From IMG/VR virus record IMGVR_UViG_2778261505_000002: DNA of 64,000 nt; one strand, 5' to 3'. Both the position numbers and the translations under genes were made by a program. Shown piece after piece: positions 1 to 64,000 of this stretch. This DNA is from a virus (lineage: Duplodnaviria; Heunggongvirae; Uroviricota; Caudoviricetes). How positions within the stretch are numbered: position 1 is the first letter of the stretch; each line of letters begins with the position of its first letter. The notes below the pieces were generated by a model. It ran no database searches and had not been told where the DNA came from. It worked only from the letters and a program-made list of their open reading frames with translations.

Positions 1-1446
1 TCTTTCAGCGAAATGTTGCAGGCATGGACCCGCAGCGGTGCGTTGCAGGAGCAGGTGGCAAACAAAATGCAGGAGTGGTTTGAATCTGGCCTGCAACAGT
101 GGGATATCTCCCGTGACGCACCTTACTTCGGTTTTGAAATCCCGAACGCACCGGGCAAATACTTCTACGTCTGGCTGGACGCGCCGATTGGCTACATGGG
201 TTCTTTCAAGAATCTGTGCGACAAACGCGGCGACACTACCAGCTTCGACGAATACTGGAAGAAAGACTCCACCGCCGAGCTGTACCACTTCATCGGCAAA
301 GATATCGTTTACTTCCACAGCCTGTTCTGGCCTGCCATGCTGGAAGGCAGCAACTTCCGCAAGCCGACCAACCTGTTTGTTCACGGCTATGTGACGGTGA
401 ACGGCGCGAAGATGTCCAAGTCTCGCGGCACCTTTATTAAAGCCAGCACCTGGCTGAATCATTTTGACGCCGACAGCCTGCGTTACTACTACACTGCGAA
501 ACTCTCTTCGCGCATTGATGATATCGATCTCAACCTGGAAGATTTCGTTCAGCGTGTGAATGCCGATATCGTTAACAAAGTGGTTAACCTGGCCTCCCGT
601 AATGCAGGCTTTATCAACAAGCGTTTTGACGGCGTGCTGGCAAGCGAACTGGCTGACCCGCAACTGTACAAAACCTTTACTGATGCCGCTGAAGTGATTG
701 GCGAAGCATGGGAAAGCCGCGAATTTGGCAAAGCTATCCGTGAAATCATGGCACTGGCTGACCTGGCTAACCGCTATGTTGATGAACAGGCTCCGTGGGT
801 GGTGGCGAAGCAGGAAGGACGCGATGCCGATCTGCAGGCGATTTGCTCTATGGGCATTAACCTGTTCCGCGTGCTGATGACGTACCTGAAACCGGTACTG
901 CCGAAACTGACTGAACGTGCAGAAGCATTCCTGAATACAGAACTGACCTGGGATGGTATCCAGCAACCGCTGCTGGGCCATAAAGTGAATCCGTTCAAGG
1001 CACTGTATAACCGTATCGATATGAAACAGGTGGAAGCACTGGTGGAAGCATCCAAAGAAGAAGTGAAAGCCACAGCTGCACCGGTAACTGGCCCACTGGC
1101 TGACGACCCGATTCAGGAAACCATCACCTTTGACGACTTCGCCAAAGTTGACCTGCGTGTGGCGCTGATTGAAAACGCGGAGTTTGTCGAAGGTTCTGAC
1201 AAACTGCTGCGCCTGACGCTGGATCTCGGTGGTGAAAAGCGTAATGTCTTCTCAGGCATCCGTTCCGCTTATCCAGATCCACAGGCACTGATTGGTCGTC
1301 ACACCATTATGGTGGCTAACCTGGCTCCGCGTAAAATGCGCTTCGGTATCTCTGAAGGCATGGTGATGGCTGCTGGCCCCGGCGGGAAAGATATCTTCCT
1401 GTTAAGCCCGGATGCCGGTGCTAAACCTGGCCACCAGGTTAAGTAA
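1..1446 (+). CDS. metG: methionyl-tRNA synthetase, C-terminal 481 codons (5' end outside window)
   Basis: Frame open from base 1; translation matches recalled E. coli MetG almost residue for residue through the C-terminal tRNA-binding domain; stop TAA 1444-1446. Confidence 0.95.
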
Positions 1447-1465
1447 TTAAACAACCTCTCTTCGC

Positions 1466-1495
1466 AATGCCCGGCAACACACCGGGCATTTTCAT
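1466..1495 (+). terminator. rho-independent terminator of metG
   Basis: GCCCGG-loop-CCGGGC hairpin followed by ATTTTC. Confidence 0.7.
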
Positions 1496-1529
1496 ATAGA
1501 CACAATCCCTCCTGATTTACACAAACCCT

Positions 1530-1544
1530 AAAACAATTTGTTTT
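1530..1544. promoter_or_regulatory. dyad AAAACAATTTGTTTT (operator-like, early family)
   Basis: Perfect inverted repeat; one of at least 12 dispersed copies. Confidence 0.5.
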
Positions 1545-1580
1545 CTACCTTTTGTTGATTGAGATAATAAGCCACATAAG

Positions 1581-1595
1581 AAAACAACTTGTTTT
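1581..1595. promoter_or_regulatory. dyad AAAACAACTTGTTTT (operator-like, early family)
   Basis: Inverted repeat 13 bp upstream of ATG at 1608. Confidence 0.5.
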
Positions 1596-1607
1596 GGAGT
1601 AGTTGAA

Positions 1608-1907
1608 ATGTTGAACATTACCCAAGCCTACCAGGTGGCATTGATCAGTTCATCTCATACATCAGAGGAAGATGCTCGCCGATTCATGATCGCAAGCAAT
1701 GAGCTGGATTGGGTTTCACAAATTGATGGCGGTTGTATTGTTCACGCCGGGTTACAGGATGATGTCTGGAAAGACGACTTGCGTCGATATGGTATATCCG
1801 AAGGCGCGATTGCTAACATTCAGAAAGTACTTGATGTAGGCTTTGACTCTGTACATTTTGATTGTGGAGCACCAGTCGTTGAAGGGCTTGAGTGCTGGAA
1901 CTGGTAA
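1608..1907 (+). CDS. hypothetical protein (99 aa)
   Basis: ORF preceded by dyad operator and GGAG-like RBS; no recognisable motif. Confidence 0.5.
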   Translation: MLNITQAYQVALISSSHTSEEDARRFMIASNELDWVSQIDGGCIVHAGLQDDVWKDDLRRYGISEGAIANIQKVLDVGFDSVHFDCGAPVVEGLECWNW

Positions 1908-1952
1908 CAGATATTAAAGCATTGGTAGTTTGTTTTTAGGATTATCAAAGAA

Positions 1953-2687
1953 ATGAAAAAGTTGAAAAGTTTAGAAATCCCTGGGACTGGTTATAAATTC
2001 TTTATGGACAACGCGGAGTGTGCGCCTAACGCGTTGGAAAAAATACAAAGTCTTATCAACAGCCTTACTGAAGAAGCGAAAGAACTGAAGAGCGAGGCGA
2101 CAAAGGACAATACAGCTAAAATCCAATGCTTAAATCTCGTTTCTTATTGTTTATATCAAGTGTCCAAAACACTGATTAAAGGCAATATCTATTACGACGA
2201 TGAAGACACCTCGACACCTGAAGAAAAAGATAGCGATGAAGAACTCTATGAAGATATCTCTACCAGTGCGGGTCACGCTGCCTTCGATGCTATGGGTGAA
2301 TCGTCAGGCATCAGATCGTTTGTTGAACAGAACAATTCGACAATAATGATTGAGTACTGTGAACAAACAAGCTCCAAGGCCATACATGTTCTTCACGATG
2401 TTGCTGCAGGGGTTCGCTGTGAGGCTGAAGCGGTCAGAAAAGATGTATTTGGTGCAGACAGTAATACCGTGAAAGCGTTCATCAACAGTGCTCTGCTAAA
2501 TTCTTACTCAAACCTTATCGTCAATGCGGCACTATGCGCAAATTCAGGTGAAGAACACATTGTCATAACTGAAACCAAACATGAGCATCAACAGTCACCA
2601 ACCATAGAAGAGGTAACTGCATTGGCTATCAAACAGGCGAGTGAAATTAGTGATGAAATTCTCTCTCTGCTAAACAAAACTATGTAA
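1953..2687 (+). CDS. hypothetical acidic protein (244 aa)
   Basis: ORF with D/E-rich stretches; no recognisable motif. Confidence 0.5.
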   Translation: MKKLKSLEIPGTGYKFFMDNAECAPNALEKIQSLINSLTEEAKELKSEATKDNTAKIQCLNLVSYCLYQVSKTLIKGNIYYDDEDTSTPEEKDSDEELYEDISTSAGHAAFDAMGESSGIRSFVEQNNSTIMIEYCEQTSSKAIHVLHDVAAGVRCEAEAVRKDVFGADSNTVKAFINSALLNSYSNLIVNAALCANSGEEHIVITETKHEHQQSPTIEEVTALAIKQASEISDEILSLLNKTM

Positions 2688-2811
2688 AACATTGATAATG
2701 GCGGTCACAATTTGATTCTTTTCTATAAGAATCCGTTGATCGCCACTACTCCCCTTCCATACCTGCAATCATACCCTTAAATATCAATAGGTTATGGTTG
2801 TTTATACAAAT

Positions 2812-3640
2812 AAGAAAACAACTAAATAACAGATCAACGAAACGTCAACGCTTTCACCCGATTTGGTCTAAAAAATTGACGTTTTCACACATCACTTCTT
2901 ATACCCGTAACTCTACGCAGCAGACAGCGCCACAGCGTCCAATTTTCACCACAGACGACCCAACACACTACCAACAAAAACATACGCTCAAAATCGCTCC
3001 CGTTGCGTTACACAACCATATAAACAACTTATTTTCAGTCATAACAAAACAACTAAATAACACACATGCCATTCCCAAAAACAACCAACCTCTTTATGGC
3101 AGGCTACCGAAAAGACCCACCTCTTCTCCCCAGGCTACCGGACAACCAACCTAACTTTCACAGGCAATCCGAAAACATTCATACGCGCGATACCCACGAC
3201 ACGCCATTCCCCAAACAGCGAAGAAACACCAGAATCACTGAAACCCCAACGAAGCCTGTAACCGCAAGGATTCTCTCAATCCCAAAAGACACGAAACAGA
3301 ACAATCACGGGAAACGCCATTACCCAATACACGAACAACTACAAAAGCCTTTCACACACTCCAGACAAACAACTCAAACACAATAACGAAAGCAATCGCC
3401 CACCTGCCATTACTCCATACACGGAGAAGAACAATCACCAAAACGACGAGAACACCCCATAGAAGAACCACCGCAAAACGAACGAAACCACATACACCGA
3501 CAGAGAAAACAACACACCCAATTCACCAACAGAAATAGTCGCCGTATAGAACATTCTGGAAGGAGTGAGCATTAACGCCTATAGAGAGGTTGAGACAGAT
3601 AAAACACAACATGTATAGCGAAGAAGCCAGGTATGTATAA
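2812..3640 (+). ncRNA. candidate non-coding transcript: C+A-rich, G-poor tract
   Basis: About 830 bp with strong strand skew (A and C dominate, few G), no credible ORF on either strand, dyad-like half-site at 5' end and hairpin terminator at 3' end. Confidence 0.3.
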
Positions 3641-3649
3641 GTGGGGAGG

Positions 3650-3676
3650 GAAGGAGGGGTGTCGCCTCCTTTTTCG
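3650..3676 (+). terminator. rho-independent terminator
   Basis: AGGAGG-GGTGTCG-CCTCCT hairpin followed by TTTTT. Confidence 0.65.
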
Positions 3677-3737
3677 TATTTATTCAACTCCTGATTTTAT
3701 CCCCCCGTAACACCCCTACGGTCAGCCTTCGGTCCAT

Positions 3738-3875
3738 ACAGGGAAAAGGCTGCATCCCGCTACAGAAACGGCTGGGTTGCCTTCGGGGAACGGCTGGAGG
3801 TTTTCAGGGAAACGGTCGAGTTGCCTGTGTGGATTTCGGGAAAAGGCTCGATGCCGGGTCAGGAACGGTGGCGTA
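3738..3875. repeat. iteron array, six direct repeats of core GGGAAACGGCTG at about 22 bp spacing
   Basis: Copies at 3741, 3764, 3785, 3808, 3838, 3861 with minor variation. Confidence 0.6.
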
Positions 3876-4203
3876 CCGGTATAGCGAGAGGGAGAGTTGC
3901 GGCTACCCACCTGTAATGTGCGGGAAGAAGAGAGGCGCTCACGTAGGCGGACTTGCTTACCGCTGGATTCCCTCTGAATGCCCAGCTACAGCGTAATTGT
4001 GCCAGACAGCCAACGGGTCACAATCGATTTCAGTAGGTTTTTGGGGAGAGGATTACTCTGCCACCAGCCACTTTCGGCCACTAAATCAGAATAATGTAAA
4101 AAGTGTACTCGGTACTGAACCTGAAAACTCACTGCCAAAACCACATTCACCGGAATAAAATCCTTTTTCGCCTGTGCGTTATTGCGATAATAACACCATC
4201 AAG

Positions 4204-4217
4204 AAAACATGTTGTTT
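4204..4217. promoter_or_regulatory. dyad-like AAAACATGTTGTTT (early family, imperfect)
   Basis: Family member upstream of ATG 4230. Confidence 0.4.
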
Positions 4218-4229
4218 AAGGATTGCTTT

Positions 4230-4559
4230 ATGTTTACAAATATCGACATCAACCAAATCAAGAAATTAACTCAAAAAGAGTTTGATCAGTTTTATGAGTT
4301 AGAAGGTTGGTCTTCCACTCTGATCAATTCAAGATGGGTGCTGGAGCTGATGACTCGTGATGACGCACCTGCTTTGATGATTTGCGACATGGGTGAAGAT
4401 GCTGACTTTATGGATATGAGCGAATTTTGTGTGGACACATACAACCGCAGCCAGAAGTACTACTTCACATGCGATAGCGAGAATGACGTTATTTCTAAGG
4501 TCTATCTTCACCTCGTCCAGCATTGGGACGTTCAGGAGTTTCTTGAAGTATTCGAGTAA
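4230..4559 (+). CDS. hypothetical small acidic protein (109 aa)
   Basis: ATG 4230 with AAGGA RBS 8 nt upstream; the track start 4209 lies inside the operator; D/E-rich. Confidence 0.5.
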   Translation: MFTNIDINQIKKLTQKEFDQFYELEGWSSTLINSRWVLELMTRDDAPALMICDMGEDADFMDMSEFCVDTYNRSQKYYFTCDSENDVISKVYLHLVQHWDVQEFLEVFE

Positions 4560-4686
4560 CCCCAACCAAAGCCAGCATTGCTGGCTTAATTTCTCTATAG
4601 CCGCAGGGAAGAACCTGCATATCGCTCATGCACCTGATCAATATGCTTTGTAGCCGTTTTCTTACTGGTATTATTTACGCCATTGA

Positions 4687-4701
4687 GAAAACAAGTTGTT
4701 T
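4687..4701. promoter_or_regulatory. dyad GAAAACAAGTTGTTT (early family)
   Basis: Inverted repeat upstream of ATG 4713. Confidence 0.45.
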
Positions 4702-4712
4702 ACGGAGTTGTA

Positions 4713-5024
4713 ATGAAAAAATCATTGGTTCTTGGTCTGGACAAAGACCAGAAGAGAAAAGAGAAGCCTGCGCTGGTTGCTCAATTAACTTTGCTGGACA
4801 TCGTTGCCAATGGAACCTCTATTCGTCTGTTCCGTGAAACAGCGGTGTCTTTCGATAAAAACACCTTTACTCGTTATGTAATGAATGTTCGTCGCCAGCG
4901 TGGAAAAGGCTGGGTGGCATTTCAAAGAATGTGGCCGGAACATCAGCTCGAACTGGCTTTGATGGAAGTTAACCGCGTGGCCCAGCAAGAAATTCAGAGA
5001 GCATCAGTGATGGCAATAGCCTGA
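4713..5024 (+). CDS. hypothetical protein (103 aa)
   Basis: ATG 4713 preceded by GGAG; track ORF 4683 trimmed to first RBS-supported start. Confidence 0.5.
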   Translation: MKKSLVLGLDKDQKRKEKPALVAQLTLLDIVANGTSIRLFRETAVSFDKNTFTRYVMNVRRQRGKGWVAFQRMWPEHQLELALMEVNRVAQQEIQRASVMAIA

Positions 5025-5059
5025 TAATGTGCAAGTGGCAATTAGTCGACAGTACGACA

Positions 5060-5087
5060 GCCCCGCCATCCTTACGGGGCTTTTTTG
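5060..5087 (+). terminator. rho-independent terminator
   Basis: GCCCCG-loop-CGGGGC followed by TTTTTT. Confidence 0.75.
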
Positions 5088-5150
5088 TATTGTAAGTACA
5101 TACTTACGATCATAGAATATAAAAATAACCAAAACACTACGGAGAGTGAA

Positions 5151-5546
5151 ATGACCGTTAAACGCGAAAAACTGACAGTTGATGTTTACTATGCCTCTGA
5201 AACCGCCGAAGGTAAGAATGTGGCAAAAATCACCGTTGTTACGTACAACACCGAAACTGGTGCCGAAGTCCAGGCCAGTACGATCGTGCGTAAAGGTGAT
5301 GCCTCCGGCGGCGAGTACGCGACTCAATACCAGTCCATTCTCGATGCAACTGACCCGCTGCTGCTGAAAATCGAGAACTACTTCCGCCAGGTTGATGAAG
5401 AGGTGTTTGAAACCATGATGAATATGGTTAACACCGTATTCGCCTCCAGCCTGAATACCAACACTACCTGGATTGGTCAGTACGGCCTGCGCATTACCTC
5501 TGGCATTCCTGCCGACACCTTAATCCCTGAAAGCGTATTCGCTTAA
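5151..5546 (+). CDS. hypothetical protein (131 aa)
   Basis: ATG 5151 with GGAGAG RBS; track ORF 5085 trimmed. Confidence 0.55.
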   Translation: MTVKREKLTVDVYYASETAEGKNVAKITVVTYNTETGAEVQASTIVRKGDASGGEYATQYQSILDATDPLLLKIENYFRQVDEEVFETMMNMVNTVFASSLNTNTTWIGQYGLRITSGIPADTLIPESVFA

Positions 5547-5554
5547 TCCTCTTT

Positions 5555-5583
5555 AAATGGCGCGTAAACCGCGCCATTTTATT
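5555..5583 (+). terminator. rho-independent terminator
   Basis: ATGGCGCG-TAAACC-GCGCCAT hairpin followed by TTTATT. Confidence 0.7.
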
Positions 5584-5590
5584 AAGCCCG

Positions 5591-5605
5591 ATAACAATTT
5601 GTTTT
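5591..5605. promoter_or_regulatory. dyad ATAACAATTTGTTTT (early family)
   Basis: Inverted repeat upstream of the 5622/5664 gene. Confidence 0.45.
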
Positions 5606-5663
5606 CTGCCTTATCTGATTTGTGAAAATGATTTCACTGAAGCAAGTTAATAAGGAAACCATC

Positions 5664-6038
5664 ATGGGACTTGATATCTATATCGAGACACAGCCTAAAA
5701 ACGATCTGAATAACGAGGCATCCAGAAAGCAGGTTGCTTACTTCCGTAAGTTCAATGCGCTCGTTGGGTGGATGGAGCGCAACGTAGGTGAAGTCGAAAA
5801 TTGTGAGCTTTTAGAATTAACGATGAATGACATTTGTTTTCTGAAGGCTCATTTGATGCACATAAACGAAAGTAATTGCGAAGAGTACTTGCCTACCCGG
5901 GAAGGTTTTTTCTTCGGCAGTCAGGAGTACGATGAAGGTTACTGGCATGATGTGGGGCAGTTGAAAGAGCTTGTGGAAGACCTGATTAAGAACCACGACT
6001 TTCACAATAACAGACTGACCTTCTGCGCCTGGTGGTAA
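5664..6038 (+). CDS. hypothetical protein (124 aa; alternative start 5622)
   Basis: ATG 5664 has AAGGA RBS; upstream in-frame ATG 5622 cannot be excluded. Confidence 0.5.
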   Translation: MGLDIYIETQPKNDLNNEASRKQVAYFRKFNALVGWMERNVGEVENCELLELTMNDICFLKAHLMHINESNCEEYLPTREGFFFGSQEYDEGYWHDVGQLKELVEDLIKNHDFHNNRLTFCAWW

Positions 6039-6040
6039 AT

Positions 6041-6184
6041 ATGGGCGATTTCAAGAAACGCCTGAAGGAAAGAGCCGAGATGGTCAGAAAGCAAAACGCC
6101 TCTTCTGTCATCAGATACGCAAGGCAGTTTAGTCGCAACAACAAATCAGTTGAGGAAAAGATCCTTAGCGTAATCGGTCGATAA
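6041..6184 (+). CDS. small ORF (47 aa), basic
   Basis: ATG 3 nt after preceding stop, below the track length threshold; followed by a hairpin at 6189-6214. Confidence 0.3.
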   Translation: MGDFKKRLKERAEMVRKQNASSVIRYARQFSRNNKSVEEKILSVIGR

Positions 6185-6353
6185 TTATTAAGGCCATCAG
6201 CATTGGTGGCCTTAAATGACCATCCTGTTTCCCGCAGGCTAAAAACACCAACCTCTTACCTCCAGGCAACCGATAAACCCACCTGTTCCCGTCCGGCTAC
6301 CGCAACTTTCCACTTTGACGCCTTATTCGTACAACGATAATTAACACCAACAA

Positions 6354-6369
6354 GAAAACAATTTGTTAT
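6354..6369. promoter_or_regulatory. dyad GAAAACAATTTGTTAT (early family)
   Basis: Upstream of ATG 6389. Confidence 0.45.
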
Positions 6370-6388
6370 TTACGATAAGGAATTAATC

Positions 6389-6871
6389 ATGAATTTTATC
6401 GCCACTGTAAACGCACCCGCACATGGCAATATCGCTGTAACGTTCTCTGACATTGAAAAACGAGTACTTGGTGCATGGCGCGACAATGAGACGGTAGAAC
6501 TGTCAGCACAAGAAAAATGCATTATTGCACGCGACATCATTGGCAATCGTCGTTACTCGCGGGTATTTGAGAAAGCGTATGTGGTAAATTCTGGATTCGG
6601 AACGTTCGTCTTTCCGGTGCGCTCCGGGCGATTCTGCCAGTCCAAGCTGATTGAGTTCGCTACGCAGATTTCTGTCTGGATTAAAACTCAATCGTCGTTC
6701 AAATTTTCCGACGATGAAGCAGTATCGCAGGGGATGCGGATCGCCAACAATGCAATTAAATGCAAAAACATTACGTATACCGCTGGCGTTGATACATGGA
6801 AACTGTTTTGCGCTAACTTTATGCTGAATGTATACGCAAGCAACCGCATCCACATCCTTGATGGCGTGTAA
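6389..6871 (+). CDS. hypothetical protein (160 aa)
   Basis: ORF preceded by operator dyad and AAGGA RBS. Confidence 0.55.
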   Translation: MNFIATVNAPAHGNIAVTFSDIEKRVLGAWRDNETVELSAQEKCIIARDIIGNRRYSRVFEKAYVVNSGFGTFVFPVRSGRFCQSKLIEFATQISVWIKTQSSFKFSDDEAVSQGMRIANNAIKCKNITYTAGVDTWKLFCANFMLNVYASNRIHILDGV

Positions 6872-6880
6872 CTGAGAAGA

Positions 6881-6903
6881 GGGCCAGAAACGGCCCTTTC
6901 TCT
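6881..6903 (+). terminator. rho-independent terminator
   Basis: GGGCC-AGAAAC-GGCCC followed by TTTCTCT; loop itself resembles the iteron core. Confidence 0.6.
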
Positions 6904-6917
6904 ATAGCCACCAGCTG

Positions 6918-7000
6918 CCGCAGGGAAATTTTCAGAAACGGCGAGGAACGTATTCATGAGCCGACGGGGAACGGCCAGGATTTTTTCGGGAAACGGCTGC
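6918..7000. repeat. second iteron array, about four GGGAAACGGC-type repeats
   Basis: Copies at 6921, 6934, 6966, 6988 related to the 3738-3875 array. Confidence 0.5.
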
Positions 7001-7290
7001 ATTCGCCTTTGTGTAGAAAAAACATCGGGAAGCTGGTGGAATCCAACCAGCGGTTGTCGGACAGGTGAGCGGGGAAAATTATGATGACTTTCGTCACCTG
7101 AGACATCCAGATTTCTTTCGTAGCATAATCACATACGTGATTAAGTGGTGTGATTAAGTGAAAAATCACGCGCACATAATACGCGAGCGGATACAGAACA
7201 AAACAAAATGCCGATCCGCACCGACAAATAAACGCGGATCACATAGCAAGACTAAAAGCCAATGATTAACCATACTCTATAGCGCAATAT

Positions 7291-7482
7291 AACGCGTTTT
7301 AAGCGCGTTAATGTGTTAAGTAATGGGCATGTACTGGTAAGGATATAAAAGCGCGTCTATGGCGTTATTTTGGCGCTTATTTTTATGTTGTTGGAGTGAG
7401 TTAAAGACAATAAAAAACGCGCCATCAATGGCGCGTTATTGTGGAAGTATTGGAAACGAAAAAAGCGCCCATAGTGGGCGCT
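7291..7482. repeat. cluster of GC-rich palindromes in an AT-rich non-coding region
   Basis: AACGCG..CGCGTT at 7291, AACGCGCCAT-CA-ATGGCGCGTT at 7416-7437, AGCGCCCA-TAG-TGGGCGCT at 7464-7482; the last two are flanked by A and T runs (bidirectional terminator-like). Confidence 0.5.
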
Positions 7483-7487
7483 CGATT

Positions 7488-7718
7488 TTATTTGTGTAAA
7501 CTGATTTTAAATCCCATTTCTACGAACGCTTTTAACATTAAAAATATATCAGCGTCGTTCACGTCTGCTTTTTTTCGCTCCTGGTCGCTCAATAAGTCAA
7601 TTTTGCGCGTCGTTTCATCTATAAGCTCGACTGCGCGCCCAGCGTAACCAGCGATCCCAGCGATGCGATTAACATAATATTCATTATGGACGTTAACGCC
7701 AGCGATAAGAACAAACAT
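7488..7718 (-). CDS. hypothetical protein (76 aa)
   Basis: Last ORF of the leftward operon, followed by a hairpin terminator. Confidence 0.45.
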   Translation of the reverse strand: MFVLIAGVNVHNEYYVNRIAGIAGYAGRAVELIDETTRKIDLLSDQERKKADVNDADIFLMLKAFVEMGFKISLHK

Positions 7719-7739
7719 GATTAAGCTCCTTAAAAAAAA

Positions 7740-7943
7740 TTAAATAGAATTTTGAAGTTTTCCGATTAATGCGCTTAAGCGTAAGTATTCACGTTTGCGC
7801 TTGCAATCTCGCTTGCTGTTAAGCAAATCAGAAAACGTAAAATTTAATTGGTCGCGTTGCGCGATCAAATCGTCGATTAATTCCAGTTTATAAGCGCGAT
7901 AATTTGCGCGATATTCTGCGCGGATCTTGTCATAGCTGACCAT
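7740..7943 (-). CDS. hypothetical protein (68 aa)
   Basis: ATG with AAGGAG RBS; track ORF 7740-7988 trimmed. Confidence 0.45.
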   Translation of the reverse strand: MVSYDKIRAEYRANYRAYKLELIDDLIAQRDQLNFTFSDLLNSKRDCKRKREYLRLSALIGKLQNSI

Positions 7944-7960
7944 CTTTAAAGCTCCTTTAA

Positions 7961-7979
7961 AGCGCCCATTGTGGGCGCT
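7961..7979. repeat. palindrome AGCGCCCA-TTG-TGGGCGCT (third copy of the family)
   Basis: Same arms as 7464-7482; intergenic within the leftward operon. Confidence 0.5.
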
Positions 7980-7991
7980 TGATTCCATTAA

Positions 7992-8642
7992 TTACGCTTT
8001 AAAAGCATCAGCTAAATAATTGTAGAAATCATTCTTGATAAAGCGATATTGCTGTGTACCAGCTTTGGCGCTCCCAGCTCCTTTGACTTTTTCAACAAGT
8101 CCGAGACGTTCGCAAAGATTGATCAACTGGTTGGCTTGAGTATAGCCAGCGTCCAATTTAATTTCACACGCTTTTTTAGCTTCATTCATTAAATCGAAAA
8201 CAGCGCCATTGGTGAACGTGTCGATCTCGTCGTTAATCATATCGATTAAAGCGAATACACGAGATCCAGACATATCAGCGATGGAATAAATGCATTTACC
8301 AGATTTAATTGATTTAACCAGATAAACCAGTTTTTCCAGAGAATAACTATTAGTCATTGCATCACGAAAAAATACTTCTGGCGCTTGTTTGCTTGCTTTA
8401 ATCGCATAGTAGAAAACAGAGCACAATTTTTCGTCTTCTACAGCGTTTACAACGTTGTTGATGAAGTAAGCTAGTTTAGTGGTCGCAGCTTGCATATTTG
8501 CTTTGTCTGCTTTAGTGTGCGTACCATTTTTATAATGTTCGTTGTATGTTTGAGTTGCCAGATCTGCTTTTTCGCGCAGTTCATCGGATACAATGGAAGC
8601 AGCTTCAACGATGGATTTTTTAGAAATGATAATGTTAGCCAT
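7992..8642 (-). CDS. hypothetical protein (216 aa)
   Basis: ORF with AT-rich promoter region upstream (8643-8880); no motif recognised. Confidence 0.55.
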   Translation of the reverse strand: MANIIISKKSIVEAASIVSDELREKADLATQTYNEHYKNGTHTKADKANMQAATTKLAYFINNVVNAVEDEKLCSVFYYAIKASKQAPEVFFRDAMTNSYSLEKLVYLVKSIKSGKCIYSIADMSGSRVFALIDMINDEIDTFTNGAVFDLMNEAKKACEIKLDAGYTQANQLINLCERLGLVEKVKGAGSAKAGTQQYRFIKNDFYNYLADAFKA

Positions 8643-8883
8643 GATGATTTTTCCTTATGTAAATTTAAAATTTATTGTCGTTAGCGTCTTCGCTTTCGAC
8701 GAGTTCAATTATCGATATACGAAAAAAGATTGCAAGTGTTTTTTTAAAATTTTTTGCAGGGATGAAAGTCCTAGAAATAAAAGCGAGATCGTCGAAGGTG
8801 TTCCCTAAATAAATAATCGATTGCGGCTTTAGACCTTATATATATTTAGGTTATTTGATTTGTAGATATAAAGAAGTGATGTG

Positions 8884-8912
8884 AAAAATAATAACCGGAC
8901 TTAGCCGGTTAT
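8884..8912 (-). terminator. rho-independent terminator (minus strand)
   Basis: ATAACCGG-loop-CCGGTTAT hairpin with T run on the minus strand. Confidence 0.6.
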
Positions 8913-8925
8913 TAACCTTATAGAT

Positions 8926-9234
8926 TTATTGAACAGACTCTACAGCCTTACGATTGGTGTCAAATAGCGCATCAACGAACTGTGCCGATGACTCGCTAGA
9001 TTCGCAATCCAACATTGCCCGTTCTTCATTTGCCACTTTCTTACACAGTTCCACATTCTCGCCTATCGCTTTTCCTGCTTTTACGGCTGCCGAAAATTGA
9101 TACATGCAAACTGATACATTCTGAGACGTTGAGCACACGTCATTCATCAGCGACTGAATGACAGGCTTATAGTCCATTGCATTTGCTGCAACTGAGCAAA
9201 GTAAAAATAATGGTGGTAACAATATCGATTTCAT
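8926..9234 (-). CDS. small secreted protein with N-terminal signal peptide (102 aa)
   Basis: N-terminus MKSILLPPLFLLCSVAANA is a typical cleavable signal peptide. Confidence 0.5.
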   Translation of the reverse strand: MKSILLPPLFLLCSVAANAMDYKPVIQSLMNDVCSTSQNVSVCMYQFSAAVKAGKAIGENVELCKKVANEERAMLDCESSESSAQFVDALFDTNRKAVESVQ

Positions 9235-9237
9235 AAC

Positions 9238-9762
9238 TCAAAAAGGCAAAATTCGTTCAACCCAATCGAACAAAACAACTATTTTTCTACCGTTCTCGAC
9301 ACGTAGTGTAACCTGACAAGCATCTGCACCTGCTGACACCCCCTCAATTTCACGGCCATCCGCCATGTACACCCTTATAGATTTGTTTGCTTTGTAGGCT
9401 TGGTTGCAAATTGCAAAAAAATCGCGGCGTGATGGCCGATTATCGACATAATCAGGGTGAACTGTTAGTCGACCTTTGAAATCGTGAGCGATACTGTCAA
9501 CCACACCTGATTCAATTGTACTAATGCGTTCAAGTGGGAGCCTTATACGATTTTCTTTGTCAAAAGGGGCTGGGCAAAGGTCAACTTTGTTACGAGATGG
9601 CATGAGGCCATAAACGTACATGCAAAACGCCTGGCCATCTTCGAGAGTGACCCTTACAGGAATTTGTTCTCTGCGCCAGAACATCAGTAGTTTTTCAACG
9701 TTAGTGTAATCTCGCGGCCAGAGTTCAGCTTGGATACCGTAGGTAATATCTTTGGTTGTCAT
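9238..9762 (-). CDS. hypothetical protein (about 175 aa)
   Basis: Track ORF 9238-9840 trimmed to the ATG just downstream of the lipoprotein stop. Confidence 0.45.
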   Translation of the reverse strand: MTTKDITYGIQAELWPRDYTNVEKLLMFWRREQIPVRVTLEDGQAFCMYVYGLMPSRNKVDLCPAPFDKENRIRLPLERISTIESGVVDSIAHDFKGRLTVHPDYVDNRPSRRDFFAICNQAYKANKSIRVYMADGREIEGVSAGADACQVTLRVENGRKIVVLFDWVERILPF

Positions 9763-9766
9763 GTCA

Positions 9767-10189
9767 TCACAGAGTTGTTGGCAGAATGTCGATGTCACCA
9801 GAATTGCTGGTGAACACCCTGAACGCTTTTGTGTCTCCATTCTTCAGAGTCGTTTCTCGCTCTTGACGAGCGGGGTTTAGAGCACATAAACCTGCACCTT
9901 CAAGAGATGCACCCACAATTAATTCTCCGGCATTTAAATGGAAAGTCGCTTTTTCGCCTGTAGCCAGTTTTGCGACAGTTTCGCCGTTGATGAAAATGGA
10001 AGCATCACATCCAGCTCCTACAAAACCTGTGTCTCTCATTACCACCAACGTAGCTGGCGCTGCGCTTTGATACTTGAACACTTTGGCCTGCGGTGCTGGT
10101 TTGGCGTCATGGATTGATATTGGGCGTGATTGGCACGCGGTAAGCATCAACACTGGTAACGTTAGTAGAGGGAGAAGCGAGTATTTCAT
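9767..10189 (-). CDS. lipoprotein (candidate superinfection-exclusion factor)
   Basis: MKYSLLPLLTLPVLMLTAC signal with lipobox LTAC; function is inference. Confidence 0.5.
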   Translation of the reverse strand: MKYSLLPLLTLPVLMLTACQSRPISIHDAKPAPQAKVFKYQSAAPATLVVMRDTGFVGAGCDASIFINGETVAKLATGEKATFHLNAGELIVGASLEGAGLCALNPARQERETTLKNGDTKAFRVFTSNSGDIDILPTTL

Positions 10190-10257
10190 GATAGTTTTAG
10201 AACAGAAAGTGAACAGTATGGGAGACTTCATCTTTGTCTCCCTAATTGATAGCGTGA

Positions 10258-10536
10258 TTATTTTAATCTGCTTAATAGCGTTTCGAGATCTTCCTTTGTC
10301 ATATTAGAGTTCTCATAGATACGCATGATTTTCTCACGAGTCTTAGCGGAAGCCCCGACAGAAGATATAACCTTGTCAAAGTCGGCCATTGTCAATTGTT
10401 CCAGAATGGTATTTATGACTTCAGCCTTAGACATTTTGATATTTTTTTCTTTTAGTTTCACTTGAAACTTTCCAAGTTTGTCATTGGCCTTATCAGACAA
10501 TGCTACCTGACAGTAAGTTGTTTTCTTTTCACTCAT
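10258..10536 (-). CDS. small DNA-binding protein, ribbon-helix-helix-like (92 aa)
   Basis: beta-strand/helix pattern FQVKLKE...SKAEVINTILEQL compatible with an RHH fold. Confidence 0.4.
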   Translation of the reverse strand: MSEKKTTYCQVALSDKANDKLGKFQVKLKEKNIKMSKAEVINTILEQLTMADFDKVISSVGASAKTREKIMRIYENSNMTKEDLETLLSRLK

Positions 10537-10538
10537 AA

Positions 10539-12098
10539 CTAATCTCGTTTCAGAACTCCAAAATCGAATGCTCCATCAATAGGCAATACACCTTCTGCAA
10601 AGCCAGGTGTGGTGTCGATGATGTGTTTTCGCTCATAAGAGTGAGACAACAGGTATTTGTTGCTAATGTCAATGAAATCAGTGATAAAACACACGTTTGC
10701 CTGATTTTTTTTGGCTCGTAAGCCACGACCGACACGCTGTCTCATTTCAACTTCTGCTTTCCCACCACCAGCAAGAATGACCGCACCAACGCTTGGCACA
10801 TCAACACCAACATCCAGAATAGTCGAGCCTATTAAAACATCTATTTCACCAGACGCTAAACTATTCAGCTTTGCTTGCCTTGTCGTCTGGTTAGATTCCC
10901 CATAGATGAAATCAACTTTAAGACCTGACTCCTTCATCATCTCCATCAGGATTTGCCCGTGGCGTTTAAGACGAACCAGAGTCATGCAGTTGAGTGAATG
11001 TTGCTTATAAAGCAATGCCTCGCGCACTATGGCCTCGTTACGTCCCAAATTATACACGATCCCCAACTGATAAGCCTTTTGGTAGGCGGTGCTCATACCA
11101 ACTCTAAAATTGAGGTGTTTGTTGGCAAGTTCGGCCTTGATTCTGGCCTCGTCTGGCTTGTAGGCAACTTTATGATAAAGGAAGTACGGCTTTGCCAGAA
11201 TGCCTCGATCAATCAGGTACTTTTCTGTGACTTTAATTTCAATTCGCCCGGCCACCGCCATCAGGCGCATGTTGGCTTCCGTCGAATCCTTCATGAACGG
11301 CGTGGCTGTAAGCGCCAGACGATAGTCTGCGTTCACACATAATCTGGCAATGTCATAGAAATTAGAGCCTGAAGACTCATGCGCTTCTTCCAGAATAAGC
11401 AGAGACACACTTGAAAGGAAGCGTTTCACCAACTCCCGACGTTTGAGGTGGTAGCTCTTTTTATCTGGTGTTGCATCGCGTGGTGGTTCTTCAAGGAAAC
11501 TTGCCAGAGTTTGAACTGTAGCGACGTTGATATGTCGTGATACCTGGAACTCACCCGAGCCAATGACTCCAACCTTTTGGCCCTTTAACCACGGTTCGCC
11601 ATTTTCGGCGCGGTAGTCGATGGATCTCTGGAAGTTTTCGGCCATTTGAAACATCAGAACGGAGCGGGTTGTTAAAAATAATGTCATTCGACCGATACGT
11701 GCAGCTGCTTTGCAGGCAACGTTAGATTTCCCGCCACCAGTAGCGATCTGCGCAATCATCATTCCCTCTCGAACCAGTGTTTCCACAGTCTGATCCTGAT
11801 ACGCATAATCAGGATTGTATGGGAATGGGTTAACCGCAGGATTTGGTTTACCAAGCGCCGGGGCTTTGTCTTTGCGGATATGAACACATTTGATGCCCGC
11901 CTTGTTCAAGTTCGCCGCTACAGGCTTGGCAAAGCCAGCAGGGAACGAGTTTTTACTCCAGTTGAACATCGTGCTTGTGCCCTTCCAGTCGCCAGTCTCG
12001 ACTTCGTAGCTCAACATTTGCTGCACCAGTTGCTTTACCTTGTCATCTGCGCCAGAAATAAGCGCATTTACTGCGTTAGATACAATCCGAACAGTCAT
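10539..12098 (-). CDS. superfamily 2 helicase (DEAD/DEAH-like)
   Basis: Motif I ATGGGKS, motif II LEEAHE, motif III TATP, motif VI QRVGRGLR. Confidence 0.8.
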   Translation of the reverse strand: MTVRIVSNAVNALISGADDKVKQLVQQMLSYEVETGDWKGTSTMFNWSKNSFPAGFAKPVAANLNKAGIKCVHIRKDKAPALGKPNPAVNPFPYNPDYAYQDQTVETLVREGMMIAQIATGGGKSNVACKAAARIGRMTLFLTTRSVLMFQMAENFQRSIDYRAENGEPWLKGQKVGVIGSGEFQVSRHINVATVQTLASFLEEPPRDATPDKKSYHLKRRELVKRFLSSVSLLILEEAHESSGSNFYDIARLCVNADYRLALTATPFMKDSTEANMRLMAVAGRIEIKVTEKYLIDRGILAKPYFLYHKVAYKPDEARIKAELANKHLNFRVGMSTAYQKAYQLGIVYNLGRNEAIVREALLYKQHSLNCMTLVRLKRHGQILMEMMKESGLKVDFIYGESNQTTRQAKLNSLASGEIDVLIGSTILDVGVDVPSVGAVILAGGGKAEVEMRQRVGRGLRAKKNQANVCFITDFIDISNKYLLSHSYERKHIIDTTPGFAEGVLPIDGAFDFGVLKRD

Positions 12099-12162
12099 AA
12101 ACCTCTTTCCTTAGTGCCTTTTGTATGTTATTTGGCTATTATAATAAGTAAGTGATTACTTA

Positions 12163-12861
12163 GTGGATTGTAGCAATAAAATGGATGTAAAAATCACGAT
12201 TTTGCAGGTTGATGTTGCCAACCTTCGCCCGAATACCTGGAACACCAATTCGGTTGGTGCGCAGAATTTTGAAAAACTGAAAGGTTCTATCGAAAAATTG
12301 GGCTTTTTTAAGCCAATTTTGGCTCGTGAACTTGAAGATGGATTTTTTGAAATCCTCGGCGGCGAACATCGCTGGCGTGCTGCTATTGAGCAAGGAATTT
12401 CAACGGTTCCGGTGCTTTCTGTGGGCAAAATTAGCGATGTCGTAGCTAAACAGATGTCACTGGTGGACAACGAGCGATACGGTGAAGACGACCAAATCGC
12501 ATTGCAACGCTTCATTGAAGAAATTCAGTCAGAACTTGACTATCAACTGTCTGAAATCGCTCCGTATGACGACGAAATCTCGATGGTTTTAGCAAAAGAG
12601 GCGGCAATCGACCTTGAAGCACTGGAGGCGTTGTCTCGTGGTAGTGATGAGCCTGTCGATACCGACAAACGAGAGAAAACCGAACGTGTGGGTGCGGAAC
12701 ATCAGACCATGCGCTTCAAAGTAACTTTCGATGCGTCAGATCGTGTTGCAGAAACCATAAAAAACATCATCAAAGAGCAGGCTATTAACACCGGTAATGA
12801 AATGGAGAACGCTGGTGAGGCTCTGGTGTGGCTGGTCGACTACTACAAGGAGCGTATGTAA
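12163..12861 (+). CDS. ParB N-terminal-domain (ParB/Srx-fold) protein
   Basis: GGEHRWRAA resembles the ParB arginine-rich box; start could be 12181. Confidence 0.6.
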   Translation: MDCSNKMDVKITILQVDVANLRPNTWNTNSVGAQNFEKLKGSIEKLGFFKPILARELEDGFFEILGGEHRWRAAIEQGISTVPVLSVGKISDVVAKQMSLVDNERYGEDDQIALQRFIEEIQSELDYQLSEIAPYDDEISMVLAKEAAIDLEALEALSRGSDEPVDTDKREKTERVGAEHQTMRFKVTFDASDRVAETIKNIIKEQAINTGNEMENAGEALVWLVDYYKERM

Positions 12862-13529
12862 TGACCAAAAAGTTTGAAATCGTATATCGCGACCCGGCAG
12901 ATCTTATTCCCTATGAGATGAATGCCAAAAAGCATGATGAACAGCAGATCAGAGATCTGGCCGCAGCCATTAAAAAGCGCGGATTTGACCAGCCAATTAC
13001 GGTCGATAAGAACGACGTAATTATTACTGGCCACGGCCGCCGTGAGGCTGCAATTTTTGCTGGACTTGAGCGCGTACCGGTTATTGTTCGTGATGATCTG
13101 AGTGATGACGAGGTACGTGCAAAGCGCCTTGAAGATAACCGACTTGCCAGCATTGATTACGATGCAATTAAGCTACAGAAAGAGCTTGAGTCGCTTGTTC
13201 TGGACGATATCGAGGTTTTCGGCTTCGAAGAGCGTGAGTTGAATGTTCTCGTTGGCAGTATGACAGAAGAAATGGACACCGACTCGCTAGTTATCGATCT
13301 TGGCGAAGAAACTAAACGACAGAAGGATGAACACACCGAGATCAGTCGTGAAGTTGCAGCGGAAGAAGTACGTGTTGTCGACGTATTGGGCTTTAAAACG
13401 CTCCCTGCTGGCTCTGCCATTGTTGTTGGTGATTTGCTTGCCCACATGGAAGAAATGACGGGAGAAAGCGGGGTAGACGCATTTGTGGCATATGCGGAGA
13501 AGATCTCTTCCGGGGAGATGGCTGCATGA
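12861..13529 (+). CDS. second ParB N-terminal-domain protein
   Basis: GHGRREAA motif; ATG overlaps the upstream stop (TAATG). Confidence 0.6.
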   Translation: MTKKFEIVYRDPADLIPYEMNAKKHDEQQIRDLAAAIKKRGFDQPITVDKNDVIITGHGRREAAIFAGLERVPVIVRDDLSDDEVRAKRLEDNRLASIDYDAIKLQKELESLVLDDIEVFGFEERELNVLVGSMTEEMDTDSLVIDLGEETKRQKDEHTEISREVAAEEVRVVDVLGFKTLPAGSAIVVGDLLAHMEEMTGESGVDAFVAYAEKISSGEMAA

Positions 13530-14191
13530 GCAAATACATCATCAACGTATCGTTTCAGACACGCGTAAATAAAACCACGCGCACGTTGGAAATCGCTGAG
13601 TCGTTCGGGCTTGGCCTGGACGAAAAAGAGTGGACGCTTTACGACAATCTGGAGCTGGAAGTGAAGCAGGGCGATGTGGTGTACATCACCGGCCAATCCG
13701 GTTCCGGCAAATCCGTTGTGCTGCGCGAGTTGCAACGACAGATGAAGGATGAAGGGCTGTCTGTAGCCTCCATCGATGATTTTACCTTCGATAATGAGGT
13801 TAACGTCATCGATCAGTTGGGCAAAACGACCAGTGATGCGCTTGGGTTGTTATCTATGGCTGGTCTGAACGATGCATATCTGTTTGTTCGCAAGCCTTCT
13901 GAAATGTCAGACGGCCAGAAATATCGTCTCAAGATTGCCAAACTGATTGAGTCAGGCGCTAAAGTATGGGCTGCTGACGAGTTCGGCGCTGTTCTAGACC
14001 GTGTAACTGCTCAGGTTGTGGCGTCTAACCTCCAGCGTGCCGCTCGAAAGGTTGGTGCGACGGTAATGGTGGCGACGACTCACGAAGACCTGAAGAACGC
14101 GCTGCGCCCGGATATGCAGATCACCAAGCACTACAAAGAACGCGTGAAGGTGGAATATCACAATGGTAGTCATGATGAGGTCCATTCATGA
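13526..14191 (+). CDS. small ABC-type ATPase (nucleotide-binding-domain-like, 221 aa)
   Basis: Walker A GQSGSGKS, signature-like MSDGQ, Walker B VWAADEF, H-loop TTHE; ATGA overlap with upstream gene. Confidence 0.6.
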   Translation: MSKYIINVSFQTRVNKTTRTLEIAESFGLGLDEKEWTLYDNLELEVKQGDVVYITGQSGSGKSVVLRELQRQMKDEGLSVASIDDFTFDNEVNVIDQLGKTTSDALGLLSMAGLNDAYLFVRKPSEMSDGQKYRLKIAKLIESGAKVWAADEFGAVLDRVTAQVVASNLQRAARKVGATVMVATTHEDLKNALRPDMQITKHYKERVKVEYHNGSHDEVHS

Positions 14192-15078
14192 CGGACATCA
14201 TCATTAAACGCTACCGCCCTGAAGAGTTTCCGCGTCATCTGGACTTTCTGGAGCGAATGACTGTTACAAAAGGAACTGTAGAGGACTGGCACGCTCTTAA
14301 GTCGCTTCACTACAAAACAGACGGCAAACCTTTCGCGCCAACTTACTATCGCTGCGAACTTGATGACCGTCTGGTGGGCGTCGTGGTTATGGCTTACCCG
14401 AAACTACTGCTGGCACCTCGCCATCGCATGTTTCCTAAGTTGAAACCAACCACCAATACCACCGTGGCTAACCAGTACTGGGGCCGGTACGTGAATAACA
14501 ACTTTGCGGTGATCAGCCGCTCAGTCGTGGATACTCAGTACCGTGGCGTAGGCGTCTCTTATCGAATGATTAACCTGGTTAGCAGGATGCATGACCGGCC
14601 AATCATTGAGATCCAGTCATCGATGAGCAAATACAATCCCTTCGCCATGAAAGCAGGGTTTAAGTTCATCCGCCCTGAGCGACCGAAGAGCTATGAAAGT
14701 GCACTGCGTGTGTTCCAGCGCCATTTCCGCTCCGACCCGGGTGATAACGAGGCGATCGTCAAAGAGTTGTTCGCTATGAGCGAGTCTCGTCGTCGCCGTG
14801 CACTGCGTGATCTGGTGGCGGACTACCACAAGAACAGTTCCCTGGCAAAAGCTGGGCGGAATCGTGGCACGACGATTCAGGACATTGCCGACAGTCTGGT
14901 GGACGAGGCCAGCATTGTGAAGCTGCTCAAGGACATTCACAACCTGAGCTTTACGTCTCCGTTGTATGGTGTGTATCGAAACCCTGACTTTGGTCGTCGA
15001 CTGCCTGACACGCTGCCACTGCTGGCATTCGACAAACAACCTTTGGATAAACCGTTAGAAATTGCTTTACCGGCATAA
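14188..15078 (+). CDS. hypothetical protein with possible GNAT acetyltransferase-like core
   Basis: TQYRGVGVSYRMIN resembles GNAT motif A (R-x-x-G-x-G); weak. Confidence 0.4.
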   Translation: MTDIIIKRYRPEEFPRHLDFLERMTVTKGTVEDWHALKSLHYKTDGKPFAPTYYRCELDDRLVGVVVMAYPKLLLAPRHRMFPKLKPTTNTTVANQYWGRYVNNNFAVISRSVVDTQYRGVGVSYRMINLVSRMHDRPIIEIQSSMSKYNPFAMKAGFKFIRPERPKSYESALRVFQRHFRSDPGDNEAIVKELFAMSESRRRRALRDLVADYHKNSSLAKAGRNRGTTIQDIADSLVDEASIVKLLKDIHNLSFTSPLYGVYRNPDFGRRLPDTLPLLAFDKQPLDKPLEIALPA

Positions 15079-15087
15079 GGATTTGCC

Positions 15088-15354
15088 ATGACGTTAACCG
15101 ATAAACAAAAGGACATCATCAAAACGCTCAATCTCGGTTATGAGCGAGGTCATCTACTTGACCTGGACGAATTGCTTGAAGTTTTGCCGTACAAGACAAC
15201 CAAGCAAAGTATCCAGTTCTCAATTCGCGCTCTGATAAAAAAGGGGCTGGTGGAGAAAGGGCATACGCGCCAACGCAGTGACAATCGCTATCACCGCCGA
15301 ACTCTTGGGTTAACTACTTTAGGTCGAGCCAAAGCGAAGTTACTGGTGATGTAA
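15088..15354 (+). CDS. small winged-helix DNA-binding protein (88 aa)
   Basis: HTH-like segment TTKQSIQFSIRALIKKGLV; basic C-terminus. Confidence 0.4.
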   Translation: MTLTDKQKDIIKTLNLGYERGHLLDLDELLEVLPYKTTKQSIQFSIRALIKKGLVEKGHTRQRSDNRYHRRTLGLTTLGRAKAKLLVM

Positions 15355-15378
15355 TCGGTCTGGGAGCTTATTTAAAGA

Positions 15379-15433
15379 CCTGCTTCTGTATATATAAATA
15401 ATAAGTAACTTATTAAATATATACGGAAGCAGG
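15379..15433. repeat. 55 bp palindromic element, copy 1
   Basis: CCTGCTTCTGTATATATAAATAATAAGTAACTTATTAAATATATACGGAAGCAGG; near-identical copy at 47837-47891. Confidence 0.7.
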
Positions 15434-15468
15434 CTTCGTAAGACATGCCAGACCTAATTAAACACCCC

Positions 15469-15510
15469 AGAAAACAAGTTGGTTAGCAGATGCAGTAAAC
15501 AAGTTGTTTT
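15469..15510. promoter_or_regulatory. two tandem early-family dyads (AGAAAACAAGTTGGTT, GTAAACAAGTTGTTTT)
   Basis: Upstream of terminase small subunit gene. Confidence 0.45.
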
Positions 15511-15549
15511 AGAGCGCATGGACGCGCTCTGTGTGTTTTAGAGGGATCT

Positions 15550-16182
15550 ATGACGGTCGAAAAAGACGAGGTAAAAACTCGCCTGACACCAGCGGAGTGG
15601 GCCGAAGCTGAAGCCAAATGGACGTCAGGCGAATATACACTCTCAAAGCTGGAGGAAGAGTACGGCATTCGTCGTGAAACACTCTCCAGACATTTCAAAA
15701 AGCGAGGATTAGAGAAAGGCGCGGACTCTGTTGGGAAGATGGTTCGTGAGTCTCTTAAATCTGACGCAGAGCTTCGCGCTAAAGCCCGTGCGGAAAAGAT
15801 AGAAGAACGTCGTACACGTTATGACGGCTGGGCGTATGCGTTGGGGCAGATGGTGATGGTCGAAGTCACTACGGCCAAACGTGAGGGTAAGCCTTTAGGG
15901 GCGATTGAGGATTCTCTCAAGAGCTTACAGAGAGCCAGTAATACCCTTGCAAAATGCTTTGAAGTTTCGTCCAAAGCATTGGGCATGGATCATGCGGAAA
16001 ATGACGAGGAAGAAATTCCGAACCTGGTATTTGGTGAGCTTACGCCTTCCCAGGTGGCGAAATTACGTCAGGAAGACGACGAGCCTGAAATCATCGATGA
16101 CGAATTGCTTGAGACGTTGGAAGAAGAAGCTCTAAGCGAATTTGATGCGACAGATGATGGAAGTGAAGGGGAGGACGAATAA
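15550..16182 (+). CDS. terminase small subunit (putative)
   Basis: N-terminal HTH, acidic C-terminus, directly upstream of and overlapping TerL. Confidence 0.55.
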   Translation: MTVEKDEVKTRLTPAEWAEAEAKWTSGEYTLSKLEEEYGIRRETLSRHFKKRGLEKGADSVGKMVRESLKSDAELRAKARAEKIEERRTRYDGWAYALGQMVMVEVTTAKREGKPLGAIEDSLKSLQRASNTLAKCFEVSSKALGMDHAENDEEEIPNLVFGELTPSQVAKLRQEDDEPEIIDDELLETLEEEALSEFDATDDGSEGEDE

Positions 16183-17438
16183 TGGCAATCCCGTCCTCGC
16201 TCAGTCTTGTGCAACTGCATTCTGGACAGATGAAAGTCTTCCAGTCTCCGCATCGATTTAAAGTTGTTTGTGCTGGTCGACGCTGGGGAAAATCCCGGTT
16301 GTCGATCTCCACTATTATTCGTGCGGCGGCAAAGGAAAAAAAGCAAAGGGTCTGGTATGTCGCTCCTACTTACCAGATGGCTCGCCAGATTTTGTGGGAC
16401 GATCTACAGGAAGTTCTGCCTCGTAAGTGGGTTAGGAAAAAGAACGACACCACGATGACAATCGTGTTGAAGAACGGTTCGGAGATCGCCCTCAAAGGTG
16501 CTGATAAGCCTGACACTCTGCGCGGCGTAGCGTTGCATTTTGTAGTGCTTGATGAATTTCAGGATATGAAGGCTGACACCTGGTACAAGGTGTTACGACC
16601 TACTCTTTCATCGACACGCGGCGGTGCACTGATCATTGGTACGCCAAAAGGCTTCTCGGAATTTCACAAACTGTGGACTATAGGCCAGAACGTAGAGCTG
16701 CAAAGAAAGGGACAGTGGAAGAGCTGGCAGTTTGTAACTGCCGATTCTCCGTTTGTACCTACGGCGGAAATTGAAGCTGCTAAGAACGATATGGACCCCA
16801 AATCGTTCGCTCAGGAGTACCTGGCCAGCTTTGAGAACATGTCCGGGCGCGTTTACTACCCGTTCGATCGTAACGTGCATGTAAAACCGCTTCAGTTCAA
16901 CCCTCGGTTGCCTATATGGGTAGGGCAGGACTTCAACATTGACCCGATGTCTTCAGTAATTTTGCAACCTCAGCCAAATGGTGAGCTATGGGCAATTGAT
17001 GAATTGGTGCTCTTTTCCTCTAACACGGCAGAAGTTTGTGATGAGCTTGAGAGACGCTTCTGGCGCTGGAAATCACAGGTAACGGTATTTCCAGATCCGG
17101 CAGGTGCTTATCGCCAACATGCTCGTGGGGAGTCTGACGTAGACATATTCAAAGAGAAGGGATTCTTACGTGTCGATTATTCGAAAAAGCACCCGCCAAT
17201 TGCGGATCGTGTTAATGCTGTTAACCGAATGCTGATGTCCGCATCTGGAGATATCCGGCTGTATATCGATCCGAAGTGCAAGCATTTGATTGATTCACTG
17301 GAAAAAGTCATCTACAAGCCTGGAACACGAGATATGGATAAGACAGGTGGCATTGAGCATAGTGCAGACGCATTGGGCTATCCAGTACATCGTAGGTATC
17401 CAGTCAAAAACCGTGTTATTCTTGGTGGTTCTCGATAG
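16182..17438 (+). CDS. terminase large subunit
   Basis: Walker A-like CAGRRWGKS, Walker B VVLDEF, C-terminal nuclease-like region. Confidence 0.8.
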   Translation: MAIPSSLSLVQLHSGQMKVFQSPHRFKVVCAGRRWGKSRLSISTIIRAAAKEKKQRVWYVAPTYQMARQILWDDLQEVLPRKWVRKKNDTTMTIVLKNGSEIALKGADKPDTLRGVALHFVVLDEFQDMKADTWYKVLRPTLSSTRGGALIIGTPKGFSEFHKLWTIGQNVELQRKGQWKSWQFVTADSPFVPTAEIEAAKNDMDPKSFAQEYLASFENMSGRVYYPFDRNVHVKPLQFNPRLPIWVGQDFNIDPMSSVILQPQPNGELWAIDELVLFSSNTAEVCDELERRFWRWKSQVTVFPDPAGAYRQHARGESDVDIFKEKGFLRVDYSKKHPPIADRVNAVNRMLMSASGDIRLYIDPKCKHLIDSLEKVIYKPGTRDMDKTGGIEHSADALGYPVHRRYPVKNRVILGGSR

Positions 17439-17464
17439 GTAAGTAATTATCTAAGGTTATTCAA

Positions 17465-19039
17465 ATGGAATTGAACGACAAACAAATTAAGGATCTGGTG
17501 GCGCGACGCCACCCGGAATACGAAAAGAAAAAAGAACATTGGGACTTCCTCGCCAGCACTTACGCTGGCGGGCGTGGTTGGTTTACAGACAATATCTTTC
17601 GTTACTTTAAAGAGGGAGATCAGGAGTTTAAGGAGCGTGTTGAGCGTGCCTATCGCTTCAACCACACTCGTGAGGTGGTAAACCTCATCAACAAATATCT
17701 CTTTAAAGAAGACATTCATAGAAATATCGAAGAGGCACCAGAGCAGATCCGCAATTTCTGGAAACGTGCGACTCGCCAGAATGCCTCTATTGACTCATTT
17801 ATGGCCGCCATTGATTTGCAGTCGTCTATTTACGGTCGCATATGGGTTGTTGTCGATAGCACGATGAGTGGTGATGTTGAGTCAGTAGCTGACGAGAAAA
17901 AGAAAGATGCTCGCGCCTACGCCTACTGGATTTCACCTCAGCAAATGCTGGATGTGGCATGGGACGACGACGGGAATATGTTGTGGGCGTTAATTGTGGA
18001 AGTCGCTCGCGATGACGCAGATCCTTTTACTTCTACAGGTCAGGAATACCAACGTTATCGTCTGTGGACACAAAACGAGTGGTATCTGTTCCGTGAGGAA
18101 GTGAAGAAGGGCGCTGGTGGAGCAGGTCGCCGTCAGGCAAAAGTTATTTTAGAGGATAGCGGTGAGCATAATCTCGGCGTAGTTCCTGTATTTCCTGTTG
18201 ATTGTATTGGAGAAAGTGAATCACCGTATTTCAGCCCATCGTTGATCGATGATATCGCTTATCTTGATCGTGCGGTTGCAAACTATCTGTCAAACCTTGA
18301 TGCCATTATTCAGGATCAGACATTTAGCCAGTTGGCTATACCGGTACAGTCGCTTTTACCTGGTGATGAAAACCACACTAAAGTGCTTGAAATGGGCACA
18401 AAGCGAGTCTTCACCTACGATTCTGAAGGTGGAAACCAGCCGTTTTATCTGTCACCAGACCCGAAACAAGCTCAGATGATCATCACTACGATTAAGACGG
18501 TGATTAACGAAATCTACCATTCAGTTGGTGTAGCTGGTGAGCGAACGAAGCAGGACAACGCACAGGGAATCGATAATTCATCTGGTGCCGCAAAAATGTA
18601 TGACTTCCAGCGTGTAAATAGCTTGCTTGTCACAAAAGCAGAGCGTCTGGAAAGGGCTGAACGCCAAATCATGCTACTGGTTGCGAAATGGATGGGGGTA
18701 GATCTGGACGAAGACCACTCTTTAATTGCGTATCCAGAAAGTTTCGATATTCGTGGCCTTACTGATGAATTTTCTGTTGCCGAGAAACTGTCATTACTTC
18801 AGGCACCGGACTCTGTACGTCGTCACCAGATGGAAATGCTTATTGAGAAGATTTTCCCGAACATTACTGAGGCGATGAAAAAGGAATTTGATAAAGATCT
18901 CTTGAATTTTCCTCCAAAAAATGATCTAAATACCCTTGAAAATAAGTCAGTACTTACTTATGATCGTGGTGCAGCCCAAGAAAGCGGGCAAGATCAACCC
19001 CGAGGGAATGGGGACTCATCTACTCAAGAGAACGAGTGA
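17465..19039 (+). CDS. portal protein
   Basis: 524 aa ORF immediately after TerL; assignment by position and size. Confidence 0.7.
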   Translation: MELNDKQIKDLVARRHPEYEKKKEHWDFLASTYAGGRGWFTDNIFRYFKEGDQEFKERVERAYRFNHTREVVNLINKYLFKEDIHRNIEEAPEQIRNFWKRATRQNASIDSFMAAIDLQSSIYGRIWVVVDSTMSGDVESVADEKKKDARAYAYWISPQQMLDVAWDDDGNMLWALIVEVARDDADPFTSTGQEYQRYRLWTQNEWYLFREEVKKGAGGAGRRQAKVILEDSGEHNLGVVPVFPVDCIGESESPYFSPSLIDDIAYLDRAVANYLSNLDAIIQDQTFSQLAIPVQSLLPGDENHTKVLEMGTKRVFTYDSEGGNQPFYLSPDPKQAQMIITTIKTVINEIYHSVGVAGERTKQDNAQGIDNSSGAAKMYDFQRVNSLLVTKAERLERAERQIMLLVAKWMGVDLDEDHSLIAYPESFDIRGLTDEFSVAEKLSLLQAPDSVRRHQMEMLIEKIFPNITEAMKKEFDKDLLNFPPKNDLNTLENKSVLTYDRGAAQESGQDQPRGNGDSSTQENE

Positions 19040-19060
19040 TAAGTAACAAAAGGAATTTTT

Positions 19061-19948
19061 ATGAATCTGTGGCAAATGCTTTTGGCCCGTCGTGGTCTGA
19101 TGGATGTCGCTGAAGCGCATGAGCGTGGAGGCGCTGGCGGTGTAGCTGCTGATAATGAGCAGAGCACACAAGATCCTGACAAACAGGGTGAACAAAAAGA
19201 GCAGCCGAAGGGCGATGACGAATACGCTGGCATGACTCAGGAAGAGTTACTGGCCGAACTTCGTAAAACCAAGAAAGCTGGTGCTGAACTGCTGAAGGAG
19301 AACATGAAGCGCAAAGAGAAAGAGCGCACATTGGCCGATCAGCTTGCTCAGTACGGTGATATCGACCCGGCGCGTGCTCGCCAGCTTTTAGAAGCTGAAC
19401 AGGCCGCAGAAAATGCACGTCGTGAGGCGGAGCAAGCTGAACTGGAGCGTCGTGGTGAGTTCGATGCTGTTAAAAAACAGATGATCGAAGCACACCAGGC
19501 AGAGCTGGCACAGCGTGACGAACGTTATACAGCACTGGAAAGTGAAAACGCATCACTGAAATCTCAATTAGTCGAGATGACCGTGGGCGCTTCCTTCAGT
19601 AACTCTCTCTTCCTACGTGACAAAGTTCTGATGACCCCGGCAAAAGCCCGCGTGATCTACGGTTCTCATTTTGAAGTGGGTGAAGACGGTAGCGTAGTGG
19701 GTTATGACAAACCGGCAGGTCATAAAGAACGAGCTGTTCTGGTTGACGGTGAAGGTAAGCCGTTGCCGTTTGAATCCGCGATTGAACGCATTGTGCGGGC
19801 AGATCCGGAAGCTGACGCATTGATGCGTAGCGAAGCCAAGCAGGGTGTAGGCTCACATTCCAAATCGACCTACACAATATCCCAACCGAAGAACAAGTCG
19901 ACTATGGATAAGTTGGCCTCCGGTCTGGGGAAAATTGGACTTAAGTAA
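19061..19948 (+). CDS. scaffolding protein (coiled-coil)
   Basis: Charged, helix-rich, low-complexity protein between portal and capsid genes. Confidence 0.55.
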   Translation: MNLWQMLLARRGLMDVAEAHERGGAGGVAADNEQSTQDPDKQGEQKEQPKGDDEYAGMTQEELLAELRKTKKAGAELLKENMKRKEKERTLADQLAQYGDIDPARARQLLEAEQAAENARREAEQAELERRGEFDAVKKQMIEAHQAELAQRDERYTALESENASLKSQLVEMTVGASFSNSLFLRDKVLMTPAKARVIYGSHFEVGEDGSVVGYDKPAGHKERAVLVDGEGKPLPFESAIERIVRADPEADALMRSEAKQGVGSHSKSTYTISQPKNKSTMDKLASGLGKIGLK

Positions 19949-19973
19949 CATCTAAATCAAAGGGAATTGATAG

Positions 19974-20852
19974 ATGCCATTACTGCGTGAAGAAGCTGAA
20001 AAGCTGTCTAACAACGAACTTGAACAGGGTGTGATCGAAACTATCATCGATCGCGATGACCTGTTTGCCATCCTGCCTTTTATGAAAATTAATTCAAAGG
20101 CATATCTGTACAACCGTGAAAAAACGCTGAGCGAAGCTACTTTCATTGATGTGAACGACACCATCACCGAAGGTGCAGCAACCTTCGAAGAGAAAGTTGC
20201 GAAGCTGCGCATTCTGGCTGGCGACGTTGACGTCGACAAATTCCTGGCTACCACTATGGCTGATACCAACAACCAGCTGGCTATCCAGGTTCGTCAGAAA
20301 GTCAAAGGTCTGGCTCGTGCCTTCCGTCGCAATCTGATTGTTGGCGACTCCACCACTAACAACAAAGCCTTCGACGGTATTCCGAAGCTGATGCATGACG
20401 ATCAGAAGATCGACATCTCCGGCGCATCCATGACTTTCTCTATGTTCGACGAACTGGTCGACGCAGTTAAAGATCTGGGCGCAGACTGCATCATGATGCG
20501 TTCTGAGCATCTTCGCGCATATCGTGCGCTGCTGCGAACTGTAAACGTAGGCCCGTCCGAAATCATGATGGAAAACTTCGGTCGACCAATGCTGTGCCAT
20601 AACGGCGTTCCGTTTATCGTAAACGACTTCATTCCGGTTGTGGACTCCACCAAAGCGGATATCTACTGTCTGCACCTTTCTGAAGAGAACGGCGTTACTG
20701 GTCTGTATGGCGGCGACAACGCAGGTATCGTTGTTGAAAACATTGGTACTGTACAGAACAAAGACGCAGTACGTACCCGTGTGAAGTGGTACTGCTCTCT
20801 GGCGAATAAGCACGATAAGGCTATCGCTGCACTGACCAATGTAAAAATTTAA
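19974..20852 (+). CDS. major capsid protein
   Basis: 292 aa ORF after scaffold, followed by a strong terminator. Confidence 0.7.
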   Translation: MPLLREEAEKLSNNELEQGVIETIIDRDDLFAILPFMKINSKAYLYNREKTLSEATFIDVNDTITEGAATFEEKVAKLRILAGDVDVDKFLATTMADTNNQLAIQVRQKVKGLARAFRRNLIVGDSTTNNKAFDGIPKLMHDDQKIDISGASMTFSMFDELVDAVKDLGADCIMMRSEHLRAYRALLRTVNVGPSEIMMENFGRPMLCHNGVPFIVNDFIPVVDSTKADIYCLHLSEENGVTGLYGGDNAGIVVENIGTVQNKDAVRTRVKWYCSLANKHDKAIAALTNVKI

Positions 20853-20886
20853 TCAGTGTGGTAGATAAGTAATTATCTATGTTTAA

Positions 20887-20912
20887 GGGTGGGCTATACG
20901 CCCACCCTTTTT
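20887..20912 (+). terminator. rho-independent terminator
   Basis: GGGTGGGC-TATAC-GCCCACCC followed by TTTTT. Confidence 0.8.
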
Positions 20913-20925
20913 GTAGGAGCAAGAA

Positions 20926-21846
20926 ATGCCAGAACAAAAGATGAAGATTACGGAAGAGGCATTTTCGGATTTTACGGGGCATATGTGCCGCGCCGGATTT
21001 ACCAATTCTATCTCCGATGAACCTTTAACCGAGCGGCAACAAAGTCAGCTATCTGCTTGTTTGCAGGCGGTTCCCTTCTCCCAATCCGTAAACATAACTC
21101 CGGCTTCACCATCAGTTTTGGTTGGGAAAACTGTTCAACTTAGTGCAGGTATTAGTATGGGTAAGAGTGCCAGTTCATTTACCTGGAAGTCAGCCAATGA
21201 TCAAATTGCAACCGTTAACGGCACTGGATTGGTAACTGGCGTAGCCCCAGGCAAAGTAAAAATTACTGCAACTGATCAGGAAACCCAGCTTTCCGCTTCA
21301 GTGGAAGTCACCGTAAATCCGGTAGCCGTTCAATCCGTAACGGTAACGCCAGAATCAACGTCTGTTGAGAAAGGGAAATCAGTCAGTCTGAAAGCGAATG
21401 TTCAGCCGTCAAATGCGACGAATAAGGCTGTTACCTGGTCTTCCAAAAATGAAGATAAGGCAACGGTAGACCAGAGCGGGAACGTAACTGGTGTAGAAGT
21501 TGGCACTGCGACGATTGAGATCGTTTCCCAAGATGGTAGCAAAAAGGCAACTGCAACGGTGGAAGTAACTGCGCCTGTTGTGGCTGTTACAGGCGTCGAA
21601 ATCGACCCAAATAGCACAACCGTTGAGGCAAACAAAACTGTTCAGCTGACCGCAAATGTCGAGCCGGCAGGAGCCACAAATAAAACCGTTACTTGGGAAT
21701 CCAAAAATACCGAGTTTGCAACGGTGGACAGCGAAACCGGTGTTGTAACTGGTGTTGCGGCTGGCACTGCCACAATCGAGGTTACTACCCAAGATGGTAG
21801 CCACAAAGCGACAGCGACCGTAGAGGTCACTGCCGCACAGGAATAA
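20926..21846 (+). CDS. Ig-like (BIG2-type) repeat protein, capsid decoration candidate
   Basis: Three tandem Ig-like repeats with VTGV..GTATI pattern. Confidence 0.65.
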   Translation: MPEQKMKITEEAFSDFTGHMCRAGFTNSISDEPLTERQQSQLSACLQAVPFSQSVNITPASPSVLVGKTVQLSAGISMGKSASSFTWKSANDQIATVNGTGLVTGVAPGKVKITATDQETQLSASVEVTVNPVAVQSVTVTPESTSVEKGKSVSLKANVQPSNATNKAVTWSSKNEDKATVDQSGNVTGVEVGTATIEIVSQDGSKKATATVEVTAPVVAVTGVEIDPNSTTVEANKTVQLTANVEPAGATNKTVTWESKNTEFATVDSETGVVTGVAAGTATIEVTTQDGSHKATATVEVTAAQE

Positions 21847-21890
21847 CCGACATTGGGCGGCGAAAGCCGCCCAAGAGGAGAGAAAGCGTT

Positions 21891-22325
21891 ATGAAACCAG
21901 CAAAAATTGTTTTATTAGAACCGCAATTTTCCGGTTATTCGGGAATGCTGTGCGGCGTTCAGTTCGAGAACGGGGTGTCCGTAGCGGAGTTGCCTTTTAT
22001 CGATCAGCAAAGGATTTGTGCCTCAATGCGAGCATCAACAGTCGAGGGCAAAAATGTTTCTCCGTCTGCCGCATACAGTGATCGTGGCGAGTTGACCGCA
22101 GACCTGATTACCGAGCCAGCAGCACCTGACATTGTGCCAATGAAACGTGGGACACCAGATGAACCGGCCAAACAGATCCAGACTTTCACACGAGAAGAGT
22201 TGGAGTCAATTGCAGACAATGAAGGCATTGCCGGTCTACGTGTGATTGGTAATCAGGTTGGTGTCAAAGCAAAAGGAATTGTCGAGATGATTGAAGGCAT
22301 CCTGAAAGCACAAGGCGGTGAGTAA
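21891..22325 (+). CDS. hypothetical virion protein (144 aa)
   Basis: Position in head module. Confidence 0.45.
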   Translation: MKPAKIVLLEPQFSGYSGMLCGVQFENGVSVAELPFIDQQRICASMRASTVEGKNVSPSAAYSDRGELTADLITEPAAPDIVPMKRGTPDEPAKQIQTFTREELESIADNEGIAGLRVIGNQVGVKAKGIVEMIEGILKAQGGE

Positions 22326-23158
22326 TGGCGCAGATCGACTCGTATCGTAGCGGTGAAGCTGTTTCCCTTTCATTTGCCTTCAACGTGCTGGATATCGAAT
22401 CTGCTACCTACACAGTAAAGGACAGCACCGGGGCTATTCTCGTTGATGGCGAGCCGCTAGAAATTACCAGCGGTCAAATGTCGATTCCGGTTGTCGTGTC
22501 GGCTGAATATAACCAGCTCTCTGAGAAAGAACGCGATCTGCGGTACGTCATTGTGAAGGCTGTTGCATCGGGTCTGACGCATGAAGAGCGGCAAATGTAT
22601 GTTCTGCTGAATAGTTTTGAACTGTCGATACCAGAACAGTCGTTTGCAACTGTCGCTGATGCTCAAATGCAGGCGATCGATATGCTGAATGGGGACACTT
22701 TGCTGTCGGATGGTGAAGGCTTAATGCGCAAGCGTCTCATTGAGGCTACCAGACGAATTAAAACTTTACCGTTCTCAATCCGCAAAATTCTACGTATCGA
22801 CTTTGACCGATACGATCGCCCTCAAAATATGCTGAATGTGTATGACATTCCGTGGGGAGCAGATGGAGCGTACCGGCATGATTTAGTCGATTGGGAAAAG
22901 ATGACGCAGGAGAAGTTTGAAGAGTTCCCTGACTACTTCAAAGAAGCGTTGATGCTTGCCGTTGTCAACGAAGCGTGTGAGATCGCAAATGGCAATGATG
23001 TAGCCGCAGCACGAGAGGATGGCATTTTGTCAGAGTCCATCGGTGAAACAACCAACATGTACCGTACCGGTAAAGCTGCAAACGTGCATGTGGCTCGCAG
23101 TACCTGGCGCTTGCTGGTCAGTTACATCAACAACCGTATGATTGTTCGCCGTGCGTAA
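22325..23158 (+). CDS. hypothetical virion protein (277 aa)
   Basis: Position in head module; ATGA-type coupling to upstream gene. Confidence 0.45.
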   Translation: MAQIDSYRSGEAVSLSFAFNVLDIESATYTVKDSTGAILVDGEPLEITSGQMSIPVVVSAEYNQLSEKERDLRYVIVKAVASGLTHEERQMYVLLNSFELSIPEQSFATVADAQMQAIDMLNGDTLLSDGEGLMRKRLIEATRRIKTLPFSIRKILRIDFDRYDRPQNMLNVYDIPWGADGAYRHDLVDWEKMTQEKFEEFPDYFKEALMLAVVNEACEIANGNDVAAAREDGILSESIGETTNMYRTGKAANVHVARSTWRLLVSYINNRMIVRRA

Positions 23159-23237
23159 CGCCAGTCGCATTATTTACTTTTGGTCGAAAGGTTTTTTGGC
23201 CAGTAATGAGAGCGACCGACAACAACAGAGAGAGAGC

Positions 23238-23582
23238 ATGAATATTTCGTGGCAAACAGAAATTGCGATCTACCGCTTTGGCGCAAAGAACGTTTACGGC
23301 GAGGCGCAATTACAATTCGTCAGGAAGACGAATGTCGGCGTGGTTAAGTTCGAACAGAGTAATGAGAAATCGTCAGTTCGTGCTGATAGCTCTGGTAGTC
23401 GTGGTAAGGCGAGTCTGGAGCTGTTTGATGCTGTGTTAGTTGTCCCTTTAGAAGCGGCTGTACAACTTGATGATGTGCTGATCCTTGAAGGTCAAAAATT
23501 AAAGGTGTCCAGTGTTCATCGCCGCTGGGGGCTACGAGGAAGACCTGGGCATCTTGAAGTGGGGGCGAATATATGGGTCTGA
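23238..23582 (+). CDS. head-tail joining protein (putative)
   Basis: Track ORF 23142 trimmed to ATG 23238; position. Confidence 0.4.
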   Translation: MNISWQTEIAIYRFGAKNVYGEAQLQFVRKTNVGVVKFEQSNEKSSVRADSSGSRGKASLELFDAVLVVPLEAAVQLDDVLILEGQKLKVSSVHRRWGLRGRPGHLEVGANIWV

Positions 23583-24046
23583 AATACGATGCGCATCAGT
23601 TCAAACGTGCGGGGAATAGACTCAATAACAGCCAGAAAGCATTTAAGCGATATCTTATTCGGGACATGGAAAAGCTGGCGCGTTTGGTTGAGCGTCTCAG
23701 CCGTGCAATGGCCCCGCTGGAAACCGGATCTCTGGAGACAGCCATCTTTGCCAGGGTGATTAAAGAAGGTTATTCAGGGCTGCGCATTGAGCTTTCTGTG
23801 TCTGGAGCAAAACCACGTCAGGGGCATCCGGGCGTAGAAGTCGGTGACTATGCTAAGTACATGGAGCTGGGTAAATACCGACTCGGTTATCTTTCTCGAA
23901 TGAAGAACGTGACAAACCCACCAATTGCCGGTGTTAAACCCCGTGTTGGGCCACACTTTCTGGAAAGAGCGGTGGAAATTAGCGAGAAGCAGTTCTCAGA
24001 AGCGATTCTTGAGGCTGCCAGAAAAGCCGGTTTTACGAGAGGTTAA
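23573..24046 (+). CDS. head-tail joining / tail completion protein (putative)
   Basis: Position. Confidence 0.45.
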   Translation: MGLKYDAHQFKRAGNRLNNSQKAFKRYLIRDMEKLARLVERLSRAMAPLETGSLETAIFARVIKEGYSGLRIELSVSGAKPRQGHPGVEVGDYAKYMELGKYRLGYLSRMKNVTNPPIAGVKPRVGPHFLERAVEISEKQFSEAILEAARKAGFTRG

Positions 24047-24047
24047 T

Positions 24048-24431
24048 GTGTTTATTGAAGCGTTTGCAAGTTTGATGCAGAAGGCAAAGATTGGCACGGT
24101 CGGGGCTGACATTTTCTGTCACTACTTGCCTGCCAATGTGAAATCTGGCGTCCTGCTTATTAACCCAAATACCGGTATCAGCATCGATCATGAGCTACAG
24201 GGCTTTTACCACGAATCATTCACAATAATTGTGCGTGGTTCGTCAATTACTACGACGGTTGAGAAAGCCAATAAAATCATTGAGATGTTTCCAGTAGAGG
24301 AAACGGAATCTGGTGGTGTTTATTTTCGACTGGTACGACCGATGGCGATGCCAATCATTTATCCCAAAAATGATGGAGCATTAATAGAAGCAGGCATTCC
24401 TGTTGAATTTGCTGGCTATTTATTGAATTAG
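24048..24431 (+). CDS. tail terminator-like protein (putative, GTG start)
   Basis: GTG 24048 with GAGAGG RBS; no in-frame ATG until 24075. Confidence 0.4.
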   Translation: MFIEAFASLMQKAKIGTVGADIFCHYLPANVKSGVLLINPNTGISIDHELQGFYHESFTIIVRGSSITTTVEKANKIIEMFPVEETESGGVYFRLVRPMAMPIIYPKNDGALIEAGIPVEFAGYLLN

Positions 24432-24505
24432 GTTAATCGGTAAGTATATACTTACTGTTAGCGCAATGAATGCGTAGAATTAACGGAAAAAGGAGTTTTC
24501 CATCA

Positions 24506-25252
24506 ATGTCTAATACCCATGTAAAAAACATCAAACTTGGTGCCTGTAAGGTGTCGTTTGGTGGTGTGGATTTGGGTTACACCAAAGGTGGTGTTCAGGT
24601 TGAAGTAGCCACTGAAACGCTGAAAGTCACTGTCGACCAGCACGGCCAGACAATTATGTCAGAGCTGGTGCAGGGTCGTAACATTACCATTACTGCGCCG
24701 CTGGCCGAGTCTGTGTTGAAAAATATGGTCGATCTGATGCCGGGGTCTACTCTGAACGAAGACGACAACGCTGTGACCATCACTTCCGCACAGGGTGTCA
24801 ACCTGATCGACGTAGCCAAAGAGCTGGTTCTGACTCCGCAGGACACTACCGACTACGTTCTGACCATCCCGAAAGCTGCGACCGCAGGTAACTTCACCAT
24901 GACTTACCAGTCTGATGATGTTCGTGTGTTCTCTGTTCAGTTCAGCGCATACCCTGATGACGAAGGCGTTCTGGGAAGAATGAGCGGCCCTAAACCGGTA
25001 AAAACCGTGTCGATCAAACCGGAATCTCCAACTGTAAAAGCAGGGGAGACTGTGCAACTGACAGCCGAAATCACTCCAGCTGATGCCGCAGACAAAACCG
25101 GTGTTTGGGAATCCGAAGACCAGGAAAAGGCCACGGTAGATCAAACGGGTCTGGTACGTGGTGTGGCGCAGGGTTCTACAAATATCTCCTTCACCAGCAA
25201 TAGCGGTGGTAAGAAGGCTACTAAGTCAGTAACGATTAACTCCGCAGGTTAA
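24506..25252 (+). CDS. major tail protein with C-terminal Ig-like domain
   Basis: ATG 24506 with AAGGAG RBS; C-terminal Ig-like segment; precedes chaperone and tape measure genes. Confidence 0.7.
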   Translation: MSNTHVKNIKLGACKVSFGGVDLGYTKGGVQVEVATETLKVTVDQHGQTIMSELVQGRNITITAPLAESVLKNMVDLMPGSTLNEDDNAVTITSAQGVNLIDVAKELVLTPQDTTDYVLTIPKAATAGNFTMTYQSDDVRVFSVQFSAYPDDEGVLGRMSGPKPVKTVSIKPESPTVKAGETVQLTAEITPADAADKTGVWESEDQEKATVDQTGLVRGVAQGSTNISFTSNSGGKKATKSVTINSAG

Positions 25253-25265
25253 TCAGTAATTAAGC

Positions 25266-25292
25266 AGAGGCTCAGGATGAGCCTCTCTTTTA
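25266..25292 (+). terminator. rho-independent terminator/attenuator
   Basis: AGAGGCTC-loop-GAGCCTCT followed by CTTTT. Confidence 0.6.
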
Positions 25293-25307
25293 AAAGGATT
25301 TTAACCA

Positions 25308-25625
25308 ATGACCAAATTACTCGATCTCGATTCCATTCTGCCTCCGAAGAAAAGCATCAAATTTGGTGGCAAAGAATATCCCATCGTTGAAATGACCGTC
25401 GGCCTCTTTGTTTCCATCAAGCAGATGGAAGGCAAAGATCTCATGAACATGTCTCCTGTTGAGCAAGTGACAGCTTATGCAGATCTGGTTCGTAAGGTTA
25501 TCCCTTCAGTACCTGACGAAGTTCTTGAAAAACTGACTGTTCCGCAACTCCAGCAGATCTTCACCTTCGCTATGGAAGTGATTGATGAAGAAAACGAAAA
25601 AGCGGCTGGCGAAGGGGCAAAGTAA
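25308..25625 (+). CDS. tail assembly chaperone (G-like)
   Basis: Small acidic protein directly upstream of tape measure; A-run slippery site near its 3' end. Confidence 0.65.
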   Translation: MTKLLDLDSILPPKKSIKFGGKEYPIVEMTVGLFVSIKQMEGKDLMNMSPVEQVTAYADLVRKVIPSVPDEVLEKLTVPQLQQIFTFAMEVIDEENEKAAGEGAK

Positions 25626-25975
25626 TTTCCCGCGATGAATCCGGGACAAGGACCGTCTCAATAGATCTCGGATTCTATTTCAGTCGTGTAGTTGCTCACT
25701 ACGCCGTGTCGCCATTAGAGCTACTGAACGTTCCTCTCACGATGTTCTGGATGCTCAGTCGCAATATAGACCGTCTGCGTGCGGAAGAGGATGTCCGCAA
25801 CTTACAAGTCGCTCGTGCGTCCCAGGCGGATGGCGAGGCTGTGAAGGCGTTCATGGAGGGTTTGCAACTCAGGATTGGAAGACCAGTCGTAACAGATAAA
25901 GTCTACGATCCAAGCCAGGATAAGGCAGACCCTGACGCCAAAGAGCAACTGATGCAAATATTTGGCAGAGGATGA
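25598..25975 (+). CDS. tail assembly chaperone frameshift extension (T-like; expressed as G-T fusion by -1 frameshift)
   Basis: -1 frame is open from just after TGATGA at about 25585 to 25975; GAAAAAG slip site at about 25603-25609. Confidence 0.5.
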   Translation, partial: KSGWRRGKVISRDESGTRTVSIDLGFYFSRVVAHYAVSPLELLNVPLTMFWMLSRNIDRLRAEEDVRNLQVARASQADGEAVKAFMEGLQLRIGRPVVTDKVYDPSQDKADPDAKEQLMQIFGRG

Positions 25976-25982
25976 CAAGGGA

Positions 25983-28900
25983 ATGTCACAAAACGTAGAG
26001 TTTATCCTGTCGCTGGAAGACAAACAGTTTACAGCGTCAATCGATCGTGCGGGGAAACTGCTTACTCGATTTGGTGAGCAGGTAACAAAGCCTGCTCAAA
26101 AAATCCAAACCTTTGAACGCTCTTTGGGTTCGGTCGCCCGTATCATTGGCGTTCTGGAAAGCAAGCTCGATTCTACGGCAGATAAACTACAGGATGTAGC
26201 TGCCGGTTTTGAGCTTGCTTCAGATGCTACGCGTAAAATGCGTGGCAACATCACCAGCCTCAATTCTGGTCTTAAAGCCCTGATTGAGCGCGTCGATACG
26301 ACAACTTCTTCAGTAGATAAACTCACCGCGTCATTACGTAAAGTGCAATCAGAGCTAAATGATTTCTCTGATTGGGCGACCTATGCAAGCAAAAGCGCAA
26401 GCCGCTTTGGTACGGAGGTCAAAGAAGCCTCTGCGTCCGTGAGTGGCATGAATACGCGCCTTAATACCACGACGAAGCGACTCAGTAATTGGGGTGTCAC
26501 AACGAGTCAGGCTGCCGAGGGACTGAAAAAGGTTCGTGAGCAGATGGACGAAGTTATCGGACGTCAGCAACTGATTAGCAAGCCGGTACGCGTTCGTACA
26601 TCTGGAAGTGGCGATGGTGGCAGCGGGCGGCGTAGCGGCTCTGGCCATAGCGGTAAAAGTAACGAAGGAGGTATGTTCTCTGGCCTTCGTGGCAACATTT
26701 TCCTGCTTGGCGAGATCGGAGATGCAGCCAGAACGGTTACTGACATCATGTTTGGATGGCAGAAGCCTATTGTTGAAGCTGCGGCCGAAATGGAACGTAT
26801 GCGGGTGATGCTTCGAGGGTTGAATAAGGAGAAGTCCAACCCGGGCCAGGCTGCTGCTGATGATATGAAGTACATCGTAGACATGGCTCAAAATGCGCCG
26901 TTCGCGATGCAGGCGTTAACAGATTCCTTCGTGAAGTTTCGTTCTGCTGGCTTAGATCCAACCGATGGCTCTCTGAAGGCGCTGGTGGACTCCGTTGCTC
27001 GTTTTGGTGGTGATAGTGAGCTGTTGAAACGTGCGGCTGTGGCCGTTCAGCAGATGTCCGGTAAGGGCGTCGTGTCAATGGAAGAGCTACGTCAGCAATT
27101 AGGTGAAGCCGTTCCTAACGCGATGCAGGCAATGGCAGACGCCGCAGGCATCACTATGGGGGAACTGACTAAAGCCGTTGCCAGCGGTACGGTTGAGGCA
27201 AAGCAGGCGTTGTCTCTGATGTTTGTTGGTCTGCGTGCGGAGAACGAGAACGCAGCGAAAGACATGATGCAAACCTACACAGGTGCGCTGGCGCAACTTC
27301 AGACGTCATTCACGTTATTTGCTGATCGGGTTGGTCAGGCCGGATATCTGGATTCTCTATCGAAGGGGATGAAAGAACTGGCTTCAATCATGAATAGCGC
27401 CGAAGGGATTTCGTTTGCCAATTCTTTAGGTTCGGGGTTAACAACGGCAATCGATGGGTTGCGTCAGCTTGCTCAATGGTTAGCAAAGAACCAAGAGCTG
27501 GTAATTAATCTCGGTAAGGTCGTGGCCGCGATGGTTGCGTTCAAACTGATGCGAGCAGGGATCATGGGGGTAGTTGGCGCTGGGAGCCAGATGGTTAGCA
27601 CCTTTGCCACGATGGCGACCGCCATACAGACTCCATTTAACCTCGGCGCTACAGCAGTAACTCGATTCAATCGTGCGGCACGTATGGGGCTGGCTCCGAT
27701 CCCCTCTCTTATTTTCGCCATCCGTGGGGCGATTACGGGGCTTAAAGGCGCTTTTGCTGGATTAACGGCGTTCATTGCAGCAAACCCTATAGGGGCAGCA
27801 TTTACAGTTGCCACTGTAGCTGTTGCTGGCCTAATCACGTACATGACCATGCTCCGCAGCGAAACTTCAAAGGTCGTTGACGAGATTAGGAAAATACCAG
27901 AAGCGATGACAGCGGCCAAACGTGCACAAATGGCCGACCGCGCAGAAAAGCTCGAAAAGCAGATTCTTGCTGATCAACGAGCATTAAAAACTGGTGAGGG
28001 TGTTAATTACGTATCTAACTCTGCCGGTGTTATTACTCACAAAGAGTCGAAGGCTGACATCGAAGCACGCCTGAAAAAAAATCAGGAAGAGTATCAAAAG
28101 ATAACCGGCACGATAGCTCTTGGTGACGGCGCTGTAGCAAAGCGTTTGGCTAAAGAGGCTGCCGAATCTCAGATTGAGAAAATTCGAGCGGAAAACCAGA
28201 TTTTCGCGGCAACATTCGTGAAAGCCCGGCAGGAGGCTCTGGATAAGATCCAGAAAATCAATGATGACGGTTCACTTTCAGATGACGAAAAGAACAAGCT
28301 ATTGGCACCGTTACGTGAAACGGTAAACAAAAGCTATCTGGAGCCTGCGCAAAAACTGGTTGATTCACTTTCTTCTCGTAAGAATGCGACCGAGAAGCAA
28401 ATCGCGACTCTTAATGATCAGCTTGAAAAAGCCAAAAAGGATGGCAATACCGAGCAAATCCAGAAACTGCAAGGCAGTATTCGTGGTTATCAGGAGCATT
28501 TGGAAGCCGTTGCTCAGGAACTTACTCAGGCAGAGTTCGAGAGAGATAACGCGGCCAAAACTGGTAAGGGCGTAATGTCAAACCAGGGGACTGTTCTTGG
28601 GTTAGGTACAACTGATAAAGCTGCTCAGAAGGCGTTGGCGCAATATATGCGAAACCAGATGGATTCTGCGACTTATCAGCGTACTTTGCCTGACGGCACT
28701 CCGATGATGGACTTCGAAGGTAAGCCGATTATTGGGCCTAAACAACTCAAGACGCAGCTTAATTTGCAGAAAGCATCCAGTGCCAGCTCTCTGGAGAAAA
28801 TGAGCGATGAAGAGCGTGCCGCAGCCATTGCTGCACTGACTAAAGCTCGTGAACAGGATGCAGCAGCTGCCGAGAAAGCAGCCCAACGATCAGCTAACGC

Positions 28901-30551
28901 CTCGCAGCGTGCGGCCAAGAAGGAACAGGCAGCGCAACAGAAACTGGCAGCCGGATACCAGAAGGCTCTGGACAAAGCTGATCAGCTTATGGGGCAAATG
29001 GGTGAAAGCTCTAAGGCTACGGTATCGTTTGATCAGTCTCTTCGCGATACAACGAAATCGCTGACAGATTTGGCTAATGCGGTACCTAACGAGTTCATCA
29101 CTCAAGAGATGATCGACAAGGCGAAAAAACGTCTTGAAGACCTCAAAAATGCGACACCTGAATATCGCGAGATGTTTAATCGCCGCAATGTTGAGCAGAT
29201 GATCTCTACTTGGGCACCGGAGGCGGATTCCATTATTAGTGCTGGCTATACGCCGTCTCGTGAAGAGAAAGTTGCTGATTTCGAAGACACCTACAACCGC
29301 AATCTCAAAGCGTTGATAGAACTTCGTGATAAGGCGTCTGATCCTAAAGTTGTGGCGCTTTATACAAAGAAAATCAATCAACTGATTGCTGCTGGCAATA
29401 CCGCGCTTATTAAAGAGACGGGGACTGCGACGCAGAAGTTGGCACTGGAATACGAAAACCTGGCAGAGCAGATCGAAAGCACCTGGACTGATTTGTTTAG
29501 TGGCTTAACTGATGTCCTGACTGATTTCGTTATTAACGGGAAGATGAGCTTCTCCAGCCTATCTCAGTCCATTTTGAAAGATATCACCAATATGGTCGTG
29601 AAGTCGCAGATCACGCTGCCTCTAATGAACATGTTGGGGATGGGAACCACCGCTGCTGGTAGTTCACAGAGTGGTAATTTGCTGACCGGGGTTGCTTCCG
29701 CCGTTGCCAATCAAGGGGTACGAATGGGCAACACTGTTAACGGCGACAAGTCTGTAGGAGAAGCCACGAAGGAGACGTCCAGTTCGGTAACTGGATTGGG
29801 GCAAACAACACAGCAGACCACCAGCGCAATTGGCACAGCAACAAATGCGATTGGTAGCTGGGTATCGGGGCTATTTGATAGCACCGAAGCCAAAGATGCT
29901 GAGACAAAAGCCGTGAAGGACTCCATCTTCTCGATGCAGAACCTCAGCTCTGTTACCGGCGCGCTGTCTGCCGCGTTTGCAATGCTTGGAGCTAATGCTT
30001 CCGGCTCTGGTAATAAGTGGTTGAGTTTTGGAGCAACGGTTGCATCTGGTCTTGTTTCAGCTTGGGCTGGCGGTGGATTCGATGGATTGATGTCCGGTTC
30101 TTCTGGCTCAACTTCCGGGTTCAACAATCTGACCAGTTCTGCTGCCGATGGCACGAATGGCATTCCTGCAATCCCGAAGTTTGCAAATGGTGGCATATTC
30201 GGAAAAGACGGCGTGATCCCGCTCCGGGCATACCAGAAAGGCGGTATCGCCAACTCACCTCAATTGGCGTTGTTTGGGGAAGGCGATATGAATGAGGCGT
30301 ATGTTCCATTGCCTGATGGTCGAACAATCCCTGTAACGCTAAGTACCGATGGTATGAGTGGAGGAGGAAATGTTCTTTCTCCTGTATCAATTGAGATCAA
30401 CGTCCATAGTGACGGTAGCACGACAGAATCCGGCGATACAGAAAGCATATGGAACAATGCCGCTCAACGGATGAAAGCAATCGCGCTTGAGACTATCGCT
30501 CAAGAGAAACGCCCTGGCGGATCACTCAACCCAAACACTCAACGTAACTAA
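25983..30551 (+). CDS. tail tape measure protein
   Basis: 1523 aa, coiled-coil N-terminal half, Gly/Ala-rich hydrophobic segments, position after G/GT. Confidence 0.85.
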   Translation: MSQNVEFILSLEDKQFTASIDRAGKLLTRFGEQVTKPAQKIQTFERSLGSVARIIGVLESKLDSTADKLQDVAAGFELASDATRKMRGNITSLNSGLKALIERVDTTTSSVDKLTASLRKVQSELNDFSDWATYASKSASRFGTEVKEASASVSGMNTRLNTTTKRLSNWGVTTSQAAEGLKKVREQMDEVIGRQQLISKPVRVRTSGSGDGGSGRRSGSGHSGKSNEGGMFSGLRGNIFLLGEIGDAARTVTDIMFGWQKPIVEAAAEMERMRVMLRGLNKEKSNPGQAAADDMKYIVDMAQNAPFAMQALTDSFVKFRSAGLDPTDGSLKALVDSVARFGGDSELLKRAAVAVQQMSGKGVVSMEELRQQLGEAVPNAMQAMADAAGITMGELTKAVASGTVEAKQALSLMFVGLRAENENAAKDMMQTYTGALAQLQTSFTLFADRVGQAGYLDSLSKGMKELASIMNSAEGISFANSLGSGLTTAIDGLRQLAQWLAKNQELVINLGKVVAAMVAFKLMRAGIMGVVGAGSQMVSTFATMATAIQTPFNLGATAVTRFNRAARMGLAPIPSLIFAIRGAITGLKGAFAGLTAFIAANPIGAAFTVATVAVAGLITYMTMLRSETSKVVDEIRKIPEAMTAAKRAQMADRAEKLEKQILADQRALKTGEGVNYVSNSAGVITHKESKADIEARLKKNQEEYQKITGTIALGDGAVAKRLAKEAAESQIEKIRAENQIFAATFVKARQEALDKIQKINDDGSLSDDEKNKLLAPLRETVNKSYLEPAQKLVDSLSSRKNATEKQIATLNDQLEKAKKDGNTEQIQKLQGSIRGYQEHLEAVAQELTQAEFERDNAAKTGKGVMSNQGTVLGLGTTDKAAQKALAQYMRNQMDSATYQRTLPDGTPMMDFEGKPIIGPKQLKTQLNLQKASSASSLEKMSDEERAAAIAALTKAREQDAAAAEKAAQRSANASQRAAKKEQAAQQKLAAGYQKALDKADQLMGQMGESSKATVSFDQSLRDTTKSLTDLANAVPNEFITQEMIDKAKKRLEDLKNATPEYREMFNRRNVEQMISTWAPEADSIISAGYTPSREEKVADFEDTYNRNLKALIELRDKASDPKVVALYTKKINQLIAAGNTALIKETGTATQKLALEYENLAEQIESTWTDLFSGLTDVLTDFVINGKMSFSSLSQSILKDITNMVVKSQITLPLMNMLGMGTTAAGSSQSGNLLTGVASAVANQGVRMGNTVNGDKSVGEATKETSSSVTGLGQTTQQTTSAIGTATNAIGSWVSGLFDSTEAKDAETKAVKDSIFSMQNLSSVTGALSAAFAMLGANASGSGNKWLSFGATVASGLVSAWAGGGFDGLMSGSSGSTSGFNNLTSSAADGTNGIPAIPKFANGGIFGKDGVIPLRAYQKGGIANSPQLALFGEGDMNEAYVPLPDGRTIPVTLSTDGMSGGGNVLSPVSIEINVHSDGSTTESGDTESIWNNAAQRMKAIALETIAQEKRPGGSLNPNTQRN

Positions 30552-30593
30552 CTATCGACTGCCCCGACCGGGGCAGTCTCACAAGGATGTGAG

Positions 30594-30929
30594 ATGGAAA
30601 GACAAACGTTTAATTGGTATCCAGATTACGAATCTGAAAAGAGCGTAAAACCGAATGTAACGGTACTTAATTTTGGTGATGACTACGAGCAGCGACAGGC
30701 TCAAGGTCTTAATCGTATTAAAGAAGAATGGTCGTTAACCTTTACCAGATCATACAACGAAATTAATGCAATCGATGATTTCCTGACTGAGCGATCAGGT
30801 GTTGAATCGTTCTATTGGGTTAATCCAAGAGGCAAGCAGATTGTAGTTGTATGTGACAGTCATACGGTCAAGCGATATCAGGGGTACTGTGTCTTAACTG
30901 CTACATTCAGACAAGTATTTGAGGCTTAA
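30594..30929 (+). CDS. minor tail protein (lambda M-like)
   Basis: Size and position after tape measure. Confidence 0.55.
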   Translation: MERQTFNWYPDYESEKSVKPNVTVLNFGDDYEQRQAQGLNRIKEEWSLTFTRSYNEINAIDDFLTERSGVESFYWVNPRGKQIVVVCDSHTVKRYQGYCVLTATFRQVFEA

Positions 30930-31011
30930 GCATCTGGATAAGTAAGTACTAATTTACTATCATTGTGGCGCTGACAGGATGTTAGCGCCTACTTATTTCA
31001 AGGATGAAACA

Positions 31012-31710
31012 ATGGGAATTAAAGCTGATATTCAGAGCTTATCTCCCTCTGCACTCATTGAGTTGTTCGTACTGGATATGTCGAACACAACTTCAGGGGG
31101 GAAGCTATTCTTCCACGCCGGAACAAACGAACTGATGCAACCGGTCGTCTGGCAAGGAGTGACATACGAGCCGTGGCCAATCAAAGCATCAGGCTTTGAC
31201 AAAACTGGCCAGGGAACGTTGCCACGTCCAAAAATTCAGGTATCGAACTTTGCCGGAACCGTCTCTGCGGAAGTTCAGGCGAACGACGATCTTGTTGGCT
31301 GCCGCATTATTCGCAAGATGACGCTGGCTCGCTTCCTCGATGCCGTTAATTTTAAAGACGGTAATCCAACAGCAGATCCAAACCAACATTTCCCGGATGA
31401 AATGTGGTTTATCGAACAGAAAACGCTCGAAACTCATCAGGTTGTCGAGTTTGAGTTGTCCAGTGTGTTCGATTTGATGGGGGTGCAACTGCCGTATCGT
31501 CAGATCATTAAAAACACCTGCCCGTGGAAATACCGAGGGCCAGAATGCGGCTATACCGGTCCATATTTCGACAAAAATAACCAGCAGACGTCTATGTCTG
31601 GTGCTGATTACTGCACAAAACGTTATGACGCCTGTAATGCGCGTCGGAATTATTTTGCCAACGGAGTGATCCATTTTGGCGGGTTTATTGGAGCTACGCG
31701 ATATGTGTAA
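31012..31710 (+). CDS. minor tail protein (lambda L-like)
   Basis: ATG 31012 with AAGGA RBS; position. Confidence 0.55.
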   Translation: MGIKADIQSLSPSALIELFVLDMSNTTSGGKLFFHAGTNELMQPVVWQGVTYEPWPIKASGFDKTGQGTLPRPKIQVSNFAGTVSAEVQANDDLVGCRIIRKMTLARFLDAVNFKDGNPTADPNQHFPDEMWFIEQKTLETHQVVEFELSSVFDLMGVQLPYRQIIKNTCPWKYRGPECGYTGPYFDKNNQQTSMSGADYCTKRYDACNARRNYFANGVIHFGGFIGATRYV

Positions 31711-32500
31711 TAAAGCAATCCCTGAGCTTGGCTCTGATGTTATGCAGCAAATCTATCTCTGCGCCATAAATCGCTACCCTAATGAAGCGTGTGGCTTTCT
31801 GGTGAGAACTAATGGCGACAAATATCGCTTTATGGAAGCGCGAAATGTTTCGGAGAACCCGCAGAACACTTTTGTAATGCACGTTGACGACATTATAGCG
31901 GCAGAGGATGCGGGTGATGTTATCGCAATCTGGCATTCACATACTGATGAATCAGCAGAAGCATCTGATGCCGATCGTGCAGGCTGTGAAGCGACGGAAG
32001 TTCCGTGGATGATTCTGGCTATTCGCAAGAATGTTGAGGGAGATGCCCCTTTCCATTTTAGCGAGATGAATGTGATCACACCTGATGGTTTCGAAATGCC
32101 ATACCTGGGTAGACCGTATGTATTTGGCGTATTCGATTGCTGGATGTTGTGTCGGGACTATTTGAAGCGTGAGTTTAACGTCGAACTAAACCCGAACGCA
32201 CACCTGCATATTCCATCGTGGTACACCGGCGATAACGACATTCTCGATCAGAACTACCGTAACGAGGGATTGGTACGGCTTGCACCCGGAACAGAGCCTC
32301 AACGTGGGGACGTATTCTTTATCCAATACGGGAAAATGCCTGACCACTGCGCGGTTTATATCGGCGATGGAATGATTCTTCATCACCAGATCGACCGCCT
32401 AAGTTGTCGTGCTTATTACGGCGGAATGTATCAGAAACATACGACGCATCACTTGCGTCACAGAGACTTGCTCAAGGGAGATGAGACGTGTCTGAGTTAG
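31703..32500 (+). CDS. tail assembly protein with JAMM/MPN and NlpC/P60 domains (lambda K-like)
   Basis: JAMM motif H-S-H-x7-S-x2-D (HSHTDESAEASDAD); C-terminal Cys...His segment. Confidence 0.7.
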   Translation: MCNKAIPELGSDVMQQIYLCAINRYPNEACGFLVRTNGDKYRFMEARNVSENPQNTFVMHVDDIIAAEDAGDVIAIWHSHTDESAEASDADRAGCEATEVPWMILAIRKNVEGDAPFHFSEMNVITPDGFEMPYLGRPYVFGVFDCWMLCRDYLKREFNVELNPNAHLHIPSWYTGDNDILDQNYRNEGLVRLAPGTEPQRGDVFFIQYGKMPDHCAVYIGDGMILHHQIDRLSCRAYYGGMYQKHTTHHLRHRDLLKGDETCLS

Positions 32501-33078
32501 TTCATGTGCAGCTTGGCGGCCCTATGGCCAAACATTTTGGCCGCCACTGGCATCTAAAGGTGCGTAATACAAAACAAGCTCTGGATTTAATTGAGGCCAA
32601 CAAGCCTGGGTTTAAAGCATGGATGAAGCGCAATATCAAAACCTATGACAGATACCACATCCAGATCACCAATAAACAGGGCCACAAGTGGTCTGTGGAC
32701 GAGAGTGAATATCAGATGATGGGGCAGTCTGACAATATTGCAAAAATCCGCATTACACCTGTTCCGCGAGGAAGCGGTGGATCTGCTTTTGGATGGTTTC
32801 AGACGGTTGTTGGAGCAGTATTAATGGTTGCCTCGATATGGGTGCCCGCTCTTGCGCCTCTCGGTTTGTCACTGATGATGGGCGGTATAGCGCAAATCAT
32901 ATCTCCGCAAGCCACTAACGAAAGTGTGAGGCAGGCGGATAACTCGAACTCTTATTACTTTGATGGACCTCAAAACACAACAAACCAGGGGAACCCTGTA
33001 CAGCTTATCTATGGCGAGGAAATTTTAGTTGGCTCACAGGTCGTGAGTTCTTCTATCACCATCGACCAGCTTATGTAA
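32488..33078 (+). CDS. tail assembly protein (lambda I-like)
   Basis: Position; C-terminal hydrophobic segment. Confidence 0.55.
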   Translation: MSELVHVQLGGPMAKHFGRHWHLKVRNTKQALDLIEANKPGFKAWMKRNIKTYDRYHIQITNKQGHKWSVDESEYQMMGQSDNIAKIRITPVPRGSGGSAFGWFQTVVGAVLMVASIWVPALAPLGLSLMMGGIAQIISPQATNESVRQADNSNSYYFDGPQNTTNQGNPVQLIYGEEILVGSQVVSSSITIDQLM

Positions 33079-33095
33079 TCAAGGATTTTTTGGAC

Positions 33096-36000
33096 ATGGA
33101 ACAGTTCAAGAAGAAAAAATTACCGCTTCTTATTGCCGGTGCTGGTGGCAAGAAAAGTAAAAGCTCCAGCCGTACCCCGGTTGAAGCTGATGATACTGTC
33201 AATTCTCGTGCTATGGCAGCCATCCTCGACCTTCTTGGCGAGGGGGTTATCGGTGGCCTGGTAAATGGCGCAAAGTCGATCTTCATCGACGATTTACCGA
33301 TCTTGAATGAAGATGGCTCTTCCAACTTCAGCGGTATTACATGGGATTTTCGTGACGGCTCACAAGACCAGACGCCAATGGCTGGTTTTGATTTTGTTGA
33401 AACGCCTAAGTCCGTAAATATTCAGCTTAAAAAAACACACGACGTTACGGTTTCAATCGATAACGATGAAGCTGATCGCGTTCGTGTCATCATGAAATTC
33501 CCCTCTTTACGTAGCGTTGATAAAAGCTCTGGCGATACAAATGGCACTACGGTGAAGTACAAATTCCAGATCGCCAACGCAGACGCAACATTTTCTGATG
33601 TAGTGGCAGAAGGTGAGAAAAGCGTTGATATCACGCTAACGGCAAAGAAAACCGGCGTGTATTACCGTAGCTATGAGCTGAAACTGCCTAAGCCTGGTCG
33701 TGCATACAAGGTTAGGGTGATTCGTCTTACAGATGATAATAGTAGCCAGTACCTCTACAACGACACATGGGTTGATTCCATCGGTGAGATTGTCGACACG
33801 CCAATGAACTACCCTAACTCTGCTCTTGTTGGCTTGAAGGTCAATTCAGAGCAGTTTGGTAGCACAATGCCTTCCCGTTCGTATTTGGTGCGCGGTATCA
33901 AAATCCGAGTACCGTCAAACTACAACGAATACACCAATACTTATGTCGGCGTATGGGACGGTACTTTTAAGCTGTTGTCTTCTTCAAACCCTGCGTGGAT
34001 TCTCTACGATTTGCTTACCAATACTCGGTATGGTCTTGGGCAATTTGTGTCGGAATCCATGATTGACCTCGGCCAGCTCTACCAGATTGGTCGATATTGT
34101 GACGAAGAGGTCGATGATGGCTTTGGGGGTAAAGAGAAACGCTTTGCAATCAATACGCAGATCACCAGTCGACAAGACGCATACCGATTAATTCAGGATA
34201 TTGCCGGTGCATTCCGCGGCATGGTGTTTTGGGCTGGTGGCATGGTTAACATCATGCAGGATAGCCCATCAGATCCGGTAATGATGTTTACCAACTCCAA
34301 CGTCAAAGATGGACTGTTTACCTATAAAGGTTCTGCGCGTAAAGATCGCCCATCCGTTGCGCTCGTAACCTACAACAACAAGGAGGACGGTTATAAGCAA
34401 AATATCGAGTACGTTGAAGATCAGGACGCAATGCGCCGTTATGGTGAGCGTAAAACAGAAGTCGTAGCATTTGGATGTACAAGCCGAGGCCAGGCTCACC
34501 GAGTTGGTTTGTGGCTGTTGTATACCGCCAGAATGGAGTCGGATGTAATTACATTTACTGCCGGCTTAGACGCCTCATTTCTGATGCCTGGTGAAACCGT
34601 TCTGATTCAGAACAAATATCGTGCAGGTAAACGTAACTCCGGTCGAATTGTGGAGTTTACCAAAAACAGCATCACTCTCGATGCGCCTGTGTCGTTAGCT
34701 AAAAGCGGCAGCTTTATTCGGATATTGAATCAGGAAGGCAAAATCGTTGAACGCGATGTTCTTGAAACTGGCGAAAACATAACAAAGGTTACGTTTTCAA
34801 AAGCCCTGTCGTCAGCGGAAACGCCTGTTTTGAACGGTGTCTGGACAATTACAGAACCAGATCTCGAACCTATGCGCGTTCGCATCGTTAACATCGCACA
34901 GGGGGAAACGTCGGGTAGCTTTGACATCACCGCTGTTGAGAACAATCCGTCTAAATATGAGGCAATCGACAATGGTGCAACGCTGATCCCGCAGAATACG
35001 ACGGTATTGGACCCAACTTACTCCAAGCCATCTAATCTGCAAATCACTGAAGGGACTTATCTCTCAAGCCCGGGCAACCTGTCAGTAAAACTGACTGCAA
35101 CATGGGAAGGGAAATCTCCAGAGTATTGGATCAGTTGGCGACGTTCTGATGAAAACAATGTATCGAACTGGCAATCGGCGCGTGTAACCGAAGAGCAATA
35201 CGAAATCGTTAATGTCGCGGAGAATGGACGCTACGACTTCCAGCTGTATGCGGTTTCATTCAACGGTAAAAAAACAGAGATTATCAGTACCGTTTATCAG
35301 GTGTTGGGCACAATGACACCGCCTGATGCCCCAACGTCATTAACGGCCGTTGGAGACTATCGTAATGTGATACTGAATTGGGTTAATCCAGATTCGGTAG
35401 ACCTTGATCACATTAATGTTTACGCATCCCAGACCAACAATCTGGATACGGCGAAACTGATCGCAGAGTCTGCAAGCACCACCTTTACACATGCTGGTCT
35501 TGGGGATAGCGAAACGTGGTATTACTGGGTTCGAGCATCGAACAAGCGAGGTATGTTAAGTCCTCCGAACTCAAACTTGGGTACAGAGGCGACAACTCGC
35601 GATGTACTGTCGTTCCTGACTGGCAAAATTACATCTTCCGAGCTTGGTCAGGCTCTGCTTGAGGACATCAACAGCAAAGTCTCTCAAGAAGCAGTTGACG
35701 AGTTAAATGAGCATATCAACCAGAGCGTCGAATCTTTAGAGGGGGCGGTAAACGACGTTAAGGAAGATATAGCTGAATTAGATAAGCAGTTCAGCGATAA
35801 CCTCGCGGGTTTTGAAATAAAATTCAACGAGCGTAGCGATGCTTTGGAGAACGCACAAACCGAGCTTAAAGGTGAGGTTTCGGCAACGATTAACAAGGTC
35901 AATGAAGCGTTTGAAAAAATTGATGCTACTGATGCTGCAATTGTTGAAATCGAAAACACCGTATCTGAACACGATAAAGCTCTCGCTAATACAGTCGAGG

Positions 36001-37820
36001 CAATAAAGGCTGCAAGAGATGAAGCGGCGGCTCTTATTGCTAAGGAAAGCGAGGCTCGTGTTGAAGGTGATGCTGCAAACGCTAAACAACTGGAAGTGTT
36101 GCAGTCAACGGTAGAGGAAAGCTCCGCTGCCGTTGAAGAAATGAAAAAGACGGTTGCAGAGGTCGATCGTGCCAGTGCAGAACTGACTACGAACATTGAG
36201 GCTTTGGCCAAAACAAATATTGACCTGGCTCTTCGTCAAGATGAAGACCAGCACAAGCAGATGGTCAATAACGCGAAGATCGCAACAACACAGAAAACCT
36301 TTGCTGATGATATGTCTGCAATGGCCACGAAGGTTGAGGAAATTCGCGTAGAAATTGGCGAAGATATTAAGGCCAGTATTCTGGAAGAGTCCACCGCTCG
36401 TGCCGATGGCGATGAAGCGTTGGCAAAGCGTGTCACTCAGCTGCAATCTAAGTTTGAAGGAGATATCAGCGCGGCGATTAGTACAGAGCAGGAGGCTCGT
36501 ACATCTGCCGATGAAGCTCTGACGACACAAATCACTCAGCTTGAGTCGAAAGTAAGCAACGATATCGTCGCAGCTATTAAGGAAGAGCAAGAAGCCCGAG
36601 CAACGGAAGATTCGGCTCTGGCAAGCCAGATCACCCAACTTCAGGCAAAGGTTGATGATGATATTTCTGCTGCAATACGCAGTGAGCAGGAGGCCCGAGC
36701 AAGCGGGGACTCTGCGTTAGCCAAACAAATAAACCAGCTTCAGTCAAAGGTTGACGGTGATATATCCGCTGCCATCACTCAGGAGCAGGAGGCCAGAGCA
36801 AGTGCTGACCAGGCGCTCTCACGAGAAATTAACAGCCTGCGAGCACAAACCGGAACTGATATTGCCGCAGCGGTTGCTGTAGAGACAAAAGCAAGGACTG
36901 ATGCCGATAGTGCATTGTCTACCCAGATTACGTCTCTTACAGCAAAAGCTAATGATCTCAAGGCGTCTCTTGCCAGAGAAACAACGGCTCGTGCAGATGG
37001 TGATACCGCTTTAACAAAAGAGGTTTCAAGTTTAAAAGCACAGACAGCGAAAGATATTAGTGCGGCCGTTGCAGTTGAAACGCAGGCTCGAACTGATGCT
37101 GACTCGGCGTTGTCGTCTCAGATCACCAAGCTGACCTCTCAATACAAAGAGGATATTAAAGCGGCTGTAGCAACCGAAACGAAAACGCGTACAGAGCAAG
37201 ATGCTGCATTGGCGACTCAAATCACAAACTTAGAGTCTCAAACGGCAGCCAACATTTCCGCGGCGGTCACAACTGAAACGAAAGCGAGAACGCAGGCAGA
37301 TAATGCTCTGAGTGGGCGAATCGATACTCTGAAAGCAGAGGTGAATGGAAATACCGCGACAATTCAACAGCAGGCAACAGCTATTGCTGATACCAACAAA
37401 AAAGTGTCAACCGCGTGGACGTTGAAAATGGAGACTTCAACGAGCGGAGGGCAGAAGTATGTTGCCGGTATTGCGCTTGGTATTGACACCACTGGGCTAT
37501 CTCAGTTTTTGGTTCAGGCGGACAGGTTTGGTTTGGTCAACTCTGTTAACGGGAAGATCACAACGCCATTTGTTATCGAAAACAGTATCGCCTATATGAA
37601 TGGAGCGTATATCAAGGATGGCACAATCACCAATGCAAAAGTAGGCGATCTGCAATCTACCAATTTTGTTAGCGGTAGATCTGGATGGCGGTTCGGCAAA
37701 AATGGAACGCTTGAGATCAACGGTAATAGCGGCGGCAATGGGCGATTGGTTATAAATGGTCAGCGGATTGACGTTTATGACGATAACAACGTCTTACGAG
37801 TAAGAATTGGCCGTCTGTGA
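33096..37820 (+). CDS. central tail fibre / host specificity protein (lambda J-like)
   Basis: About 1574 aa after K and I; internal 33-aa coiled-coil repeat array. Confidence 0.8.
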   Translation: MEQFKKKKLPLLIAGAGGKKSKSSSRTPVEADDTVNSRAMAAILDLLGEGVIGGLVNGAKSIFIDDLPILNEDGSSNFSGITWDFRDGSQDQTPMAGFDFVETPKSVNIQLKKTHDVTVSIDNDEADRVRVIMKFPSLRSVDKSSGDTNGTTVKYKFQIANADATFSDVVAEGEKSVDITLTAKKTGVYYRSYELKLPKPGRAYKVRVIRLTDDNSSQYLYNDTWVDSIGEIVDTPMNYPNSALVGLKVNSEQFGSTMPSRSYLVRGIKIRVPSNYNEYTNTYVGVWDGTFKLLSSSNPAWILYDLLTNTRYGLGQFVSESMIDLGQLYQIGRYCDEEVDDGFGGKEKRFAINTQITSRQDAYRLIQDIAGAFRGMVFWAGGMVNIMQDSPSDPVMMFTNSNVKDGLFTYKGSARKDRPSVALVTYNNKEDGYKQNIEYVEDQDAMRRYGERKTEVVAFGCTSRGQAHRVGLWLLYTARMESDVITFTAGLDASFLMPGETVLIQNKYRAGKRNSGRIVEFTKNSITLDAPVSLAKSGSFIRILNQEGKIVERDVLETGENITKVTFSKALSSAETPVLNGVWTITEPDLEPMRVRIVNIAQGETSGSFDITAVENNPSKYEAIDNGATLIPQNTTVLDPTYSKPSNLQITEGTYLSSPGNLSVKLTATWEGKSPEYWISWRRSDENNVSNWQSARVTEEQYEIVNVAENGRYDFQLYAVSFNGKKTEIISTVYQVLGTMTPPDAPTSLTAVGDYRNVILNWVNPDSVDLDHINVYASQTNNLDTAKLIAESASTTFTHAGLGDSETWYYWVRASNKRGMLSPPNSNLGTEATTRDVLSFLTGKITSSELGQALLEDINSKVSQEAVDELNEHINQSVESLEGAVNDVKEDIAELDKQFSDNLAGFEIKFNERSDALENAQTELKGEVSATINKVNEAFEKIDATDAAIVEIENTVSEHDKALANTVEAIKAARDEAAALIAKESEARVEGDAANAKQLEVLQSTVEESSAAVEEMKKTVAEVDRASAELTTNIEALAKTNIDLALRQDEDQHKQMVNNAKIATTQKTFADDMSAMATKVEEIRVEIGEDIKASILEESTARADGDEALAKRVTQLQSKFEGDISAAISTEQEARTSADEALTTQITQLESKVSNDIVAAIKEEQEARATEDSALASQITQLQAKVDDDISAAIRSEQEARASGDSALAKQINQLQSKVDGDISAAITQEQEARASADQALSREINSLRAQTGTDIAAAVAVETKARTDADSALSTQITSLTAKANDLKASLARETTARADGDTALTKEVSSLKAQTAKDISAAVAVETQARTDADSALSSQITKLTSQYKEDIKAAVATETKTRTEQDAALATQITNLESQTAANISAAVTTETKARTQADNALSGRIDTLKAEVNGNTATIQQQATAIADTNKKVSTAWTLKMETSTSGGQKYVAGIALGIDTTGLSQFLVQADRFGLVNSVNGKITTPFVIENSIAYMNGAYIKDGTITNAKVGDLQSTNFVSGRSGWRFGKNGTLEINGNSGGNGRLVINGQRIDVYDDNNVLRVRIGRL
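36370..37340 (+). repeat. about ten tandem 99 bp coding repeats inside the J-like gene
   Basis: Repeated EQEARxSADxAL..QITQLQSKV units visible in the translation. Confidence 0.7.
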
Positions 37821-37913
37821 TGGTGGAAAAAAAATTTTATATCGGTAAAAATAGGTAAGTATCTACTTAATGGCGGGCAAGGATAGCCCGCCAAATCAAG
37901 GAGCATATTCAAC

Positions 37914-40900
37914 ATGTGGTACAGGGAAGGTACTATCACATTTACACAGGGCAGCAATACTCTGGTTGGGGCAGGGACAGCCTGGAACGTAACAGCTAAT
38001 GGTGTGTTGCCGGGGATGATCGTCATTGGCCCCGACAATAAGCTGTATGAGATCAAGCGCGTAACCAGTGATACGAACATTGTTCTCTCAGAACCTTATA
38101 CCGGCGAAACTCAGTCTGAAGTTCCGTGCCGAATCATTACGACCTATGAAGGCGACTTAACACAGTTTAGCGCGCGCTTTACTGCGCTAATGTCGCGTAT
38201 ATCGGCTGATTCCAAGTCCATACGCAGTTGGTTGACTGCGCTGGATGAGGTGACAATCGAGCGTGAAGACGGTACAGAAGTGACCGTTAAGCCGCTAATG
38301 CAGATCGTCAACGAGCACAACGAAAACGTTGAGTGGTATAAAAATAACACTGACGCGATTGATGCTGCTGGCGACAAAGCTCGTGAGGCGGCGGCCAGTG
38401 CTGCCGCAGCAGCAAAAAGCGCCAATGCCGCTGGAGAAAAAGCCTCTCAAGCGTCTCAAAGTGCATCCGCTGCGGCATCCTCACAAAGTGCCGCAAGTGC
38501 GAGTGCAACTGCTGCGAAAAAATCTGAAACGAATGCTGCAGCGTCACAAAAATCTGCAGCCACTTCTGCATCCACCGCGACCACGAAGGCGTCAGAAGCT
38601 GCCACCTCAGCCCGGGATGCGGCGGCCTCAAAAGAGGCAGCGAAATCATCAGAAACGAGCGCAGCCTCGAGCGCCAGTAATGCCGCTTCCTCGGCAACGG
38701 CGGCAGGAAATTCCGCGAAGGCGGCAAAAACGTCCGAGACGAACGCCAGGTCTTCTGAAACGGCAGCGGGACAGAGCGCCTCGGCTGCGGCAGGCTCAAA
38801 AACAGCGGCTGCGTCGTCTGCCAGTGCCGCGTCAACAAGTGCCGGGCAGGCCTCAGCCAGTGCCACCGCCGCCGGAAAATCGGCAGAAAGTGCCGCATCG
38901 TCTGCTTCAACTGCCACAACGAAGGCTGGCCAAGCCACTGAACAGGCCAGCGCAGCAGCGAGGTCTGCTTCCGCAGCGAAGACATCCGAAACGAACGCGA
39001 AAGCGTCGGAAACCCGTGCAGAATCCTCAAAAACGGCAGCCGCATCGTCCGCCAGTTCGGCGGCGTCATCGGCATCATCGGCGTCTGCTTCAAAAGATGA
39101 GGCGACCAGACAGGCGTCAGCAGCGAAGGGCAGCGCCACGACGGCATCCACGAAAGCAACAGAGGCGGCAGGCAGTGCGACGGCAGCATCTCAGAGCAAA
39201 ACTGCTGCTGAATCCGCTGCGACCCGTGCGGAAGCTGCTGCTGATCGTGCTGAAGAGATTGCCGGTGCAGTTGCGATGGAAGACGCAAGCCTTACAACTA
39301 AAGGTGTTGTGAAACTTAGCAGTGCTGTCGACAGCACCAGTGAATCGCTGGCCGCAACGCCAAAAGCAGTTAAAGCAGCCAATGACAATGCGAATAGCAG
39401 GGTGCCATCTAACCGAAAAGTTAACGGTAAAGCACTGACTGCGGATATCAAATTAACGCCGAAAGATATTGGTACTTTAAATTCAGTAACGATGTCTTTC
39501 TCTGGCGGGGCAGGGTGGTTCAAACTGGCTACGGTTACCATGCCACAAGCGAGTTCCATCGTTTACATCGCATTGATTGGTGGCGCTGGTTACAACGTCG
39601 GCTCCCCACATCAGGCAGGCATTTCAGAACTGGTTCTACGAGCAGGCAATGGAAACCCCAAAGGGATTACAGGTGCTTTGTGGAAGCGTACAGCTGTCGG
39701 ATTAACGAATTTCGCCTGGATCAACACATCCGGCGATACATATGATATTTACGTTGAGATTGGCAATTATGCGACTCGTGTAAATATCCATTGGGATTGT
39801 ACTGCAAATGCGACAGTTTCTATTTATACCTCGCCAACATATTCAGCGAGTAAGCCTTCCAGCGTTACCGATGGTGTTGTTTATACGATGTATAGCACAC
39901 ATCAGAAACCGACGCCGTTAGATATTGGAGCACTGCCAACAACCGGAGGAACAGTTTCAGGTCCGTTGTCTGTTACAGGTGGATTAACTGGTTCATTGAA
40001 TGGTAATGCAAGTACAGCCACGAAATTGCAGACGGCAAGATCTATCGGTGGAGTTGTTTTCGACGGTTCTGCAAATATTAACCTTCCAGGTGTAAACACT
40101 ACGGGTAATCAGAACACCACTGGTAATGCTGCAACTGCTACAAAACTTCAGACGGCAAGAACTATCGGCGGCGTGAGCTTTGATGGTACTGCGAATATTA
40201 ATTTGCCAGGTGTTAATACGACTGGTAATCAGAACACAACGGGCAACGCGGCTACTGCTACGAAGTTGCAGACTGCGCGTACTATCAATGGGGTGTCGTT
40301 TGACGGCTCGGCAAATATTGCCTTGTCGCCAGCAAATATAGGTTGCCCGGCATCTCCTACTGGTTGGTTAACTACAGGAAGTAATGGAGGAGCAATAACG
40401 ACAGCCCAGTTAGTTACTTTGTTGCAAAATAACGGGGCATTCAGTACGAAAGCATGGATCGCTCGTTGTGCATGGGCGTATGCGAATAGTGCATCCATAC
40501 CAGACAGTGAAACTGGTTGTGGCATTATTCCACTGGCGGGTGCTGTGATAGAAGTATTCAGCAATAATACCAACAATTACACCATTCGAATAACAACGGC
40601 CACTACGACAAATGTCTCTGGTGCACTCACTAATGCGGAGTTTATCTATGTGTCTAATGGCTCAAGTTATTCACCTGGATGGCGCAGAGCGTATAACACT
40701 AGAAACAAACCAACAGCTTCTGATGTAGGAGCATTACCGCTTTCAGGTGGCACATTATCTGGAGGGTTAACGTCTTCTGGTGAGATCGTTTCAAAATATG
40801 CAAATGGTTTCCGCATTGCTTACGGTAACTTTGGGTTCTTTATCCGTAATGATGGGGCGAACACATATTTCCTGCTAACAGCATCAGGAGACACATTAGG

Positions 40901-42065
40901 TTCATGGAACGGTTTGCGACCTATTACAATTAATAATACCAGCGGTGCTGTATCAATTGGTAATGGACTAAATGTGACTGGTGGCGTAAATGGTAGTTTG
41001 AACGGTAATGCTTCAACAGCTACGAAGTTGCAAACAGCGAGAAACATCAATGGTGTTAAGTTTGATGGTTCAGGCGATATCAATATTAATACATTGGTAT
41101 CTCGTGGCCGAGTTACGGCGTTAAGCGGCTCTACTCAAGGCACTGCTGGCATTCAAATGTATGAGGTGTACAACAATAGCTACCCGACCACGTATGGCAA
41201 CGTATTGCACATGAAAGGTGCGAGTGCTGCTGGTGAGGGCGAGTTGCTTATTGGCTGGAGTGGTACGAGCGGTGCACATGCGCCGGTTTTCATTCGCTCC
41301 CGAAGAGATTACACAGGTGCGGCATGGTCAGCGTGGGCGCAGGTATATACATCAAGGGACTCCATTCCTGGTGTGAATGCCACTGGTAATCAGAACACTA
41401 CTGGTAATGCCGCAACCGCCACAAAATTGCAGACAGCAAGGAAAATTGCTGGTGTGGCGTTTGATGGCTCTGCCGATATAACTTTGACTGCGGCTAACCT
41501 TAATGCTTACACGAAAACAGAGGTAGCAAACCTTCTAAGTTCCTATGCAAGCAGATCATCACTGACAGGCTATAGTGGCAACCTGGATATTGTTGCTGAA
41601 ACACTGGTTGTCAAATCAGGCGGTAGTGGAGGGTTTGCTATATGGGATATTGGCACAACTACTAGCGGTGCCAATATGTACATTGATCCAAACCCAGGTA
41701 TCAATACAGTTTGGCGTTCAACGTCTTCAAGGCGCTATAAAAAGGATATTGAAACATTACAAGATCGATATGCTGATGAACTTTTGTCATTAAGACCTGT
41801 TTGGTATCGTTCAATTTGTCGAGGTGACCGAAAGGATTGGGGGTATTACGGCCTTATTGCTGAAGAGGTTGGTGAGATTGCCCCGCAATATGTCCATTGG
41901 CGTGAACCAACAAATAATGATTCTCCAGAAGATATTTCCTCAAATGGTATGGTCGCTGAAGGAGTGATGTATGAGCGTTTGGTTGTACCACTCATTCATC
42001 ATATTCAGCAATTGACCAAAAGGGTTGAGGAGCTTGAAACGAAGTTAAATTCACCTAAAGAATAA
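37914..42065 (+). CDS. side tail fibre with C-terminal intramolecular chaperone (S74-like) domain
   Basis: Ala/Ser-rich low-complexity region, repeated GNAATATKLQTAR fibre units, C-terminal chaperone-like segment. Confidence 0.75.
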   Translation: MWYREGTITFTQGSNTLVGAGTAWNVTANGVLPGMIVIGPDNKLYEIKRVTSDTNIVLSEPYTGETQSEVPCRIITTYEGDLTQFSARFTALMSRISADSKSIRSWLTALDEVTIEREDGTEVTVKPLMQIVNEHNENVEWYKNNTDAIDAAGDKAREAAASAAAAAKSANAAGEKASQASQSASAAASSQSAASASATAAKKSETNAAASQKSAATSASTATTKASEAATSARDAAASKEAAKSSETSAASSASNAASSATAAGNSAKAAKTSETNARSSETAAGQSASAAAGSKTAAASSASAASTSAGQASASATAAGKSAESAASSASTATTKAGQATEQASAAARSASAAKTSETNAKASETRAESSKTAAASSASSAASSASSASASKDEATRQASAAKGSATTASTKATEAAGSATAASQSKTAAESAATRAEAAADRAEEIAGAVAMEDASLTTKGVVKLSSAVDSTSESLAATPKAVKAANDNANSRVPSNRKVNGKALTADIKLTPKDIGTLNSVTMSFSGGAGWFKLATVTMPQASSIVYIALIGGAGYNVGSPHQAGISELVLRAGNGNPKGITGALWKRTAVGLTNFAWINTSGDTYDIYVEIGNYATRVNIHWDCTANATVSIYTSPTYSASKPSSVTDGVVYTMYSTHQKPTPLDIGALPTTGGTVSGPLSVTGGLTGSLNGNASTATKLQTARSIGGVVFDGSANINLPGVNTTGNQNTTGNAATATKLQTARTIGGVSFDGTANINLPGVNTTGNQNTTGNAATATKLQTARTINGVSFDGSANIALSPANIGCPASPTGWLTTGSNGGAITTAQLVTLLQNNGAFSTKAWIARCAWAYANSASIPDSETGCGIIPLAGAVIEVFSNNTNNYTIRITTATTTNVSGALTNAEFIYVSNGSSYSPGWRRAYNTRNKPTASDVGALPLSGGTLSGGLTSSGEIVSKYANGFRIAYGNFGFFIRNDGANTYFLLTASGDTLGSWNGLRPITINNTSGAVSIGNGLNVTGGVNGSLNGNASTATKLQTARNINGVKFDGSGDININTLVSRGRVTALSGSTQGTAGIQMYEVYNNSYPTTYGNVLHMKGASAAGEGELLIGWSGTSGAHAPVFIRSRRDYTGAAWSAWAQVYTSRDSIPGVNATGNQNTTGNAATATKLQTARKIAGVAFDGSADITLTAANLNAYTKTEVANLLSSYASRSSLTGYSGNLDIVAETLVVKSGGSGGFAIWDIGTTTSGANMYIDPNPGINTVWRSTSSRRYKKDIETLQDRYADELLSLRPVWYRSICRGDRKDWGYYGLIAEEVGEIAPQYVHWREPTNNDSPEDISSNGMVAEGVMYERLVVPLIHHIQQLTKRVEELETKLNSPKE
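40007..40335 (+). repeat. about 120 bp direct coding repeats (tail-fibre repeat units)
   Basis: Three consecutive NxxTATKLQTAR-I-GV-FDGSANI units; further copies near 40990 and 41390. Confidence 0.65.
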
Positions 42066-42125
42066 ACAACTTCAATCGGGGCTGGAGCTAAACCAGCCCC
42101 TGCTTAAAAGTATAAGGATATATTT

Positions 42126-42380
42126 ATGAGCTATGGTGCACAGGTTTGGTCGCCATCAAGACAGGAGATGGTCAATGCGTTGGCCCCTGTTTATTACCTC
42201 GATTATTTTACTCCCTCTGGTTCAGGAAGTAGAACATATGAGGTTGAGGCGGGATTGGGAATCGACTATTACATAATGGACGTAACCAATGGAAAGTACA
42301 CAAGTCTTACGGTTTCTGGAAATACCATTTCGTGGTCTGGAGCTAGTGGTAATTTAAACATATTGGTTTTTCAAAAATAA
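42126..42380 (+). CDS. hypothetical protein (84 aa)
   Basis: ORF downstream of fibre gene. Confidence 0.4.
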   Translation: MSYGAQVWSPSRQEMVNALAPVYYLDYFTPSGSGSRTYEVEAGLGIDYYIMDVTNGKYTSLTVSGNTISWSGASGNLNILVFQK

Positions 42381-42988
42381 TGTACGGAAGCAAGATATAT
42401 CGATCTGACGGGAAGGTCTGGATGTCTCCTTCTTTGTCTCCTATCGTTTTTCAGAGAAAGCAGGTTGTTTCTTTGTCCGGCGGAACAGAGTTTAACACCA
42501 AAATATCTCCAGATCGTTCACCGATTATTTTTGTTGCCTATTCGAAAGCTGTTTCATTAATAGCCAACAGAATAGTGCGTAACAACCAGGTGATTTACAG
42601 TTTCGGAGGTCAGGGTAGCGACTCTAGTGCCACGATATACGTATTTTCGAAAGGTATAGCCAAAAAAGAAACTTGGGGCATGAGTTTTTTCAATGCACAA
42701 GGGGAGGAAATCTATAATACGGCAAATATCCCACTTTCATTTACCTTTCTTAATAATACAGAGTGGAACAGCTCTGGAGGGCATGTTTTTGATTACCCTC
42801 CAGCGATAATCCCAACATATGCGAATGTGTTCGCTGTTCCAGTACCGGGCGGAGCCATGACAATGGTTTATGGATATGCGGCATATGGAAATACTGTTAG
42901 CTCGATATTCGTAAACCAACTTAATGGCGGCCATAGTTTTAGCGTAAATGGCAGAGTACCGGTAATAAATAGAAATCTGTATAACTGA
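42380..42988 (+). CDS. hypothetical protein (202 aa)
   Basis: ORF; ATGA-type coupling. Confidence 0.45.
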   Translation: MYGSKIYRSDGKVWMSPSLSPIVFQRKQVVSLSGGTEFNTKISPDRSPIIFVAYSKAVSLIANRIVRNNQVIYSFGGQGSDSSATIYVFSKGIAKKETWGMSFFNAQGEEIYNTANIPLSFTFLNNTEWNSSGGHVFDYPPAIIPTYANVFAVPVPGGAMTMVYGYAAYGNTVSSIFVNQLNGGHSFSVNGRVPVINRNLYN

Positions 42989-42995
42989 TGAGTAA

Positions 42996-43229
42996 ATGAT
43001 GAAAAGATTATTTCTAACAATAGCTGTTGTTCTCTCTCTTACTGGCTGCCAGAAATTGCCGACACCTATATGTTATGGTGAAGCTATCATTGGTGGACAG
43101 GAGACAGTCATACCCATATATGCTGTTAAAAAAGTGAACGACTATACCTTATACAAAGCGGGTAGCATCTATAACTGGCGATGGGTTGGAGTAGGTGCTT
43201 TCTCATCAATCGGTTGCAATGCTGAATGA
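42996..43229 (+). CDS. small lipoprotein (Cor-like superinfection-exclusion candidate)
   Basis: MMKRLFLTIAVVLSLTGC lipobox; 77 aa; located just after tail fibre genes. Confidence 0.5.
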   Translation: MMKRLFLTIAVVLSLTGCQKLPTPICYGEAIIGGQETVIPIYAVKKVNDYTLYKAGSIYNWRWVGVGAFSSIGCNAE

Positions 43230-43298
43230 TAGGTAAGTACACACCTACAACAAAAGGGTGAAATGTGATATAAATCCGCCATCCCGATTTGACTTTTC

Positions 43299-43634
43299 AT
43301 GGAGGAAAACATGTCGAACGAGATGGCGGGCGTTACAACAGAGCAAGTTGAGCGTATTGCCGCGATCGTTGCTCGGGAGGTTGTTGGCAAATTAGGTAAA
43401 GAGCTACGTGAAGAAATTGGCCAGGAGGTCAATGATCAGCTGAAAACCTACTTTGGTGATATGACCCCGGCGCAACATAGTATTCAACACTCCAATCTGG
43501 ACAAACTCCTTAACCGGTTAGATTCCATCTCAAGTGGGTTCTTTGGCGGCATTGTTTCTAAAATAACGTCGTTCATTATTACCGCACTGCTTTTGGGGTT
43601 AGCCGCGTATGGCGTAAAAAGTGGACTGCAATAA
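43299..43634 (+). CDS. putative holin / lysis-associated membrane protein
   Basis: C-terminal transmembrane segment; first gene of lysis cassette; weak. Confidence 0.35.
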   Translation: MEENMSNEMAGVTTEQVERIAAIVAREVVGKLGKELREEIGQEVNDQLKTYFGDMTPAQHSIQHSNLDKLLNRLDSISSGFFGGIVSKITSFIITALLLGLAAYGVKSGLQ

Positions 43635-43647
43635 CAGGAGATCAAGG

Positions 43648-44340
43648 ATGAAGACTCCGAGAGGCATTCGTAATAATAACCCCGGTAATCTTGATAAAGG
43701 ATCACCGTGGCAAGGTCTGGTTGCGAATCCAGACGAACCGCGCTTTTGCACGTTTAAAGACCCTGTTTGGGGGATTCGTGCGCTGGCGGTGACTCTAATT
43801 ACCTACCACGACAAACGTCGCGCAAAAGACGGCTCAAGTATCGATACCATTCGTGAAGTTATTGAACGTTGGGCACCGCCGAATGAAAACAATACTGACG
43901 CCTACATTAATGAGGTGTCTAAAGCCGTTGGTGTAACCGCAGACATGATCATCGATCTGCATGATTACGACATCCTTCGACCTTTGGTTGAGGCAATCAT
44001 TCGCCACGAGAATGGCCGAGGCCCGCTAAAAACGCTGAACACCTGGTATGCGGCAGAAGTTATTGAGGAAGGTCTGCGTCGAGCTGGCGTTGTTAAGCCG
44101 GTGAAAACCGTGAAGGCTGTTCCTGTAACTAAAGAAACCGCAGGCGCAACTGTTACAGCAGGTATTGGTCTGGCGCAGCTGGCCGATGTTATGCCGCAGG
44201 TTTCCGCTGCTATGGATAAAGCACAAGGTCATATCTCTAGCGGGGATACAGTACGCATCATCTTCGGTATTGCCACTATTGTTGTGGCAGGATTCATTGC
44301 CTGGTCGCAGGTAAGAAAACACCAGAAAGGGATGGTCTAA
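43648..44340 (+). CDS. putative endolysin-like protein with C-terminal hydrophobic segment
   Basis: Assignment by position between holin-like gene and spanins; ATG 43648 with AGGAG RBS. Confidence 0.35.
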   Translation: MKTPRGIRNNNPGNLDKGSPWQGLVANPDEPRFCTFKDPVWGIRALAVTLITYHDKRRAKDGSSIDTIREVIERWAPPNENNTDAYINEVSKAVGVTADMIIDLHDYDILRPLVEAIIRHENGRGPLKTLNTWYAAEVIEEGLRRAGVVKPVKTVKAVPVTKETAGATVTAGIGLAQLADVMPQVSAAMDKAQGHISSGDTVRIIFGIATIVVAGFIAWSQVRKHQKGMV

Positions 44341-44341
44341 T

Positions 44342-44593
44342 ATGCTAGGCAGCCTGATGACAAAGCTAAAAGTTGCTTTGATTACGCTGGCTGCCGTTCT
44401 TTTCGTTCTTGTCGGCGCTTACACGATGGGCGGGAATGCGGCGCGACGAGCAATGGAAGAGAAGGCAAAACAGGAAGACAGAAAACGACTTCAAAGCACA
44501 GTGGAAGTGGTGAATGAGACGAGCAATAAAATACGTCAGAAAGATGCTTCTGCCGTTCATCGTGAGTTGTATGATAAGTGGGTGCGTCATTAA
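44342..44593 (+). CDS. inner-membrane spanin (Rz-like)
   Basis: N-terminal TM helix plus charged coiled-coil. Confidence 0.6.
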   Translation: MLGSLMTKLKVALITLAAVLFVLVGAYTMGGNAARRAMEEKAKQEDRKRLQSTVEVVNETSNKIRQKDASAVHRELYDKWVRH

Positions 44594-44729
44594 ACCACAA
44601 ACCGCCAGCGTATTGTTCTGCGATGGAGCTGGGCCTATCTATATCAGCAATAATGATGTGATGACCGAAGAAACCGAACGCCAAATCCTTTTTCACAATA
44701 CGATGGGAGAGAGAGTTTGCGGTTGGTGA
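44544..44729 (+). CDS. outer-membrane lipoprotein spanin (Rz1-like), overlapping Rz in the +1 frame
   Basis: Lipobox ISGC in MLLPFIVSCMISGC; starts inside the Rz gene and extends past its stop. Confidence 0.55.
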   Translation: MLLPFIVSCMISGCVIKPQTASVLFCDGAGPIYISNNDVMTEETERQILFHNTMGERVCGW

Positions 44730-44760
44730 TGCGAAGTTCCCCTCACTTGAGGGGAGTACA

Positions 44761-45282
44761 TTATTCTTCGAACAATTTTTCGATAGATTTTGTAGGATAG
44801 AACAAAGAACGCTCGTTGTTACCAACCAGCTGGATAAAGTCTAAACTTTTATAAAACGCCTTGGCTTTGTCATTTAACGCCTCAACGAAAAGTCCATGAA
44901 TGCCTACAGCAAGAGATGCATTGTACACAACGCGCATTGCATGTGTTACAAGCATTGAGCCAAATCCTTGACCTTGAAGGGACTTGTCCAAAGCCAGCCT
45001 ACCCAAAGTAACACTTGGAACATTCCGATAAGGTACCTTCTTTTGCTGGCTTCTTGAAGGTAAGGACTCCTTTTCAAAGCAGCTACCTGACAAAGTGTAA
45101 TACCCTAACACTTTTGGTCTGCCTTCTTTCGTGCAAAGCACATAAGCGCGAAGAATTTTTCCCTCATGCTGCCTTTTTAAGTGGTTGGTTAAAAAGGCAT
45201 TTAGTGATTCTTCACCGCAATCAAAACCATTCAAATCATAATCTTTCTCTCCAGAGAAAATTTCTATCTTTATATTATCCAC
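44761..45282 (-). CDS. GNAT-family acetyltransferase toxin (TacT/AtaT/KacT-type)
   Basis: GNAT motif A QGQGFGSMLV; 173 aa; immediately downstream of DUF1778-like gene. Confidence 0.75.
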   Translation of the reverse strand: MDNIKIEIFSGEKDYDLNGFDCGEESLNAFLTNHLKRQHEGKILRAYVLCTKEGRPKVLGYYTLSGSCFEKESLPSRSQQKKVPYRNVPSVTLGRLALDKSLQGQGFGSMLVTHAMRVVYNASLAVGIHGLFVEALNDKAKAFYKSLDFIQLVGNNERSLFYPTKSIEKLFEE

Positions 45283-45289
45283 GAGTAAA

Positions 45290-45559
45290 CTACTCCATGC
45301 TTTTCAGACGATCAGCAGCTCGTTTCAGCTTGTCGTTCGGTGCCGGAGGATTGCTTATAGCGTCCATAACCAGATTCCAGGATTCTTCATTCAGAACTAG
45401 TCTACGGTGTTGCTCTATAACTTTCACGGCACGTTCAGATGCACTGCTAACCATAAACTGAGTAATGCTCTGGTTAGACATTGCGGCAGCTTCCTCGATG
45501 ATGCTTTTATCGTCATCGGTTAATCTCAAATCGATGCGCTGCTTTTTTAGTGCTGACAT
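45290..45559 (-). CDS. RHH antitoxin (DUF1778/TacA-type)
   Basis: About 90 aa; ATG 45559 with GGAGG RBS; 8 bp from toxin start. Confidence 0.7.
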   Translation of the reverse strand: MSALKKQRIDLRLTDDDKSIIEEAAAMSNQSITQFMVSSASERAVKVIEQHRRLVLNEESWNLVMDAISNPPAPNDKLKRAADRLKSME

Positions 45560-45826
45560 GTATTCCTCCTGATGGCCGTGATGTAGGAAGGCCATCAATC
45601 TCCTCTGTTCAAACTGAGTTTTCGACTCAAAAATTACTTTAAAAGGCTATAGCCCATTACGTGTGCATTATCAAATTGTGTACGGCATATCACCGTACTT
45701 GTAATATAGAGGTCATTGTTACTTTTTTCAACAGACAAATACAAGCTATGTTTGCCAATTGTTAATCACAACCTACCATTTAACCTTTACACCGCAGCCG
45801 TAGGCATTTAGGCTATATCACATATA

Positions 45827-45842
45827 AGAAAACAAGTTGTTT
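45827..45842. promoter_or_regulatory. dyad GAAAACAAGTTGTTTC (early family)
   Basis: Upstream of parA-like gene. Confidence 0.45.
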
Positions 45843-45877
45843 CAGACGATAATTATATACGCAAAGGGAACTCTCCA

Positions 45878-46546
45878 ATGACCAAGATCTTTGTGGTTGG
45901 CGGCACAAAGGGCGGGCCTGGCAAATCCACCGTTGCCCAGCAAATTGCCGTTTGCCTGAAAGTCAAAAAGAAGAAGAAGGTTTATATTACCGATATAGAT
46001 ATTCAGCGCACGACAACGAGCTGGTGTGAAGACCGTCGACAGAACGAAGACCTTGAGCTGATTCCTTTTGCATACGTTCAGGATGACATCATTAAGCACC
46101 TAAAATCGCTTCAGGGTAGAGCTGAGTTTGTAGTGGTAGATGCTGGTGGCTTCGACTCCGAAATTCAGCGACAAGCGATGCTGATGGCTGACGTTATCAT
46201 TATCCCGCTGCGTCCTAAGCGTCGTGATTTGAAATCTTTACGTGACATCGATCCTATTATCGACAATGTTCGCAATGTAAACGATAAAGTGAAGGTCCGC
46301 GCGGTCATGAACCAGTGCCCGGCTTTGCCATCACAAGTGTCTCGCATTCTGGCGGCTAAAGAGATTGTTGAGACGTTTGGAATCGAGTCTGCGCCAGTCA
46401 ATCTATATAACCGCAACGTCTATGATGATGCGGAAGAGTCTGGTCGTTCTATCTTTGAAATGACCGGTAGCGAGCGCGACAAAAAGGCGGAAGCCGAGTT
46501 TGAAGAATTTGTAGATTATCTGTTGAGTCTGGAGGAAGAAGAATAA
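45878..46546 (+). CDS. ParA-family partition ATPase
   Basis: Deviant Walker A GGTKGGPGKST; 222 aa. Confidence 0.8.
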   Translation: MTKIFVVGGTKGGPGKSTVAQQIAVCLKVKKKKKVYITDIDIQRTTTSWCEDRRQNEDLELIPFAYVQDDIIKHLKSLQGRAEFVVVDAGGFDSEIQRQAMLMADVIIIPLRPKRRDLKSLRDIDPIIDNVRNVNDKVKVRAVMNQCPALPSQVSRILAAKEIVETFGIESAPVNLYNRNVYDDAEESGRSIFEMTGSERDKKAEAEFEEFVDYLLSLEEEE

Positions 46547-46905
46547 TGTCCATGAAAATGGGTGACCTAGCAAAGCGCAAAGAGCCTGATGCACCGGCTA
46601 AGAACACAACTCCTTTGCGCCAACCAGTCAGACCACAGGGACGCCCGACTCGTGGCAAAGAGAAAATTAAAAGCCGCACAATGTCACTGGAGGACGAATA
46701 CTTCGAACTGCTGGAGATGATGAAGTTCATCCCTCGCTTCGAGAAGTTCACTCGTTCTGACGTGATTCGAGCAGCCATTTTCCATCTGGCAGAGAAGTCA
46801 CCGCAGGAAATCGAGGACATCGTGAAATTGAATGAGGCGATCACCGCTGCCGATGTCACGATGCGTACCGATGAAATCAAACGAGAGTTGATGAAGAAAG
46901 GTTAA
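46546..46905 (+). CDS. small partition-associated DNA-binding protein (ParG/RHH-like, putative)
   Basis: 119 aa, basic N-terminus, translationally coupled to ParA. Confidence 0.5.
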   Translation: MSMKMGDLAKRKEPDAPAKNTTPLRQPVRPQGRPTRGKEKIKSRTMSLEDEYFELLEMMKFIPRFEKFTRSDVIRAAIFHLAEKSPQEIEDIVKLNEAITAADVTMRTDEIKRELMKKG

Positions 46906-46910
46906 AAATC

Positions 46911-46941
46911 ATGCATTGGCGCGTACATTGCGCCAATGCAT
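46911..46941. terminator. bidirectional hairpin between convergent genes
   Basis: ATGCATTGGCGC-GTACATT-GCGCCAATGCAT perfect 12 bp stem. Confidence 0.6.
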
Positions 46942-46957
46942 AACTACAGTGTCAGCT

Positions 46958-47725
46958 TTATGCCGCGCTAACACTATGTTCAGTCCTAACCACCCCAACC
47001 TTCACAAAAGGGCTACCGTAGCTTGGTGGCTTCTTGATTAATTTGCCTACATACAGTTTTCTAATATGCTCATCGGCTATTCTGCCAACAAATTCATAAC
47101 GTTTTGTGTCGGGGCCAAGAGCTATATCCCTTGTAAAGTACTGCTGAGAACCGGCTTTGACCCAGCATTCAATCTGATAAACTTCCATTATCAGCCCACC
47201 ATATGTAGCGTAGGCATATTTGAGATTCTCGTCTCTTGGAACCTTTGCCCATACGCCACGCGTAGCTTCATATAATGCCAGAGCGGACATTCCTGACTTG
47301 TAGGTGCTGTTTAGCAGGAAGGCAAGACCGGCGTGCTCAGGAGCAATTTCAGTTTCCTCTTGCAGCACTAAGTGATGGTAGGCGTCTAGTGATATTCTGC
47401 CCATCATGGAACCACTTCCTCGTACCTTATTCGTAAGCTCTCCGACCCCCATAAGGTCGATGCATGTCGCCTCAACAAGTTTGGCTGTGGTTTCATCCAT
47501 ACCATGACGAAGTATATCTATGCCTAATTTTTTATTAGCCAAAAGTTCTTTGATCCGCATGGATTTGGGAGAGTCATCGGGATACTTGATGTGATCGAGA
47601 CAACGAGTCGATTTGCCTTTTCCTATGTAAAACGGTCTTTTCATCTTGTCTTCTGTATCATAGAGACAGTAAACATAGTATTTAGCCTTATCCAATGATC
47701 TCGCGTATACCGATAAATCGTCCAT
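46958..47725 (-). CDS. GIY-YIG nuclease-domain protein (255 aa)
   Basis: N-terminal YVYCLYD...PFYIGKGK...R...H matches the GIY-YIG pattern; C-terminal region unassigned. Confidence 0.6.
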   Translation of the reverse strand: MDDLSVYARSLDKAKYYVYCLYDTEDKMKRPFYIGKGKSTRCLDHIKYPDDSPKSMRIKELLANKKLGIDILRHGMDETTAKLVEATCIDLMGVGELTNKVRGSGSMMGRISLDAYHHLVLQEETEIAPEHAGLAFLLNSTYKSGMSALALYEATRGVWAKVPRDENLKYAYATYGGLIMEVYQIECWVKAGSQQYFTRDIALGPDTKRYEFVGRIADEHIRKLYVGKLIKKPPSYGSPFVKVGVVRTEHSVSAA

Positions 47726-47836
47726 TATTGCATCTCTTTGCTACTGACTAATGCGTTCTATTTTACACATAAGTTTTTAATCAATTTAACAGGCTCAAAG
47801 TGTAGAGCTTCTGGGCGTCTAAGACGACAAGTTATG

Positions 47837-47891
47837 CCTGCTTCCGTATATATAAATAATAAGTAACTTATTAAATATATACGGAAGCAGG
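47837..47891. repeat. 55 bp palindromic element, copy 2
   Basis: Near-identical to 15379-15433. Confidence 0.7.
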
Positions 47892-47998
47892 TCTTTTAAA
47901 AGACACCACCAGAACAACTCCCTTCCGTTTCCACTTCCAAAAACTGCCACCAGTCGCTATCATCCGCTCATTGTGATAAGTAAGTAACTACCTACCAG

Positions 47999-48748
47999 GT
48001 GAGCCACATGAGCCAAATCTTTTTCGATACCATCGACAACGACCAGTACGACTTCATGACAGAGTGGAATACCGCTGTTATGGACAAGTGGGTCGCTGAA
48101 AACATTGGTTTGTCGCGCTGTAAAGACGAGGCTGAACTCTTCGAGACGAAGTGGTTTGATTACCGCGACATGCATCCTCTCATGGCCACCTGTCTTTTTA
48201 CGGAGGCATACAAACGTCAGTACTCAAATATCATGCTGACGCACGGTCGCGAACACTTTGAAACAGCTCCGTTCACCACCGGGTTAAAACGTCTGCCTTA
48301 TCAGGAGTTGTCGACTGCCAATAAAACGTCGCTATGGAAAGCACGCCAGTTTGCGGATCGCTATTGCTGCTCATACGACTACTTTATCTCCACCGTTCTT
48401 TCCGCAGCTGCACGACGGCTGTGGGACAAGCTGCCGCGCCCACAGCATTTATGGCAGCCAGAACTGATTGAGATATTTGAAGAGAAATTAGCCAGACGCG
48501 CAACAACCCGTCTGGATGACTCTCTGGTTAGCTTTAAGCATATGGGAGACATGCAGTTCAACCCGATTCAGGAAAGCTATTTTGAGTGGATTCTGGAGCG
48601 TTTGCGCACCATCCCTCGCAGCAAGCGCATACGCGCAATTTTCTCCGCTATCTGGCTAATGGAAATCGTTCCAGAGCGCCTTATTTCCGCCCACTTTCCA
48701 GAAGAACTGGAAGAAGCACGGCGGTTTATTGATCCCCTATCTAATTAA
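47999..48748 (+). CDS. hypothetical protein (249 aa), first gene of replication module
   Basis: ORF preceded by late-type GTAAGTA motif. Confidence 0.5.
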   Translation: MSHMSQIFFDTIDNDQYDFMTEWNTAVMDKWVAENIGLSRCKDEAELFETKWFDYRDMHPLMATCLFTEAYKRQYSNIMLTHGREHFETAPFTTGLKRLPYQELSTANKTSLWKARQFADRYCCSYDYFISTVLSAAARRLWDKLPRPQHLWQPELIEIFEEKLARRATTRLDDSLVSFKHMGDMQFNPIQESYFEWILERLRTIPRSKRIRAIFSAIWLMEIVPERLISAHFPEELEEARRFIDPLSN

Positions 48749-48756
48749 CTAATACT

Positions 48757-48772
48757 AGAAAACAATTTGTTT
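48757..48772. promoter_or_regulatory. dyad AGAAAACAATTTGTTT (early family)
   Basis: Upstream of helicase gene. Confidence 0.45.
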
Positions 48773-48791
48773 AAAAAACAAAGGAAAGCAC

Positions 48792-50132
48792 ATGACCGAA
48801 CTTTGCCATACAGGACGCGGGCTGTCCGAAGAATTTGATGAAGATTTCCAGAACAGACTGACGGCATATTTTTGTCGTGATCACGAGTTTCTTACTCGTG
48901 CGGGAGATCTGGTTGTGCCTAGCCAGTTTGCCAATGCGGCCAATGCCATATTGGTTAATATGGTTTCGGGCTATTACCGTATGTACAAGAGCGCGCCCTC
49001 TTCATCTGCAATTCTGGATATGCTTAAGCGTGCGAAACGCGATAAGACTATCCGTGAGGAACTATTCGCCGATGTTGTTGCTGCGTTTAAGCGCATCCTT
49101 GCAGAAAAATTGTCCGATACCTCGTACATGGTTGACCAGGTATCAACCTTCGCAAAAAGTGTAGCGTTTGATGATGCTCTGATTAAGGCTGCTGAACTGA
49201 AAGAGAAAGGCGACTTTCAGGGGGCGATGGCAATCATGGCCAAGGTTCAGCAGATTGGATCGAACGAAGCGACCGGAATCTATGACTACTACACCTCCGC
49301 AAGTGAGCGATTGAAAGCGCGTGAATATGAGGCTTCAGAGGAGTATGTACCAAACAGTATTACAACTGGACTCCCTCTTCTCGATAGGTTGCTGTACCAA
49401 AAAGGCTGGGCAAAGCGCGAAATGGTGCTCTTCATGGGGTTCGCTAAATCCGGTAAATCGACCGCAATGGGGGAGTTTTCCATAAACGCAACACTTGCTG
49501 GCTACAATGTTCTGTATCTCTCGCTGGAGGTTCACACCACCATTTTATCCGACCGTTTTGATGCAAGATTGTCGGAGACGGAAATGTCCAAGTTGGTGGA
49601 ACGGCGCGATGAAGTTCATCGTAAGTTGGCAGAGTTGGGAGCCTCTAAGGGGATTGGTAGTTTGTGGGTTGTTGAGCGTCCGTCAGGAAGTATGTCACCG
49701 GCAGATCTGGACCGTATGCTTAACAGTATGAAAGCCAATGGCATGGTGCCTGACATGGTTGTTGTCGACTACGCAGATTTGATGCGTGCCAGTTATGACC
49801 TTCGTGATGATCGCGCCAACATTCGTAGTATCTACACCGATTTACGTGCTCTTTATGACAAGCATAACGTTGCTGGGATCACGGCATCGCAGACAAACCG
49901 TGAAGGTGGCGCGTCAGAAGTTGCCACAATGATGCACGCTGCCGACAACATCGAAAAAGTACGTATTGCTGACCTGGTAATAACGATCAACAAAACCGAA
50001 GAAGAAGAAGCGAAAGGAGAGGCTCGTCTCTACTTTGCTGGTTCACGTAACCAGCAGGGAGGGATCAGCATTCGCGTTAAACAAAACCTCGAACAAATGC
50101 GCTTCATTGAGCGAATCTTAGACGTTACCTAA
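48792..50132 (+). CDS. DnaB-like replicative helicase
   Basis: Walker A GFAKSGKST, SLEV (DnaB-type) motif, RecA-like C-terminal domain. Confidence 0.75.
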   Translation: MTELCHTGRGLSEEFDEDFQNRLTAYFCRDHEFLTRAGDLVVPSQFANAANAILVNMVSGYYRMYKSAPSSSAILDMLKRAKRDKTIREELFADVVAAFKRILAEKLSDTSYMVDQVSTFAKSVAFDDALIKAAELKEKGDFQGAMAIMAKVQQIGSNEATGIYDYYTSASERLKAREYEASEEYVPNSITTGLPLLDRLLYQKGWAKREMVLFMGFAKSGKSTAMGEFSINATLAGYNVLYLSLEVHTTILSDRFDARLSETEMSKLVERRDEVHRKLAELGASKGIGSLWVVERPSGSMSPADLDRMLNSMKANGMVPDMVVVDYADLMRASYDLRDDRANIRSIYTDLRALYDKHNVAGITASQTNREGGASEVATMMHAADNIEKVRIADLVITINKTEEEEAKGEARLYFAGSRNQQGGISIRVKQNLEQMRFIERILDVT

Positions 50133-50213
50133 AAAATAAGCGTGGAGAACACCTCCACGCTTGATTCATTGGTGAAACAACTTTTCTTTTGCCAAACCAC
50201 AAAAGAAAAACAC

Positions 50214-51395
50214 ATGAGCCTTTATGTTATATCAACATTTAGGTTGGTCACAATATTGCCTGTTAAAAGTGGAATTATCGTGAGCGAGCTGAAAGAGCTA
50301 ATTACCGAATTAGATTTTGAACAATGGTTGGATACTGAAGGTATCGTTTATCGACGTGGAGGCGTGAGTGCTCGCGGTCGTGAAGTGAATATCAAGGAGT
50401 GTCCGGTATGCGGCAGCTCCAACTGGAAGGTATATTTCAATCTGACCAGTGGCGTCGGTAAATGCTTCGCTGGTGATCATCCCGAAGAGATTCAGTTCAA
50501 TAAGCTGGTCTTCCTCAAGCACTACAGCGGCAAATCACGACGACAGTTCGAGGAATATGTGCAGAACGCCCTTCTTTCCCAGGGGTGGGCACCAAAGAAA
50601 GAAGAGCTAGTGCTTGCAAGCACAGTCGAGTTAGAGGGGCCAGTTGCACTCCCTCGTCATTACGAGCTTCCTATAGATGGTCGTCTTCCAGACTATCTGG
50701 TTGAACGAAACATATCGCCTGAAATGGCAAAGTATTTTGACCTACGATACTGCGTCGAAGGCAAGCACGCCTATGTAGATCCGTATACAGATCAGGTTAA
50801 AGGACAGATATTCGATATGCGAATACTGATACCGGTTTACGATCTGGATGGGGTAATGAAGACATTTCAGGGACGAGACATTACCGGTACAGCAGAACGC
50901 CGCTACCTCTTTCCTATGCAGCTTCCAGCTTCAGGTAAATTTCTCTACAACGGCCATAATGCAGTCGGCAAACAGACTGTAGTTGTCTGTGAGGGTGCGT
51001 TCGATGTTATGGGGGTCAAACGAGCTATTTTCGACGAAGAAACATTACGTGATTACGTGGAGCCAATAGGAACGTTCGGGATGCATCTATCTGGCAACAC
51101 CACTCAGGATGCAGAAGATCAGTTGGGCGCGTTCCTGACGCTCAAGGCGCGTGGATTACGTAATGTGATCATGATGTGGGATAGTGAAAAGCAAGCTATA
51201 CGCAACACGATGGCCGCAGCCAGGCGACTGACCAGTATTGGTCTTAATGTCAAAGTGGCGTGTTTGGGCGAGGAAGGACTCGACCCGGGCGATGCAACGC
51301 CAGAGCAAATCATCAAAGCCTATTATCGGGCAAAACCGTATACCAAGCAGTTGGAGTTGCAAAGCAAGGTTTTGGGCATTAAGGCTCTATCATAA
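50214..51395 (+). CDS. DNA primase (zinc-binding plus TOPRIM-like)
   Basis: CPVCGSS...C..GDH zinc motif, VVVCEGAFD acidic TOPRIM-like motif; start taken at first ATG after a hairpin at 50140-50160. Confidence 0.65.
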   Translation: MSLYVISTFRLVTILPVKSGIIVSELKELITELDFEQWLDTEGIVYRRGGVSARGREVNIKECPVCGSSNWKVYFNLTSGVGKCFAGDHPEEIQFNKLVFLKHYSGKSRRQFEEYVQNALLSQGWAPKKEELVLASTVELEGPVALPRHYELPIDGRLPDYLVERNISPEMAKYFDLRYCVEGKHAYVDPYTDQVKGQIFDMRILIPVYDLDGVMKTFQGRDITGTAERRYLFPMQLPASGKFLYNGHNAVGKQTVVVCEGAFDVMGVKRAIFDEETLRDYVEPIGTFGMHLSGNTTQDAEDQLGAFLTLKARGLRNVIMMWDSEKQAIRNTMAAARRLTSIGLNVKVACLGEEGLDPGDATPEQIIKAYYRAKPYTKQLELQSKVLGIKALS

Positions 51396-51470
51396 CAATC
51401 ACCTTCAAAATAAGTAGATGATTACTTATCTTTCTGTGAGAATACTTTCATCTGTTAGCTAGGAGTTGGT

Positions 51471-52253
51471 ATGAAAGACGAAATTCAGAAATTAGCCTGC
51501 GACATCATTGATAAAACTGGTTTAGAAATCAGCGAGAGCAATCGGCTAGACATCATTGAAAAAGCCGTAAAAACAGCAATGGATCATATCGCCACTCGTT
51601 TGGTCGAGATCCCGCTACCGGGGCTACCTTATCTGAAGGTTAAGTTACACGTATGGGGTGAACCTTCTTGTGCACGGCGTTCTGCATTAGTTGTTTTTAT
51701 TAGCAAAGAAAACCCGATCAGTCTTAAAGTGCAGGTTGGGGCATGGATGGATGGCAAAGTGATCTACACAAATACCGTTTTTTGTGCGTCAAATGACAGT
51801 ATTATTGAAGAGGCTATTCAAGAATCACTTCTAACTATGCATAGCTTATTTTTGCTGGAAGACAAGCAAAACTACGAAGAGTACTTACGGTCGATAAAAG
51901 GTGAGAGAACATTGTCACTTAAAGCCGATTTCGTTACCCCGACAAACCTGTTGGAAGTCTTGCTTAATAAAGGGGCTAATGATGCCGTAAATGTAATCAG
52001 AGAGAGTGAGTATGCGTCTCTTTGCGACATGTGCAAAAGCCAGTTGGATCTGGTGCATATCGTTATTGATGCTGGGAAGGCATGTGATGGCGTAATGGCG
52101 GAGTTTGCTGGGAAGATGGTCAGGATTGCTAACGAATTACCGATGATAGAGCAAGAGGCTAAATCATACGCCACCAATCATGTCACAGAGCTTCTTGTCC
52201 CCTATCGCTTAGAAAGCGATCAGCGCAAGATGATTAGCTGGGGAAGTTGGTAA
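51471..52253 (+). CDS. hypothetical protein (260 aa)
   Basis: ORF. Confidence 0.45.
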   Translation: MKDEIQKLACDIIDKTGLEISESNRLDIIEKAVKTAMDHIATRLVEIPLPGLPYLKVKLHVWGEPSCARRSALVVFISKENPISLKVQVGAWMDGKVIYTNTVFCASNDSIIEEAIQESLLTMHSLFLLEDKQNYEEYLRSIKGERTLSLKADFVTPTNLLEVLLNKGANDAVNVIRESEYASLCDMCKSQLDLVHIVIDAGKACDGVMAEFAGKMVRIANELPMIEQEAKSYATNHVTELLVPYRLESDQRKMISWGSW

Positions 52254-52308
52254 GCTCTCAGTGTGTCGTTTTTTACGCAAATAATGATAGGTAAGCACAA
52301 GATTATTT

Positions 52309-52791
52309 TTGGCGGTAATTGTGAAAGCTGATTTGTCAAAAATCCCCTCTATTTCAGGAAATAATGGTTATTCACTTCGTTGTGAGGAAGTAAAGATAAA
52401 CGGTGAGTCGGCATATTGCAGCTACTCCGTTTGCCAGCACACCATTCTTGCCTTCAAAGAAAACCGTCTTCCTCGAACTTCATTCCAGTCGTGCGCAACC
52501 GCTATCAAAGCAGGCAAATGCAAGGCGTTAAAAATGATGGTTGAAGAGATTCGTAAAGGAGAATCTCTGTATTTCGAAGATATGACCGCGCTCATTAAGG
52601 AGGTTGAAGAACGGAATAAACAAGCCAGAACTTTAAAACGAAAACGTGACAGTGTAACGATTAATAGCATGGTTAAGAAGAGCGCCACATCACAAACAGC
52701 GATCACTGACGTGTATGCGGCGTTGCTTGAAGAAACAACAAAAGAAACACATGAGCAAATCGATCAACATATGGAGGTAAAACAACAATGA
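52309..52791 (+). CDS. hypothetical protein (about 160 aa; start uncertain, non-ATG)
   Basis: ORF; no clear RBS. Confidence 0.35.
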   Translation: MAVIVKADLSKIPSISGNNGYSLRCEEVKINGESAYCSYSVCQHTILAFKENRLPRTSFQSCATAIKAGKCKALKMMVEEIRKGESLYFEDMTALIKEVEERNKQARTLKRKRDSVTINSMVKKSATSQTAITDVYAALLEETTKETHEQIDQHMEVKQQ

Positions 52792-54110
52792 AAAAGTTGA
52801 TCGCACTTAAGCATAAGCTGGACGAAATGAAAGTTATGGGCACCAATGCAAAAAAAGAGGCATTGGCCAACATGGATGACTTTGAACAAAGCATGGTTTC
52901 ATTGATGCTCAACCCTTTCATCCGTTTTGGGGTAAAGAAATACAAAGTGGCAGAGCCGCTTAGTGAGTCCATCCCAAGTGACGAAAAAGCCATTGATGTA
53001 CTGAATAAGCTGGCCTCTCGCGAGCTAACGGGGAACGCAGCAATAGCAGCTGTTGAGTCTATCGTGGCGTCAATGTGCGCCGATGGGCAGGACGTGTTCC
53101 GTCGTTTCCTCTTAAAAGACCCGAAAGCTGGCGTTGGGATTAGCCTATGCAACAAGGTTTTTGAAAATCCCATTCCGAAATTCGAGGTGCAGCTGGCGTC
53201 ACCGTATAAAGAAAAAGGCGACAAATACCCCTTCAAGCCAAATCCTAAAGCAAAATGGCCGATGATTGGCAGTCTTAAGCTCGATGGTTTGCGAGTAATT
53301 TGCGAGGTTATTGTTGACGAGGAAGAGGTTAACTTCCTTTCTCGTACTGGTAATCCAATCACGTCTCTCGATCACCTAAAGCCAGCCATGCTCGAATTAG
53401 GCAAACTTTCAGGCCACAAACACATCTTCTTCGATGGTGAAGGAACTGCCGGTTCATTTAACCAGTCCGTATCTGCATTGCGCAAAAAGAACGTGCAGGC
53501 AATTGGCGCTATTTATCATGTTTTCGACTTCTTCCTACCGGAATGGCGAGCACAGGCTAAATCCAAAGAGTATGCAAAGACAGGTATGAAGCTGAAAGAG
53601 CGCCTGGCTATGCTGGTGGCGTTGTTCAAAAACGATCGCAGTGAAGGCTACACACAAGACATTCACCTGCATCCGTTCTATATCATCCATAGCCACGAAG
53701 ACTTCATCGAACGCTTCATGAAACGCCTGGACGATAACGAAGAAGGGGAGATGGGCAAAGATCCGAACTCTGTTTACGAGTTTAAACGTACCCGCAGCTG
53801 GTGGAAGTTAAAAGACGAAGATTCAGAAGATGGTGAAATTATCGACTTTGAGCCGGGCGACCCGGACTCTGGTTTTGCCAACACACTTGGAAAAATTGTT
53901 ATTCGTCTTGAAAACGGCGTCATCGTTCGTGCGAGCGGCATTAAGCATAAATATCTGGATGAGATCTGGAACAACAAAGAGAAGTACCGTGGTCGTATTG
54001 TCGAGGTTCATTGTCACGAGAAAACACCGGACGGCAGCTTACGCCACCCACGACTGAAATGGCCGCGTTGCTTACGCGATACAGAAGATCGAATCGGAGA
54101 TAAAGAATGA
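52788..54110 (+). CDS. ATP-dependent DNA ligase (nucleotidyltransferase motif I KLDGLR)
   Basis: SLKLDGLRV contains the K-x-D-G-x-R adenylation motif; 440 aa. Confidence 0.65.
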   Translation: MKKLIALKHKLDEMKVMGTNAKKEALANMDDFEQSMVSLMLNPFIRFGVKKYKVAEPLSESIPSDEKAIDVLNKLASRELTGNAAIAAVESIVASMCADGQDVFRRFLLKDPKAGVGISLCNKVFENPIPKFEVQLASPYKEKGDKYPFKPNPKAKWPMIGSLKLDGLRVICEVIVDEEEVNFLSRTGNPITSLDHLKPAMLELGKLSGHKHIFFDGEGTAGSFNQSVSALRKKNVQAIGAIYHVFDFFLPEWRAQAKSKEYAKTGMKLKERLAMLVALFKNDRSEGYTQDIHLHPFYIIHSHEDFIERFMKRLDDNEEGEMGKDPNSVYEFKRTRSWWKLKDEDSEDGEIIDFEPGDPDSGFANTLGKIVIRLENGVIVRASGIKHKYLDEIWNNKEKYRGRIVEVHCHEKTPDGSLRHPRLKWPRCLRDTEDRIGDKE

Positions 54111-54286
54111 TGCTCGGCTGGATGATTGCATTTTTAGCAGTTGGTTTTTTCATAGGTATTGTGGTGATGTCCAGTTGCATCAATGACTACATTAAAAGCG
54201 GTGTTATAGAAAGACGCGGTCGTATTTATCGCATTGTAGAAATAACCAACACCCTGAAGGAGATTAAGGATGATCGTATTAAGTAA
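54107..54286 (+). CDS. small membrane protein (59 aa)
   Basis: ATGA overlap with ligase stop; hydrophobic N-terminus; below the track threshold. Confidence 0.35.
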   Translation: MMLGWMIAFLAVGFFIGIVVMSSCINDYIKSGVIERRGRIYRIVEITNTLKEIKDDRIK

Positions 54287-54485
54287 ACGGGAGAAGGAAA
54301 CGCTTCATGAAATCAGTAAGTGGCCGGAGTTCCCTGAGTACTGGAAGCCTAAAACGCGAGCTAAGTTAGAGCGTTTAGGGTTGGTTGCAAACGTTTCTGA
54401 AACGTGGTGTTCGGCCAACTACCAGTTAACTGATAAAGGGAAAGTATTGCTACAGCAATTAGTAGAATCAGGAGCGTTAAAATGA
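54270..54485 (+). CDS. hypothetical protein (71 aa)
   Basis: ORF overlapping neighbours. Confidence 0.4.
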   Translation: MIVLSKREKETLHEISKWPEFPEYWKPKTRAKLERLGLVANVSETWCSANYQLTDKGKVLLQQLVESGALK

Positions 54486-54634
54486 TTCCATACATCTCAT
54501 TAGCTTTTATGGGTGGCTTCCTTATCGGCTTCGGCATCTGTCGTGATTTAATTAAGCAGGAACTTAAAACCAAAACACTGTGCATCGGAAAGCGTGTGTA
54601 TCGGGTAGTTCATGAAACAAAGGTGAAAATATGA
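54482..54634 (+). CDS. small membrane protein (50 aa)
   Basis: ATGA overlap; hydrophobic N-terminus similar to the 54107 product. Confidence 0.35.
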   Translation: MIPYISLAFMGGFLIGFGICRDLIKQELKTKTLCIGKRVYRVVHETKVKI

Positions 54635-54921
54635 GCAATTTAACTTCTTGGGAATGGTGGTTGGCCACCTATTTCTTAGCGGCCGGAGTCGCATTCGCCT
54701 TTTACGTAGGTCAGTTAGTCGTAAAACTGTTGCTGATTAAATTTGCTAGTCATAAACGTATCGATGATGGTCTGTGGCGTCTTGGCACCCTGGTGGAAAC
54801 TCGCTACGGGCAACTTAAGGAGAACGAAACCATTACTATCCAAGCGAAACGATTCACTGCCACCATTACAAGAACACCTAGTCGTAGAGTGGCCTTGATC
54901 AAAAAAGTCACAACCGAATAA
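54631..54921 (+). CDS. membrane-anchored small protein (96 aa)
   Basis: ATGA overlap; N-terminal TM helix. Confidence 0.45.
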   Translation: MSNLTSWEWWLATYFLAAGVAFAFYVGQLVVKLLLIKFASHKRIDDGLWRLGTLVETRYGQLKENETITIQAKRFTATITRTPSRRVALIKKVTTE

Positions 54922-55310
54922 AAACATATTGATAAGTATTTACTTACTTATCTTTTATGTATAAGATGACTTTGTTTTCGTTGAGACGCGACTGTTTGAA
55001 CTTAAATACAAGTGCAAACGAAGAAGTCTATCTGGCAGTAGCCTAATAAGCCAAACACCAGCGAGGTCAGTTTCCAGCCTCGTTACCGAAATGGGACACA
55101 CTGAGCGAGTGTGATTGCAGAACGCAGGAGGGAACATTCATGTTCCCTCCGATGAAGTAACAGAATGGGCGGTTGGTATATTTTCAACTCCATATGACTC
55201 CCGGATTCTTAGCCACTGACCGCCCATCCTGTTACGTCATTTTGTTCAATTATGTCGTTTATACTGGGTTAAAAAGCGGCGACGTAGCCCGGCTGGTATG
55301 GTTAGCCAGC

Positions 55311-55425
55311 ACACAACGTTGAGGCCATTACATTTTTATCAATTCTAAGGTTCTATTCACAGAGATACCGGCGAGCGTTGATATGTAACATGTTGGGCAA
55401 ACATTCAATCGGAGTAGTGGCCTCA
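55311..55425. repeat. long-range inverted repeat (16 bp arms CACAACGTTGAGGCCA / TGGCCTCAACGTTGTG)
   Basis: Arms about 80 nt apart in a 700 bp ORF-free region. Confidence 0.6.
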
Positions 55426-55699
55426 ACGTTGTGAAGACAGGATTGTTGTGTAGGTTTAACCACTGTTGCCATTGGTGCCTGTTTTCACAACAAATGATTC
55501 CATACATCACATTGTATAAATTACAAAGTAGGTGCTGTCCTCAGAAACATCATCTACTTAAAGATTTTGCCTTCTACTATTGAGCGAAGTCGAAAGCGTC
55601 TGGCACTAACGAAAAGTGCAAGTAGCGGTGCGTTTCCTGGCAGAAACTAAACCGTCGCGATTGGCACTGTTGAGTAATAAATACTGGCAGTGCTGAATT

Positions 55700-55774
55700 G
55701 ATGGTGTAGCTCAGCGGTAGAGCAGTTGGCTGTTAACCAACTGGTCGGTGGTTCGAATCCACCCACCATCGCCA
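55700..55774 (+). tRNA. tRNA-Asn (anticodon GTT)
   Basis: Cloverleaf folded by hand: 7 bp acceptor, D arm, anticodon loop CTGTTAA, T loop TTCGAAT, 3' CCA encoded. Confidence 0.85.
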
Positions 55775-55779
55775 ATTTA

Positions 55780-55866
55780 GGGGAGTTAGTCCGTAGAGGT
55801 AGCGGTGTAGACTGTAAATCTACTGTCATTGCGACTCGGGTGGTTCGACTCCATCACTCCCCACCA
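55780..55866 (+). tRNA. tRNA-Tyr (anticodon GTA), long variable arm
   Basis: Acceptor GGGGAGT/ACTCCCC, anticodon loop CTGTAAA, T loop TTCGACT, CCA encoded. Confidence 0.85.
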
Positions 55867-55870
55867 AATT

Positions 55871-55946
55871 GCCGGTTTAGCTCAGTTGGTAGAGCGCCTG
55901 CCTTGTAAGCAGGATGTCAGCGGTTCGAGTCCGTTAACCGGCACCA
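55871..55946 (+). tRNA. tRNA-Thr (anticodon TGT)
   Basis: Acceptor GCCGGTT/AACCGGC, anticodon loop CTTGTAA, T loop TTCGAGT, CCA encoded. Confidence 0.8.
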
Positions 55947-56163
55947 ACACAACAGGAAAGAGCATTGAAAACCGCCGAGACTGCCCTGTTTTAAGCGTAA
56001 GTCCGTGCAAACGTCATACAGTGCTCTTTTCGTTGTGGTTGATGCGCAGACTGATGCGCGGAAAGAAATGCCCCAGCGACACACGAGGCGAGTTCACACA
56101 CTGCAATGCAGTCAGTAGCCGGGGTCGCTAAGCCGGAGATCAGTACCGGTAACCACAACAATT

Positions 56164-56250
56164 GGAGAGTAGGGAGCATGGTGCTCAAGCGGTCTTGAAA
56201 ACCGTCCCATTGTGCAAGCGATGATGGTTCGATTCCATTACTCTCCGCCA
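56164..56250 (+). tRNA. tRNA-Ser-like (anticodon TGA), atypical D arm
   Basis: Acceptor GGAGAGT/ACTCTCC, anticodon loop CTTGAAA, long variable arm, T loop TTCGATT, CCA; D arm non-canonical. Confidence 0.55.
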
Positions 56251-56252
56251 GA

Positions 56253-56330
56253 CACAGCGTTGAGCGGTTTGGCCTTTTAATCACCCAGATTAAGACTCCG
56301 CTAACATAAACCAGACCGCTCAACGCTGTG
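56253..56330. repeat. long imperfect hairpin (20 bp arms) immediately 3' of the tRNA-Ser-like gene
   Basis: CACAGCGTTGAGCGGTTTGG ... CCAGACCGCTCAACGCTGTG, 19 of 20 complementary. Confidence 0.6.
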
Positions 56331-56405
56331 ATAGACAATTACGGCAGACGTTCTTAACCATAGCTTGCTAACATCCTAGCAACACTTTTTTTCAGCGCAA
56401 AATTC

Positions 56406-56428
56406 AAAGGGGCTTCGGCCCCTTTTTT
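56406..56428 (+). terminator. rho-independent terminator
   Basis: GGGGC-TTCG-GCCCC followed by TTTTTT. Confidence 0.85.
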
Positions 56429-56471
56429 GCAACTGAAAGAGTCAAGTCTACGAACTTTGTAGGAAGAAATA

Positions 56472-56822
56472 ATGACCAGCAAAGAGAACACACCACTAAA
56501 AGTCACCCCTGAACACATTGAACAACTCATTCAAAGTGAACATTATTTCACTGCATATGATGCCAGCCACGGGGATAACTTCATCTCTGTTTACAATTCA
56601 AAAACAGATATCGACAAAGGTCATGAGTCGTTAAAACTCTTAACGTTCTGCGTTATGGTTCTCAAAAATGGATATACCGTAACGGGAAAATCTGCGTGCG
56701 TAAGACCAGAAATCTTCAACTTTGATGTTGGTCGCGAGTACGCTCGAAAAGATGCTATCGATCAAATCTGGCCCCTGGAAGGCTATCTCCTGAAGCAAAA
56801 GTGGCATGAGGCAAAGCAATGA
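56472..56822 (+). CDS. hypothetical protein (116 aa)
   Basis: ORF translationally coupled to the glutaredoxin gene. Confidence 0.5.
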   Translation: MTSKENTPLKVTPEHIEQLIQSEHYFTAYDASHGDNFISVYNSKTDIDKGHESLKLLTFCVMVLKNGYTVTGKSACVRPEIFNFDVGREYARKDAIDQIWPLEGYLLKQKWHEAKQ

Positions 56823-57064
56823 CGATCACTATCTACGGACGAGATAACTGCTCATACTGCAAACGTGCGGTCGAGCTGGCGAAGCAACTAAAGGGACATG
56901 GCTACGGTGATTATGAGTACATCGACATCACCACTGCCGGTATCGACAAGGAAAAACTAAGTGAAATTGTTGGTAAACCGGTAGAGACTATCCCCCAAGT
57001 GCTGATCGATGGCCAACCGATTGGCGGATACACTGAACTGGCTGCATACGTCAGCACCCTCTGA
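56819..57064 (+). CDS. glutaredoxin-like protein (NrdH/Grx family)
   Basis: CSYC active site and C-terminal IPQVLIDGQPIGGY signature. Confidence 0.8.
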   Translation: MTITIYGRDNCSYCKRAVELAKQLKGHGYGDYEYIDITTAGIDKEKLSEIVGKPVETIPQVLIDGQPIGGYTELAAYVSTL

Positions 57065-57274
57065 TTTTAACGGCTCACAGGAGCCGTTTTTATTCCCACC
57101 AAACTCACTCCCGTTTCCCTTAAAATTCAAAAAACAACGTCAAAATGATTCCATACCTACTATGTATGGAATCATTACTGAAAATGAGTTACTTTTACTC
57201 TTGATCCTATAAGAATCTATGCCTAATATACTGTTTACTTATACAGTGAATCGGCGTAACTCGGTGATTGTCAT

Positions 57275-58378
57275 ATGAAAAATAGCTTTGACAGAGCACG
57301 CGCTGCGGAGAACACCTCAAAAGAGGCGATTGAGTATCTCGAAAGAGCATCTCAAATGCAGGCCGTTATGATCTCGCAGGTTAGCAATGATATGAGATTC
57401 TCGGACGCATTCATGTTATTTACTCGCTTATCTCTGCTGATAACCAGACGTCGGCCAGAGATCGCTGTTCATTGTATTTTGATACATGTTTTGCCGCACA
57501 TTGCCGATGTAAAAGTAAGTGACATTAATAGGTTCATGGTGAACCAACTGGTCAACCCACTAATACTGGATGGCAAAATTGTTATGGGCCGCCGCGTTTT
57601 CTCTCTGATGAAGCAGTTCCTTAGCTGGTGCGCCTTCCAGGGGATGATAGACGTGTCACCGTTAAACGATATGTCACTTAACAAAGTTGCCGGTGGCGCA
57701 AAGCCCACACCTCGCGAGCGGAAGCTGACCGACGCAGAGGTATGGGTGTTCTGGAATATATGGGACTACTTCAATGTGTGCGCTGGTACAAAATGGGCGG
57801 CCAGGCTGTGTCTTGTATCCGCAAGACGACCTGACGAAGTACTGCGGGCTAAAAAAAGTGAGTTCAATCTTAAGCGTGGGGTTTGGAATCAAGGCAAGAG
57901 GAACAAATCTGCCCGTGAGCATTCGCTGCCTTTAAGCACATTAATGCGCACATGTATTGAAGAGTTGTTCGAATACGGTAAAGGCAGCCAGTGGCTCGTG
58001 CCTTCGAATAAAAAAATCGGGAAAGACCTTCCTATGTCTAAAGTGGCAATAGCCCAGGCATTACGTCGTATTCTGGAACGACCAGAACTGATGGAGCTTG
58101 AGCCATTTACACCCCGAGACTTGCGCCGTACTGCGCGTAGTTACTTCCCAGCATTAGGCATAAGCCAGGAGGTATCACGTAAAATCATGAACCACAGTCT
58201 TGAGGGGATAGATCGAGTCTACGACCGGCACGATTATATGGACGAGATGCGAGACGCCTTAGAAAGTTTCTCGACGTACATCGCATCAATCGTAGAGCAA
58301 CCGGATTTAGACGAAATTGACCACAAATTCAAGGGAGATCGTCTATCAACAGAGCTTATTCGTGTAAATTTTTCATAG
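57275..58378 (+). CDS. tyrosine recombinase / phage integrase
   Basis: C-terminal catalytic pattern R...NHSLEG...RVYDRHDY (Arg, His-x-x-Arg, Tyr). Confidence 0.8.
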   Translation: MKNSFDRARAAENTSKEAIEYLERASQMQAVMISQVSNDMRFSDAFMLFTRLSLLITRRRPEIAVHCILIHVLPHIADVKVSDINRFMVNQLVNPLILDGKIVMGRRVFSLMKQFLSWCAFQGMIDVSPLNDMSLNKVAGGAKPTPRERKLTDAEVWVFWNIWDYFNVCAGTKWAARLCLVSARRPDEVLRAKKSEFNLKRGVWNQGKRNKSAREHSLPLSTLMRTCIEELFEYGKGSQWLVPSNKKIGKDLPMSKVAIAQALRRILERPELMELEPFTPRDLRRTARSYFPALGISQEVSRKIMNHSLEGIDRVYDRHDYMDEMRDALESFSTYIASIVEQPDLDEIDHKFKGDRLSTELIRVNFS

Positions 58379-58759
58379 AGACTTTATGGCCTCAACAACC
58401 TTTTGTGATGCGCCTTTCTCTTTACCGAATCGCTCGTTATATGCAGCAAGAACCTGTTTTTCGTCCTCGTTAAGAGGAGCGGTGCCTTCTTTGTATAAAA
58501 ATGCTGCGAGTTCAGGTTGGCGTTCTTCCAGCACCATCATCATAAGACGACTTGGCTCAATACCCAGCGCCAGCGCCAACGGACGAACCTTATCGATAGG
58601 CAAAGGAATTTTGCCACTTTTAATTAAAGAAAGGTTGTTGGCATTTTTATAACCAATAAGTCTGGCTATTTGGGCCTGACTCATAGGTGAGGATTCAATC
58701 AGCCCTGCGATAAAAGCAGCATAGCGACTTTCTATAAATTCAATCTTGTTGTCAGACAT
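58373..58759 (-). CDS. HTH (XRE-like) DNA-binding protein, candidate repressor
   Basis: HTH segment SQAQIARLIGYKNANNLSLIKSGK; convergent with and overlapping the integrase 3' end. Confidence 0.55.
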   Translation of the reverse strand: MSDNKIEFIESRYAAFIAGLIESSPMSQAQIARLIGYKNANNLSLIKSGKIPLPIDKVRPLALALGIEPSRLMMMVLEERQPELAAFLYKEGTAPLNEDEKQVLAAYNERFGKEKGASQKVVEAIKSL

Positions 58760-59010
58760 TGTTACAACCTTTGCGCGTTCAATTCTCACTGGTAAGTGCT
58801 TACCGATATTACATCAAAGGTTAGGGTTGTAAAGCTATTATCATTTTTTTCGATAGGCACTTAAAAGACCGGTTAAAGGCCATTGCACGGAGAAAAATTA
58901 GCCCAAAACAGGTAAGAAAATTAACTTGTATATGATATGAATGTATTCAGTATTGATATAAATTTTAGTAGTATTCCTTACCATAGTATAAGTTAGAATG
59001 GATTGATTGA

Positions 59011-59223
59011 ATGAACACCACTATTTCCAGCCTAATCGCTCTTGAGATCGGACACGTACAGAAATTAGCTGATGAGTGTGTAGCTGACATCCTCACCGAT
59101 CTACCGAATGAGCAGATTCAGGTTGGTGTGAATGACACAACTGGCTTTATATTCGAATTTAACAACAAACGCTTCACGCTTCTCAATACCGGCTCCGGGT
59201 CTTTAGCCGTCAGAATCTGTTAA
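59011..59223 (+). CDS. hypothetical protein (70 aa)
   Basis: ORF. Confidence 0.35.
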   Translation: MNTTISSLIALEIGHVQKLADECVADILTDLPNEQIQVGVNDTTGFIFEFNNKRFTLLNTGSGSLAVRIC

Positions 59224-59321
59224 CCCCTCTTCTCCCTGCGCGAATGGCTTAGTTCCCTGTTCGCGCAGTGCTACATTAAACACACTAGTAAATAATTTGT
59301 TTTCATAACAAAGGATTAGCC

Positions 59322-61430
59322 ATGTCTAAAAAACGTTCCATCAAAGAGGTTCAGGACTTCCGTGACAGTGTAAAACGAGTAGTCGCTCTCCTTTCAGGTA
59401 AAAACATCCCTGTTGCAGAACGAGGGGACGACGCTTATGTTCGCTATAACGATGATGGAGAGCCAATTCTCGTAAACATCCCATCAATCCCGGATAACGC
59501 AACACCGGCATTGATGAATGCTGTGCGCGGATTTCTCGATCATGAGGTTGCTCACATTTTGTTTACCGATATTCGTGTGTCCAACAAAATGAGAGAAAAA
59601 GGACGCGTTCCTTCCTGGTCGCTATGGAATGCCTTAGAAGACGTGTTCATCGAGCGAAAAATGGGTCAGGTCTTTAACGGAACAAGACGTAATCTGATGG
59701 CAACTCAGCGCCTTATAATCGAAAAAGTCTTTAAACCAAAGGCTTCAGAGGCTATTGCTTATTGTGGCAAAGATCAGCGCGCGCTTTTTCTAAACTTCTT
59801 TCTCTGTCCGGTTGTAAGAGCCTGGGATGGCCAAGCACCGTTCGTAGATTTCATGGATGAATATTGGCCTGTCATTGAGAAACCAATTTCATTATTAAAA
59901 GAACATGGTATCGATGTGGCCGTGCGTAACATGTCTTGCACCGAGGATTGTGTAAAGGTGGCTGCGACCATAGCTAAGATCCTCAAAGACACTGAAAGTG
60001 AAAGCAAAGGTAAGGAGTCAGCTCCGGGAAAAACTTCCGATCCTTCAGACGCTGACCAGACGGATGCCTCTGGAGAAAACAGTGAAGACAACGAAGATCA
60101 TGAGACACCCTCAGTGTTAGATAATCACAAATCTATCAAATCAGAATCACACAGTAAGCACAAACATGATAATAACGACAGTGATGATTCAGATAATTCT
60201 GAATCATCAGAAACAATATTCGATGATACAGAAAATGATAAAGAGGTATCAGATTCTGATGCTTCTGATAACGCGGCGTCAGAATCATTAACCGCTGACC
60301 ACGAAAAAAGAAAAACGACAGAAGACGGCTCTTCAGATATCCCAACTCCGTCAAAAATGAGTCTGGAAGAGGCTTTAGAGGAGTTGGATAGCATGGAAGA
60401 TGAAGTCGGAGGCATGACAGAAGATGCGCTATCCGAAACGATTAAAAGCGAGTTAACAGAAAGCTCGAAAAGCGAATACAGGCCATACAATCGCTCATAC
60501 GACTTCATCGGCTCGATTGATCAGGCAGAAGCCCATATCAAACGGCTTATTAAAACATTCTCCGATATTGATTTGGGAGGATATCCAATCAGCCGCTATC
60601 GCATCGTTCCTGAAGGCAACCAGCTCTTCGACAAATATATTGAAAAGCATCTTTCGTCAGGTGTTTCGTCGACGCTGGCAAAAGACCTGGAGCGAGCAAT
60701 AGCAAGCAGAAACAGAGTTCAGTTTATACCGGGCCAGCGTCGGGGGCGCATTCATGGTTCTAGTATCTACAGATTAGCAATGAATGATGCTCGCGTGTTT
60801 CGTAAAAAAGAAGAATCTAAAGCCGTTAACGCCTGTGTTCAACAAGTGATTGATTTATCAGGTTCAATGAGTGGTATAACGATACAATTGGCTCTTGCAA
60901 GTGCATATACCATCGCCGATGCCCTTGATCGAATAAATGTTCCCAACATTATCACCGGCTTCACTACATTTGGTAGTCATATGGCGGCAGGAGAACTTAA
61001 GGCTGTCAAGTATGAGTTCTCTCGCTTTGAATCTTTAATGCTACCTATCATCAAAAATTGGAATGAAAAGGTAAATTCTCGCGAAGTTCGCTCACGTATG
61101 GGGTGCGTAGGCTACACATTCCCACTTCTTAATAACGTGGATGGTGAAAGCATAGCCAGCCTTGCATCGTTATTTTCCGGTCGCTTGGAGGACAGGAAGA
61201 TCATGCTTGTTCTGAGTGATGGCGCGCCGTGGGCTGTTGGGAGAGGTTTTGACGCTCATTTGCGTTCAGTTGCGAAGCAAATTGAAACGCAGACTGATAT
61301 TGATTTGATGGCAATTGGCATCATGACTGACGCACCGGAGAGATTTTACTCAAATCATGCCCTGGTAACGAGCGTTGATAGTCTTGGTTCATCTGTAGTT
61401 ACTGAACTATCTCGTATCATTTTAAAGTGA
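59322..61430 (+). CDS. von Willebrand factor A-domain protein (CobT-like) with acidic Ser/Asp/Glu-rich central region
   Basis: MIDAS motif DLSGSMSG in C-terminal half; long acidic low-complexity linker. Confidence 0.65.
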   Translation: MSKKRSIKEVQDFRDSVKRVVALLSGKNIPVAERGDDAYVRYNDDGEPILVNIPSIPDNATPALMNAVRGFLDHEVAHILFTDIRVSNKMREKGRVPSWSLWNALEDVFIERKMGQVFNGTRRNLMATQRLIIEKVFKPKASEAIAYCGKDQRALFLNFFLCPVVRAWDGQAPFVDFMDEYWPVIEKPISLLKEHGIDVAVRNMSCTEDCVKVAATIAKILKDTESESKGKESAPGKTSDPSDADQTDASGENSEDNEDHETPSVLDNHKSIKSESHSKHKHDNNDSDDSDNSESSETIFDDTENDKEVSDSDASDNAASESLTADHEKRKTTEDGSSDIPTPSKMSLEEALEELDSMEDEVGGMTEDALSETIKSELTESSKSEYRPYNRSYDFIGSIDQAEAHIKRLIKTFSDIDLGGYPISRYRIVPEGNQLFDKYIEKHLSSGVSSTLAKDLERAIASRNRVQFIPGQRRGRIHGSSIYRLAMNDARVFRKKEESKAVNACVQQVIDLSGSMSGITIQLALASAYTIADALDRINVPNIITGFTTFGSHMAAGELKAVKYEFSRFESLMLPIIKNWNEKVNSREVRSRMGCVGYTFPLLNNVDGESIASLASLFSGRLEDRKIMLVLSDGAPWAVGRGFDAHLRSVAKQIETQTDIDLMAIGIMTDAPERFYSNHALVTSVDSLGSSVVTELSRIILK

Positions 61431-61525
61431 ACAAAACAGCCTTAATGATAAGTAACCACTTACGATAGATGATGATATATTTATATAAGAAGTTGAACGC
61501 TCATTAGAGAACAAAGGAAAAACGC

Positions 61526-62761
61526 ATGACGACTACTGCACTGCAAAATGAAAAAAATCCTTCTGATTACCTTGTTTGCAAGTGGTGCGGCAAATCATTT
61601 CACTATTTTAAGTCCCATGTAGCCAATGGTAATTGCGAGGGCATTCCTGAGTCAGTAAAAGATGCCGATCCTGACACCGTACTGAAAATGTACACAACGC
61701 AGTTTCCAGATGAACCAACGCTATCGAAAAAGGCACTTGATGCAATTCAAGCTAAACGTGCCGAGCAAAAAAGCGAAATGGCCAAATCTTCTGGCTTGAC
61801 CAGTAGCCCTGGCTACACAGGCACAGTTGAGTACAAGACAGATCTGGTCGCAGCTCACGAACTGCTAAACGTAACGGTGGAAGAACTCGGAACAAAACGT
61901 GGGACGCCGCTCATGGTTAGCGTCAACGTCAATACGCCGTATCCAGAGTTCGTTCCCGAAGTGAAGAAAGGCTACGTATATGGCGACTTCGAACTGATCA
62001 AAGATATTTTCATGATGCTTGAACTTGGCATACCTGGCTATTTGTGGGGTCATGCAGGAACAGGCAAATCGTCATTGCCTACACAGCTATGTGCTTTGCT
62101 CAATCGTCCGTTGATCCGTGCCCAACATACAGCATCAATGGAAGAGGCACATGTTACGGGGCAAATTCTGGCGCGTGATGGCTCTACGTATTTCGAACCT
62201 GGCTTGCTTGCGCTCGCAATGAAGCATGGCTGGGTTTACCTCGCGGATGAATACGACTTTGCGTTTCCACAAATTCTTGGCGTGTATCAGCCAGTGCTGG
62301 AAGGTGAAGCGTTGGTCATCAAAGAGGCAACTCCAGAATGGCGTCGCATTACTCCGCATGAACGGTTTGCTTTCATTGGCACTGGCAACACGAACGGATC
62401 TGGTGATGAAACCGGCTTGTACCAGGGTACAAACATCCAGAACGCCGCGAACTTTTCGCGTTTTGGCATCGTTTCGAATGTGAAATACATGAGCAAAGAC
62501 GCAGAGATCAACATGCTGACAAATGCAGGCATCGTGGATGAATACGCTGAAAAGATGGTTAAGTTTGCCGGTATCGTTCGCGATGGATACGAAGAACACC
62601 TCATTAGTCAGCCAATTGGCCCTCGTGAACTTTTGTTGTCGGCCAAGATTGGAATGATGCGAGGCGACTTTGTGACAGGTATTGAGCGTTCTTTCATTAA
62701 CAAACTCCCTTCAGCTTCTGCACAAGCGGCTCGTGAAGTTGTTCAAAAAATATTTGGTTAA
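61526..62761 (+). CDS. AAA+ ATPase (CbbQ/NorQ/CobS-like)
   Basis: Walker A GHAGTGKSS, Walker B VYLADEYD. Confidence 0.7.
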   Translation: MTTTALQNEKNPSDYLVCKWCGKSFHYFKSHVANGNCEGIPESVKDADPDTVLKMYTTQFPDEPTLSKKALDAIQAKRAEQKSEMAKSSGLTSSPGYTGTVEYKTDLVAAHELLNVTVEELGTKRGTPLMVSVNVNTPYPEFVPEVKKGYVYGDFELIKDIFMMLELGIPGYLWGHAGTGKSSLPTQLCALLNRPLIRAQHTASMEEAHVTGQILARDGSTYFEPGLLALAMKHGWVYLADEYDFAFPQILGVYQPVLEGEALVIKEATPEWRRITPHERFAFIGTGNTNGSGDETGLYQGTNIQNAANFSRFGIVSNVKYMSKDAEINMLTNAGIVDEYAEKMVKFAGIVRDGYEEHLISQPIGPRELLLSAKIGMMRGDFVTGIERSFINKLPSASAQAAREVVQKIFG

Positions 62762-62941
62762 TCGTGCGTAAAGGATGTTTCGGCTCTCTTATCGCTGCTT
62801 CTGAAACTGGTAAGGCTTGTCTGGTGTGTCCAGACAAGCCCGATTGTCACCAATCAGCAAAAGAAGTTGCGATTTCGATGCATGGGAAGTTCGTAGGCTT
62901 CCCCAATGACAAAATCAAAAAAACCAGAAAGGTAAAAACAC

Positions 62942-64000
62942 ATGAAGGCACTGATGGTTCGAACTGACTTCTCACTTGGGGAGTCGGCTCTAAAAGCAGA
63001 AAACGCGGTGAAGATTGCCAGAGAAGCTGGCTACACCGCTGTAATTTCAGCAGATAGCATGAATATTGCGAGCGTTATTCCACTACAACGTGCCGCTGGT
63101 GACGACATGGCGGTTATTTGTGGTGTGAAACTAAACATTGTTGATGATCCCACATACGAGCACCGGGCTAAACTTGCTAAAGAATCTATGAGATGTATGG
63201 AATCATTAGAGCGAGGACGTAACTACTCGTTTACCGCTCTAATTAAAAATGAGAAAGGATATCGCGACATCTGCGAACTAATGACGGCGGCCAACACACG
63301 AGAACAGTTCTACTTTGTACCGCGTCTCTCGCTCGAACAGTTGGTTTCTACATATGCCAAAGGCAACATCATCCTGCTTACTTCCGACATCGGTAGCGTG
63401 TTCCAACGCAACGATTTTGCAAAAATCATAAGCACACTGATTACAGCGGGTGGAAAAGACAACTTCTATAGTGTGGTTTATCCGCACCCTACCCCATTCT
63501 ACGACCAGATTAACGTCCGGGCGATGAAAGTCGCCAGCGCATTGAAAATAGAGCCAGTGGCGTTCTATCCCGCTTATTACGAATCGATCGACGATGCAGA
63601 CATTAAAGACATTGCGCACATGGTTACGAACAACATCAAAATCGACCAGCCGCATCGTCTGCGTATCCCCCACCAGCGAGATAACGCCGTCAATGGTCGC
63701 CGCCATCTCCTTGAGGCGCTTAAAGCCTTCTCCGTTCGCATGGATGTGCCGGTAACAGCTGCAATGGCCTCAACAACGCAGGATACCATTATCGATGCCT
63801 GCACATGGCGCTGGCATGAATTGCCGCCAGCACTGCCAAAGATGGCAGACGACGAGCCTGCAACGCTGATGAAACTGGCTGTTGCAGGGCTGCGTAAACG
63901 TCTTACCACAAAAGAGTTTGGATACACACCACCTGCTTCTGAGAACAGGGTTTATGTTGAGCGGCTAAAGTACGAAATGGACACGCTGACTCGCCTGGGA
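62942..64000 (+). CDS. DnaE-like DNA polymerase III alpha subunit, N-terminal region (3' end outside window)
   Basis: ATG 62942, frame open to the window end; N-terminal pattern compatible with a PHP domain; not in the ORF track because no stop is reached. Confidence 0.55.
   Translation, partial: MKALMVRTDFSLGESALKAENAVKIAREAGYTAVISADSMNIASVIPLQRAAGDDMAVICGVKLNIVDDPTYEHRAKLAKESMRCMESLERGRNYSFTALIKNEKGYRDICELMTAANTREQFYFVPRLSLEQLVSTYAKGNIILLTSDIGSVFQRNDFAKIISTLITAGGKDNFYSVVYPHPTPFYDQINVRAMKVASALKIEPVAFYPAYYESIDDADIKDIAHMVTNNIKIDQPHRLRIPHQRDNAVNGRRHLLEALKAFSVRMDVPVTAAMASTTQDTIIDACTWRWHELPPALPKMADDEPATLMKLAVAGLRKRLTTKEFGYTPPASENRVYVERLKYEMDTLTRLG

What the first reader, a model, noticed from the sequence alone, without database searches (positions are those of the whole stretch)
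6905..7490. Second iteron array plus AT-rich palindrome cluster: candidate origin or centromere region
Iterons at 6918-7000 are followed by roughly 500 bp without ORFs, AT-rich and containing several GC-rich palindromes (including AATCAC-ATAC-GTGATT near 7127 and three AGCGC..GCGCT-type hairpins). Iterons plus an AT-rich tract is the classic plasmid-type origin layout (established knowledge); here it sits between divergent early-like and leftward operons.
Basis: partly seen in the sequence, partly recalled or inferred. Interest (0 to 1): 0.5.

Follow-up and report, generated by a model that had tools for sequence, protein, structure and literature searches.

The report
Conserved repeat array beside transcription terminators
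A 616-base gene-free gap in an SSU5-type phage-plasmid of E. coli holds a strongly conserved array of direct DNA repeats, probably a docking site for a phage-plasmid protein and possibly a second replication origin, fenced in by ordinary transcription terminators.

Summary
The window is an SSU5/pHCM2/pMT1-type phage-plasmid of E. coli.

**What holds up**
- The iterons are real. Cores GGGAAACGGC sit at 6933, 6966 and 6988, spaced 33 and 22 bp.
- They are paralogous to a six-copy array at 3741-3871.
- They are under purifying selection across Escherichia, Klebsiella, Salmonella, Yersinia and others.

**What does not hold up**
- The gap is not AT-rich.
- It lies between convergent operons, not divergent ones.
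- The GC-rich hairpins on its right are conserved intrinsic terminators of the leftward operon.
- The AATCAC palindrome lies in a stretch evolving at about the neutral rate and is specific to the E. coli clade.

**What it is not**
- Not the RepA (IncFIB) plasmid origin. RepA iterons differ and repA lies about 39 kb away.
- Not a par-linked centromere.
- Not a known or structured RNA.

**Best reading (about 0.4 overall)**
A DNA-level protein-binding array, insulated from transcription. It is most plausibly bound by the highly conserved neighbouring 216-aa coiled-coil plus winged-helix protein. It may serve phage-mode replication as an origin or an auxiliary site.

Similar 22-bp GGAAACGG arrays lie inside O-like initiator genes of unrelated phages. 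No such initiator, DNA-unwinding tract or DnaA box is present here, so the origin function stays unproven.

The parts
6881..6903 (+). Intrinsic-terminator-like hairpin (GGGCC-AGAAAC-GGCCC plus TTTCTCT) ending the rightward small-gene operon.
   Evidence: Sequence read. A hairpin is kept at this position in every clade, with different stem sequences: GGGGC/GCCCC in most clades and GGGAGA/TCTCCC in L096.
6908..6915 (-). Chi site (GCTGGTGG on the - strand) on the left flank of the iterons, oriented towards them.
   Evidence: Present at the same position in 7 of 10 clade representatives.
6918..7024 (+). Iteron array 2. It contains the half-site GCAGGGAAA (6920-6928), the cores CAGAAACGGC (6933-6942), GGGGAACGGC (6966-6975) and GGGAAACGGC (6988-6997), and the conserved tail CGCCTTTGTGTAGAAAA.
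   Evidence: Identity to the pMT1/SSU5 clade is 0.73-0.76, against 0.45-0.63 at third codon positions of the flanking genes. The last unit, TTTTCGGGAAACGGCYRG, is unchanged in the five most divergent relatives read (L096, L097, L103, L104, L105).
7032..7039 (+). Chi site on the right flank of the iterons, oriented towards them.
   Evidence: Other clades carry a + strand Chi about 40 bp further right at a non-homologous position.
7025..7290 (.). Variable spacer. It contains an E. coli-clade cluster of GTGATY motifs, including the palindrome AATCACATACGTGATT (7127-7142) and GTGATTAAGTG twice (7137-7147, 7150-7160).
   Evidence: Identity to other clades is 0.47-0.51, about the neutral level. There are 5 GTGATY within 120 bp; no other 120-bp stretch of the window has more than 2. 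One TGTGATTA copy is found at a similar position in all 12 clades examined.
7347..7378 (-). Third, weaker hairpin followed by a T-run. It is terminator-like in both directions.
   Evidence: 7361-7377 and 7353-7365 on the + strand; alignment.
7413..7440 (-). Intrinsic terminator T2 of the leftward operon (AACGCGCCAT-TGAT-GGCGCGTT plus TTTTAT on the - strand).
   Evidence: 9 pairs, 6 of them G-C, followed by TTTTATTGTC. The stem and the A-run are invariant across clades while the loop varies.
7462..7483 (-). Intrinsic terminator T1 of the leftward operon (GAGCGCCCAC-TAT-GGGCGCTT plus TTTTCG). Weakly bidirectional.
   Evidence: Invariant in alignment A1. A similar copy at 7959-7989 follows the next gene (family D1).
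3741..3871 (+). Iteron array 1, the paralogous partner. Six cores at 3741, 3763, 3785, 3807, 3838 and 3862, spaced 22/22/22/31/24 bp. It also lies just downstream of a terminator-like hairpin (3643-3675).
   Evidence: Present in SSU5 and PhiR41_1, absent from pMT1.
7992..8642 (-). Gene for a 216-aa protein with an N-terminal helical hairpin and a C-terminal winged-helix-like domain. This is the candidate iteron-binding protein (inferred, not shown).

Best explanation
The gap is the meeting point of two convergent operons. It contains one functional cis-element, an array of three to four direct repeats (core GGGAAACGGC).

**Shown**
- The array is conserved well above the neutral level.
- Its repeats are spaced at whole numbers of helical turns.
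- It has a six-copy paralogue 3.1 kb upstream.
- These two arrays are the only clusters of this motif in the roughly 108-kb element.
- Terminators on both sides shield it from transcription: one on the left for the rightward operon, and two to three in tandem on the right for the leftward operon.

**Inferred**
- The repeats act as double-stranded DNA sites on which several copies of one sequence-specific protein assemble on one face of the helix.
- The most likely protein is the neighbouring, very conserved 216-aa coiled-coil plus winged-helix protein.
- The most likely function is in the element's phage-type replication, which uses its own DnaB-like helicase, primase and Pol III alpha. The array would be an origin, or an origin-auxiliary site working together with array 1 as ori and crr do in phage P4.
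- It is not the RepA/IncFIB plasmid origin.

The remaining about 250 bp of the gap is a nearly neutral spacer. The AATCAC palindrome cluster there is a lineage-specific feature of the E. coli clade.
For: **Family and synteny.** The window is 97-99% identical to the E. coli SSU5-like phage-plasmids CMS-2020a, PhiR41_1 and Cyrano. The gap is syntenic and 590-640 bp long in 779 plasmid records, including pMT1 and pHCM2.

**Selection.** The iteron block is 0.73-0.76 identical to the pMT1/SSU5 clade. The third-codon proxy is 0.45-0.63 and the middle of the gap is 0.47-0.51.

**Phasing.** Core-to-core distances across all clades are 22, 31, 33/34, 44/45 and 53 bp.

**Not a structured RNA.** There is no Rfam hit. 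The RNA fold is weaker than that of all 200 shuffles (z = +2.4). No pMT1 sRNA maps here.

**Not RepA iterons.** The pMT1 RepA iterons are of the ACTCTCTACAGTGGATA type and flank repA. repA of PhiR41_1 lies about 39 kb away.

**Analogy with phage origins.** 22-bp arrays of TGGAAACGGC-N5/6-(C)GCC lie inside 'replication initiation O-like' genes of unrelated phages, and two of the three are followed within about 30-45 bp by two or three GATC motifs.

**Candidate binding protein.** In the one lineage where its gene is frameshifted, otherwise invariant iteron cores carry 3 substitutions.

**Chi sites.** Chi sites facing inwards bracket the iterons, the polarity expected around an origin.
Against: - No AT-rich unwinding element lies next to the iterons. 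The flank is 50-53% GC.
- There is no DnaA box.
- GATC clusters in the spacer are present in most clades but absent in two.
- No homologue of O-like initiators exists anywhere in the window, pMT1 or PhiR41_1, and there is no decayed O gene around the arrays.
- Cumulative GC skew and genome-wide Chi orientation do not switch at the gap. The skew extreme is at repA.
- The link between protein and iterons is by adjacency plus one anecdotal lineage.
- The resemblance to O-type origins was found with a pattern that itself required the 8-mer, so part of it is due to how the cases were found.
Confidence: 0.4

Rival explanations
1. Operator arrays for a transcription regulator. The two arrays bracket the small-gene operon 4209-6871. 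A multimeric regulator, possibly the 216-aa winged-helix protein, binds both and represses or insulates the operon by DNA looping or by blocking RNA polymerase. This would resemble OL-OR looping in lambda.
For: - The two arrays are 3.1 kb apart, in the same orientation, and flank one operon.
- Each lies just after a terminator.
- The fold matches of the candidate protein are mostly ArsR/MarR/PadR regulators.
- No unwinding element or initiator was found.
Against: - pMT1 lacks array 1 yet keeps array 2 intact and conserved.
- Array 2 has no downstream + strand gene to control and no conserved promoter. The promoter-like count is not above chance (3 against 4.2).
- Direct repeats in helical phase are unusual for dimeric winged-helix repressors.
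Confidence: 0.25
2. Partition centromere or plasmid-pairing site. A centromere-binding protein assembles on the phased repeats and is moved by a partition ATPase.
For: - Arrays of short phased direct repeats are typical of type Ib, II and III centromeres (established knowledge).
- TubR, a centromere-binding winged-helix protein, is among the weak Foldseek hits.
- A 52-kb deletion derivative that lost the structural genes keeps this block.
Against: - The par genes are elsewhere and differ between members. The window has a small ParA at 45878-46546, while pMT1 has a ParA/ParB pair annotated at 61.8-64.0 kb. The array is invariant throughout.
- No partition NTPase is encoded next to the gap.
Confidence: 0.1
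3. RNA-level motif array. Transcripts through the arrays display repeated GGA/GGGAAAC motifs that bind or sequester an RNA-binding protein. One candidate is the FljA-like protein encoded at 9238-9840, whose chromosomal relative binds the fliC leader.
For: - A FljA-family protein (PF03614, E=2.5e-84) is syntenic with the gap in all relatives.
- Array 2 of the E. coli clade shares ACGGCGA, GAGCCGACGGG and GAAAC with the E. coli K-12 fliC leader.
- All copies are on the strand of the upstream operon.
Against: - Terminators on both sides shield the array from transcription.
- The fliC-like 11-mer is confined to the E. coli clade.
- Spacing at whole helical turns has no rationale in RNA.
- There is no Rfam hit, and no pMT1 sRNA was reported here.
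Confidence: 0.08
4. Replication-fork or transcription barrier. A winged-helix protein of the RTP type, bound to the polar arrays, arrests forks or polymerases at the zone where transcription converges.
For: - The B. subtilis replication terminator protein appears among the Foldseek hits (1f4k, probability 0.99, E=0.1).
- The arrays share one orientation, and array 2 sits where the two operons converge.
Against: - The fold hit is not significant.
- The bracketing Chi sites point towards the array, not away from it as expected for ends created at a barrier (inference).
- The position is not opposite repA.
Confidence: 0.07
5. Nothing beyond terminators. The gap is only a convergent intergenic spacer, and the repeats are a non-functional leftover.
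For: - The hairpins are clearly terminators.
- The middle of the gap evolves about neutrally.
Against: - The iteron block is conserved far above the neutral proxy.
- Its last unit is unchanged in lineages whose flanking proteins have diverged to 51-63% identity.
Confidence: 0.03

Closest known systems
Lambdoid 'ori inside the O gene' origins, O-like initiators of PHROG family phrog_9773
   Same: - Tandem direct repeats with a 22-bp period.
- The same GGAAACGG core, and the same inner layout: GGAAACGGC, 5-6 bases, then (C)GCC.
   Different: - The arrays here are non-coding.
- No O-like initiator is encoded anywhere in the element.
- No tract of close-set GATC motifs follows them as in two of the three O-gene arrays. 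The flank here is 50-53% GC and not AT-rich.
Phage P4 ori plus crr (two iteron clusters bound by the alpha protein; established knowledge)
   Same: Two clusters of the same iteron, a few kb apart, in a phage-plasmid.
   Different: - No alpha-type primase-helicase with an iteron-binding domain was identified.
- Whether both arrays are needed is unknown. pMT1 has only one.
P1 / RepFIB iteron-controlled plasmid replicon (oriR-repA-incA), the replicon that this family itself carries
   Same: Phased direct repeats occurring in two clusters.
   Different: - The sequence is unrelated to the family's RepA iterons.
- The arrays are about 39 kb from repA.
- There is no DnaA box and no AT-rich tract.
Rho-independent terminators at convergent operon ends
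   Same: The hairpins at 6881-6903, 7413-7440 and 7462-7483 have GC-rich stems and T-runs, and they sit at the 3' ends of the two operons.
   Different: This explains only the hairpins, not the repeat array.

Membership tests
Iteron-type plasmid origin of the element's own RepA (IncFIB / P1-like) | The repeats match the iterons bound by the replicon's Rep protein. | tested here: not met
   pMT1 RepA iterons are of the ACTCTCTACAGTGGATA type, with a 21-bp period, on both sides of repA. No GGGAAACGGC cluster lies near repA.
Iteron-type plasmid origin of the element's own RepA (IncFIB / P1-like) | The origin is adjacent to the rep gene. | tested here: not met
   repA of PhiR41_1 is at 104369-105463 and the gap is at 35125-35739, about 39 kb away. 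In pMT1, repA is at 717-1781 and the gap at 11362-11984.
Iteron-type origin in general | Several direct repeats in helical phase. | tested here: met
   Spacings of 22, 31, 33/34, 44/45 and 53 bp across both arrays and all clades.
Iteron-type origin in general | An adjacent AT-rich DNA-unwinding element. | tested here: not met
   The gap is 45.3% GC against 46.6% for the window, and the iteron flank is 50-53% GC. The AT-richest 40-mer (7377) is the T-run of a terminator-like hairpin about 380 bp away.
Iteron-type origin in general | DnaA boxes or IHF sites. | tested here: not met
   There is no perfect TTATNCACA in the gap, and one-mismatch hits are not enriched (53 against 61 expected in the window). 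No IHF pattern scan was run; the AATCAC palindrome, read by eye, does not fit the IHF consensus.
Iteron-type origin in general | Supports autonomous replication, or gives a copy-number peak. | not testable with these tools
   This needs marker-frequency sequencing or cloning. GC skew shows no turning point of its own at the gap, but that bears mainly on the plasmid-mode origin.
Lambdoid ori-in-O-gene origin | The iterons lie within, or next to, an O-like initiator gene. | tested here: not met
   phmmer and hmmsearch run at full sensitivity (--max) with four O-like proteins found nothing in the window, pMT1 or the rest of PhiR41_1. tblastn of the array flanks matched only the repeat-encoded peptide.
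ParABS or type Ib centromere | The site lies beside the par operon and co-varies with its centromere-binding protein. | tested here: not met
   The ParA-like gene is at 45878-46546 in the window. pMT1 has an AAA ATPase and a ParB family protein annotated at 61.8-64.0 kb. The array is the same in both.
Known non-coding RNA families (Rfam 15) | A covariance-model match at or above the gathering score. | tested here: not met
   The only hits in the window are tRNAs at 55.7-55.9 kb. In the gap the best scores are 15-26 bits, against gathering scores of 39-111.
Rho-independent terminators (the hairpins only) | A GC-rich stem followed by a T-run, at the 3' end of a transcription unit, and conserved. 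| tested here: met
   7483-7463 and 7437-7416 on the - strand each have 9 pairs, 6 of them G-C, followed by T-runs. They lie directly after the stop codon of the leftward operon. Stems and A-runs are invariant in alignment A1.

The most novel reading that the evidence does not exclude
The two GGGAAACGGC arrays and the adjacent 216-aa coiled-coil plus winged-helix protein form the so far unidentified phage-mode (lytic) replicon of the whole SSU5/pHCM2/pMT1 family. This would be a second origin-initiator pair, independent of RepA, with a two-site ori plus auxiliary-site architecture and an initiator unrelated in sequence to the O-like initiators tested.
Probability: 0.25. Interest if true: 0.65.

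Novelty: new member of a known kind. Interest (0 to 1): 0.45.

Why it matters
SSU5-like phage-plasmids include pMT1 of Yersinia pestis and pHCM2 of Salmonella Typhi. They are also common in clinical Klebsiella, Enterobacter and E. coli: 779 plasmid records matched this gap.

Their plasmid replicon (RepA/IncFIB) is recognised. How they start phage-mode replication and how they switch between the two life styles is not known.

This study finds a strongly conserved, unannotated cis-element with a plausible dedicated binding protein. That gives a concrete and cheap experimental handle: array deletions, binding assays with the 216-aa protein, and marker-frequency sequencing after induction.

If the array turns out to be a regulatory or partition site instead, it would still be a family-wide control element that current annotation misses.

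Tried and rejected
- **RepA origin.** Rejected. The RepA iterons are different and lie beside repA.
- **O-like initiator or decayed O gene.** Searched in the window, pMT1 and the rest of PhiR41_1. Nothing found.
- **Known RNA.** Rfam at gathering and at permissive thresholds gave nothing. RNAalifold on 36-47 sequences found only the terminator hairpins. The single-sequence fold is weaker than shuffles.
- **Published sRNAs on pMT1.** The two reported ones map elsewhere.
- **Hidden small protein gene in the gap.** Open frames are not kept across clades.
- **DnaA boxes, AT-richness, GC skew.** All negative.
- **GATC cluster as a family-wide feature.** Present in most clades but absent in two.
- **Genome-wide Chi polarity switch at the gap.** Not seen.
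- **Similarity to the fliC leader and a link to FljA.** Real for the E. coli clade but not conserved across the family, so kept only as a minor rival.
- **Literature.** No description of these arrays was found. One 2026 preprint on copy number of these phage-plasmids could not be opened.

Full report
**1. What the window is**

- The region 6300-8100 is 97-99% identical to the E. coli SSU5-like phage-plasmids CMS-2020a, PhiR41_1 and Cyrano.
- The finding covers the gene-free gap 6872-7487. On its left is a + strand 160-aa ORF (6389-6871). On its right is a - strand 76-aa ORF (7718-7488).
- The two genes converge.
- The gap has the same neighbours and nearly the same length (about 590-640 bp) in 779 plasmid records. 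These include pMT1 of Yersinia pestis and pHCM2 of Salmonella Typhi, plasmids of Klebsiella, Enterobacter, Citrobacter and Cronobacter, and phage SSU5 itself.

- The repeats are real. G(G/A)AACGGC occurs on the + strand at 6887, 6935, 6968 and 6990. GAAACGGC is the only exact 8-mer present three or more times within 160 bp of non-coding DNA in the 64 kb.
- The 'first' array lies at 3741-3871, with six cores spaced 22/22/22/31/24 bp. The two arrays share a 55-bp paralogous stretch.
- No other cluster of the motif exists in the window, in the 100 kb of pMT1 examined, or in the rest of PhiR41_1.
- The palindrome at 7127-7142 and the GC-rich hairpins are present. Terminator-like hairpins are enriched, 10 against 3.0 expected.
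- The gap is not AT-rich. It is 45.3% GC against 46.6% for the window, and the iteron part is 52.8% GC.

**3. What is conserved**

An alignment of eleven BLAST-selected relatives (A1) and one of 49 unique sequences give the same picture. I used identity at third codon positions of the two flanking genes as a rough neutral level. Against the pMT1/SSU5 clade that level is 0.45-0.63.

| Segment | Identity to the pMT1/SSU5 clade |
|---|---|
| Iteron block 6900-7024 | 0.73-0.76 |
| Right-hand terminators 7411-7487 | 0.82-0.85 (0.74-0.94 over all ten relatives) |
| Middle 7025-7290 | 0.47-0.51 |
| 7291-7410 | about 0.60 |

- Selection therefore acts on the iterons and the terminators, not on the middle.
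- The middle contains the AATCAC palindrome. That palindrome is part of a cluster of five GTGATY motifs specific to the E. coli clade. Only one copy, TGTGATTA, is found at a similar position in all 12 clades examined.
- In the five most divergent relatives read, the flanking proteins are only 51-63% identical. The last repeat, TTTTCGGGAAACGGCYRG, is still unchanged in them.

**4. The hairpins**

- On the - strand, 7483-7463 and 7437-7416 are near-perfect intrinsic terminators. Each has 9 pairs followed by a T-run.
- They sit directly after the stop codon of the leftward operon. Stems and A-runs are invariant and the loops vary. A third, weaker hairpin is at 7347-7378.
- On the left, 6881-6903 is the terminator of the rightward operon. 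A hairpin is kept at this position in every clade, although the stem sequence differs.
Together they shield the central part of the gap from transcription on both sides.

**5. DNA site or RNA?**

Several results point to DNA:

- Distances between adjacent cores in both arrays and all clades are 22, 31, 33/34, 44/45 and 53 bp. These are two to five helical turns. The sequences are related, so this is not an independent sample.
- There is no Rfam match, even at permissive thresholds.
- RNAalifold finds only the terminators.
- The + strand RNA of 6900-7030 folds worse than all 200 shuffles (z = +2.4).
- The published Y. pestis sRNA list has two pMT1 sRNAs, and neither lies here.

I conclude that the array is a DNA-level binding site for several copies of one protein.

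**6. Which known system?**

- It is not the element's plasmid origin. In pMT1 the RepA iterons are an unrelated sequence flanking repA. repA lies about 10 kb from the gap in pMT1 and about 39 kb away in PhiR41_1. The cumulative GC skew extreme is at repA.
- It is not a par-linked centromere. The par genes differ between members and lie elsewhere.
- A pattern scan of viral contigs gave a lead. Besides the SSU5-like contigs, it returned several unrelated phages with 22-bp tandem arrays of TGGAAACGGC-N5/6-(C)GCC.
- Three of those arrays lie inside 'replication initiation O-like' genes (phrog_9773). In two of the three, two or three GATC motifs follow within about 30-45 bp. An origin inside the initiator gene is the lambda arrangement (established knowledge).
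- The repeat unit here shares the core and also the inner GGC-N-GCC layout with them. The pattern required the 8-mer, so part of the resemblance is due to how the cases were found.
- No O-like initiator, and no remnant of one, exists in this element.
- There is no DnaA box and no unwinding tract next to the iterons.
- The array therefore works like an iteron site, but it fails the membership tests for each specific origin family.

**7. A candidate binding protein**

- The 160-aa protein upstream gave a confident model but no fold match.
- The 216-aa protein on the other side (7992-8642) is 81-87% identical across genera, unusually conserved for this family.
- Foldseek gives no significant hit. 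Its list consists of winged-helix domains: Orc1/Cdc6, MukE/F, RTP, TubR and PadR.
- The gene abuts the gap, or sits one or two small ORFs from it, in every relative read. This includes one relative in which it is inverted.
- In the one lineage where the gene is frameshifted, three substitutions hit otherwise invariant iteron cores. Six of the 15 gap differences from its nearest intact relative fall in the roughly 100-nt iteron block.
- This is suggestive only. It rests on adjacency and one lineage.

**8. Other local features**

- Chi (GCTGGTGG) is about nine-fold over-represented in the window, 14 against 1.5 expected.
- One Chi on the - strand (6908) and one on the + strand (7032) bracket the iterons and point towards them. 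This is the polarity seen around a bidirectional origin (established knowledge for the E. coli chromosome).
- The same bracket is found in 6 of 10 clade representatives. The + copy sits at a non-homologous position in the other clades.
- Genome-wide Chi orientation does not switch at the gap.
- A 52-kb deletion derivative that lost the structural genes keeps the block helicase, FljA-like gene, 216-aa gene, gap and 160-aa gene.

**9. Verdict**

- High confidence, about 0.75: the array is a selected DNA-level protein-binding array, with a paralogue, insulated by terminators.
- Lower confidence, about 0.3: it serves phage-mode replication as an origin or auxiliary site.
- The main rival is an operator or looping role around the small-gene operon. 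A centromere, an RNA decoy for the FljA-like protein, or a fork barrier are less likely.
- I found no description of these arrays in the searchable literature. One possibly relevant 2026 preprint could not be read.
- Novelty: a new member of a known kind.
- Interest is moderate. The family is medically prominent and the experiments are simple, but the mechanism is unproven.

Noticed in passing
window 1532, 1579, 4202, 4686, 5593, 6353, 15469, 15494, 45827, 48757, 59287: The motif AGAAAACAANTTGTT (palindromic core AACAA-N-TTGTT) occurs 23 times with up to 2 mismatches, against 3.4 expected. There are 9 perfect copies. Nearly all lie about 30-45 bp upstream of start codons on the coding strand, including the ParA-like, DnaB-like and CobT genes. 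It looks like a dispersed operator or a translational operator. Its regulator is unknown; the FljA-like protein is one candidate.
   Followed up: partly
window 9238-9840 (-): A protein of the FljA family (PF03614, repressor of phase-1 flagellin, E=2.5e-84, with a weak Hfq-like hit at its C-terminus) is encoded 2 kb from the gap. It is syntenic in the family members whose neighbourhoods were read, apart from three where no such gene appears in the annotation or in the stretch fetched. The E. coli-clade array shares GAGCCGACGGG and ACGGCGA with the E. coli fliC leader.
   Followed up: partly
window 3300-3540: About 240 bases of extremely A+C-rich, G/T-poor sequence lie just upstream of array 1, partly inside the ORF 3066-3386. 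Unexplained.
   Followed up: no
whole window; gap copies at 6908-6915 (-) and 7032-7039 (+): Chi (GCTGGTGG) is about nine-fold over-represented: 14 copies against 1.5 expected, reached by none of 100 shuffles. Nine copies are on the + strand. This suggests selection for protection from RecBCD.
   Followed up: partly
window 4593-4612, 6900-6928, 7275-7283: CTCTATAGC follows terminator hairpins at 4593 and 6900. In both places it leads into GCAGGGAA. It recurs at 7275. This is confined to the E. coli clade.
   Followed up: no
window 7127-7169: Five GTGATY motifs occur within 120 bp; no other 120-bp stretch of the window has more than 2. They form AATCAC-ATAC-GTGATT, then GTGATTAAGTG twice, then ATCAC. 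The arrangement looks like an operator but is specific to the E. coli clade. Other clades have CGTGATC copies containing GATC instead.
   Followed up: partly
L096 6730-6860 (most divergent relative): In place of the variable spacer, this relative has AT-rich tandem repeats (GCTAAATGGCTAAAC, about four copies) followed by three GATC within 30 bp. This is more origin-like than the spacer in the window.
   Followed up: no
window 55700-56250: A cluster of four tRNA genes (Asn, Tyr, Thr, Ser).
   Followed up: no
window 40013-40319: A 120-bp tandem repeat (2.2-2.5 copies, 74-76% matches) lies inside the large tail-fibre-like ORF 37914-42065.
   Followed up: no
window 12163-14191: Two adjacent ParB N-terminal-domain proteins are followed by an ABC-type ATPase, transcribed divergently from the DEAD-box helicase. 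The cluster is seen in the relatives whose neighbourhoods extend that far. Its function is unknown and it was not linked to the arrays.
   Followed up: no

Follow-up and report, generated by a model that had tools for sequence, protein, structure and literature searches.

Positions 7488 to 12098 of the window (the whole analysed stretch of 64,000 nt) hold a leftward array in which a gene for a DNA helicase lies with genes whose products are predicted to reach the cell envelope. A sequence-only reading had proposed a single operon in which superinfection-exclusion or defence functions ride with a replication or recombination helicase. We think it probable that the locus is a helicase arm made of two units which carries, together with envelope cargo, an FljA-like repressor acting on an mRNA leader, for which the fliC leader is the sole precedented target and a further or different target is likely.

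The helicase arm and its transcription units

Judged by its sequence, the element is an SSU5/pHCM2-type phage-plasmid of E. coli: the window shares 99.7% identity with Escherichia phage CMS-2020a, 93% with Cyrano, and 80% with SSU5. The region is the leftward arm that adjoins the packaging module. Eight ORFs, all on the minus strand, fill the stretch, and each one (8/8) matches a PHROG family at E<=1e-39, so that the genes listed by the earlier reading are real and its coordinates stand. Eleven loci, among them pMT1 of Y. pestis and three Klebsiella lineages, have the same gene order, and the genes are under purifying selection (dN/dS 0.03-0.11 wherever measurable). The block is conserved, has been sequenced before, and belongs to a known and mostly ordinary element. 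Among plasmids, we found 1002 matches to the helicase (~820 of them close), 835 to the FljA homologue, 421 to the lipoprotein, and 259 to the secreted protein. The features of the region are the following:

12138..12143, minus strand: candidate promoter of unit 1, a perfect TATAAT -10 hexamer read from the sequence
12098-8926, minus strand: unit 1, encoding the helicase, its 92-aa partner p92, an outer-membrane lipoprotein, the FljA homologue, and a secreted protein with four Cys
10539..12098, minus strand: SF2 DNA helicase, 519 aa, with an XPB/UvsW/RecG-like core; core gene (Pfam DEAD, ResIII, Helicase_C)
10258..10536, minus strand: p92, small basic protein, pI 9.4, coupled to the helicase (phrog_1466)
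9767..10231, minus strand: predicted outer-membrane lipoprotein, 154 aa (140 aa if the start is the ATG at 10189), with a lipobox; accessory cargo (phrog_890, 'lipoprotein')
9238..9762, minus strand: FljA-family protein, 174 aa, predicted tandem Hfq/Sm-like fold (Pfam PF03614)
8926..9234, minus strand: predicted secreted acidic protein, 102-aa precursor with a signal peptide, an ANA cleavage motif, and four Cys in the mature part; accessory
8889..8914, minus strand: intrinsic terminator closing unit 1, a 10-bp stem followed by UUUUU
8708..8735, minus strand: promoter of unit 2, TTGCAA-16 nt-GATAAT, from the consensus scan
8642-7488, minus strand: unit 2, with its own conserved promoter, encoding p216, p67, and p76, none with an assigned function
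7992..8642, minus strand: p216, core protein without assigned function (phrog_1513)
7961..7979, minus strand: intergenic GC-rich hairpin in the gap between p216 and p67, followed only by UUU and then by the p67 ribosome-binding site
7740..7943, minus strand: p67, small basic coiled-coil-like protein, 67 aa (phrog_6145), with an AAGGAG ribosome-binding site 5' of 7943
7488..7718, minus strand: p76, small protein without assigned function (phrog_1585)
7416..7483, minus strand: two tandem intrinsic terminators closing unit 2 (7483-7463 and 7437-7416, each with U6)

The single leftward operon proposed earlier is split by the terminator at 8914-8889 and then by the promoter at 8735-8708, each conserved in seven lineages. 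We therefore predict two leftward transcription units, because the terminator and promoter calls are conserved across lineages. The folding energy of the 8914-8889 terminator is -12.6 kcal/mol (z = -4.0), and in the L014 lineage changes on both sides of the stem keep the pairing. In the unit 2 promoter, the CTTG ... TCGATAAT blocks are invariant in the seven lineages. The TATAAT hexamer of unit 1 sits in a 64-bp divergent gap common with the ParB-like/terminase operon, and the hexamer and a leader of ~35 nt are kept in seven lineages; its -35 is weak, and the consensus promoter scan gave no call at this site. The gene junctions of the region show translational coupling, and gaps of only 2-4 nt separate helicase from p92, lipoprotein from FljA homologue, and FljA homologue from secreted protein, which bears out the earlier proposal that the helicase is co-transcribed with envelope-targeted proteins. 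Unit 1 is made of three core genes (helicase, p92, and FljA homologue) and two swappable accessory genes placed between or after them.

We define an intrinsic terminator as a GC-rich hairpin directly 5' of a U-tract. Such an arrangement is found at 7483-7463 (U6; -15.5 kcal/mol, z = -4.0), at 7437-7416 (U6; -16.8 kcal/mol, z = -4.6), and at 8914-8889 (U5), but not at 7979-7961, where the hairpin is followed by UUU only. The internal GC-rich hairpins to which differential expression had been attributed are present exactly at 7464-7482 and 7961-7979, where they share one 19-nt palindrome, a pair that was reproduced in 0/100 shuffles, and they fold with about -15 kcal/mol (z = -3 to -4). The 7961 hairpin also falls within a 31-nt direct repeat whose other copy is 7462-7492. 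However, the hairpin at 7464, together with its U6, is a terminal terminator and not an internal element, and thus an effect on differential expression is plausible only for the one at 7961, which may act as a leaky terminator or as a transcript stabiliser. The latter is intergenic because the 82-aa ORF downstream truly starts at 7943, giving the 67-aa p67; the phrog_6145 alignment begins at residue 16 of that ORF.

Among the unit 2 products, p216 (dN/dS 0.03-0.11) has ~100 homologue clusters, all of them unnamed, carried on ~105-115-kb contigs, and found only in these phage-plasmids, and it gave no Pfam, NCBIfam, or PDB match. The label 'MIT family metal ion transporter' that p67 bears in SSU5 and in PHROGs is most likely a misannotation; in a comparison with Cyrano, the gene stands out as a clean indel. 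Cyrano and loci L006, L007, and L013 have the p76 gene, and SSU5 lacks it.

The clear helicase motifs of the earlier reading are indeed present in the translation (I, IATGGGKS; II, LILEEAHE; III, LTATP; VI, QRVGRGLR), and the Pfam DEAD, ResIII, and Helicase_C models all match above their cut-offs, which places the protein in SF2. It also matches phrog_16, 'DNA helicase' (E=2e-93), and its nearest solved structures are XPB, Rad25, UvsW, and RecG. From its family membership, the helicase would have a role in replicating or recombining the element. The ATG of p92 lies 2 nt past the helicase stop, a spacing that indicates translational coupling between the two genes. Conservation of this small protein extends to a Klebsiella lineage that is only distantly related (hhalign probability 97.5%). 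It had been called an RHH protein, and residues 6-47 do have a sequence pattern compatible with a strand-helix-helix (RHH-like) fold; however, no RHH family was found in Pfam for any of 8 orthologues at E<=10, and the PDB profile search returned only designed repeat proteins and no RHH, so that the label is unsupported.

The FljA homologue and its possible targets

The gene that had been listed as a 175 aa unknown encodes an FljA homologue whose true start is at 9762, giving 174 aa. It is the most informative gene of the block, and the sequence-only reading overlooked it. The protein matches PF03614 (Flag1_repress) with 281.7 bits against a cut-off of 24 (E=2.5e-84), over profile positions 1-170 of 170, and a distant Klebsiella orthologue still scores 92.7 bits. 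It shares 34% identity over 175 columns, at full length (E=4e-36), with Salmonella P0149, named 'phase 1 flagellin gene repressor FljA' by NCBI. The motifs common with FljA are DI(T/S)YG..AE(L/I/V)WPRDY at the N-terminus and PSRRD(F/Y)F and FDWV.RI at the C-terminus. Its predicted structure is a tandem of two Hfq/Sm-like domains, showing the N-terminal helix followed by the five-strand, strongly bent sheet that characterize the Sm/Hfq fold, and this model fits an mRNA-binding translational repressor. The Providencia homologues carry the NCBI name 'RNA chaperone Hfq'. The Hfq sequence models were not reached (Pfam Hfq, 19.1 bits vs 27; TIGR02383, E=0.073). The protein is modelled as a cytoplasmic RNA-binding regulator, neither an envelope nor a replication protein.

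FljA is the Salmonella protein by which flagellin synthesis is silenced. Members of its family block the translation of fliC mRNA, and a plasmid carrying fljA(z66) renders E. coli non-motile (PMC2652032). By analogy, the homologue would bind an mRNA leader and block its translation, as FljA does on fliC mRNA, and where the host is flagellated, as E. coli is, the only precedented target would be the flagellin (fliC) leader. Flagellin synthesis would then stop when unit 1 is expressed, and no other flagellin would take over, since we found no flagellin gene in the 64-kb window (tblastn with E. coli FliC, best E 0.41).

Nevertheless, fliC may not be the sole or main target, as the distribution of the gene indicates. 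Enterobacterial SSU5-like elements, ~345 Klebsiella plasmids included, carry the FljA homologue as a core gene, and it is intact in 345/346 helicase-bearing Klebsiella plasmids and in 62/62 Y. pestis plasmids. K. pneumoniae and Y. pestis are non-motile. Since the gene is conserved in non-flagellated Klebsiella, a further or different target is probable. Between Klebsiella backbones with 98% identity, its alleles diverge by 30%, which one would not expect if the protein acted on a host leader that is conserved. A further point against the fliC reading is that we found no sequence in the window resembling the fliC leader. In addition, S. Typhi CT18, which carries pHCM2, is still H-typed. Other carriers of such elements also remain H-typed, e.g., ETEC O169:H41 (PMC8085198), and therefore flagellin is not silenced constitutively.

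The same observations lend themselves to another explanation, which we regard as possible, if tentative: the FljA homologue would regulate the phage-plasmid itself, either as a leader-binding translational repressor of the mRNAs of the element, with a logic comparable to that of T4 RegA, or in the control of lysis/lysogeny or copy number. Selection would then not have been for an effect on flagellin, and the chromosomal FljA would have arisen from this group by domestication. The fixed position of this core gene next to the helicase in all the enterobacterial lineages examined, the three Klebsiella lineages among them, the purifying selection on it (dN/dS 0.08-0.11), the absence of a partner flagellin gene, and the H-typeable carriers are all in its favour, as is a rough NJ tree that puts Salmonella FljA among branches borne on ~105-112-kb contigs. 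However, the analysis yielded no candidate target, differences between FljA alleles are not mirrored in the p216 leader, and fliC is the target of every characterised family member (PMC2652032). Moreover, the Acinetobacter relatives have the helicase without the FljA homologue, so the basic life cycle does not need it.

Envelope proteins in a cargo slot

In the reading that we prefer, i.e., an FljA-like leader repressor accompanied by envelope cargo, the two remaining products of unit 1 are the cargo. The lipoprotein recognized earlier by its lipobox LTAC could be confirmed: its signal peptide ends in a lipobox of the form [LVI][ASTVI][GAS]C, the lipobox Cys33 is invariant in 13/13 homologues, with LSAC, ITAC, LTGC, LVGC, and LSGC as equivalents, two further Cys are also invariant, and the +2 residue is Q or S. 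The structure model of the lipoprotein was too poor for use. The signal peptide recognized in the other protein likewise holds, with its ANA cleavage motif (the sequence reads MKSILLPPLFLLCSVAANA, then MDYK), and the Klebsiella orthologue, although different in sequence, keeps the signal-peptide character. Compared with Cyrano, this gene is a clean indel, and its product belongs to no family in Pfam, PHROGs, NCBIfam, or PADLOC besides phrog_9536.

Between p92 and the FljA homologue lies a hot spot for cargo, a slot in which different lipoproteins or secreted proteins recur (Cyrano, L007, and L012 and L013 of Klebsiella). From their sequences, the lipoprotein and the secreted protein appear to be genuinely envelope-targeted and accessory, in a recombination hot spot, and nothing in their homology makes them ordinary replication accessory proteins devoid of envelope function. 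They would be typical lysogenic-conversion cargo.

A more specific version of this explanation, compatible with the preferred reading and in our view unlikely, is the one put forward originally, that both proteins provide superinfection exclusion or another anti-phage envelope function within the helicase operon. It has precedents in Llp of T5 and Cor of phi80/N15, outer-membrane lipoproteins that block FhuA. The two proteins here are predicted to be truly exported and are accessory, and different lipoproteins or secreted proteins recur in the slot. However, neither resembles any PADLOC model or any annotated exclusion family of Pfam or PHROGs, and neither has a functional family in Pfam, PHROGs, or NCBIfam, the only hint being a weak DUF2846 match (Pfam) under threshold in 10/13 homologues of the lipoprotein. 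The envelope cargo of temperate phages has, in addition, many other roles (serum resistance, adhesion, lysis control), and the idea as first proposed is left unsupported.

That the helicase and its neighbours form a Dnd/Pbe/Dpd-like system of anti-phage defence is very improbable and close to refuted. In its favour, the PADLOC PbeA models (E=1e-22) and NCBIfam dnd_restrict_1 (E=4e-16) match the helicase, and ParB-like genes adjoin the block. However, these matches are confined to the generic SF2 core and lie far under the family cut-offs (59 vs 600 bits), PADLOC found no further component of such systems, the ParB-like genes run straight into terminase and packaging genes, and the helicase is a core gene conserved at 93-99% identity across SSU5-like loci, not cargo.

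Comparison with known systems

The closest counterparts of the block are SSU5_119-SSU5_124 of Salmonella phage SSU5 and their equivalents in pHCM2, pMT1, and Cyrano, which are orthologues in the order helicase, p92, lipoprotein, 'putative repressor of phase 1 flagellin', p216, and a small gene, Cyrano having other cargo in place of the lipoprotein. In contrast to these, our window has the extra gene for the secreted 102-aa protein and both p67 and p76.

Like T4 UvsW, archaeal XPB, and RecG, the helicase has two RecA-like domains with motifs I, II, III, and VI, but it scores far under the NCBIfam equivalog cut-offs (XPB, 49.9 vs 610 bits; RecG models, 21-29 vs 659-995 bits) and its N-terminal 95 aa have no match. 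With Llp and Cor, the lipoprotein has in common its small size, its phage origin, a predicted outer-membrane location, conserved Cys pairs, and its place as accessory cargo, whereas no sequence or profile similarity to them was detected.

Unlike Hfq and the bacterial Sm-like proteins, the FljA homologue has two Sm-like domains per chain, so that a six-domain Hfq-like ring would need three chains. It resembles FljA of Salmonella enterica in being homologous over its full length, in size (174 vs 179 aa), and in the motifs in common, and it resembles FljA(z66) of the S. Typhi plasmid pBSSB1 in being borne on a mobile element. It differs from Salmonella FljA in sharing only 34% identity with it and in having neither a partner flagellin gene nor an invertase; it is embedded in a phage-plasmid helicase operon, next to a lipoprotein and a secreted protein, and it is a core gene, non-flagellated hosts included.

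Phage-plasmid context and transcription units

Over its whole length, the 4.8-kb region under study shares 99.7% identity with Escherichia phage CMS-2020a, against 93% with phage Cyrano and 80% with Salmonella phage SSU5. Because of this identity, and because terminase, portal, tape-measure and tail genes and a four-tRNA cluster are found elsewhere in the window, the sequence is assigned to an SSU5/pHCM2-type phage-plasmid of E. coli. The tRNA cluster is located at 55700-56250 (Asn-GTT, Tyr-GTA, Thr-TGT and Ser-TGA), and Rfam confirms three of its members. Clinical E. coli, Klebsiella, Enterobacter and Salmonella commonly harbour such phage-plasmids, and the group includes pMT1 of Y. pestis; to our knowledge, their non-structural genes are almost entirely uncharacterised. 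The gene block is real and correctly placed; it belongs to a known element, and relatives of that element have already been annotated in the same way. Public records place two contigs of this enterobacterial type, L007 and L008, in MAGs named 'Bacillota bacterium' and 'Candidatus Fimivivens', and assign a chimeric FljA-like protein (P0079) to Gemella morbillorum, probably as a result of contamination in binning or assembly.

The leftward block (7488-12098) is filled by eight minus-strand ORFs, each matching a PHROG family (E<=1e-39), and the structural observations of the sequence-only reading were largely right. That reading had taken the block for a single operon, which is wrong, since a conserved terminator and promoter split it into two units. 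Proteins p92, p216, p67 and p76 are named by their length in amino acids.

10539-12098, minus strand, SF2 helicase, opening unit 1 (12098-8926); followed by p92 and the lipoprotein gene
9762-9238, minus strand, FljA homologue; followed by the gene of a secreted 102-aa protein
8914-8889, minus strand, terminator of unit 1 (hairpin plus U5)
283-bp AT-rich spacer, minus strand, promoter of p216 (TTGCAA-16-GATAAT)
7992-8642, minus strand, p216, opening unit 2 (8642-7488)
7740-7943, minus strand, p67
7488-7718, minus strand, p76
end of unit 2, minus strand, two tandem terminators, the first being the hairpin at 7464

Within unit 1, the helicase/p92, lipoprotein/FljA and FljA/secreted protein junctions measure 2-4 nt. 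Its terminator and the promoter of unit 2 are both conserved in an alignment of seven lineages, and in the most distant of them the pairing of the terminator stem is kept despite changes on both sides.

Two hairpins had been described as internal, at 7464 and 7961. Both are present exactly there, fold at about -15 kcal/mol and have in common a 19-nt palindrome that no shuffle reproduced. The PHROG alignment places the true start of an 82-aa ORF at 7943 (67 aa, p67), behind an AAGGAG site, and thus the 7961 hairpin is intergenic. The description therefore holds for the 7961 hairpin, which precedes p67, but not for the 7464 hairpin, which belongs to the end of unit 2. In the former, no more than three U separate the stem from the p67 ribosome-binding site; it is not a canonical terminator, and could attenuate transcription or stabilise the transcript.

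The small genes p67 and p76 are cassette-like: relatives have one or the other and the window has both. An identical AAGGAGCTT ribosome-binding site lies ahead of each gene, within a 13-nt repeat (7723-7735 before p76, 7949-7961 before p67), and a 31-nt direct repeat containing the terminator hairpin (7462-7492 and 7959-7989) brackets the pair, an arrangement suggestive of cassettes having been shuffled through recombination at these repeats. The label 'MIT family metal ion transporter (CorA)' given to p67 (SSU5, phrog_6145) is probably a propagated misannotation, since the protein has 67 aa, is basic and contains no hydrophobic segment. Protein p216 belongs to the core of these elements, is highly conserved and has been found nowhere else; it matched nothing in Pfam, NCBIfam, PADLOC or the PDB profiles, and none of its approximately 100 homologue clusters bears a name. 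Beyond unit 2, about 600 bp between convergent genes (6872-7487) hold no supported gene and at least five terminator-like hairpins, and are partly conserved in Klebsiella elements. Rfam returned nothing at gathering score in the region, Hfq-binding sRNA matches being sub-threshold only; those at 7402-7486 reflect just the tandem terminators.

Helicase, divergent operon and cargo genes

The helicase motifs reported from the sequence are clear in the 519-aa protein (I GGGKS, II EEAH, III TATP, VI QRVGRGLR), which matches Pfam DEAD, ResIII and Helicase_C. Its nearest solved structures are XPB, Rad25, T4 UvsW and RecG, and its scores against NCBIfam equivalog models were all far under the cut-offs. 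A part in a defence system was rejected, as the PbeA, Dnd and Dpd matches span the generic SF2 core only. Between lineages, the helicase proteins are 93% identical (dN 0.045-0.064) despite synonymous sites so saturated that dS is not computable, a combination indicating that the lineages separated very long ago and that purifying selection has been extreme.

A gap of 64 bp (12099-12162), which includes the helicase leader, separates the helicase gene from a divergent ParB-like gene. This gap is better conserved than the coding DNA on either side, and remains so in L014, the distant Klebsiella lineage. It contains the conserved blocks ACAATCCA, CTTACTTA, a perfect TATAAT and AAGGCACNAAGGAAAG, and may be a shared operator or translational control site. 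The divergent operon (12163-16182) leads into the large terminase gene and encodes two tandem ParB-N proteins, two ATPase-like proteins and a DNA-binding protein. Its features, directly upstream of the large terminase, include:

within 12163-16182, ABC-type ATPase
within 12163-16182, 296-aa protein (phrog_886, no Pfam match)
within 12163-16182, DNA-binding protein

The ParB-N/ATPase arrangement before the terminase suggests a packaging-linked role rather than plasmid partition.

The p92 protein is the conserved, fast-evolving partner of the helicase (41-86% identity), recognisable by hhalign in the distant Klebsiella lineage. It had been labelled an RHH protein, and the sequence pattern of residues 6-47 does have a strand-helix-helix-like look, but neither Pfam, with all 8 orthologues scanned, nor a PDB profile search gave a match that would sustain the label.

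Both envelope-directed proteins have the signals ascribed to them. The lipoprotein contains the lipobox LTAC; an alignment of 13 homologues shows three invariant Cys, that of the lipobox among them, and Q or S at residue +2, from which the usual sorting rule predicts the outer membrane as its destination. Only a sub-threshold DUF2846 match was obtained, with 10 of the 13 homologues. In the 102-aa protein the signal peptide ends in ANA, and the Klebsiella orthologue differs in sequence while keeping the signal-peptide character and four Cys of the mature part. With 421 plasmids encoding the lipoprotein and 259 the secreted protein, versus about 820 with a close helicase, both are accessory. The secreted-protein gene corresponds to a clean 311-bp indel relative to Cyrano, ending just before the terminator. 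The slot between p92 and FljA is occupied in Cyrano by a 266-aa lipoprotein on the opposite strand and a 199-aa protein, in L007 by a 196-aa signal-peptide protein, and in the Klebsiella locus L012 by a 145-aa lipoprotein in reverse orientation. Thus, the observation that envelope proteins ride with the helicase is correct, and the association is recurrent with other cargo in the slot, but its extension to exclusion or defence found no supporting match: PADLOC recognised neither the lipoprotein nor the secreted protein. An exclusion role is a reasonable guess, to which we give a low probability.

Apart from the orphan core FljA-type protein, the only part of some wider interest, the block (helicase, cargo lipoprotein, secreted protein and small unknowns) is ordinary phage-plasmid content.

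Identity and distribution of the FljA homologue

An ORF finder extends this gene to 200 aa, overlapping the lipoprotein gene; ATG 9762 is where every homologue and both the Pfam and the PHROG alignments begin, and from there the protein has 174 aa. It had been listed as a 175-aa unknown, yet it matches end to end Pfam PF03614 ('repressor of phase-1 flagellin', E=2.5e-84), and the SSU5 record already labels its counterpart 'putative repressor of phase 1 flagellin'. Only 29 representatives of the family turned up among 1.84 billion cluster representatives searched; one of them is a Salmonella cluster with the NCBI name 'phase 1 flagellin gene repressor FljA'. The window protein shares 34% identity over the full length with Salmonella FljA (E=4e-36), including N- and C-terminal motifs.

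The AlphaFold model, built on 12 homologues (pLDDT 77, pTM 0.78), consists of two consecutive units, each with one helix and five strands. Because of this two-unit model, of sub-threshold Hfq matches in Pfam and NCBIfam, and of the name 'RNA chaperone Hfq' that NCBI gives to the Providencia homologues, we regard it as a tandem Sm-like, predicted RNA-binding protein. Sequence similarity between the two halves was not significant, and a viral structure search with the model returned no full-length tandem match. The most conserved part of the family, the N-terminal DITYG..AE.WPRDY motif (residues 1-19) common to Salmonella FljA, is predicted to be disordered (pLDDT 31-57); it may be an RNA or partner contact site.

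The gene is core. By tblastn it is present in 835 PLSDB plasmids and follows the helicase genus by genus (FljA homologue/helicase: Klebsiella 345/346, Escherichia 229/228, Enterobacter 92/92, Yersinia 62/62); its dN/dS is 0.08-0.11, and the order helicase, small protein, FljA-like protein and p216 holds even in the distant Klebsiella lineage. Of 5426 complete E. coli genomes, 117 contain the lipoprotein-FljA-secreted protein block, every time on a plasmid. Two Klebsiella elements (among the loci L012, L013 and L014) share 98% identity as far as the end of p92 and 93% from p216 onward, and inside these near-identical backbones their FljA-like genes are 70% identical in DNA and their cargo is unrelated; cargo and FljA gene thus seem to be exchanged as one block. 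The Acinetobacter relatives (153 plasmid records; locus L015, A. baumannii pCMCVTAb1-Ab66) encode a helicase of 42% identity whose divergent ParB-like/ABC-ATPase neighbours are the same, without a FljA homologue, p216 or a detectable p92. Therefore, the FljA gene is an Enterobacterales-specific addition and not part of the basic life cycle. In a rough NJ tree, Salmonella FljA falls among branches on contigs of phage-plasmid size.

Target and origin of the FljA homologue

Leader binding with translational repression is the predicted mode of action and is well supported by homology and fold. The tandem Sm-like reading fits the reported action of the FljA family, whose members keep fliC mRNA from being translated; E. 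coli with an fljA(z66) plasmid becomes non-motile (PMC2652032). Our literature search found no paper connecting SSU5, pHCM2, pMT1 or phage-plasmids with fljA. Flagellin would be the target in E. coli with a chance a little under even. A core, selected flagellin-repressor homologue would let these elements change host motility, and could affect H-antigen expression, recognition by TLR5 and susceptibility to phages that depend on the flagellum.

We are cautious about this target because of the core status, dN/dS, block exchange, Acinetobacter absence and NJ tree, and because of several further observations. No flagellin partner gene was found within the 64-kb window. K. pneumoniae and Y. pestis are non-motile, and therefore flagellin cannot be the target in those hosts. 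Carriers of such elements are still H-typed, e.g., ETEC O169:H41 (PMC8085198). When the promoter, leader and first 60 nt of fliC from E. coli K-12 were compared with the window by blastn-short, chance matches alone appeared (best E 0.5). The p216 leader was discarded as a sequence co-varying with the FljA allele, being 93% identical between two Klebsiella elements with 70%-identical FljA.

That the protein acts on another target, possibly one on the element, also comes close to an even chance. If the target is on the element, the protein would represent a small, barely studied class of phage-encoded Hfq-like regulators and a hint at the origin of Salmonella's phase-variation repressor. A more far-reaching proposal, tentative and well short of even, is that the FljA-type tandem-Sm protein is primarily a phage-plasmid riboregulator, an Hfq-like ring former silencing host or element mRNA, and that Salmonella FljA was recruited from such an element. 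If so, a mobile post-transcriptional silencer would be present on widespread plasmids (the 835 in PLSDB, and those in 117 of the 5426 complete genomes of E. coli), and one of its effects would be that flagellated hosts lose the flagellin H antigen, a TLR5 ligand, and the receptor of flagellotropic phages. A parallel for such a recruitment is the Hin invertase, which is related to phage invertases.

Follow-up and report, generated by a model that had tools for sequence, protein, structure and literature searches.

Dispersed 20-bp palindromes of SSU5-like phage-plasmids as candidate operators of the prophage repressor

Why does a phage-plasmid carry the same short sequence at one gene junction after another? 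The stretch of DNA analyzed here, a window of 64,000 nucleotides, belongs to an SSU5-like phage-plasmid of E. coli, with 96–98% identity to CMS-2020a and Cyrano/pLF82. The initial annotation had listed 14 copies of a 12-mer, often arranged as a dyad, between operons and in front of genes for structure, lysis and replication. It had suggested late promoters for a dedicated activator or sigma factor, RNA processing sites or recombination boundaries. The family is real, since all 14 places carry the motif, 0–9 nt from where it had been placed, and the dyads do lie at such gene and operon junctions. Thirteen of these copies are 20-mers, and at 19037 a left half-site stands alone (GATAAGTAAC, 19038–19047). 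The repeat unit is larger than the 12-mer with frequent dyad symmetry first described: it is a 20-bp palindrome of fixed spacing (half-sites ATARGTAAGT and ACTTACYTAT), extendable to ~26 bp by an A at −3 and a T at +23. It was also rightly separated, as a second cis-element family, from the GAAAACAAnTTGTTTTC family. This dispersed palindrome family of SSU5-like phage-plasmids most likely represents operators of the prophage repressor.

The motif is far more frequent in the window than its composition predicts. GATARGTAAGTA has five exact copies (0 expected), and 27 copies are found with up to two mismatches (6.2 expected). The 20-mer dyad ATARGTAAGTACTTACYTAT matches at 8, 13 and 19 positions with up to three, four and five mismatches, compared with 0, 0.04 and 0.45 in shuffled sequences. 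Fourteen of the 15 sites in the window are intergenic: 14 in 6,797 nt of intergenic DNA, versus 0.17 in composition-matched shuffles, whereas the coding DNA, 57,768 nt in all, contains one. Positions 1–12,000 of the window contain no dyad site. The dyad is AT-rich, its TAAGTAAGTAA carries a stop in each of the three frames, and several dyads overlap stop codons or lie just 1–16 nt from a start codon. The same gene junctions hold dyads in ~160 related contigs, which is the conservation in related elements that had been proposed as a check. Cyrano has 27 sites and SSU5 ~27 well-formed dyads, and the number per genome is ~25–30; their positions are orthologous between relatives, not mobile, and at five of seven junctions the dyads are better conserved than the adjoining non-coding DNA. 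Large palindromes at ~15380–15430 and 47837–47891 carry a related core.

The leftmost dyad (12144–12163; ATAAGTAAGT followed by GATTACTTAG, assigned to no strand) lies where the helicase operon on the minus strand and the ParB-like operon on the plus strand diverge, directly after a conserved plus-strand −10 (TATTAT, TAGAAT or TATGAT in relatives). At the terminase/portal junction, the dyad at 17435–17454 includes the terL stop codon TAG and leaves 10 nt to the portal ATG. Within the portal gene, 87 nt before its stop codon, a copy with one mismatch (18942–18961) is flanked by TTGAAA and TATGAT, forming the spacer of a sigma70-like promoter, and the lone left half-site (19038–19049, plus strand) lies at the portal stop codon itself. 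The next dyad (20861–20880) follows the major capsid gene by 8 nt and precedes an intrinsic terminator (20887–20912) by 6 nt. Ahead of the major tail gene, the dyad at 24436–24455 is followed by a GC hairpin with compensatory changes in relatives. Further copies separate minor tail genes M and L (30938–30957) and the J-like tail gene from the tail fibre gene (37851–37870), and another overlaps the stop codon of the gene preceding the holin (43229–43248). Ahead of the replication operon, the dyad at 47976–47995 follows a conserved −10 (TATCAT/TATGAT) by 14–15 nt, at approximately +7 to +26. A copy with four mismatches (51410–51429) is upstream of TGTGAGAAT, the conserved extended −10 that belongs to the gene at 51471–52253; the one at 52287–52306, whose left half is good and whose right half is poor, precedes the gene at 52309. 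The dyad at 54932–54951 (two mismatches) separates convergent genes in front of the tRNA cluster, and a weak site with six mismatches (GATAAGTAACCACTTAC, 61448–61467) lies between the cobT-like and cobS-like genes. The remaining copy, at 58788–58807, is the putative autoregulatory operator.

This copy adjoins the promoter of the proposed dyad binder, a 128-a.a. XRE-type helix-turn-helix (HTH) repressor (58373–58759, minus strand; CYRAN_45, 'putative repressor', in Cyrano). The promoter (58806–58833, minus strand) is TTTACA-16-TAATAT with a TG extension, and the operator core, GGTAAGCACTTACC on the minus strand, begins 1 nt after its −10. The arrangement, with GGTAAGYACTTACC starting 1 nt after the extended −10 (TGTAATAT), is invariant, as is the promoter, in the 76 IMG/VR loci read, where repressor identity spans 57–100%, and both recur in a Klebsiella plasmid, S. 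Typhi pHCM2 and Y. pestis pMT1. The outer triplets of this operator are ATC...AGA, versus ATA...TAT in the dispersed sites. The repressor gene is divergent from a small gene, and this switch region adjoins the integrase. Among PLSDB plasmids, the repressor occurs in 961 and the portal in 966, with an identical genus profile. Matches of the repressor to Pfam HTH_19, HTH_3 and HTH_37 (E 0.0015–0.035) fall under the curated cut-off; the HTH assignment is therefore based on the match to PHROG phrog_8 'transcriptional regulator' (4.9e-12), the HTH/XRE labels in annotated plasmid and phage records, and the alignment.

Diverged relatives provide a comparison. The Acinetobacter element NZ_CP140436, whose repressor is 38–48% identical, has its own dispersed palindrome, ATCAGTCAGT joined to ACTGACTGAT, with 16 sites in 50 kb versus 0.32 expected. 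Fifteen of these are intergenic; four fall within the switch region of its repressor and the other 12 are dispersed elsewhere. Neither consensus is enriched in the other's genome when the window element and NZ_CP140436 are compared, so that the site sequence appears to change together with the repressor, as read from the sequences of a single diverged lineage, Acinetobacter. In the Aeromonas relative, no dispersed dyad was found. Phage SSU5 is without the repressor, the integrase and the divergent small gene, yet has kept its dyads, suggesting either recent loss or another SSU5-encoded factor that needs the sites.

We compared the sites with expression values for LF82(Cyrano) lysogens, taken from the supplement of PMC9928086. 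In these lysogens, the repressor is expressed at 96 against a background of 9.8, and the co-oriented gene downstream of a dyad is at background, with three exceptions (PMC9928086). Dyads mark drops in expression from 54.6 to 6.2 (the junction at 47976), from 43.7 to 8.8 (the junction at 52287), from 31.5 to 7.5 and from 20.2 to 11.3. Around 12144, the rightward operon is silent (5–9.5) and the leftward one is expressed (46–114). The gene following 51410 is expressed at 43.7, which counts against the dyads as repressor operators.

Could the dyads instead act in RNA or as passive repeats? As hairpins or operators in polycistronic mRNA, they could serve an FljA-like Hfq-fold protein or an RNase and set the translation or stability of the next cistron. 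The backbone does encode an FljA-family protein (PF03614, E 2.5e-84), modeled as two Hfq-like domains; FljA is known to bind fliC mRNA (PMC4122451), most dyads are in transcribed DNA 3–60 nt before start codons, and the left half GAUAAGUAAG resembles GAUAAGGAAAAG of the fliC leader. That leader is, however, much closer to the other dyad family, with which it shares CAAGTTGT and whose sites end 9–23 nt before starts. In the window's lineage the left half is better kept (half-site match sums 151 vs 127), but SSU5 (238 vs 236) and the other relatives show no such excess, and in SSU5 the degenerate arm may be either one; family-wide, the two half-sites are equally conserved and there is no common orientation. 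G·T and A·C mismatch events are equally frequent (30 vs 29), dyad positions 4 and 17 show all four R/Y combinations without covariation, and the hairpin energy (MFE) summed over sites is equal on both strands, with no plus-strand hairpin at 47976 and 52287. These four tests, on half-sites, mismatches, R/Y combinations and hairpin energy, point to double-stranded DNA, not RNA; they speak against the RNA processing sites of the initial annotation, and we consider any RNA-level role quite improbable. Passive or structural repeats, whether recombination 'boundary' sequences, REP-like extragenic palindromes or all-frame stop-codon clusters, would account for the three-frame stops, and 20-mers shared between junctions could seed recombination. 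Conservation nevertheless goes well beyond what stop codons need and exceeds that of the flanking non-coding DNA at five of seven junctions, and the presence of a copy at the repressor promoter would be left unexplained, as would the lineage-wide sequence switch in Acinetobacter. REP elements, moreover, are GC-rich and come with a RAYT transposase, and no such transposase was found among the ~35 window ORFs covered by protein searches. We regard a passive origin as very improbable.

Two other readings keep the dyads as protein-binding DNA. Activator-dependent middle or late promoters, with the activator on a palindrome centred at about −20 beside a −10-like TATCAT, would resemble the Lpa-dependent late promoters of P1, where a palindrome likewise lies between the −35 position and the −10 box. 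The role of Lpa is described in PMC8198154. TAT-n-AT is often found at dyad positions 18–23 (T23 in 58% of unique sites), TATCAT occurs at 8 of the ~27 SSU5 sites, TTGAAA stands exactly 17 bp upstream of the hexamer at two sites (18942 in the window and 55695 in SSU5), and a winged-helix gene lies just before terS. The flank is, however, mirrored on the other strand, with A at −3 in 59%, and therefore reads as an extension of the palindrome. Promoters 1–16 nt from a start codon would cut off the ribosome-binding site, a terminator directly follows site 20861, and in partly induced samples RNA does not rise consistently across the dyads. The Lpa promoters have a fixed geometry and an activator; here, expression fits repression and the dyad changes position relative to the promoter: it follows a −10 (conserved at each) at 12144, 47976 and 58788, occupies the spacer at 18942 and precedes an extended −10 at 51410. 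Such variability is usual for repressors, and the late promoters that had been suggested are improbable. Alternatively, the dyads might belong to another backbone phage protein, their likeness to repressor operators reflecting shared or competing binding, as by a Cro-like or antirepressor-type partner. The candidates are a 92-a.a. protein (10261–10536, minus strand), an 88-a.a. winged-helix protein (15088–15351, plus strand) and the ParB_N proteins (12181–13529). SSU5 retains the dyads without the XRE repressor, and site 12144 lies between the operons encoding all of the candidates. The 92-a.a. protein is expressed at 114 in lysogens and has a possible ribbon-helix-helix pattern (hhalign in that register, P 0.0045, at a probability of just 7.7%), but its AlphaFold model is of low confidence (pLDDT 54). 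The 88-a.a. protein has a weak full-length match to LexA_DNA_bind (E 0.072), the label 'DNA binding domain' in Cyrano and a recognition helix conserved across lineages, whereas the ParB-like operon that includes its gene is silent in lysogens, and the ParB_N proteins show no recognizable HTH or other DNA-reading domain. No candidate has a dyad arrangement as invariant as that at the XRE repressor promoter, and we regard another protein, including each of these, as unlikely.

The reading that we favor, and hold to be reasonably probable, is that the dyads are DNA operators of the element's own XRE-family HTH repressor. We infer both that the protein binds these sites and that binding represses. 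The repressor would bind the dyads as a symmetric dimer; at the copy overlapping the start site of its own promoter, it would regulate itself, and the ~14 further copies in the window would place it at the entries to, and the junctions within, lytic transcription units. At 12144 and 47976, the predicted obligatory promoters of operons silent in lysogens, the dyad lies just after the −10, so that repressor sitting there would stop initiation or early elongation. Dyads at junctions inside operons may act as roadblocks to read-through. Of the earlier suggestions, a dedicated phage-encoded factor is supported, and the three functions offered with it are not favored by the evidence.

Dispersed control of this kind has several precedents, and on the best reading the dyads may be compared with P1 C1 operators, L5 stoperators or phiC31 CIRs. 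The stoperators of cluster A phages, bound by L5 gp71, are also present in tens per genome. They occupy short gaps between the genes of long operons, often in contact with stop codons, and are considered to prevent read-through in the lysogen; they are 13–14 bp, asymmetric and oriented with transcription. The dyads here are 20-bp palindromes without family-wide orientation, and the repressor family differs. P1 is likewise a plasmid prophage in which a single repressor acts on operators spread over ~100 kb at replication and regulatory promoters. Its C1 operators are 17 bp and asymmetric (ATTGCTCTAATAAATTT), and its late genes are controlled indirectly via Lpa, whereas the sites here are inside the structural operon itself. 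In the Streptomyces phage phiC31, the conserved inverted repeats (CIRs) are palindromic repressor sites too, of which some belong to early promoters and many lie between genes. They differ in sequence and length (17 bp, at ~18 or more places), their repressor is large and multi-isoform, and phiC31 integrates, while the element here replicates as a plasmid. The KorA/KorB operators of the IncP plasmid RK2 share the dispersed short palindromes that co-ordinate many operons and the autoregulation of the regulator; KorB is a ParB-family CTP clamp acting at a distance, whereas the ParB_N proteins here show no recognizable DNA-reading domain. With lambda CI/Cro, the element shares an HTH repressor divergent from a small gene, a dyad operator over the repressor's own promoter and an integrase nearby, but lambda has six operators at two loci, compared with a single clear full dyad at the switch of this element and ~25–30 elsewhere.

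If the repressor reading is true, one protein could keep a 100-kb virus silent during plasmid carriage. More tentatively, it is possible, though on balance doubtful, that two superimposed dispersed networks silence the ~80 kb of lytic genes in SSU5-like phage-plasmids, S. Typhi pHCM2 and Y. pestis pMT1 among them: the small XRE repressor on ~25–30 palindromic operators, as promoter blocks and intra-operon roadblocks, and the FljA-family tandem-Hfq-fold protein, as a translational repressor, on GAAAACAAnTTGTTTTC hairpins 9–23 nt before start codons. In that case, phage SSU5 would be a repressor-deletion (virulent) derivative, and the FljA-family translational repressor would have come from flagellar phase variation or been lent to it.

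The initial annotation had described an intergenic motif family with a 12-mer core, and all of its coordinates hold, with that at 19037 reduced to a half-site. The 12-mer GATARGTAAGTA is indeed enriched in the window (5 exact copies against 0 expected, and 27 copies with up to 2 mismatches against 6.2 expected), but it is not the true unit. Comparison of the flanks of each copy in the window and in Salmonella phage SSU5 revealed a 20-bp palindrome with the half-sites ATARGTAAGT and ACTTACYTAT, hereafter the L dyad or L site, each named by its start coordinate. The full dyad occurs at 8, 13 and 19 positions with up to 3, 4 and 5 mismatches, respectively, as compared with 0, 0.04 and 0.45 positions in shuffled sequences. 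The intergenic placement was confirmed: 14 sites lie in 6.8 kb of intergenic DNA (0.17 in composition-matched shuffles), and the 57.8 kb of coding DNA contain one. A full L site lies within the portal gene (18942), and none was found between 1 and 12 kb of the window. Conservation is highest at five TA steps with an exact spacing of 4 bp (T2A3, T6A7, T10A11, T14A15 and T18A19). The TAAGTAAGTAA of the L sites places stop codons in all three frames.

Since several copies resemble small hairpins with GNRA-like loops, we evaluated whether the motif acts as RNA, in line with the earlier proposal of RNA processing sites; what looked like a series of A-T, G·T and G-C at 20861 also prompted this reading. 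It failed every count. Among 14 ortholog groups, G·T positions or states, which are tolerated in the + strand RNA, were as frequent as A·C ones, which are tolerated only on the opposite strand (30 and 29, respectively). At the degenerate pair, position 4 (R) and position 17 (Y), all four combinations occur, and A·C is fixed at 47976. The summed predicted hairpin energy is equal for both strands, and sites 47976 and 52287 are essentially without a + strand hairpin. The reported bias toward the left half is present in the window lineage (half-site match sums of 151 and 127) but not in SSU5 (238 and 236), where either arm can be the degenerate one. Because the RNA counts fail, the spacing of the dyad is fixed and its centre GTAC is conserved, the L dyad bears the signature of a double-stranded site that would be read by a symmetric dimer.

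Over positions 12,000-36,000, identity is 97.6% with Escherichia phage CMS-2020a, 96% with Cyrano (pLF82), 94% with PhiR41_1, 81% with SSU5 and ~79% with Klebsiella relatives. The 64-kb window thus belongs to an E. coli SSU5-like phage-plasmid, one of a group with ~960 plasmids in PLSDB. Almost all genes from 12.1 kb on are on the + strand. Four clustered tRNA genes (Asn, Tyr, Thr and Ser; 55700-56250) and the 3' part of a gene for methionyl-tRNA synthetase (13-1446) are also present in the window.

The comparison with related genomes, which the initial annotation had called for, showed that the dyad is conserved. In SSU5, ~27 L sites lie from 2 to 93 kb, and almost all of them are in the intergenic DNA that makes up 11.8% of its genome; Cyrano has 27. 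When 2.9 million viral contigs were scanned for exact matches, the central 18-mer was multi-copy essentially only in SSU5-like contigs, and the others contained it as single, chance-level matches. Orthologous junctions were recovered from 160 IMG/VR loci around the portal and DnaB genes, and the L dyad was found at the same places in relatives with 69-100% portal identity; at five of seven junctions, the entropy of the dyad columns was at most half that of the neighbouring non-coding columns. The most distant lineages have the variant dyads ATAGGTATnTAAATACCTAT and GTATGTAAAT..ATACATAC, with unchanged outer bases and an altered centre, and the site inside the portal gene likewise shows these variants. 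The variant-dyad lineages include the IMG/VR contigs 2751185775_000001, 2675903675_000001 and 3300045988_137065.

The sites had also been proposed as late promoters. A -10-like TAT-n-AT is often found at dyad positions 18-23, two sites have a TTGAAA at a distance of exactly 17 bp upstream of the -10-like hexamer, and promoter-like matches from a sigma70 promoter scan coincide with a few dyads. However, the -10-like flank has a mirror image on the opposite side of the dyad, so it is read as part of a longer palindrome. Only 1-16 nt are left to the start codon at several L sites, and an intrinsic terminator directly follows site 20861. Furthermore, at all three obligatory promoters (12144, 47976 and 58788) a conserved -10 is located upstream of the dyad: TATTAT, TAGAAT or TATGAT at 12144, depending on the relative, and TATCAT/TATGAT 14-15 nt upstream of the 47976 dyad. 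These features make it improbable that the L dyads are a promoter class, and the variable position of the dyad relative to the promoter elements is the pattern of repressor operators. Between 12000 and 64000, sigma70-like promoter matches numbered 10, 11 and 6, against 21.5, 28.9 and 22.4 in dinucleotide shuffles, and this two- to four-fold deficit suggests that stray promoters have been selected against in the lytic region.

Two other structures were noted. GC-rich hairpins begin 2-10 nt past several structural-operon L dyads (24461-24475, 20887-20912, 30967-30989 and 37872-37893); relatives have compensatory changes in the hairpin at 24461 (GCGC..GCGT / GCAC..GTGC / GTGTGTC..GACAC), and only that at 20887 has a T-run. 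A ~55-bp palindrome, CCTGCTTCCGTATATATAAATAATAAGTAACTTATTAAATATATACGGAAGCAGG, occurs in at least two copies in the window (about 15379-15433 and 47837-47891), in SSU5 (about 33,470 and 78,320) and at the right end of the Cyrano record. Each copy is located at an operon end, directly before a lytic unit, and has a centre like that of the L dyad; possible roles are those of a bidirectional terminator or of a further protein site.

In LF82 lysogens, the Cyrano lytic genes are at background, as is the co-oriented gene 3' of an L site, with three exceptions. Where expressed islands give way to silent operons, the falls in expression coincide with L sites (54.6 to 6.2, 43.7 to 8.8, 31.5 to 7.5 and 20.2 to 11.3). 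Rightward from 12144, the ParB-like operon is silent (5-9.5), and leftward the helicase operon is on (46-114). Among other expressed genes are a TacA/TacT (KacT)-type toxin-antitoxin pair (window 44761-45598, -), which is highly expressed, and CYRAN_43, a hypothetical gene near the integrase (Cyrano 40268-40822, -), with 7084 over a background of 9.8 (~720-fold).

The authors of the Cyrano study regarded CYRAN_45, an HTH protein adjoining the integrase, as the putative master repressor, with a lysogen expression of 96 against a background of 9.8 (PMC9928086). Its orthologue in the window is the 128-aa XRE-type protein at 58373-58759 (-). The promoter of this gene is TTTACA-16-TGTAATAT, and the L-dyad core GGTAAGCACTTACC (site 58788) lies 1 nt further, an arrangement that is invariant in 76 of the 76 IMG/VR loci read (57-100% repressor identity) and also found in a Klebsiella plasmid, S. 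Typhi pHCM2 and Y. pestis pMT1. The PLSDB plasmids with the repressor (961) and with the portal (966) share one genus profile. The repressor is absent from phage SSU5, whose record (L002/L003), compared with 57275-59223, has neither the integrase nor the XRE repressor nor the 70-aa divergent gene; these genes are present in 9 of 12 close SSU5-like phage records (≥88% portal identity) and in ~960 plasmids. This fits SSU5 being a lytic derivative by repressor deletion. Its good dyads, the chief caveat to an operator role under this repressor, imply either that the deletion was recent or that a second factor uses the same sites.

The repressor and the dyad also vary together in one diverged lineage. 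The Acinetobacter relative NZ_CP140436 encodes a repressor 38-48% identical to that of the window, with a different recognition helix, and has a different dyad at the homologous place after GCTGTAAT. This palindrome, with the half-sites ATCAGTCAGT and ACTGACTGAT, is the same as that at its repressor and occurs 16 times in 50 kb (0.32 expected); 15 of the 16 sites are intergenic, and four are in the repressor's own switch region. The two consensuses have equal lengths and identical centres and differ at symmetric positions, and neither is enriched in the genome of the other. No dispersed palindrome was evident in the first 50 kb of Aeromonas pKAM329_1, and the variant-dyad contigs L076, L077 and L081 were absent among the loci returned for the repressor.

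Other proteins of the element were considered as binders. A FljA-family protein (9238-9762, -; PF03614, E 2.5e-84; two Hfq-like domains in the predicted model) was one candidate, as FljA is a translational repressor that binds mRNA (PMC4122451); it was rejected because the fliC leader in Salmonella and Citrobacter sequences resembles the other, 'early' dyad family, GAAAACAAnTTGTTTTC, rather than the L dyad. The GAAAACAAnTTGTTTTC family has 14 matches with up to 3 mismatches (0.66 expected), with 17-mers at 1529, 1580, 4687, 5590, 6354, 15470, 15495, 45828, 48758 and 59288, and its sites end 9-23 nt ahead of start codons. Site 6354 is very similar to the Salmonella/Citrobacter fliC leader, with CAAGTTGT...GATAAGGAA common to both, and these sites and the FljA-family protein may constitute a translational-repression network. 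Besides two ParB_N-domain proteins, the operon at 12181-15354 (+) encodes an ABC-type ATPase, an 88-aa winged-helix protein and a 296-aa protein whose acetyltransferase match is weak. A ParB/KorB-type binder was discarded, since no HTH or DNA-reading domain was seen in the two ParB_N proteins 3' of 12144, where Spo0J/Noc match mainly the N-terminal domain. The 88-aa protein, or a 92-aa protein (CYRAN_117; 10261-10536, -) expressed at 12 times background in lysogens, might possibly bind the L dyads, although the evidence for both is weak: the latter has a possible ribbon-helix-helix N-terminus, but the profile match is weak, the model is of low confidence and no PDB relatives were found.

Taken together, the L dyads are probably dispersed operators at which the prophage's XRE-type repressor would bind and repress. 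Bound repressor would block initiation or early elongation at promoters and act as a roadblock within transcription units. Among known systems, the nearest counterparts are the dispersed P1 C1 operators, the cluster A mycobacteriophage stoperators and the phiC31 CIRs; the stoperators are asymmetric and oriented, whereas the L dyads are not. Searches of the literature by motif string and by SSU5/pHCM2 operator terms found no description of the motif or circuit, nor a published account of how SSU5-like phage-plasmids keep their lytic genes off.

SSU5-like phage-plasmids, including pHCM2 and pMT1, are common in clinical Enterobacteriaceae and Acinetobacter. They can reportedly carry resistance genes (PMC9600943). 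If the L dyads are the repressor's operators, the pair would provide a testable map of the lysogeny circuit, explain the lytic behaviour of SSU5, allow immunity groups to be predicted from sequence (Enterobacterial and Acinetobacter operator types) and offer handles to cure or engineer these elements. It would also mean that dispersed operators, the strategy used by P1, L5 and phiC31, arose in another large phage-plasmid lineage, with a palindromic site.
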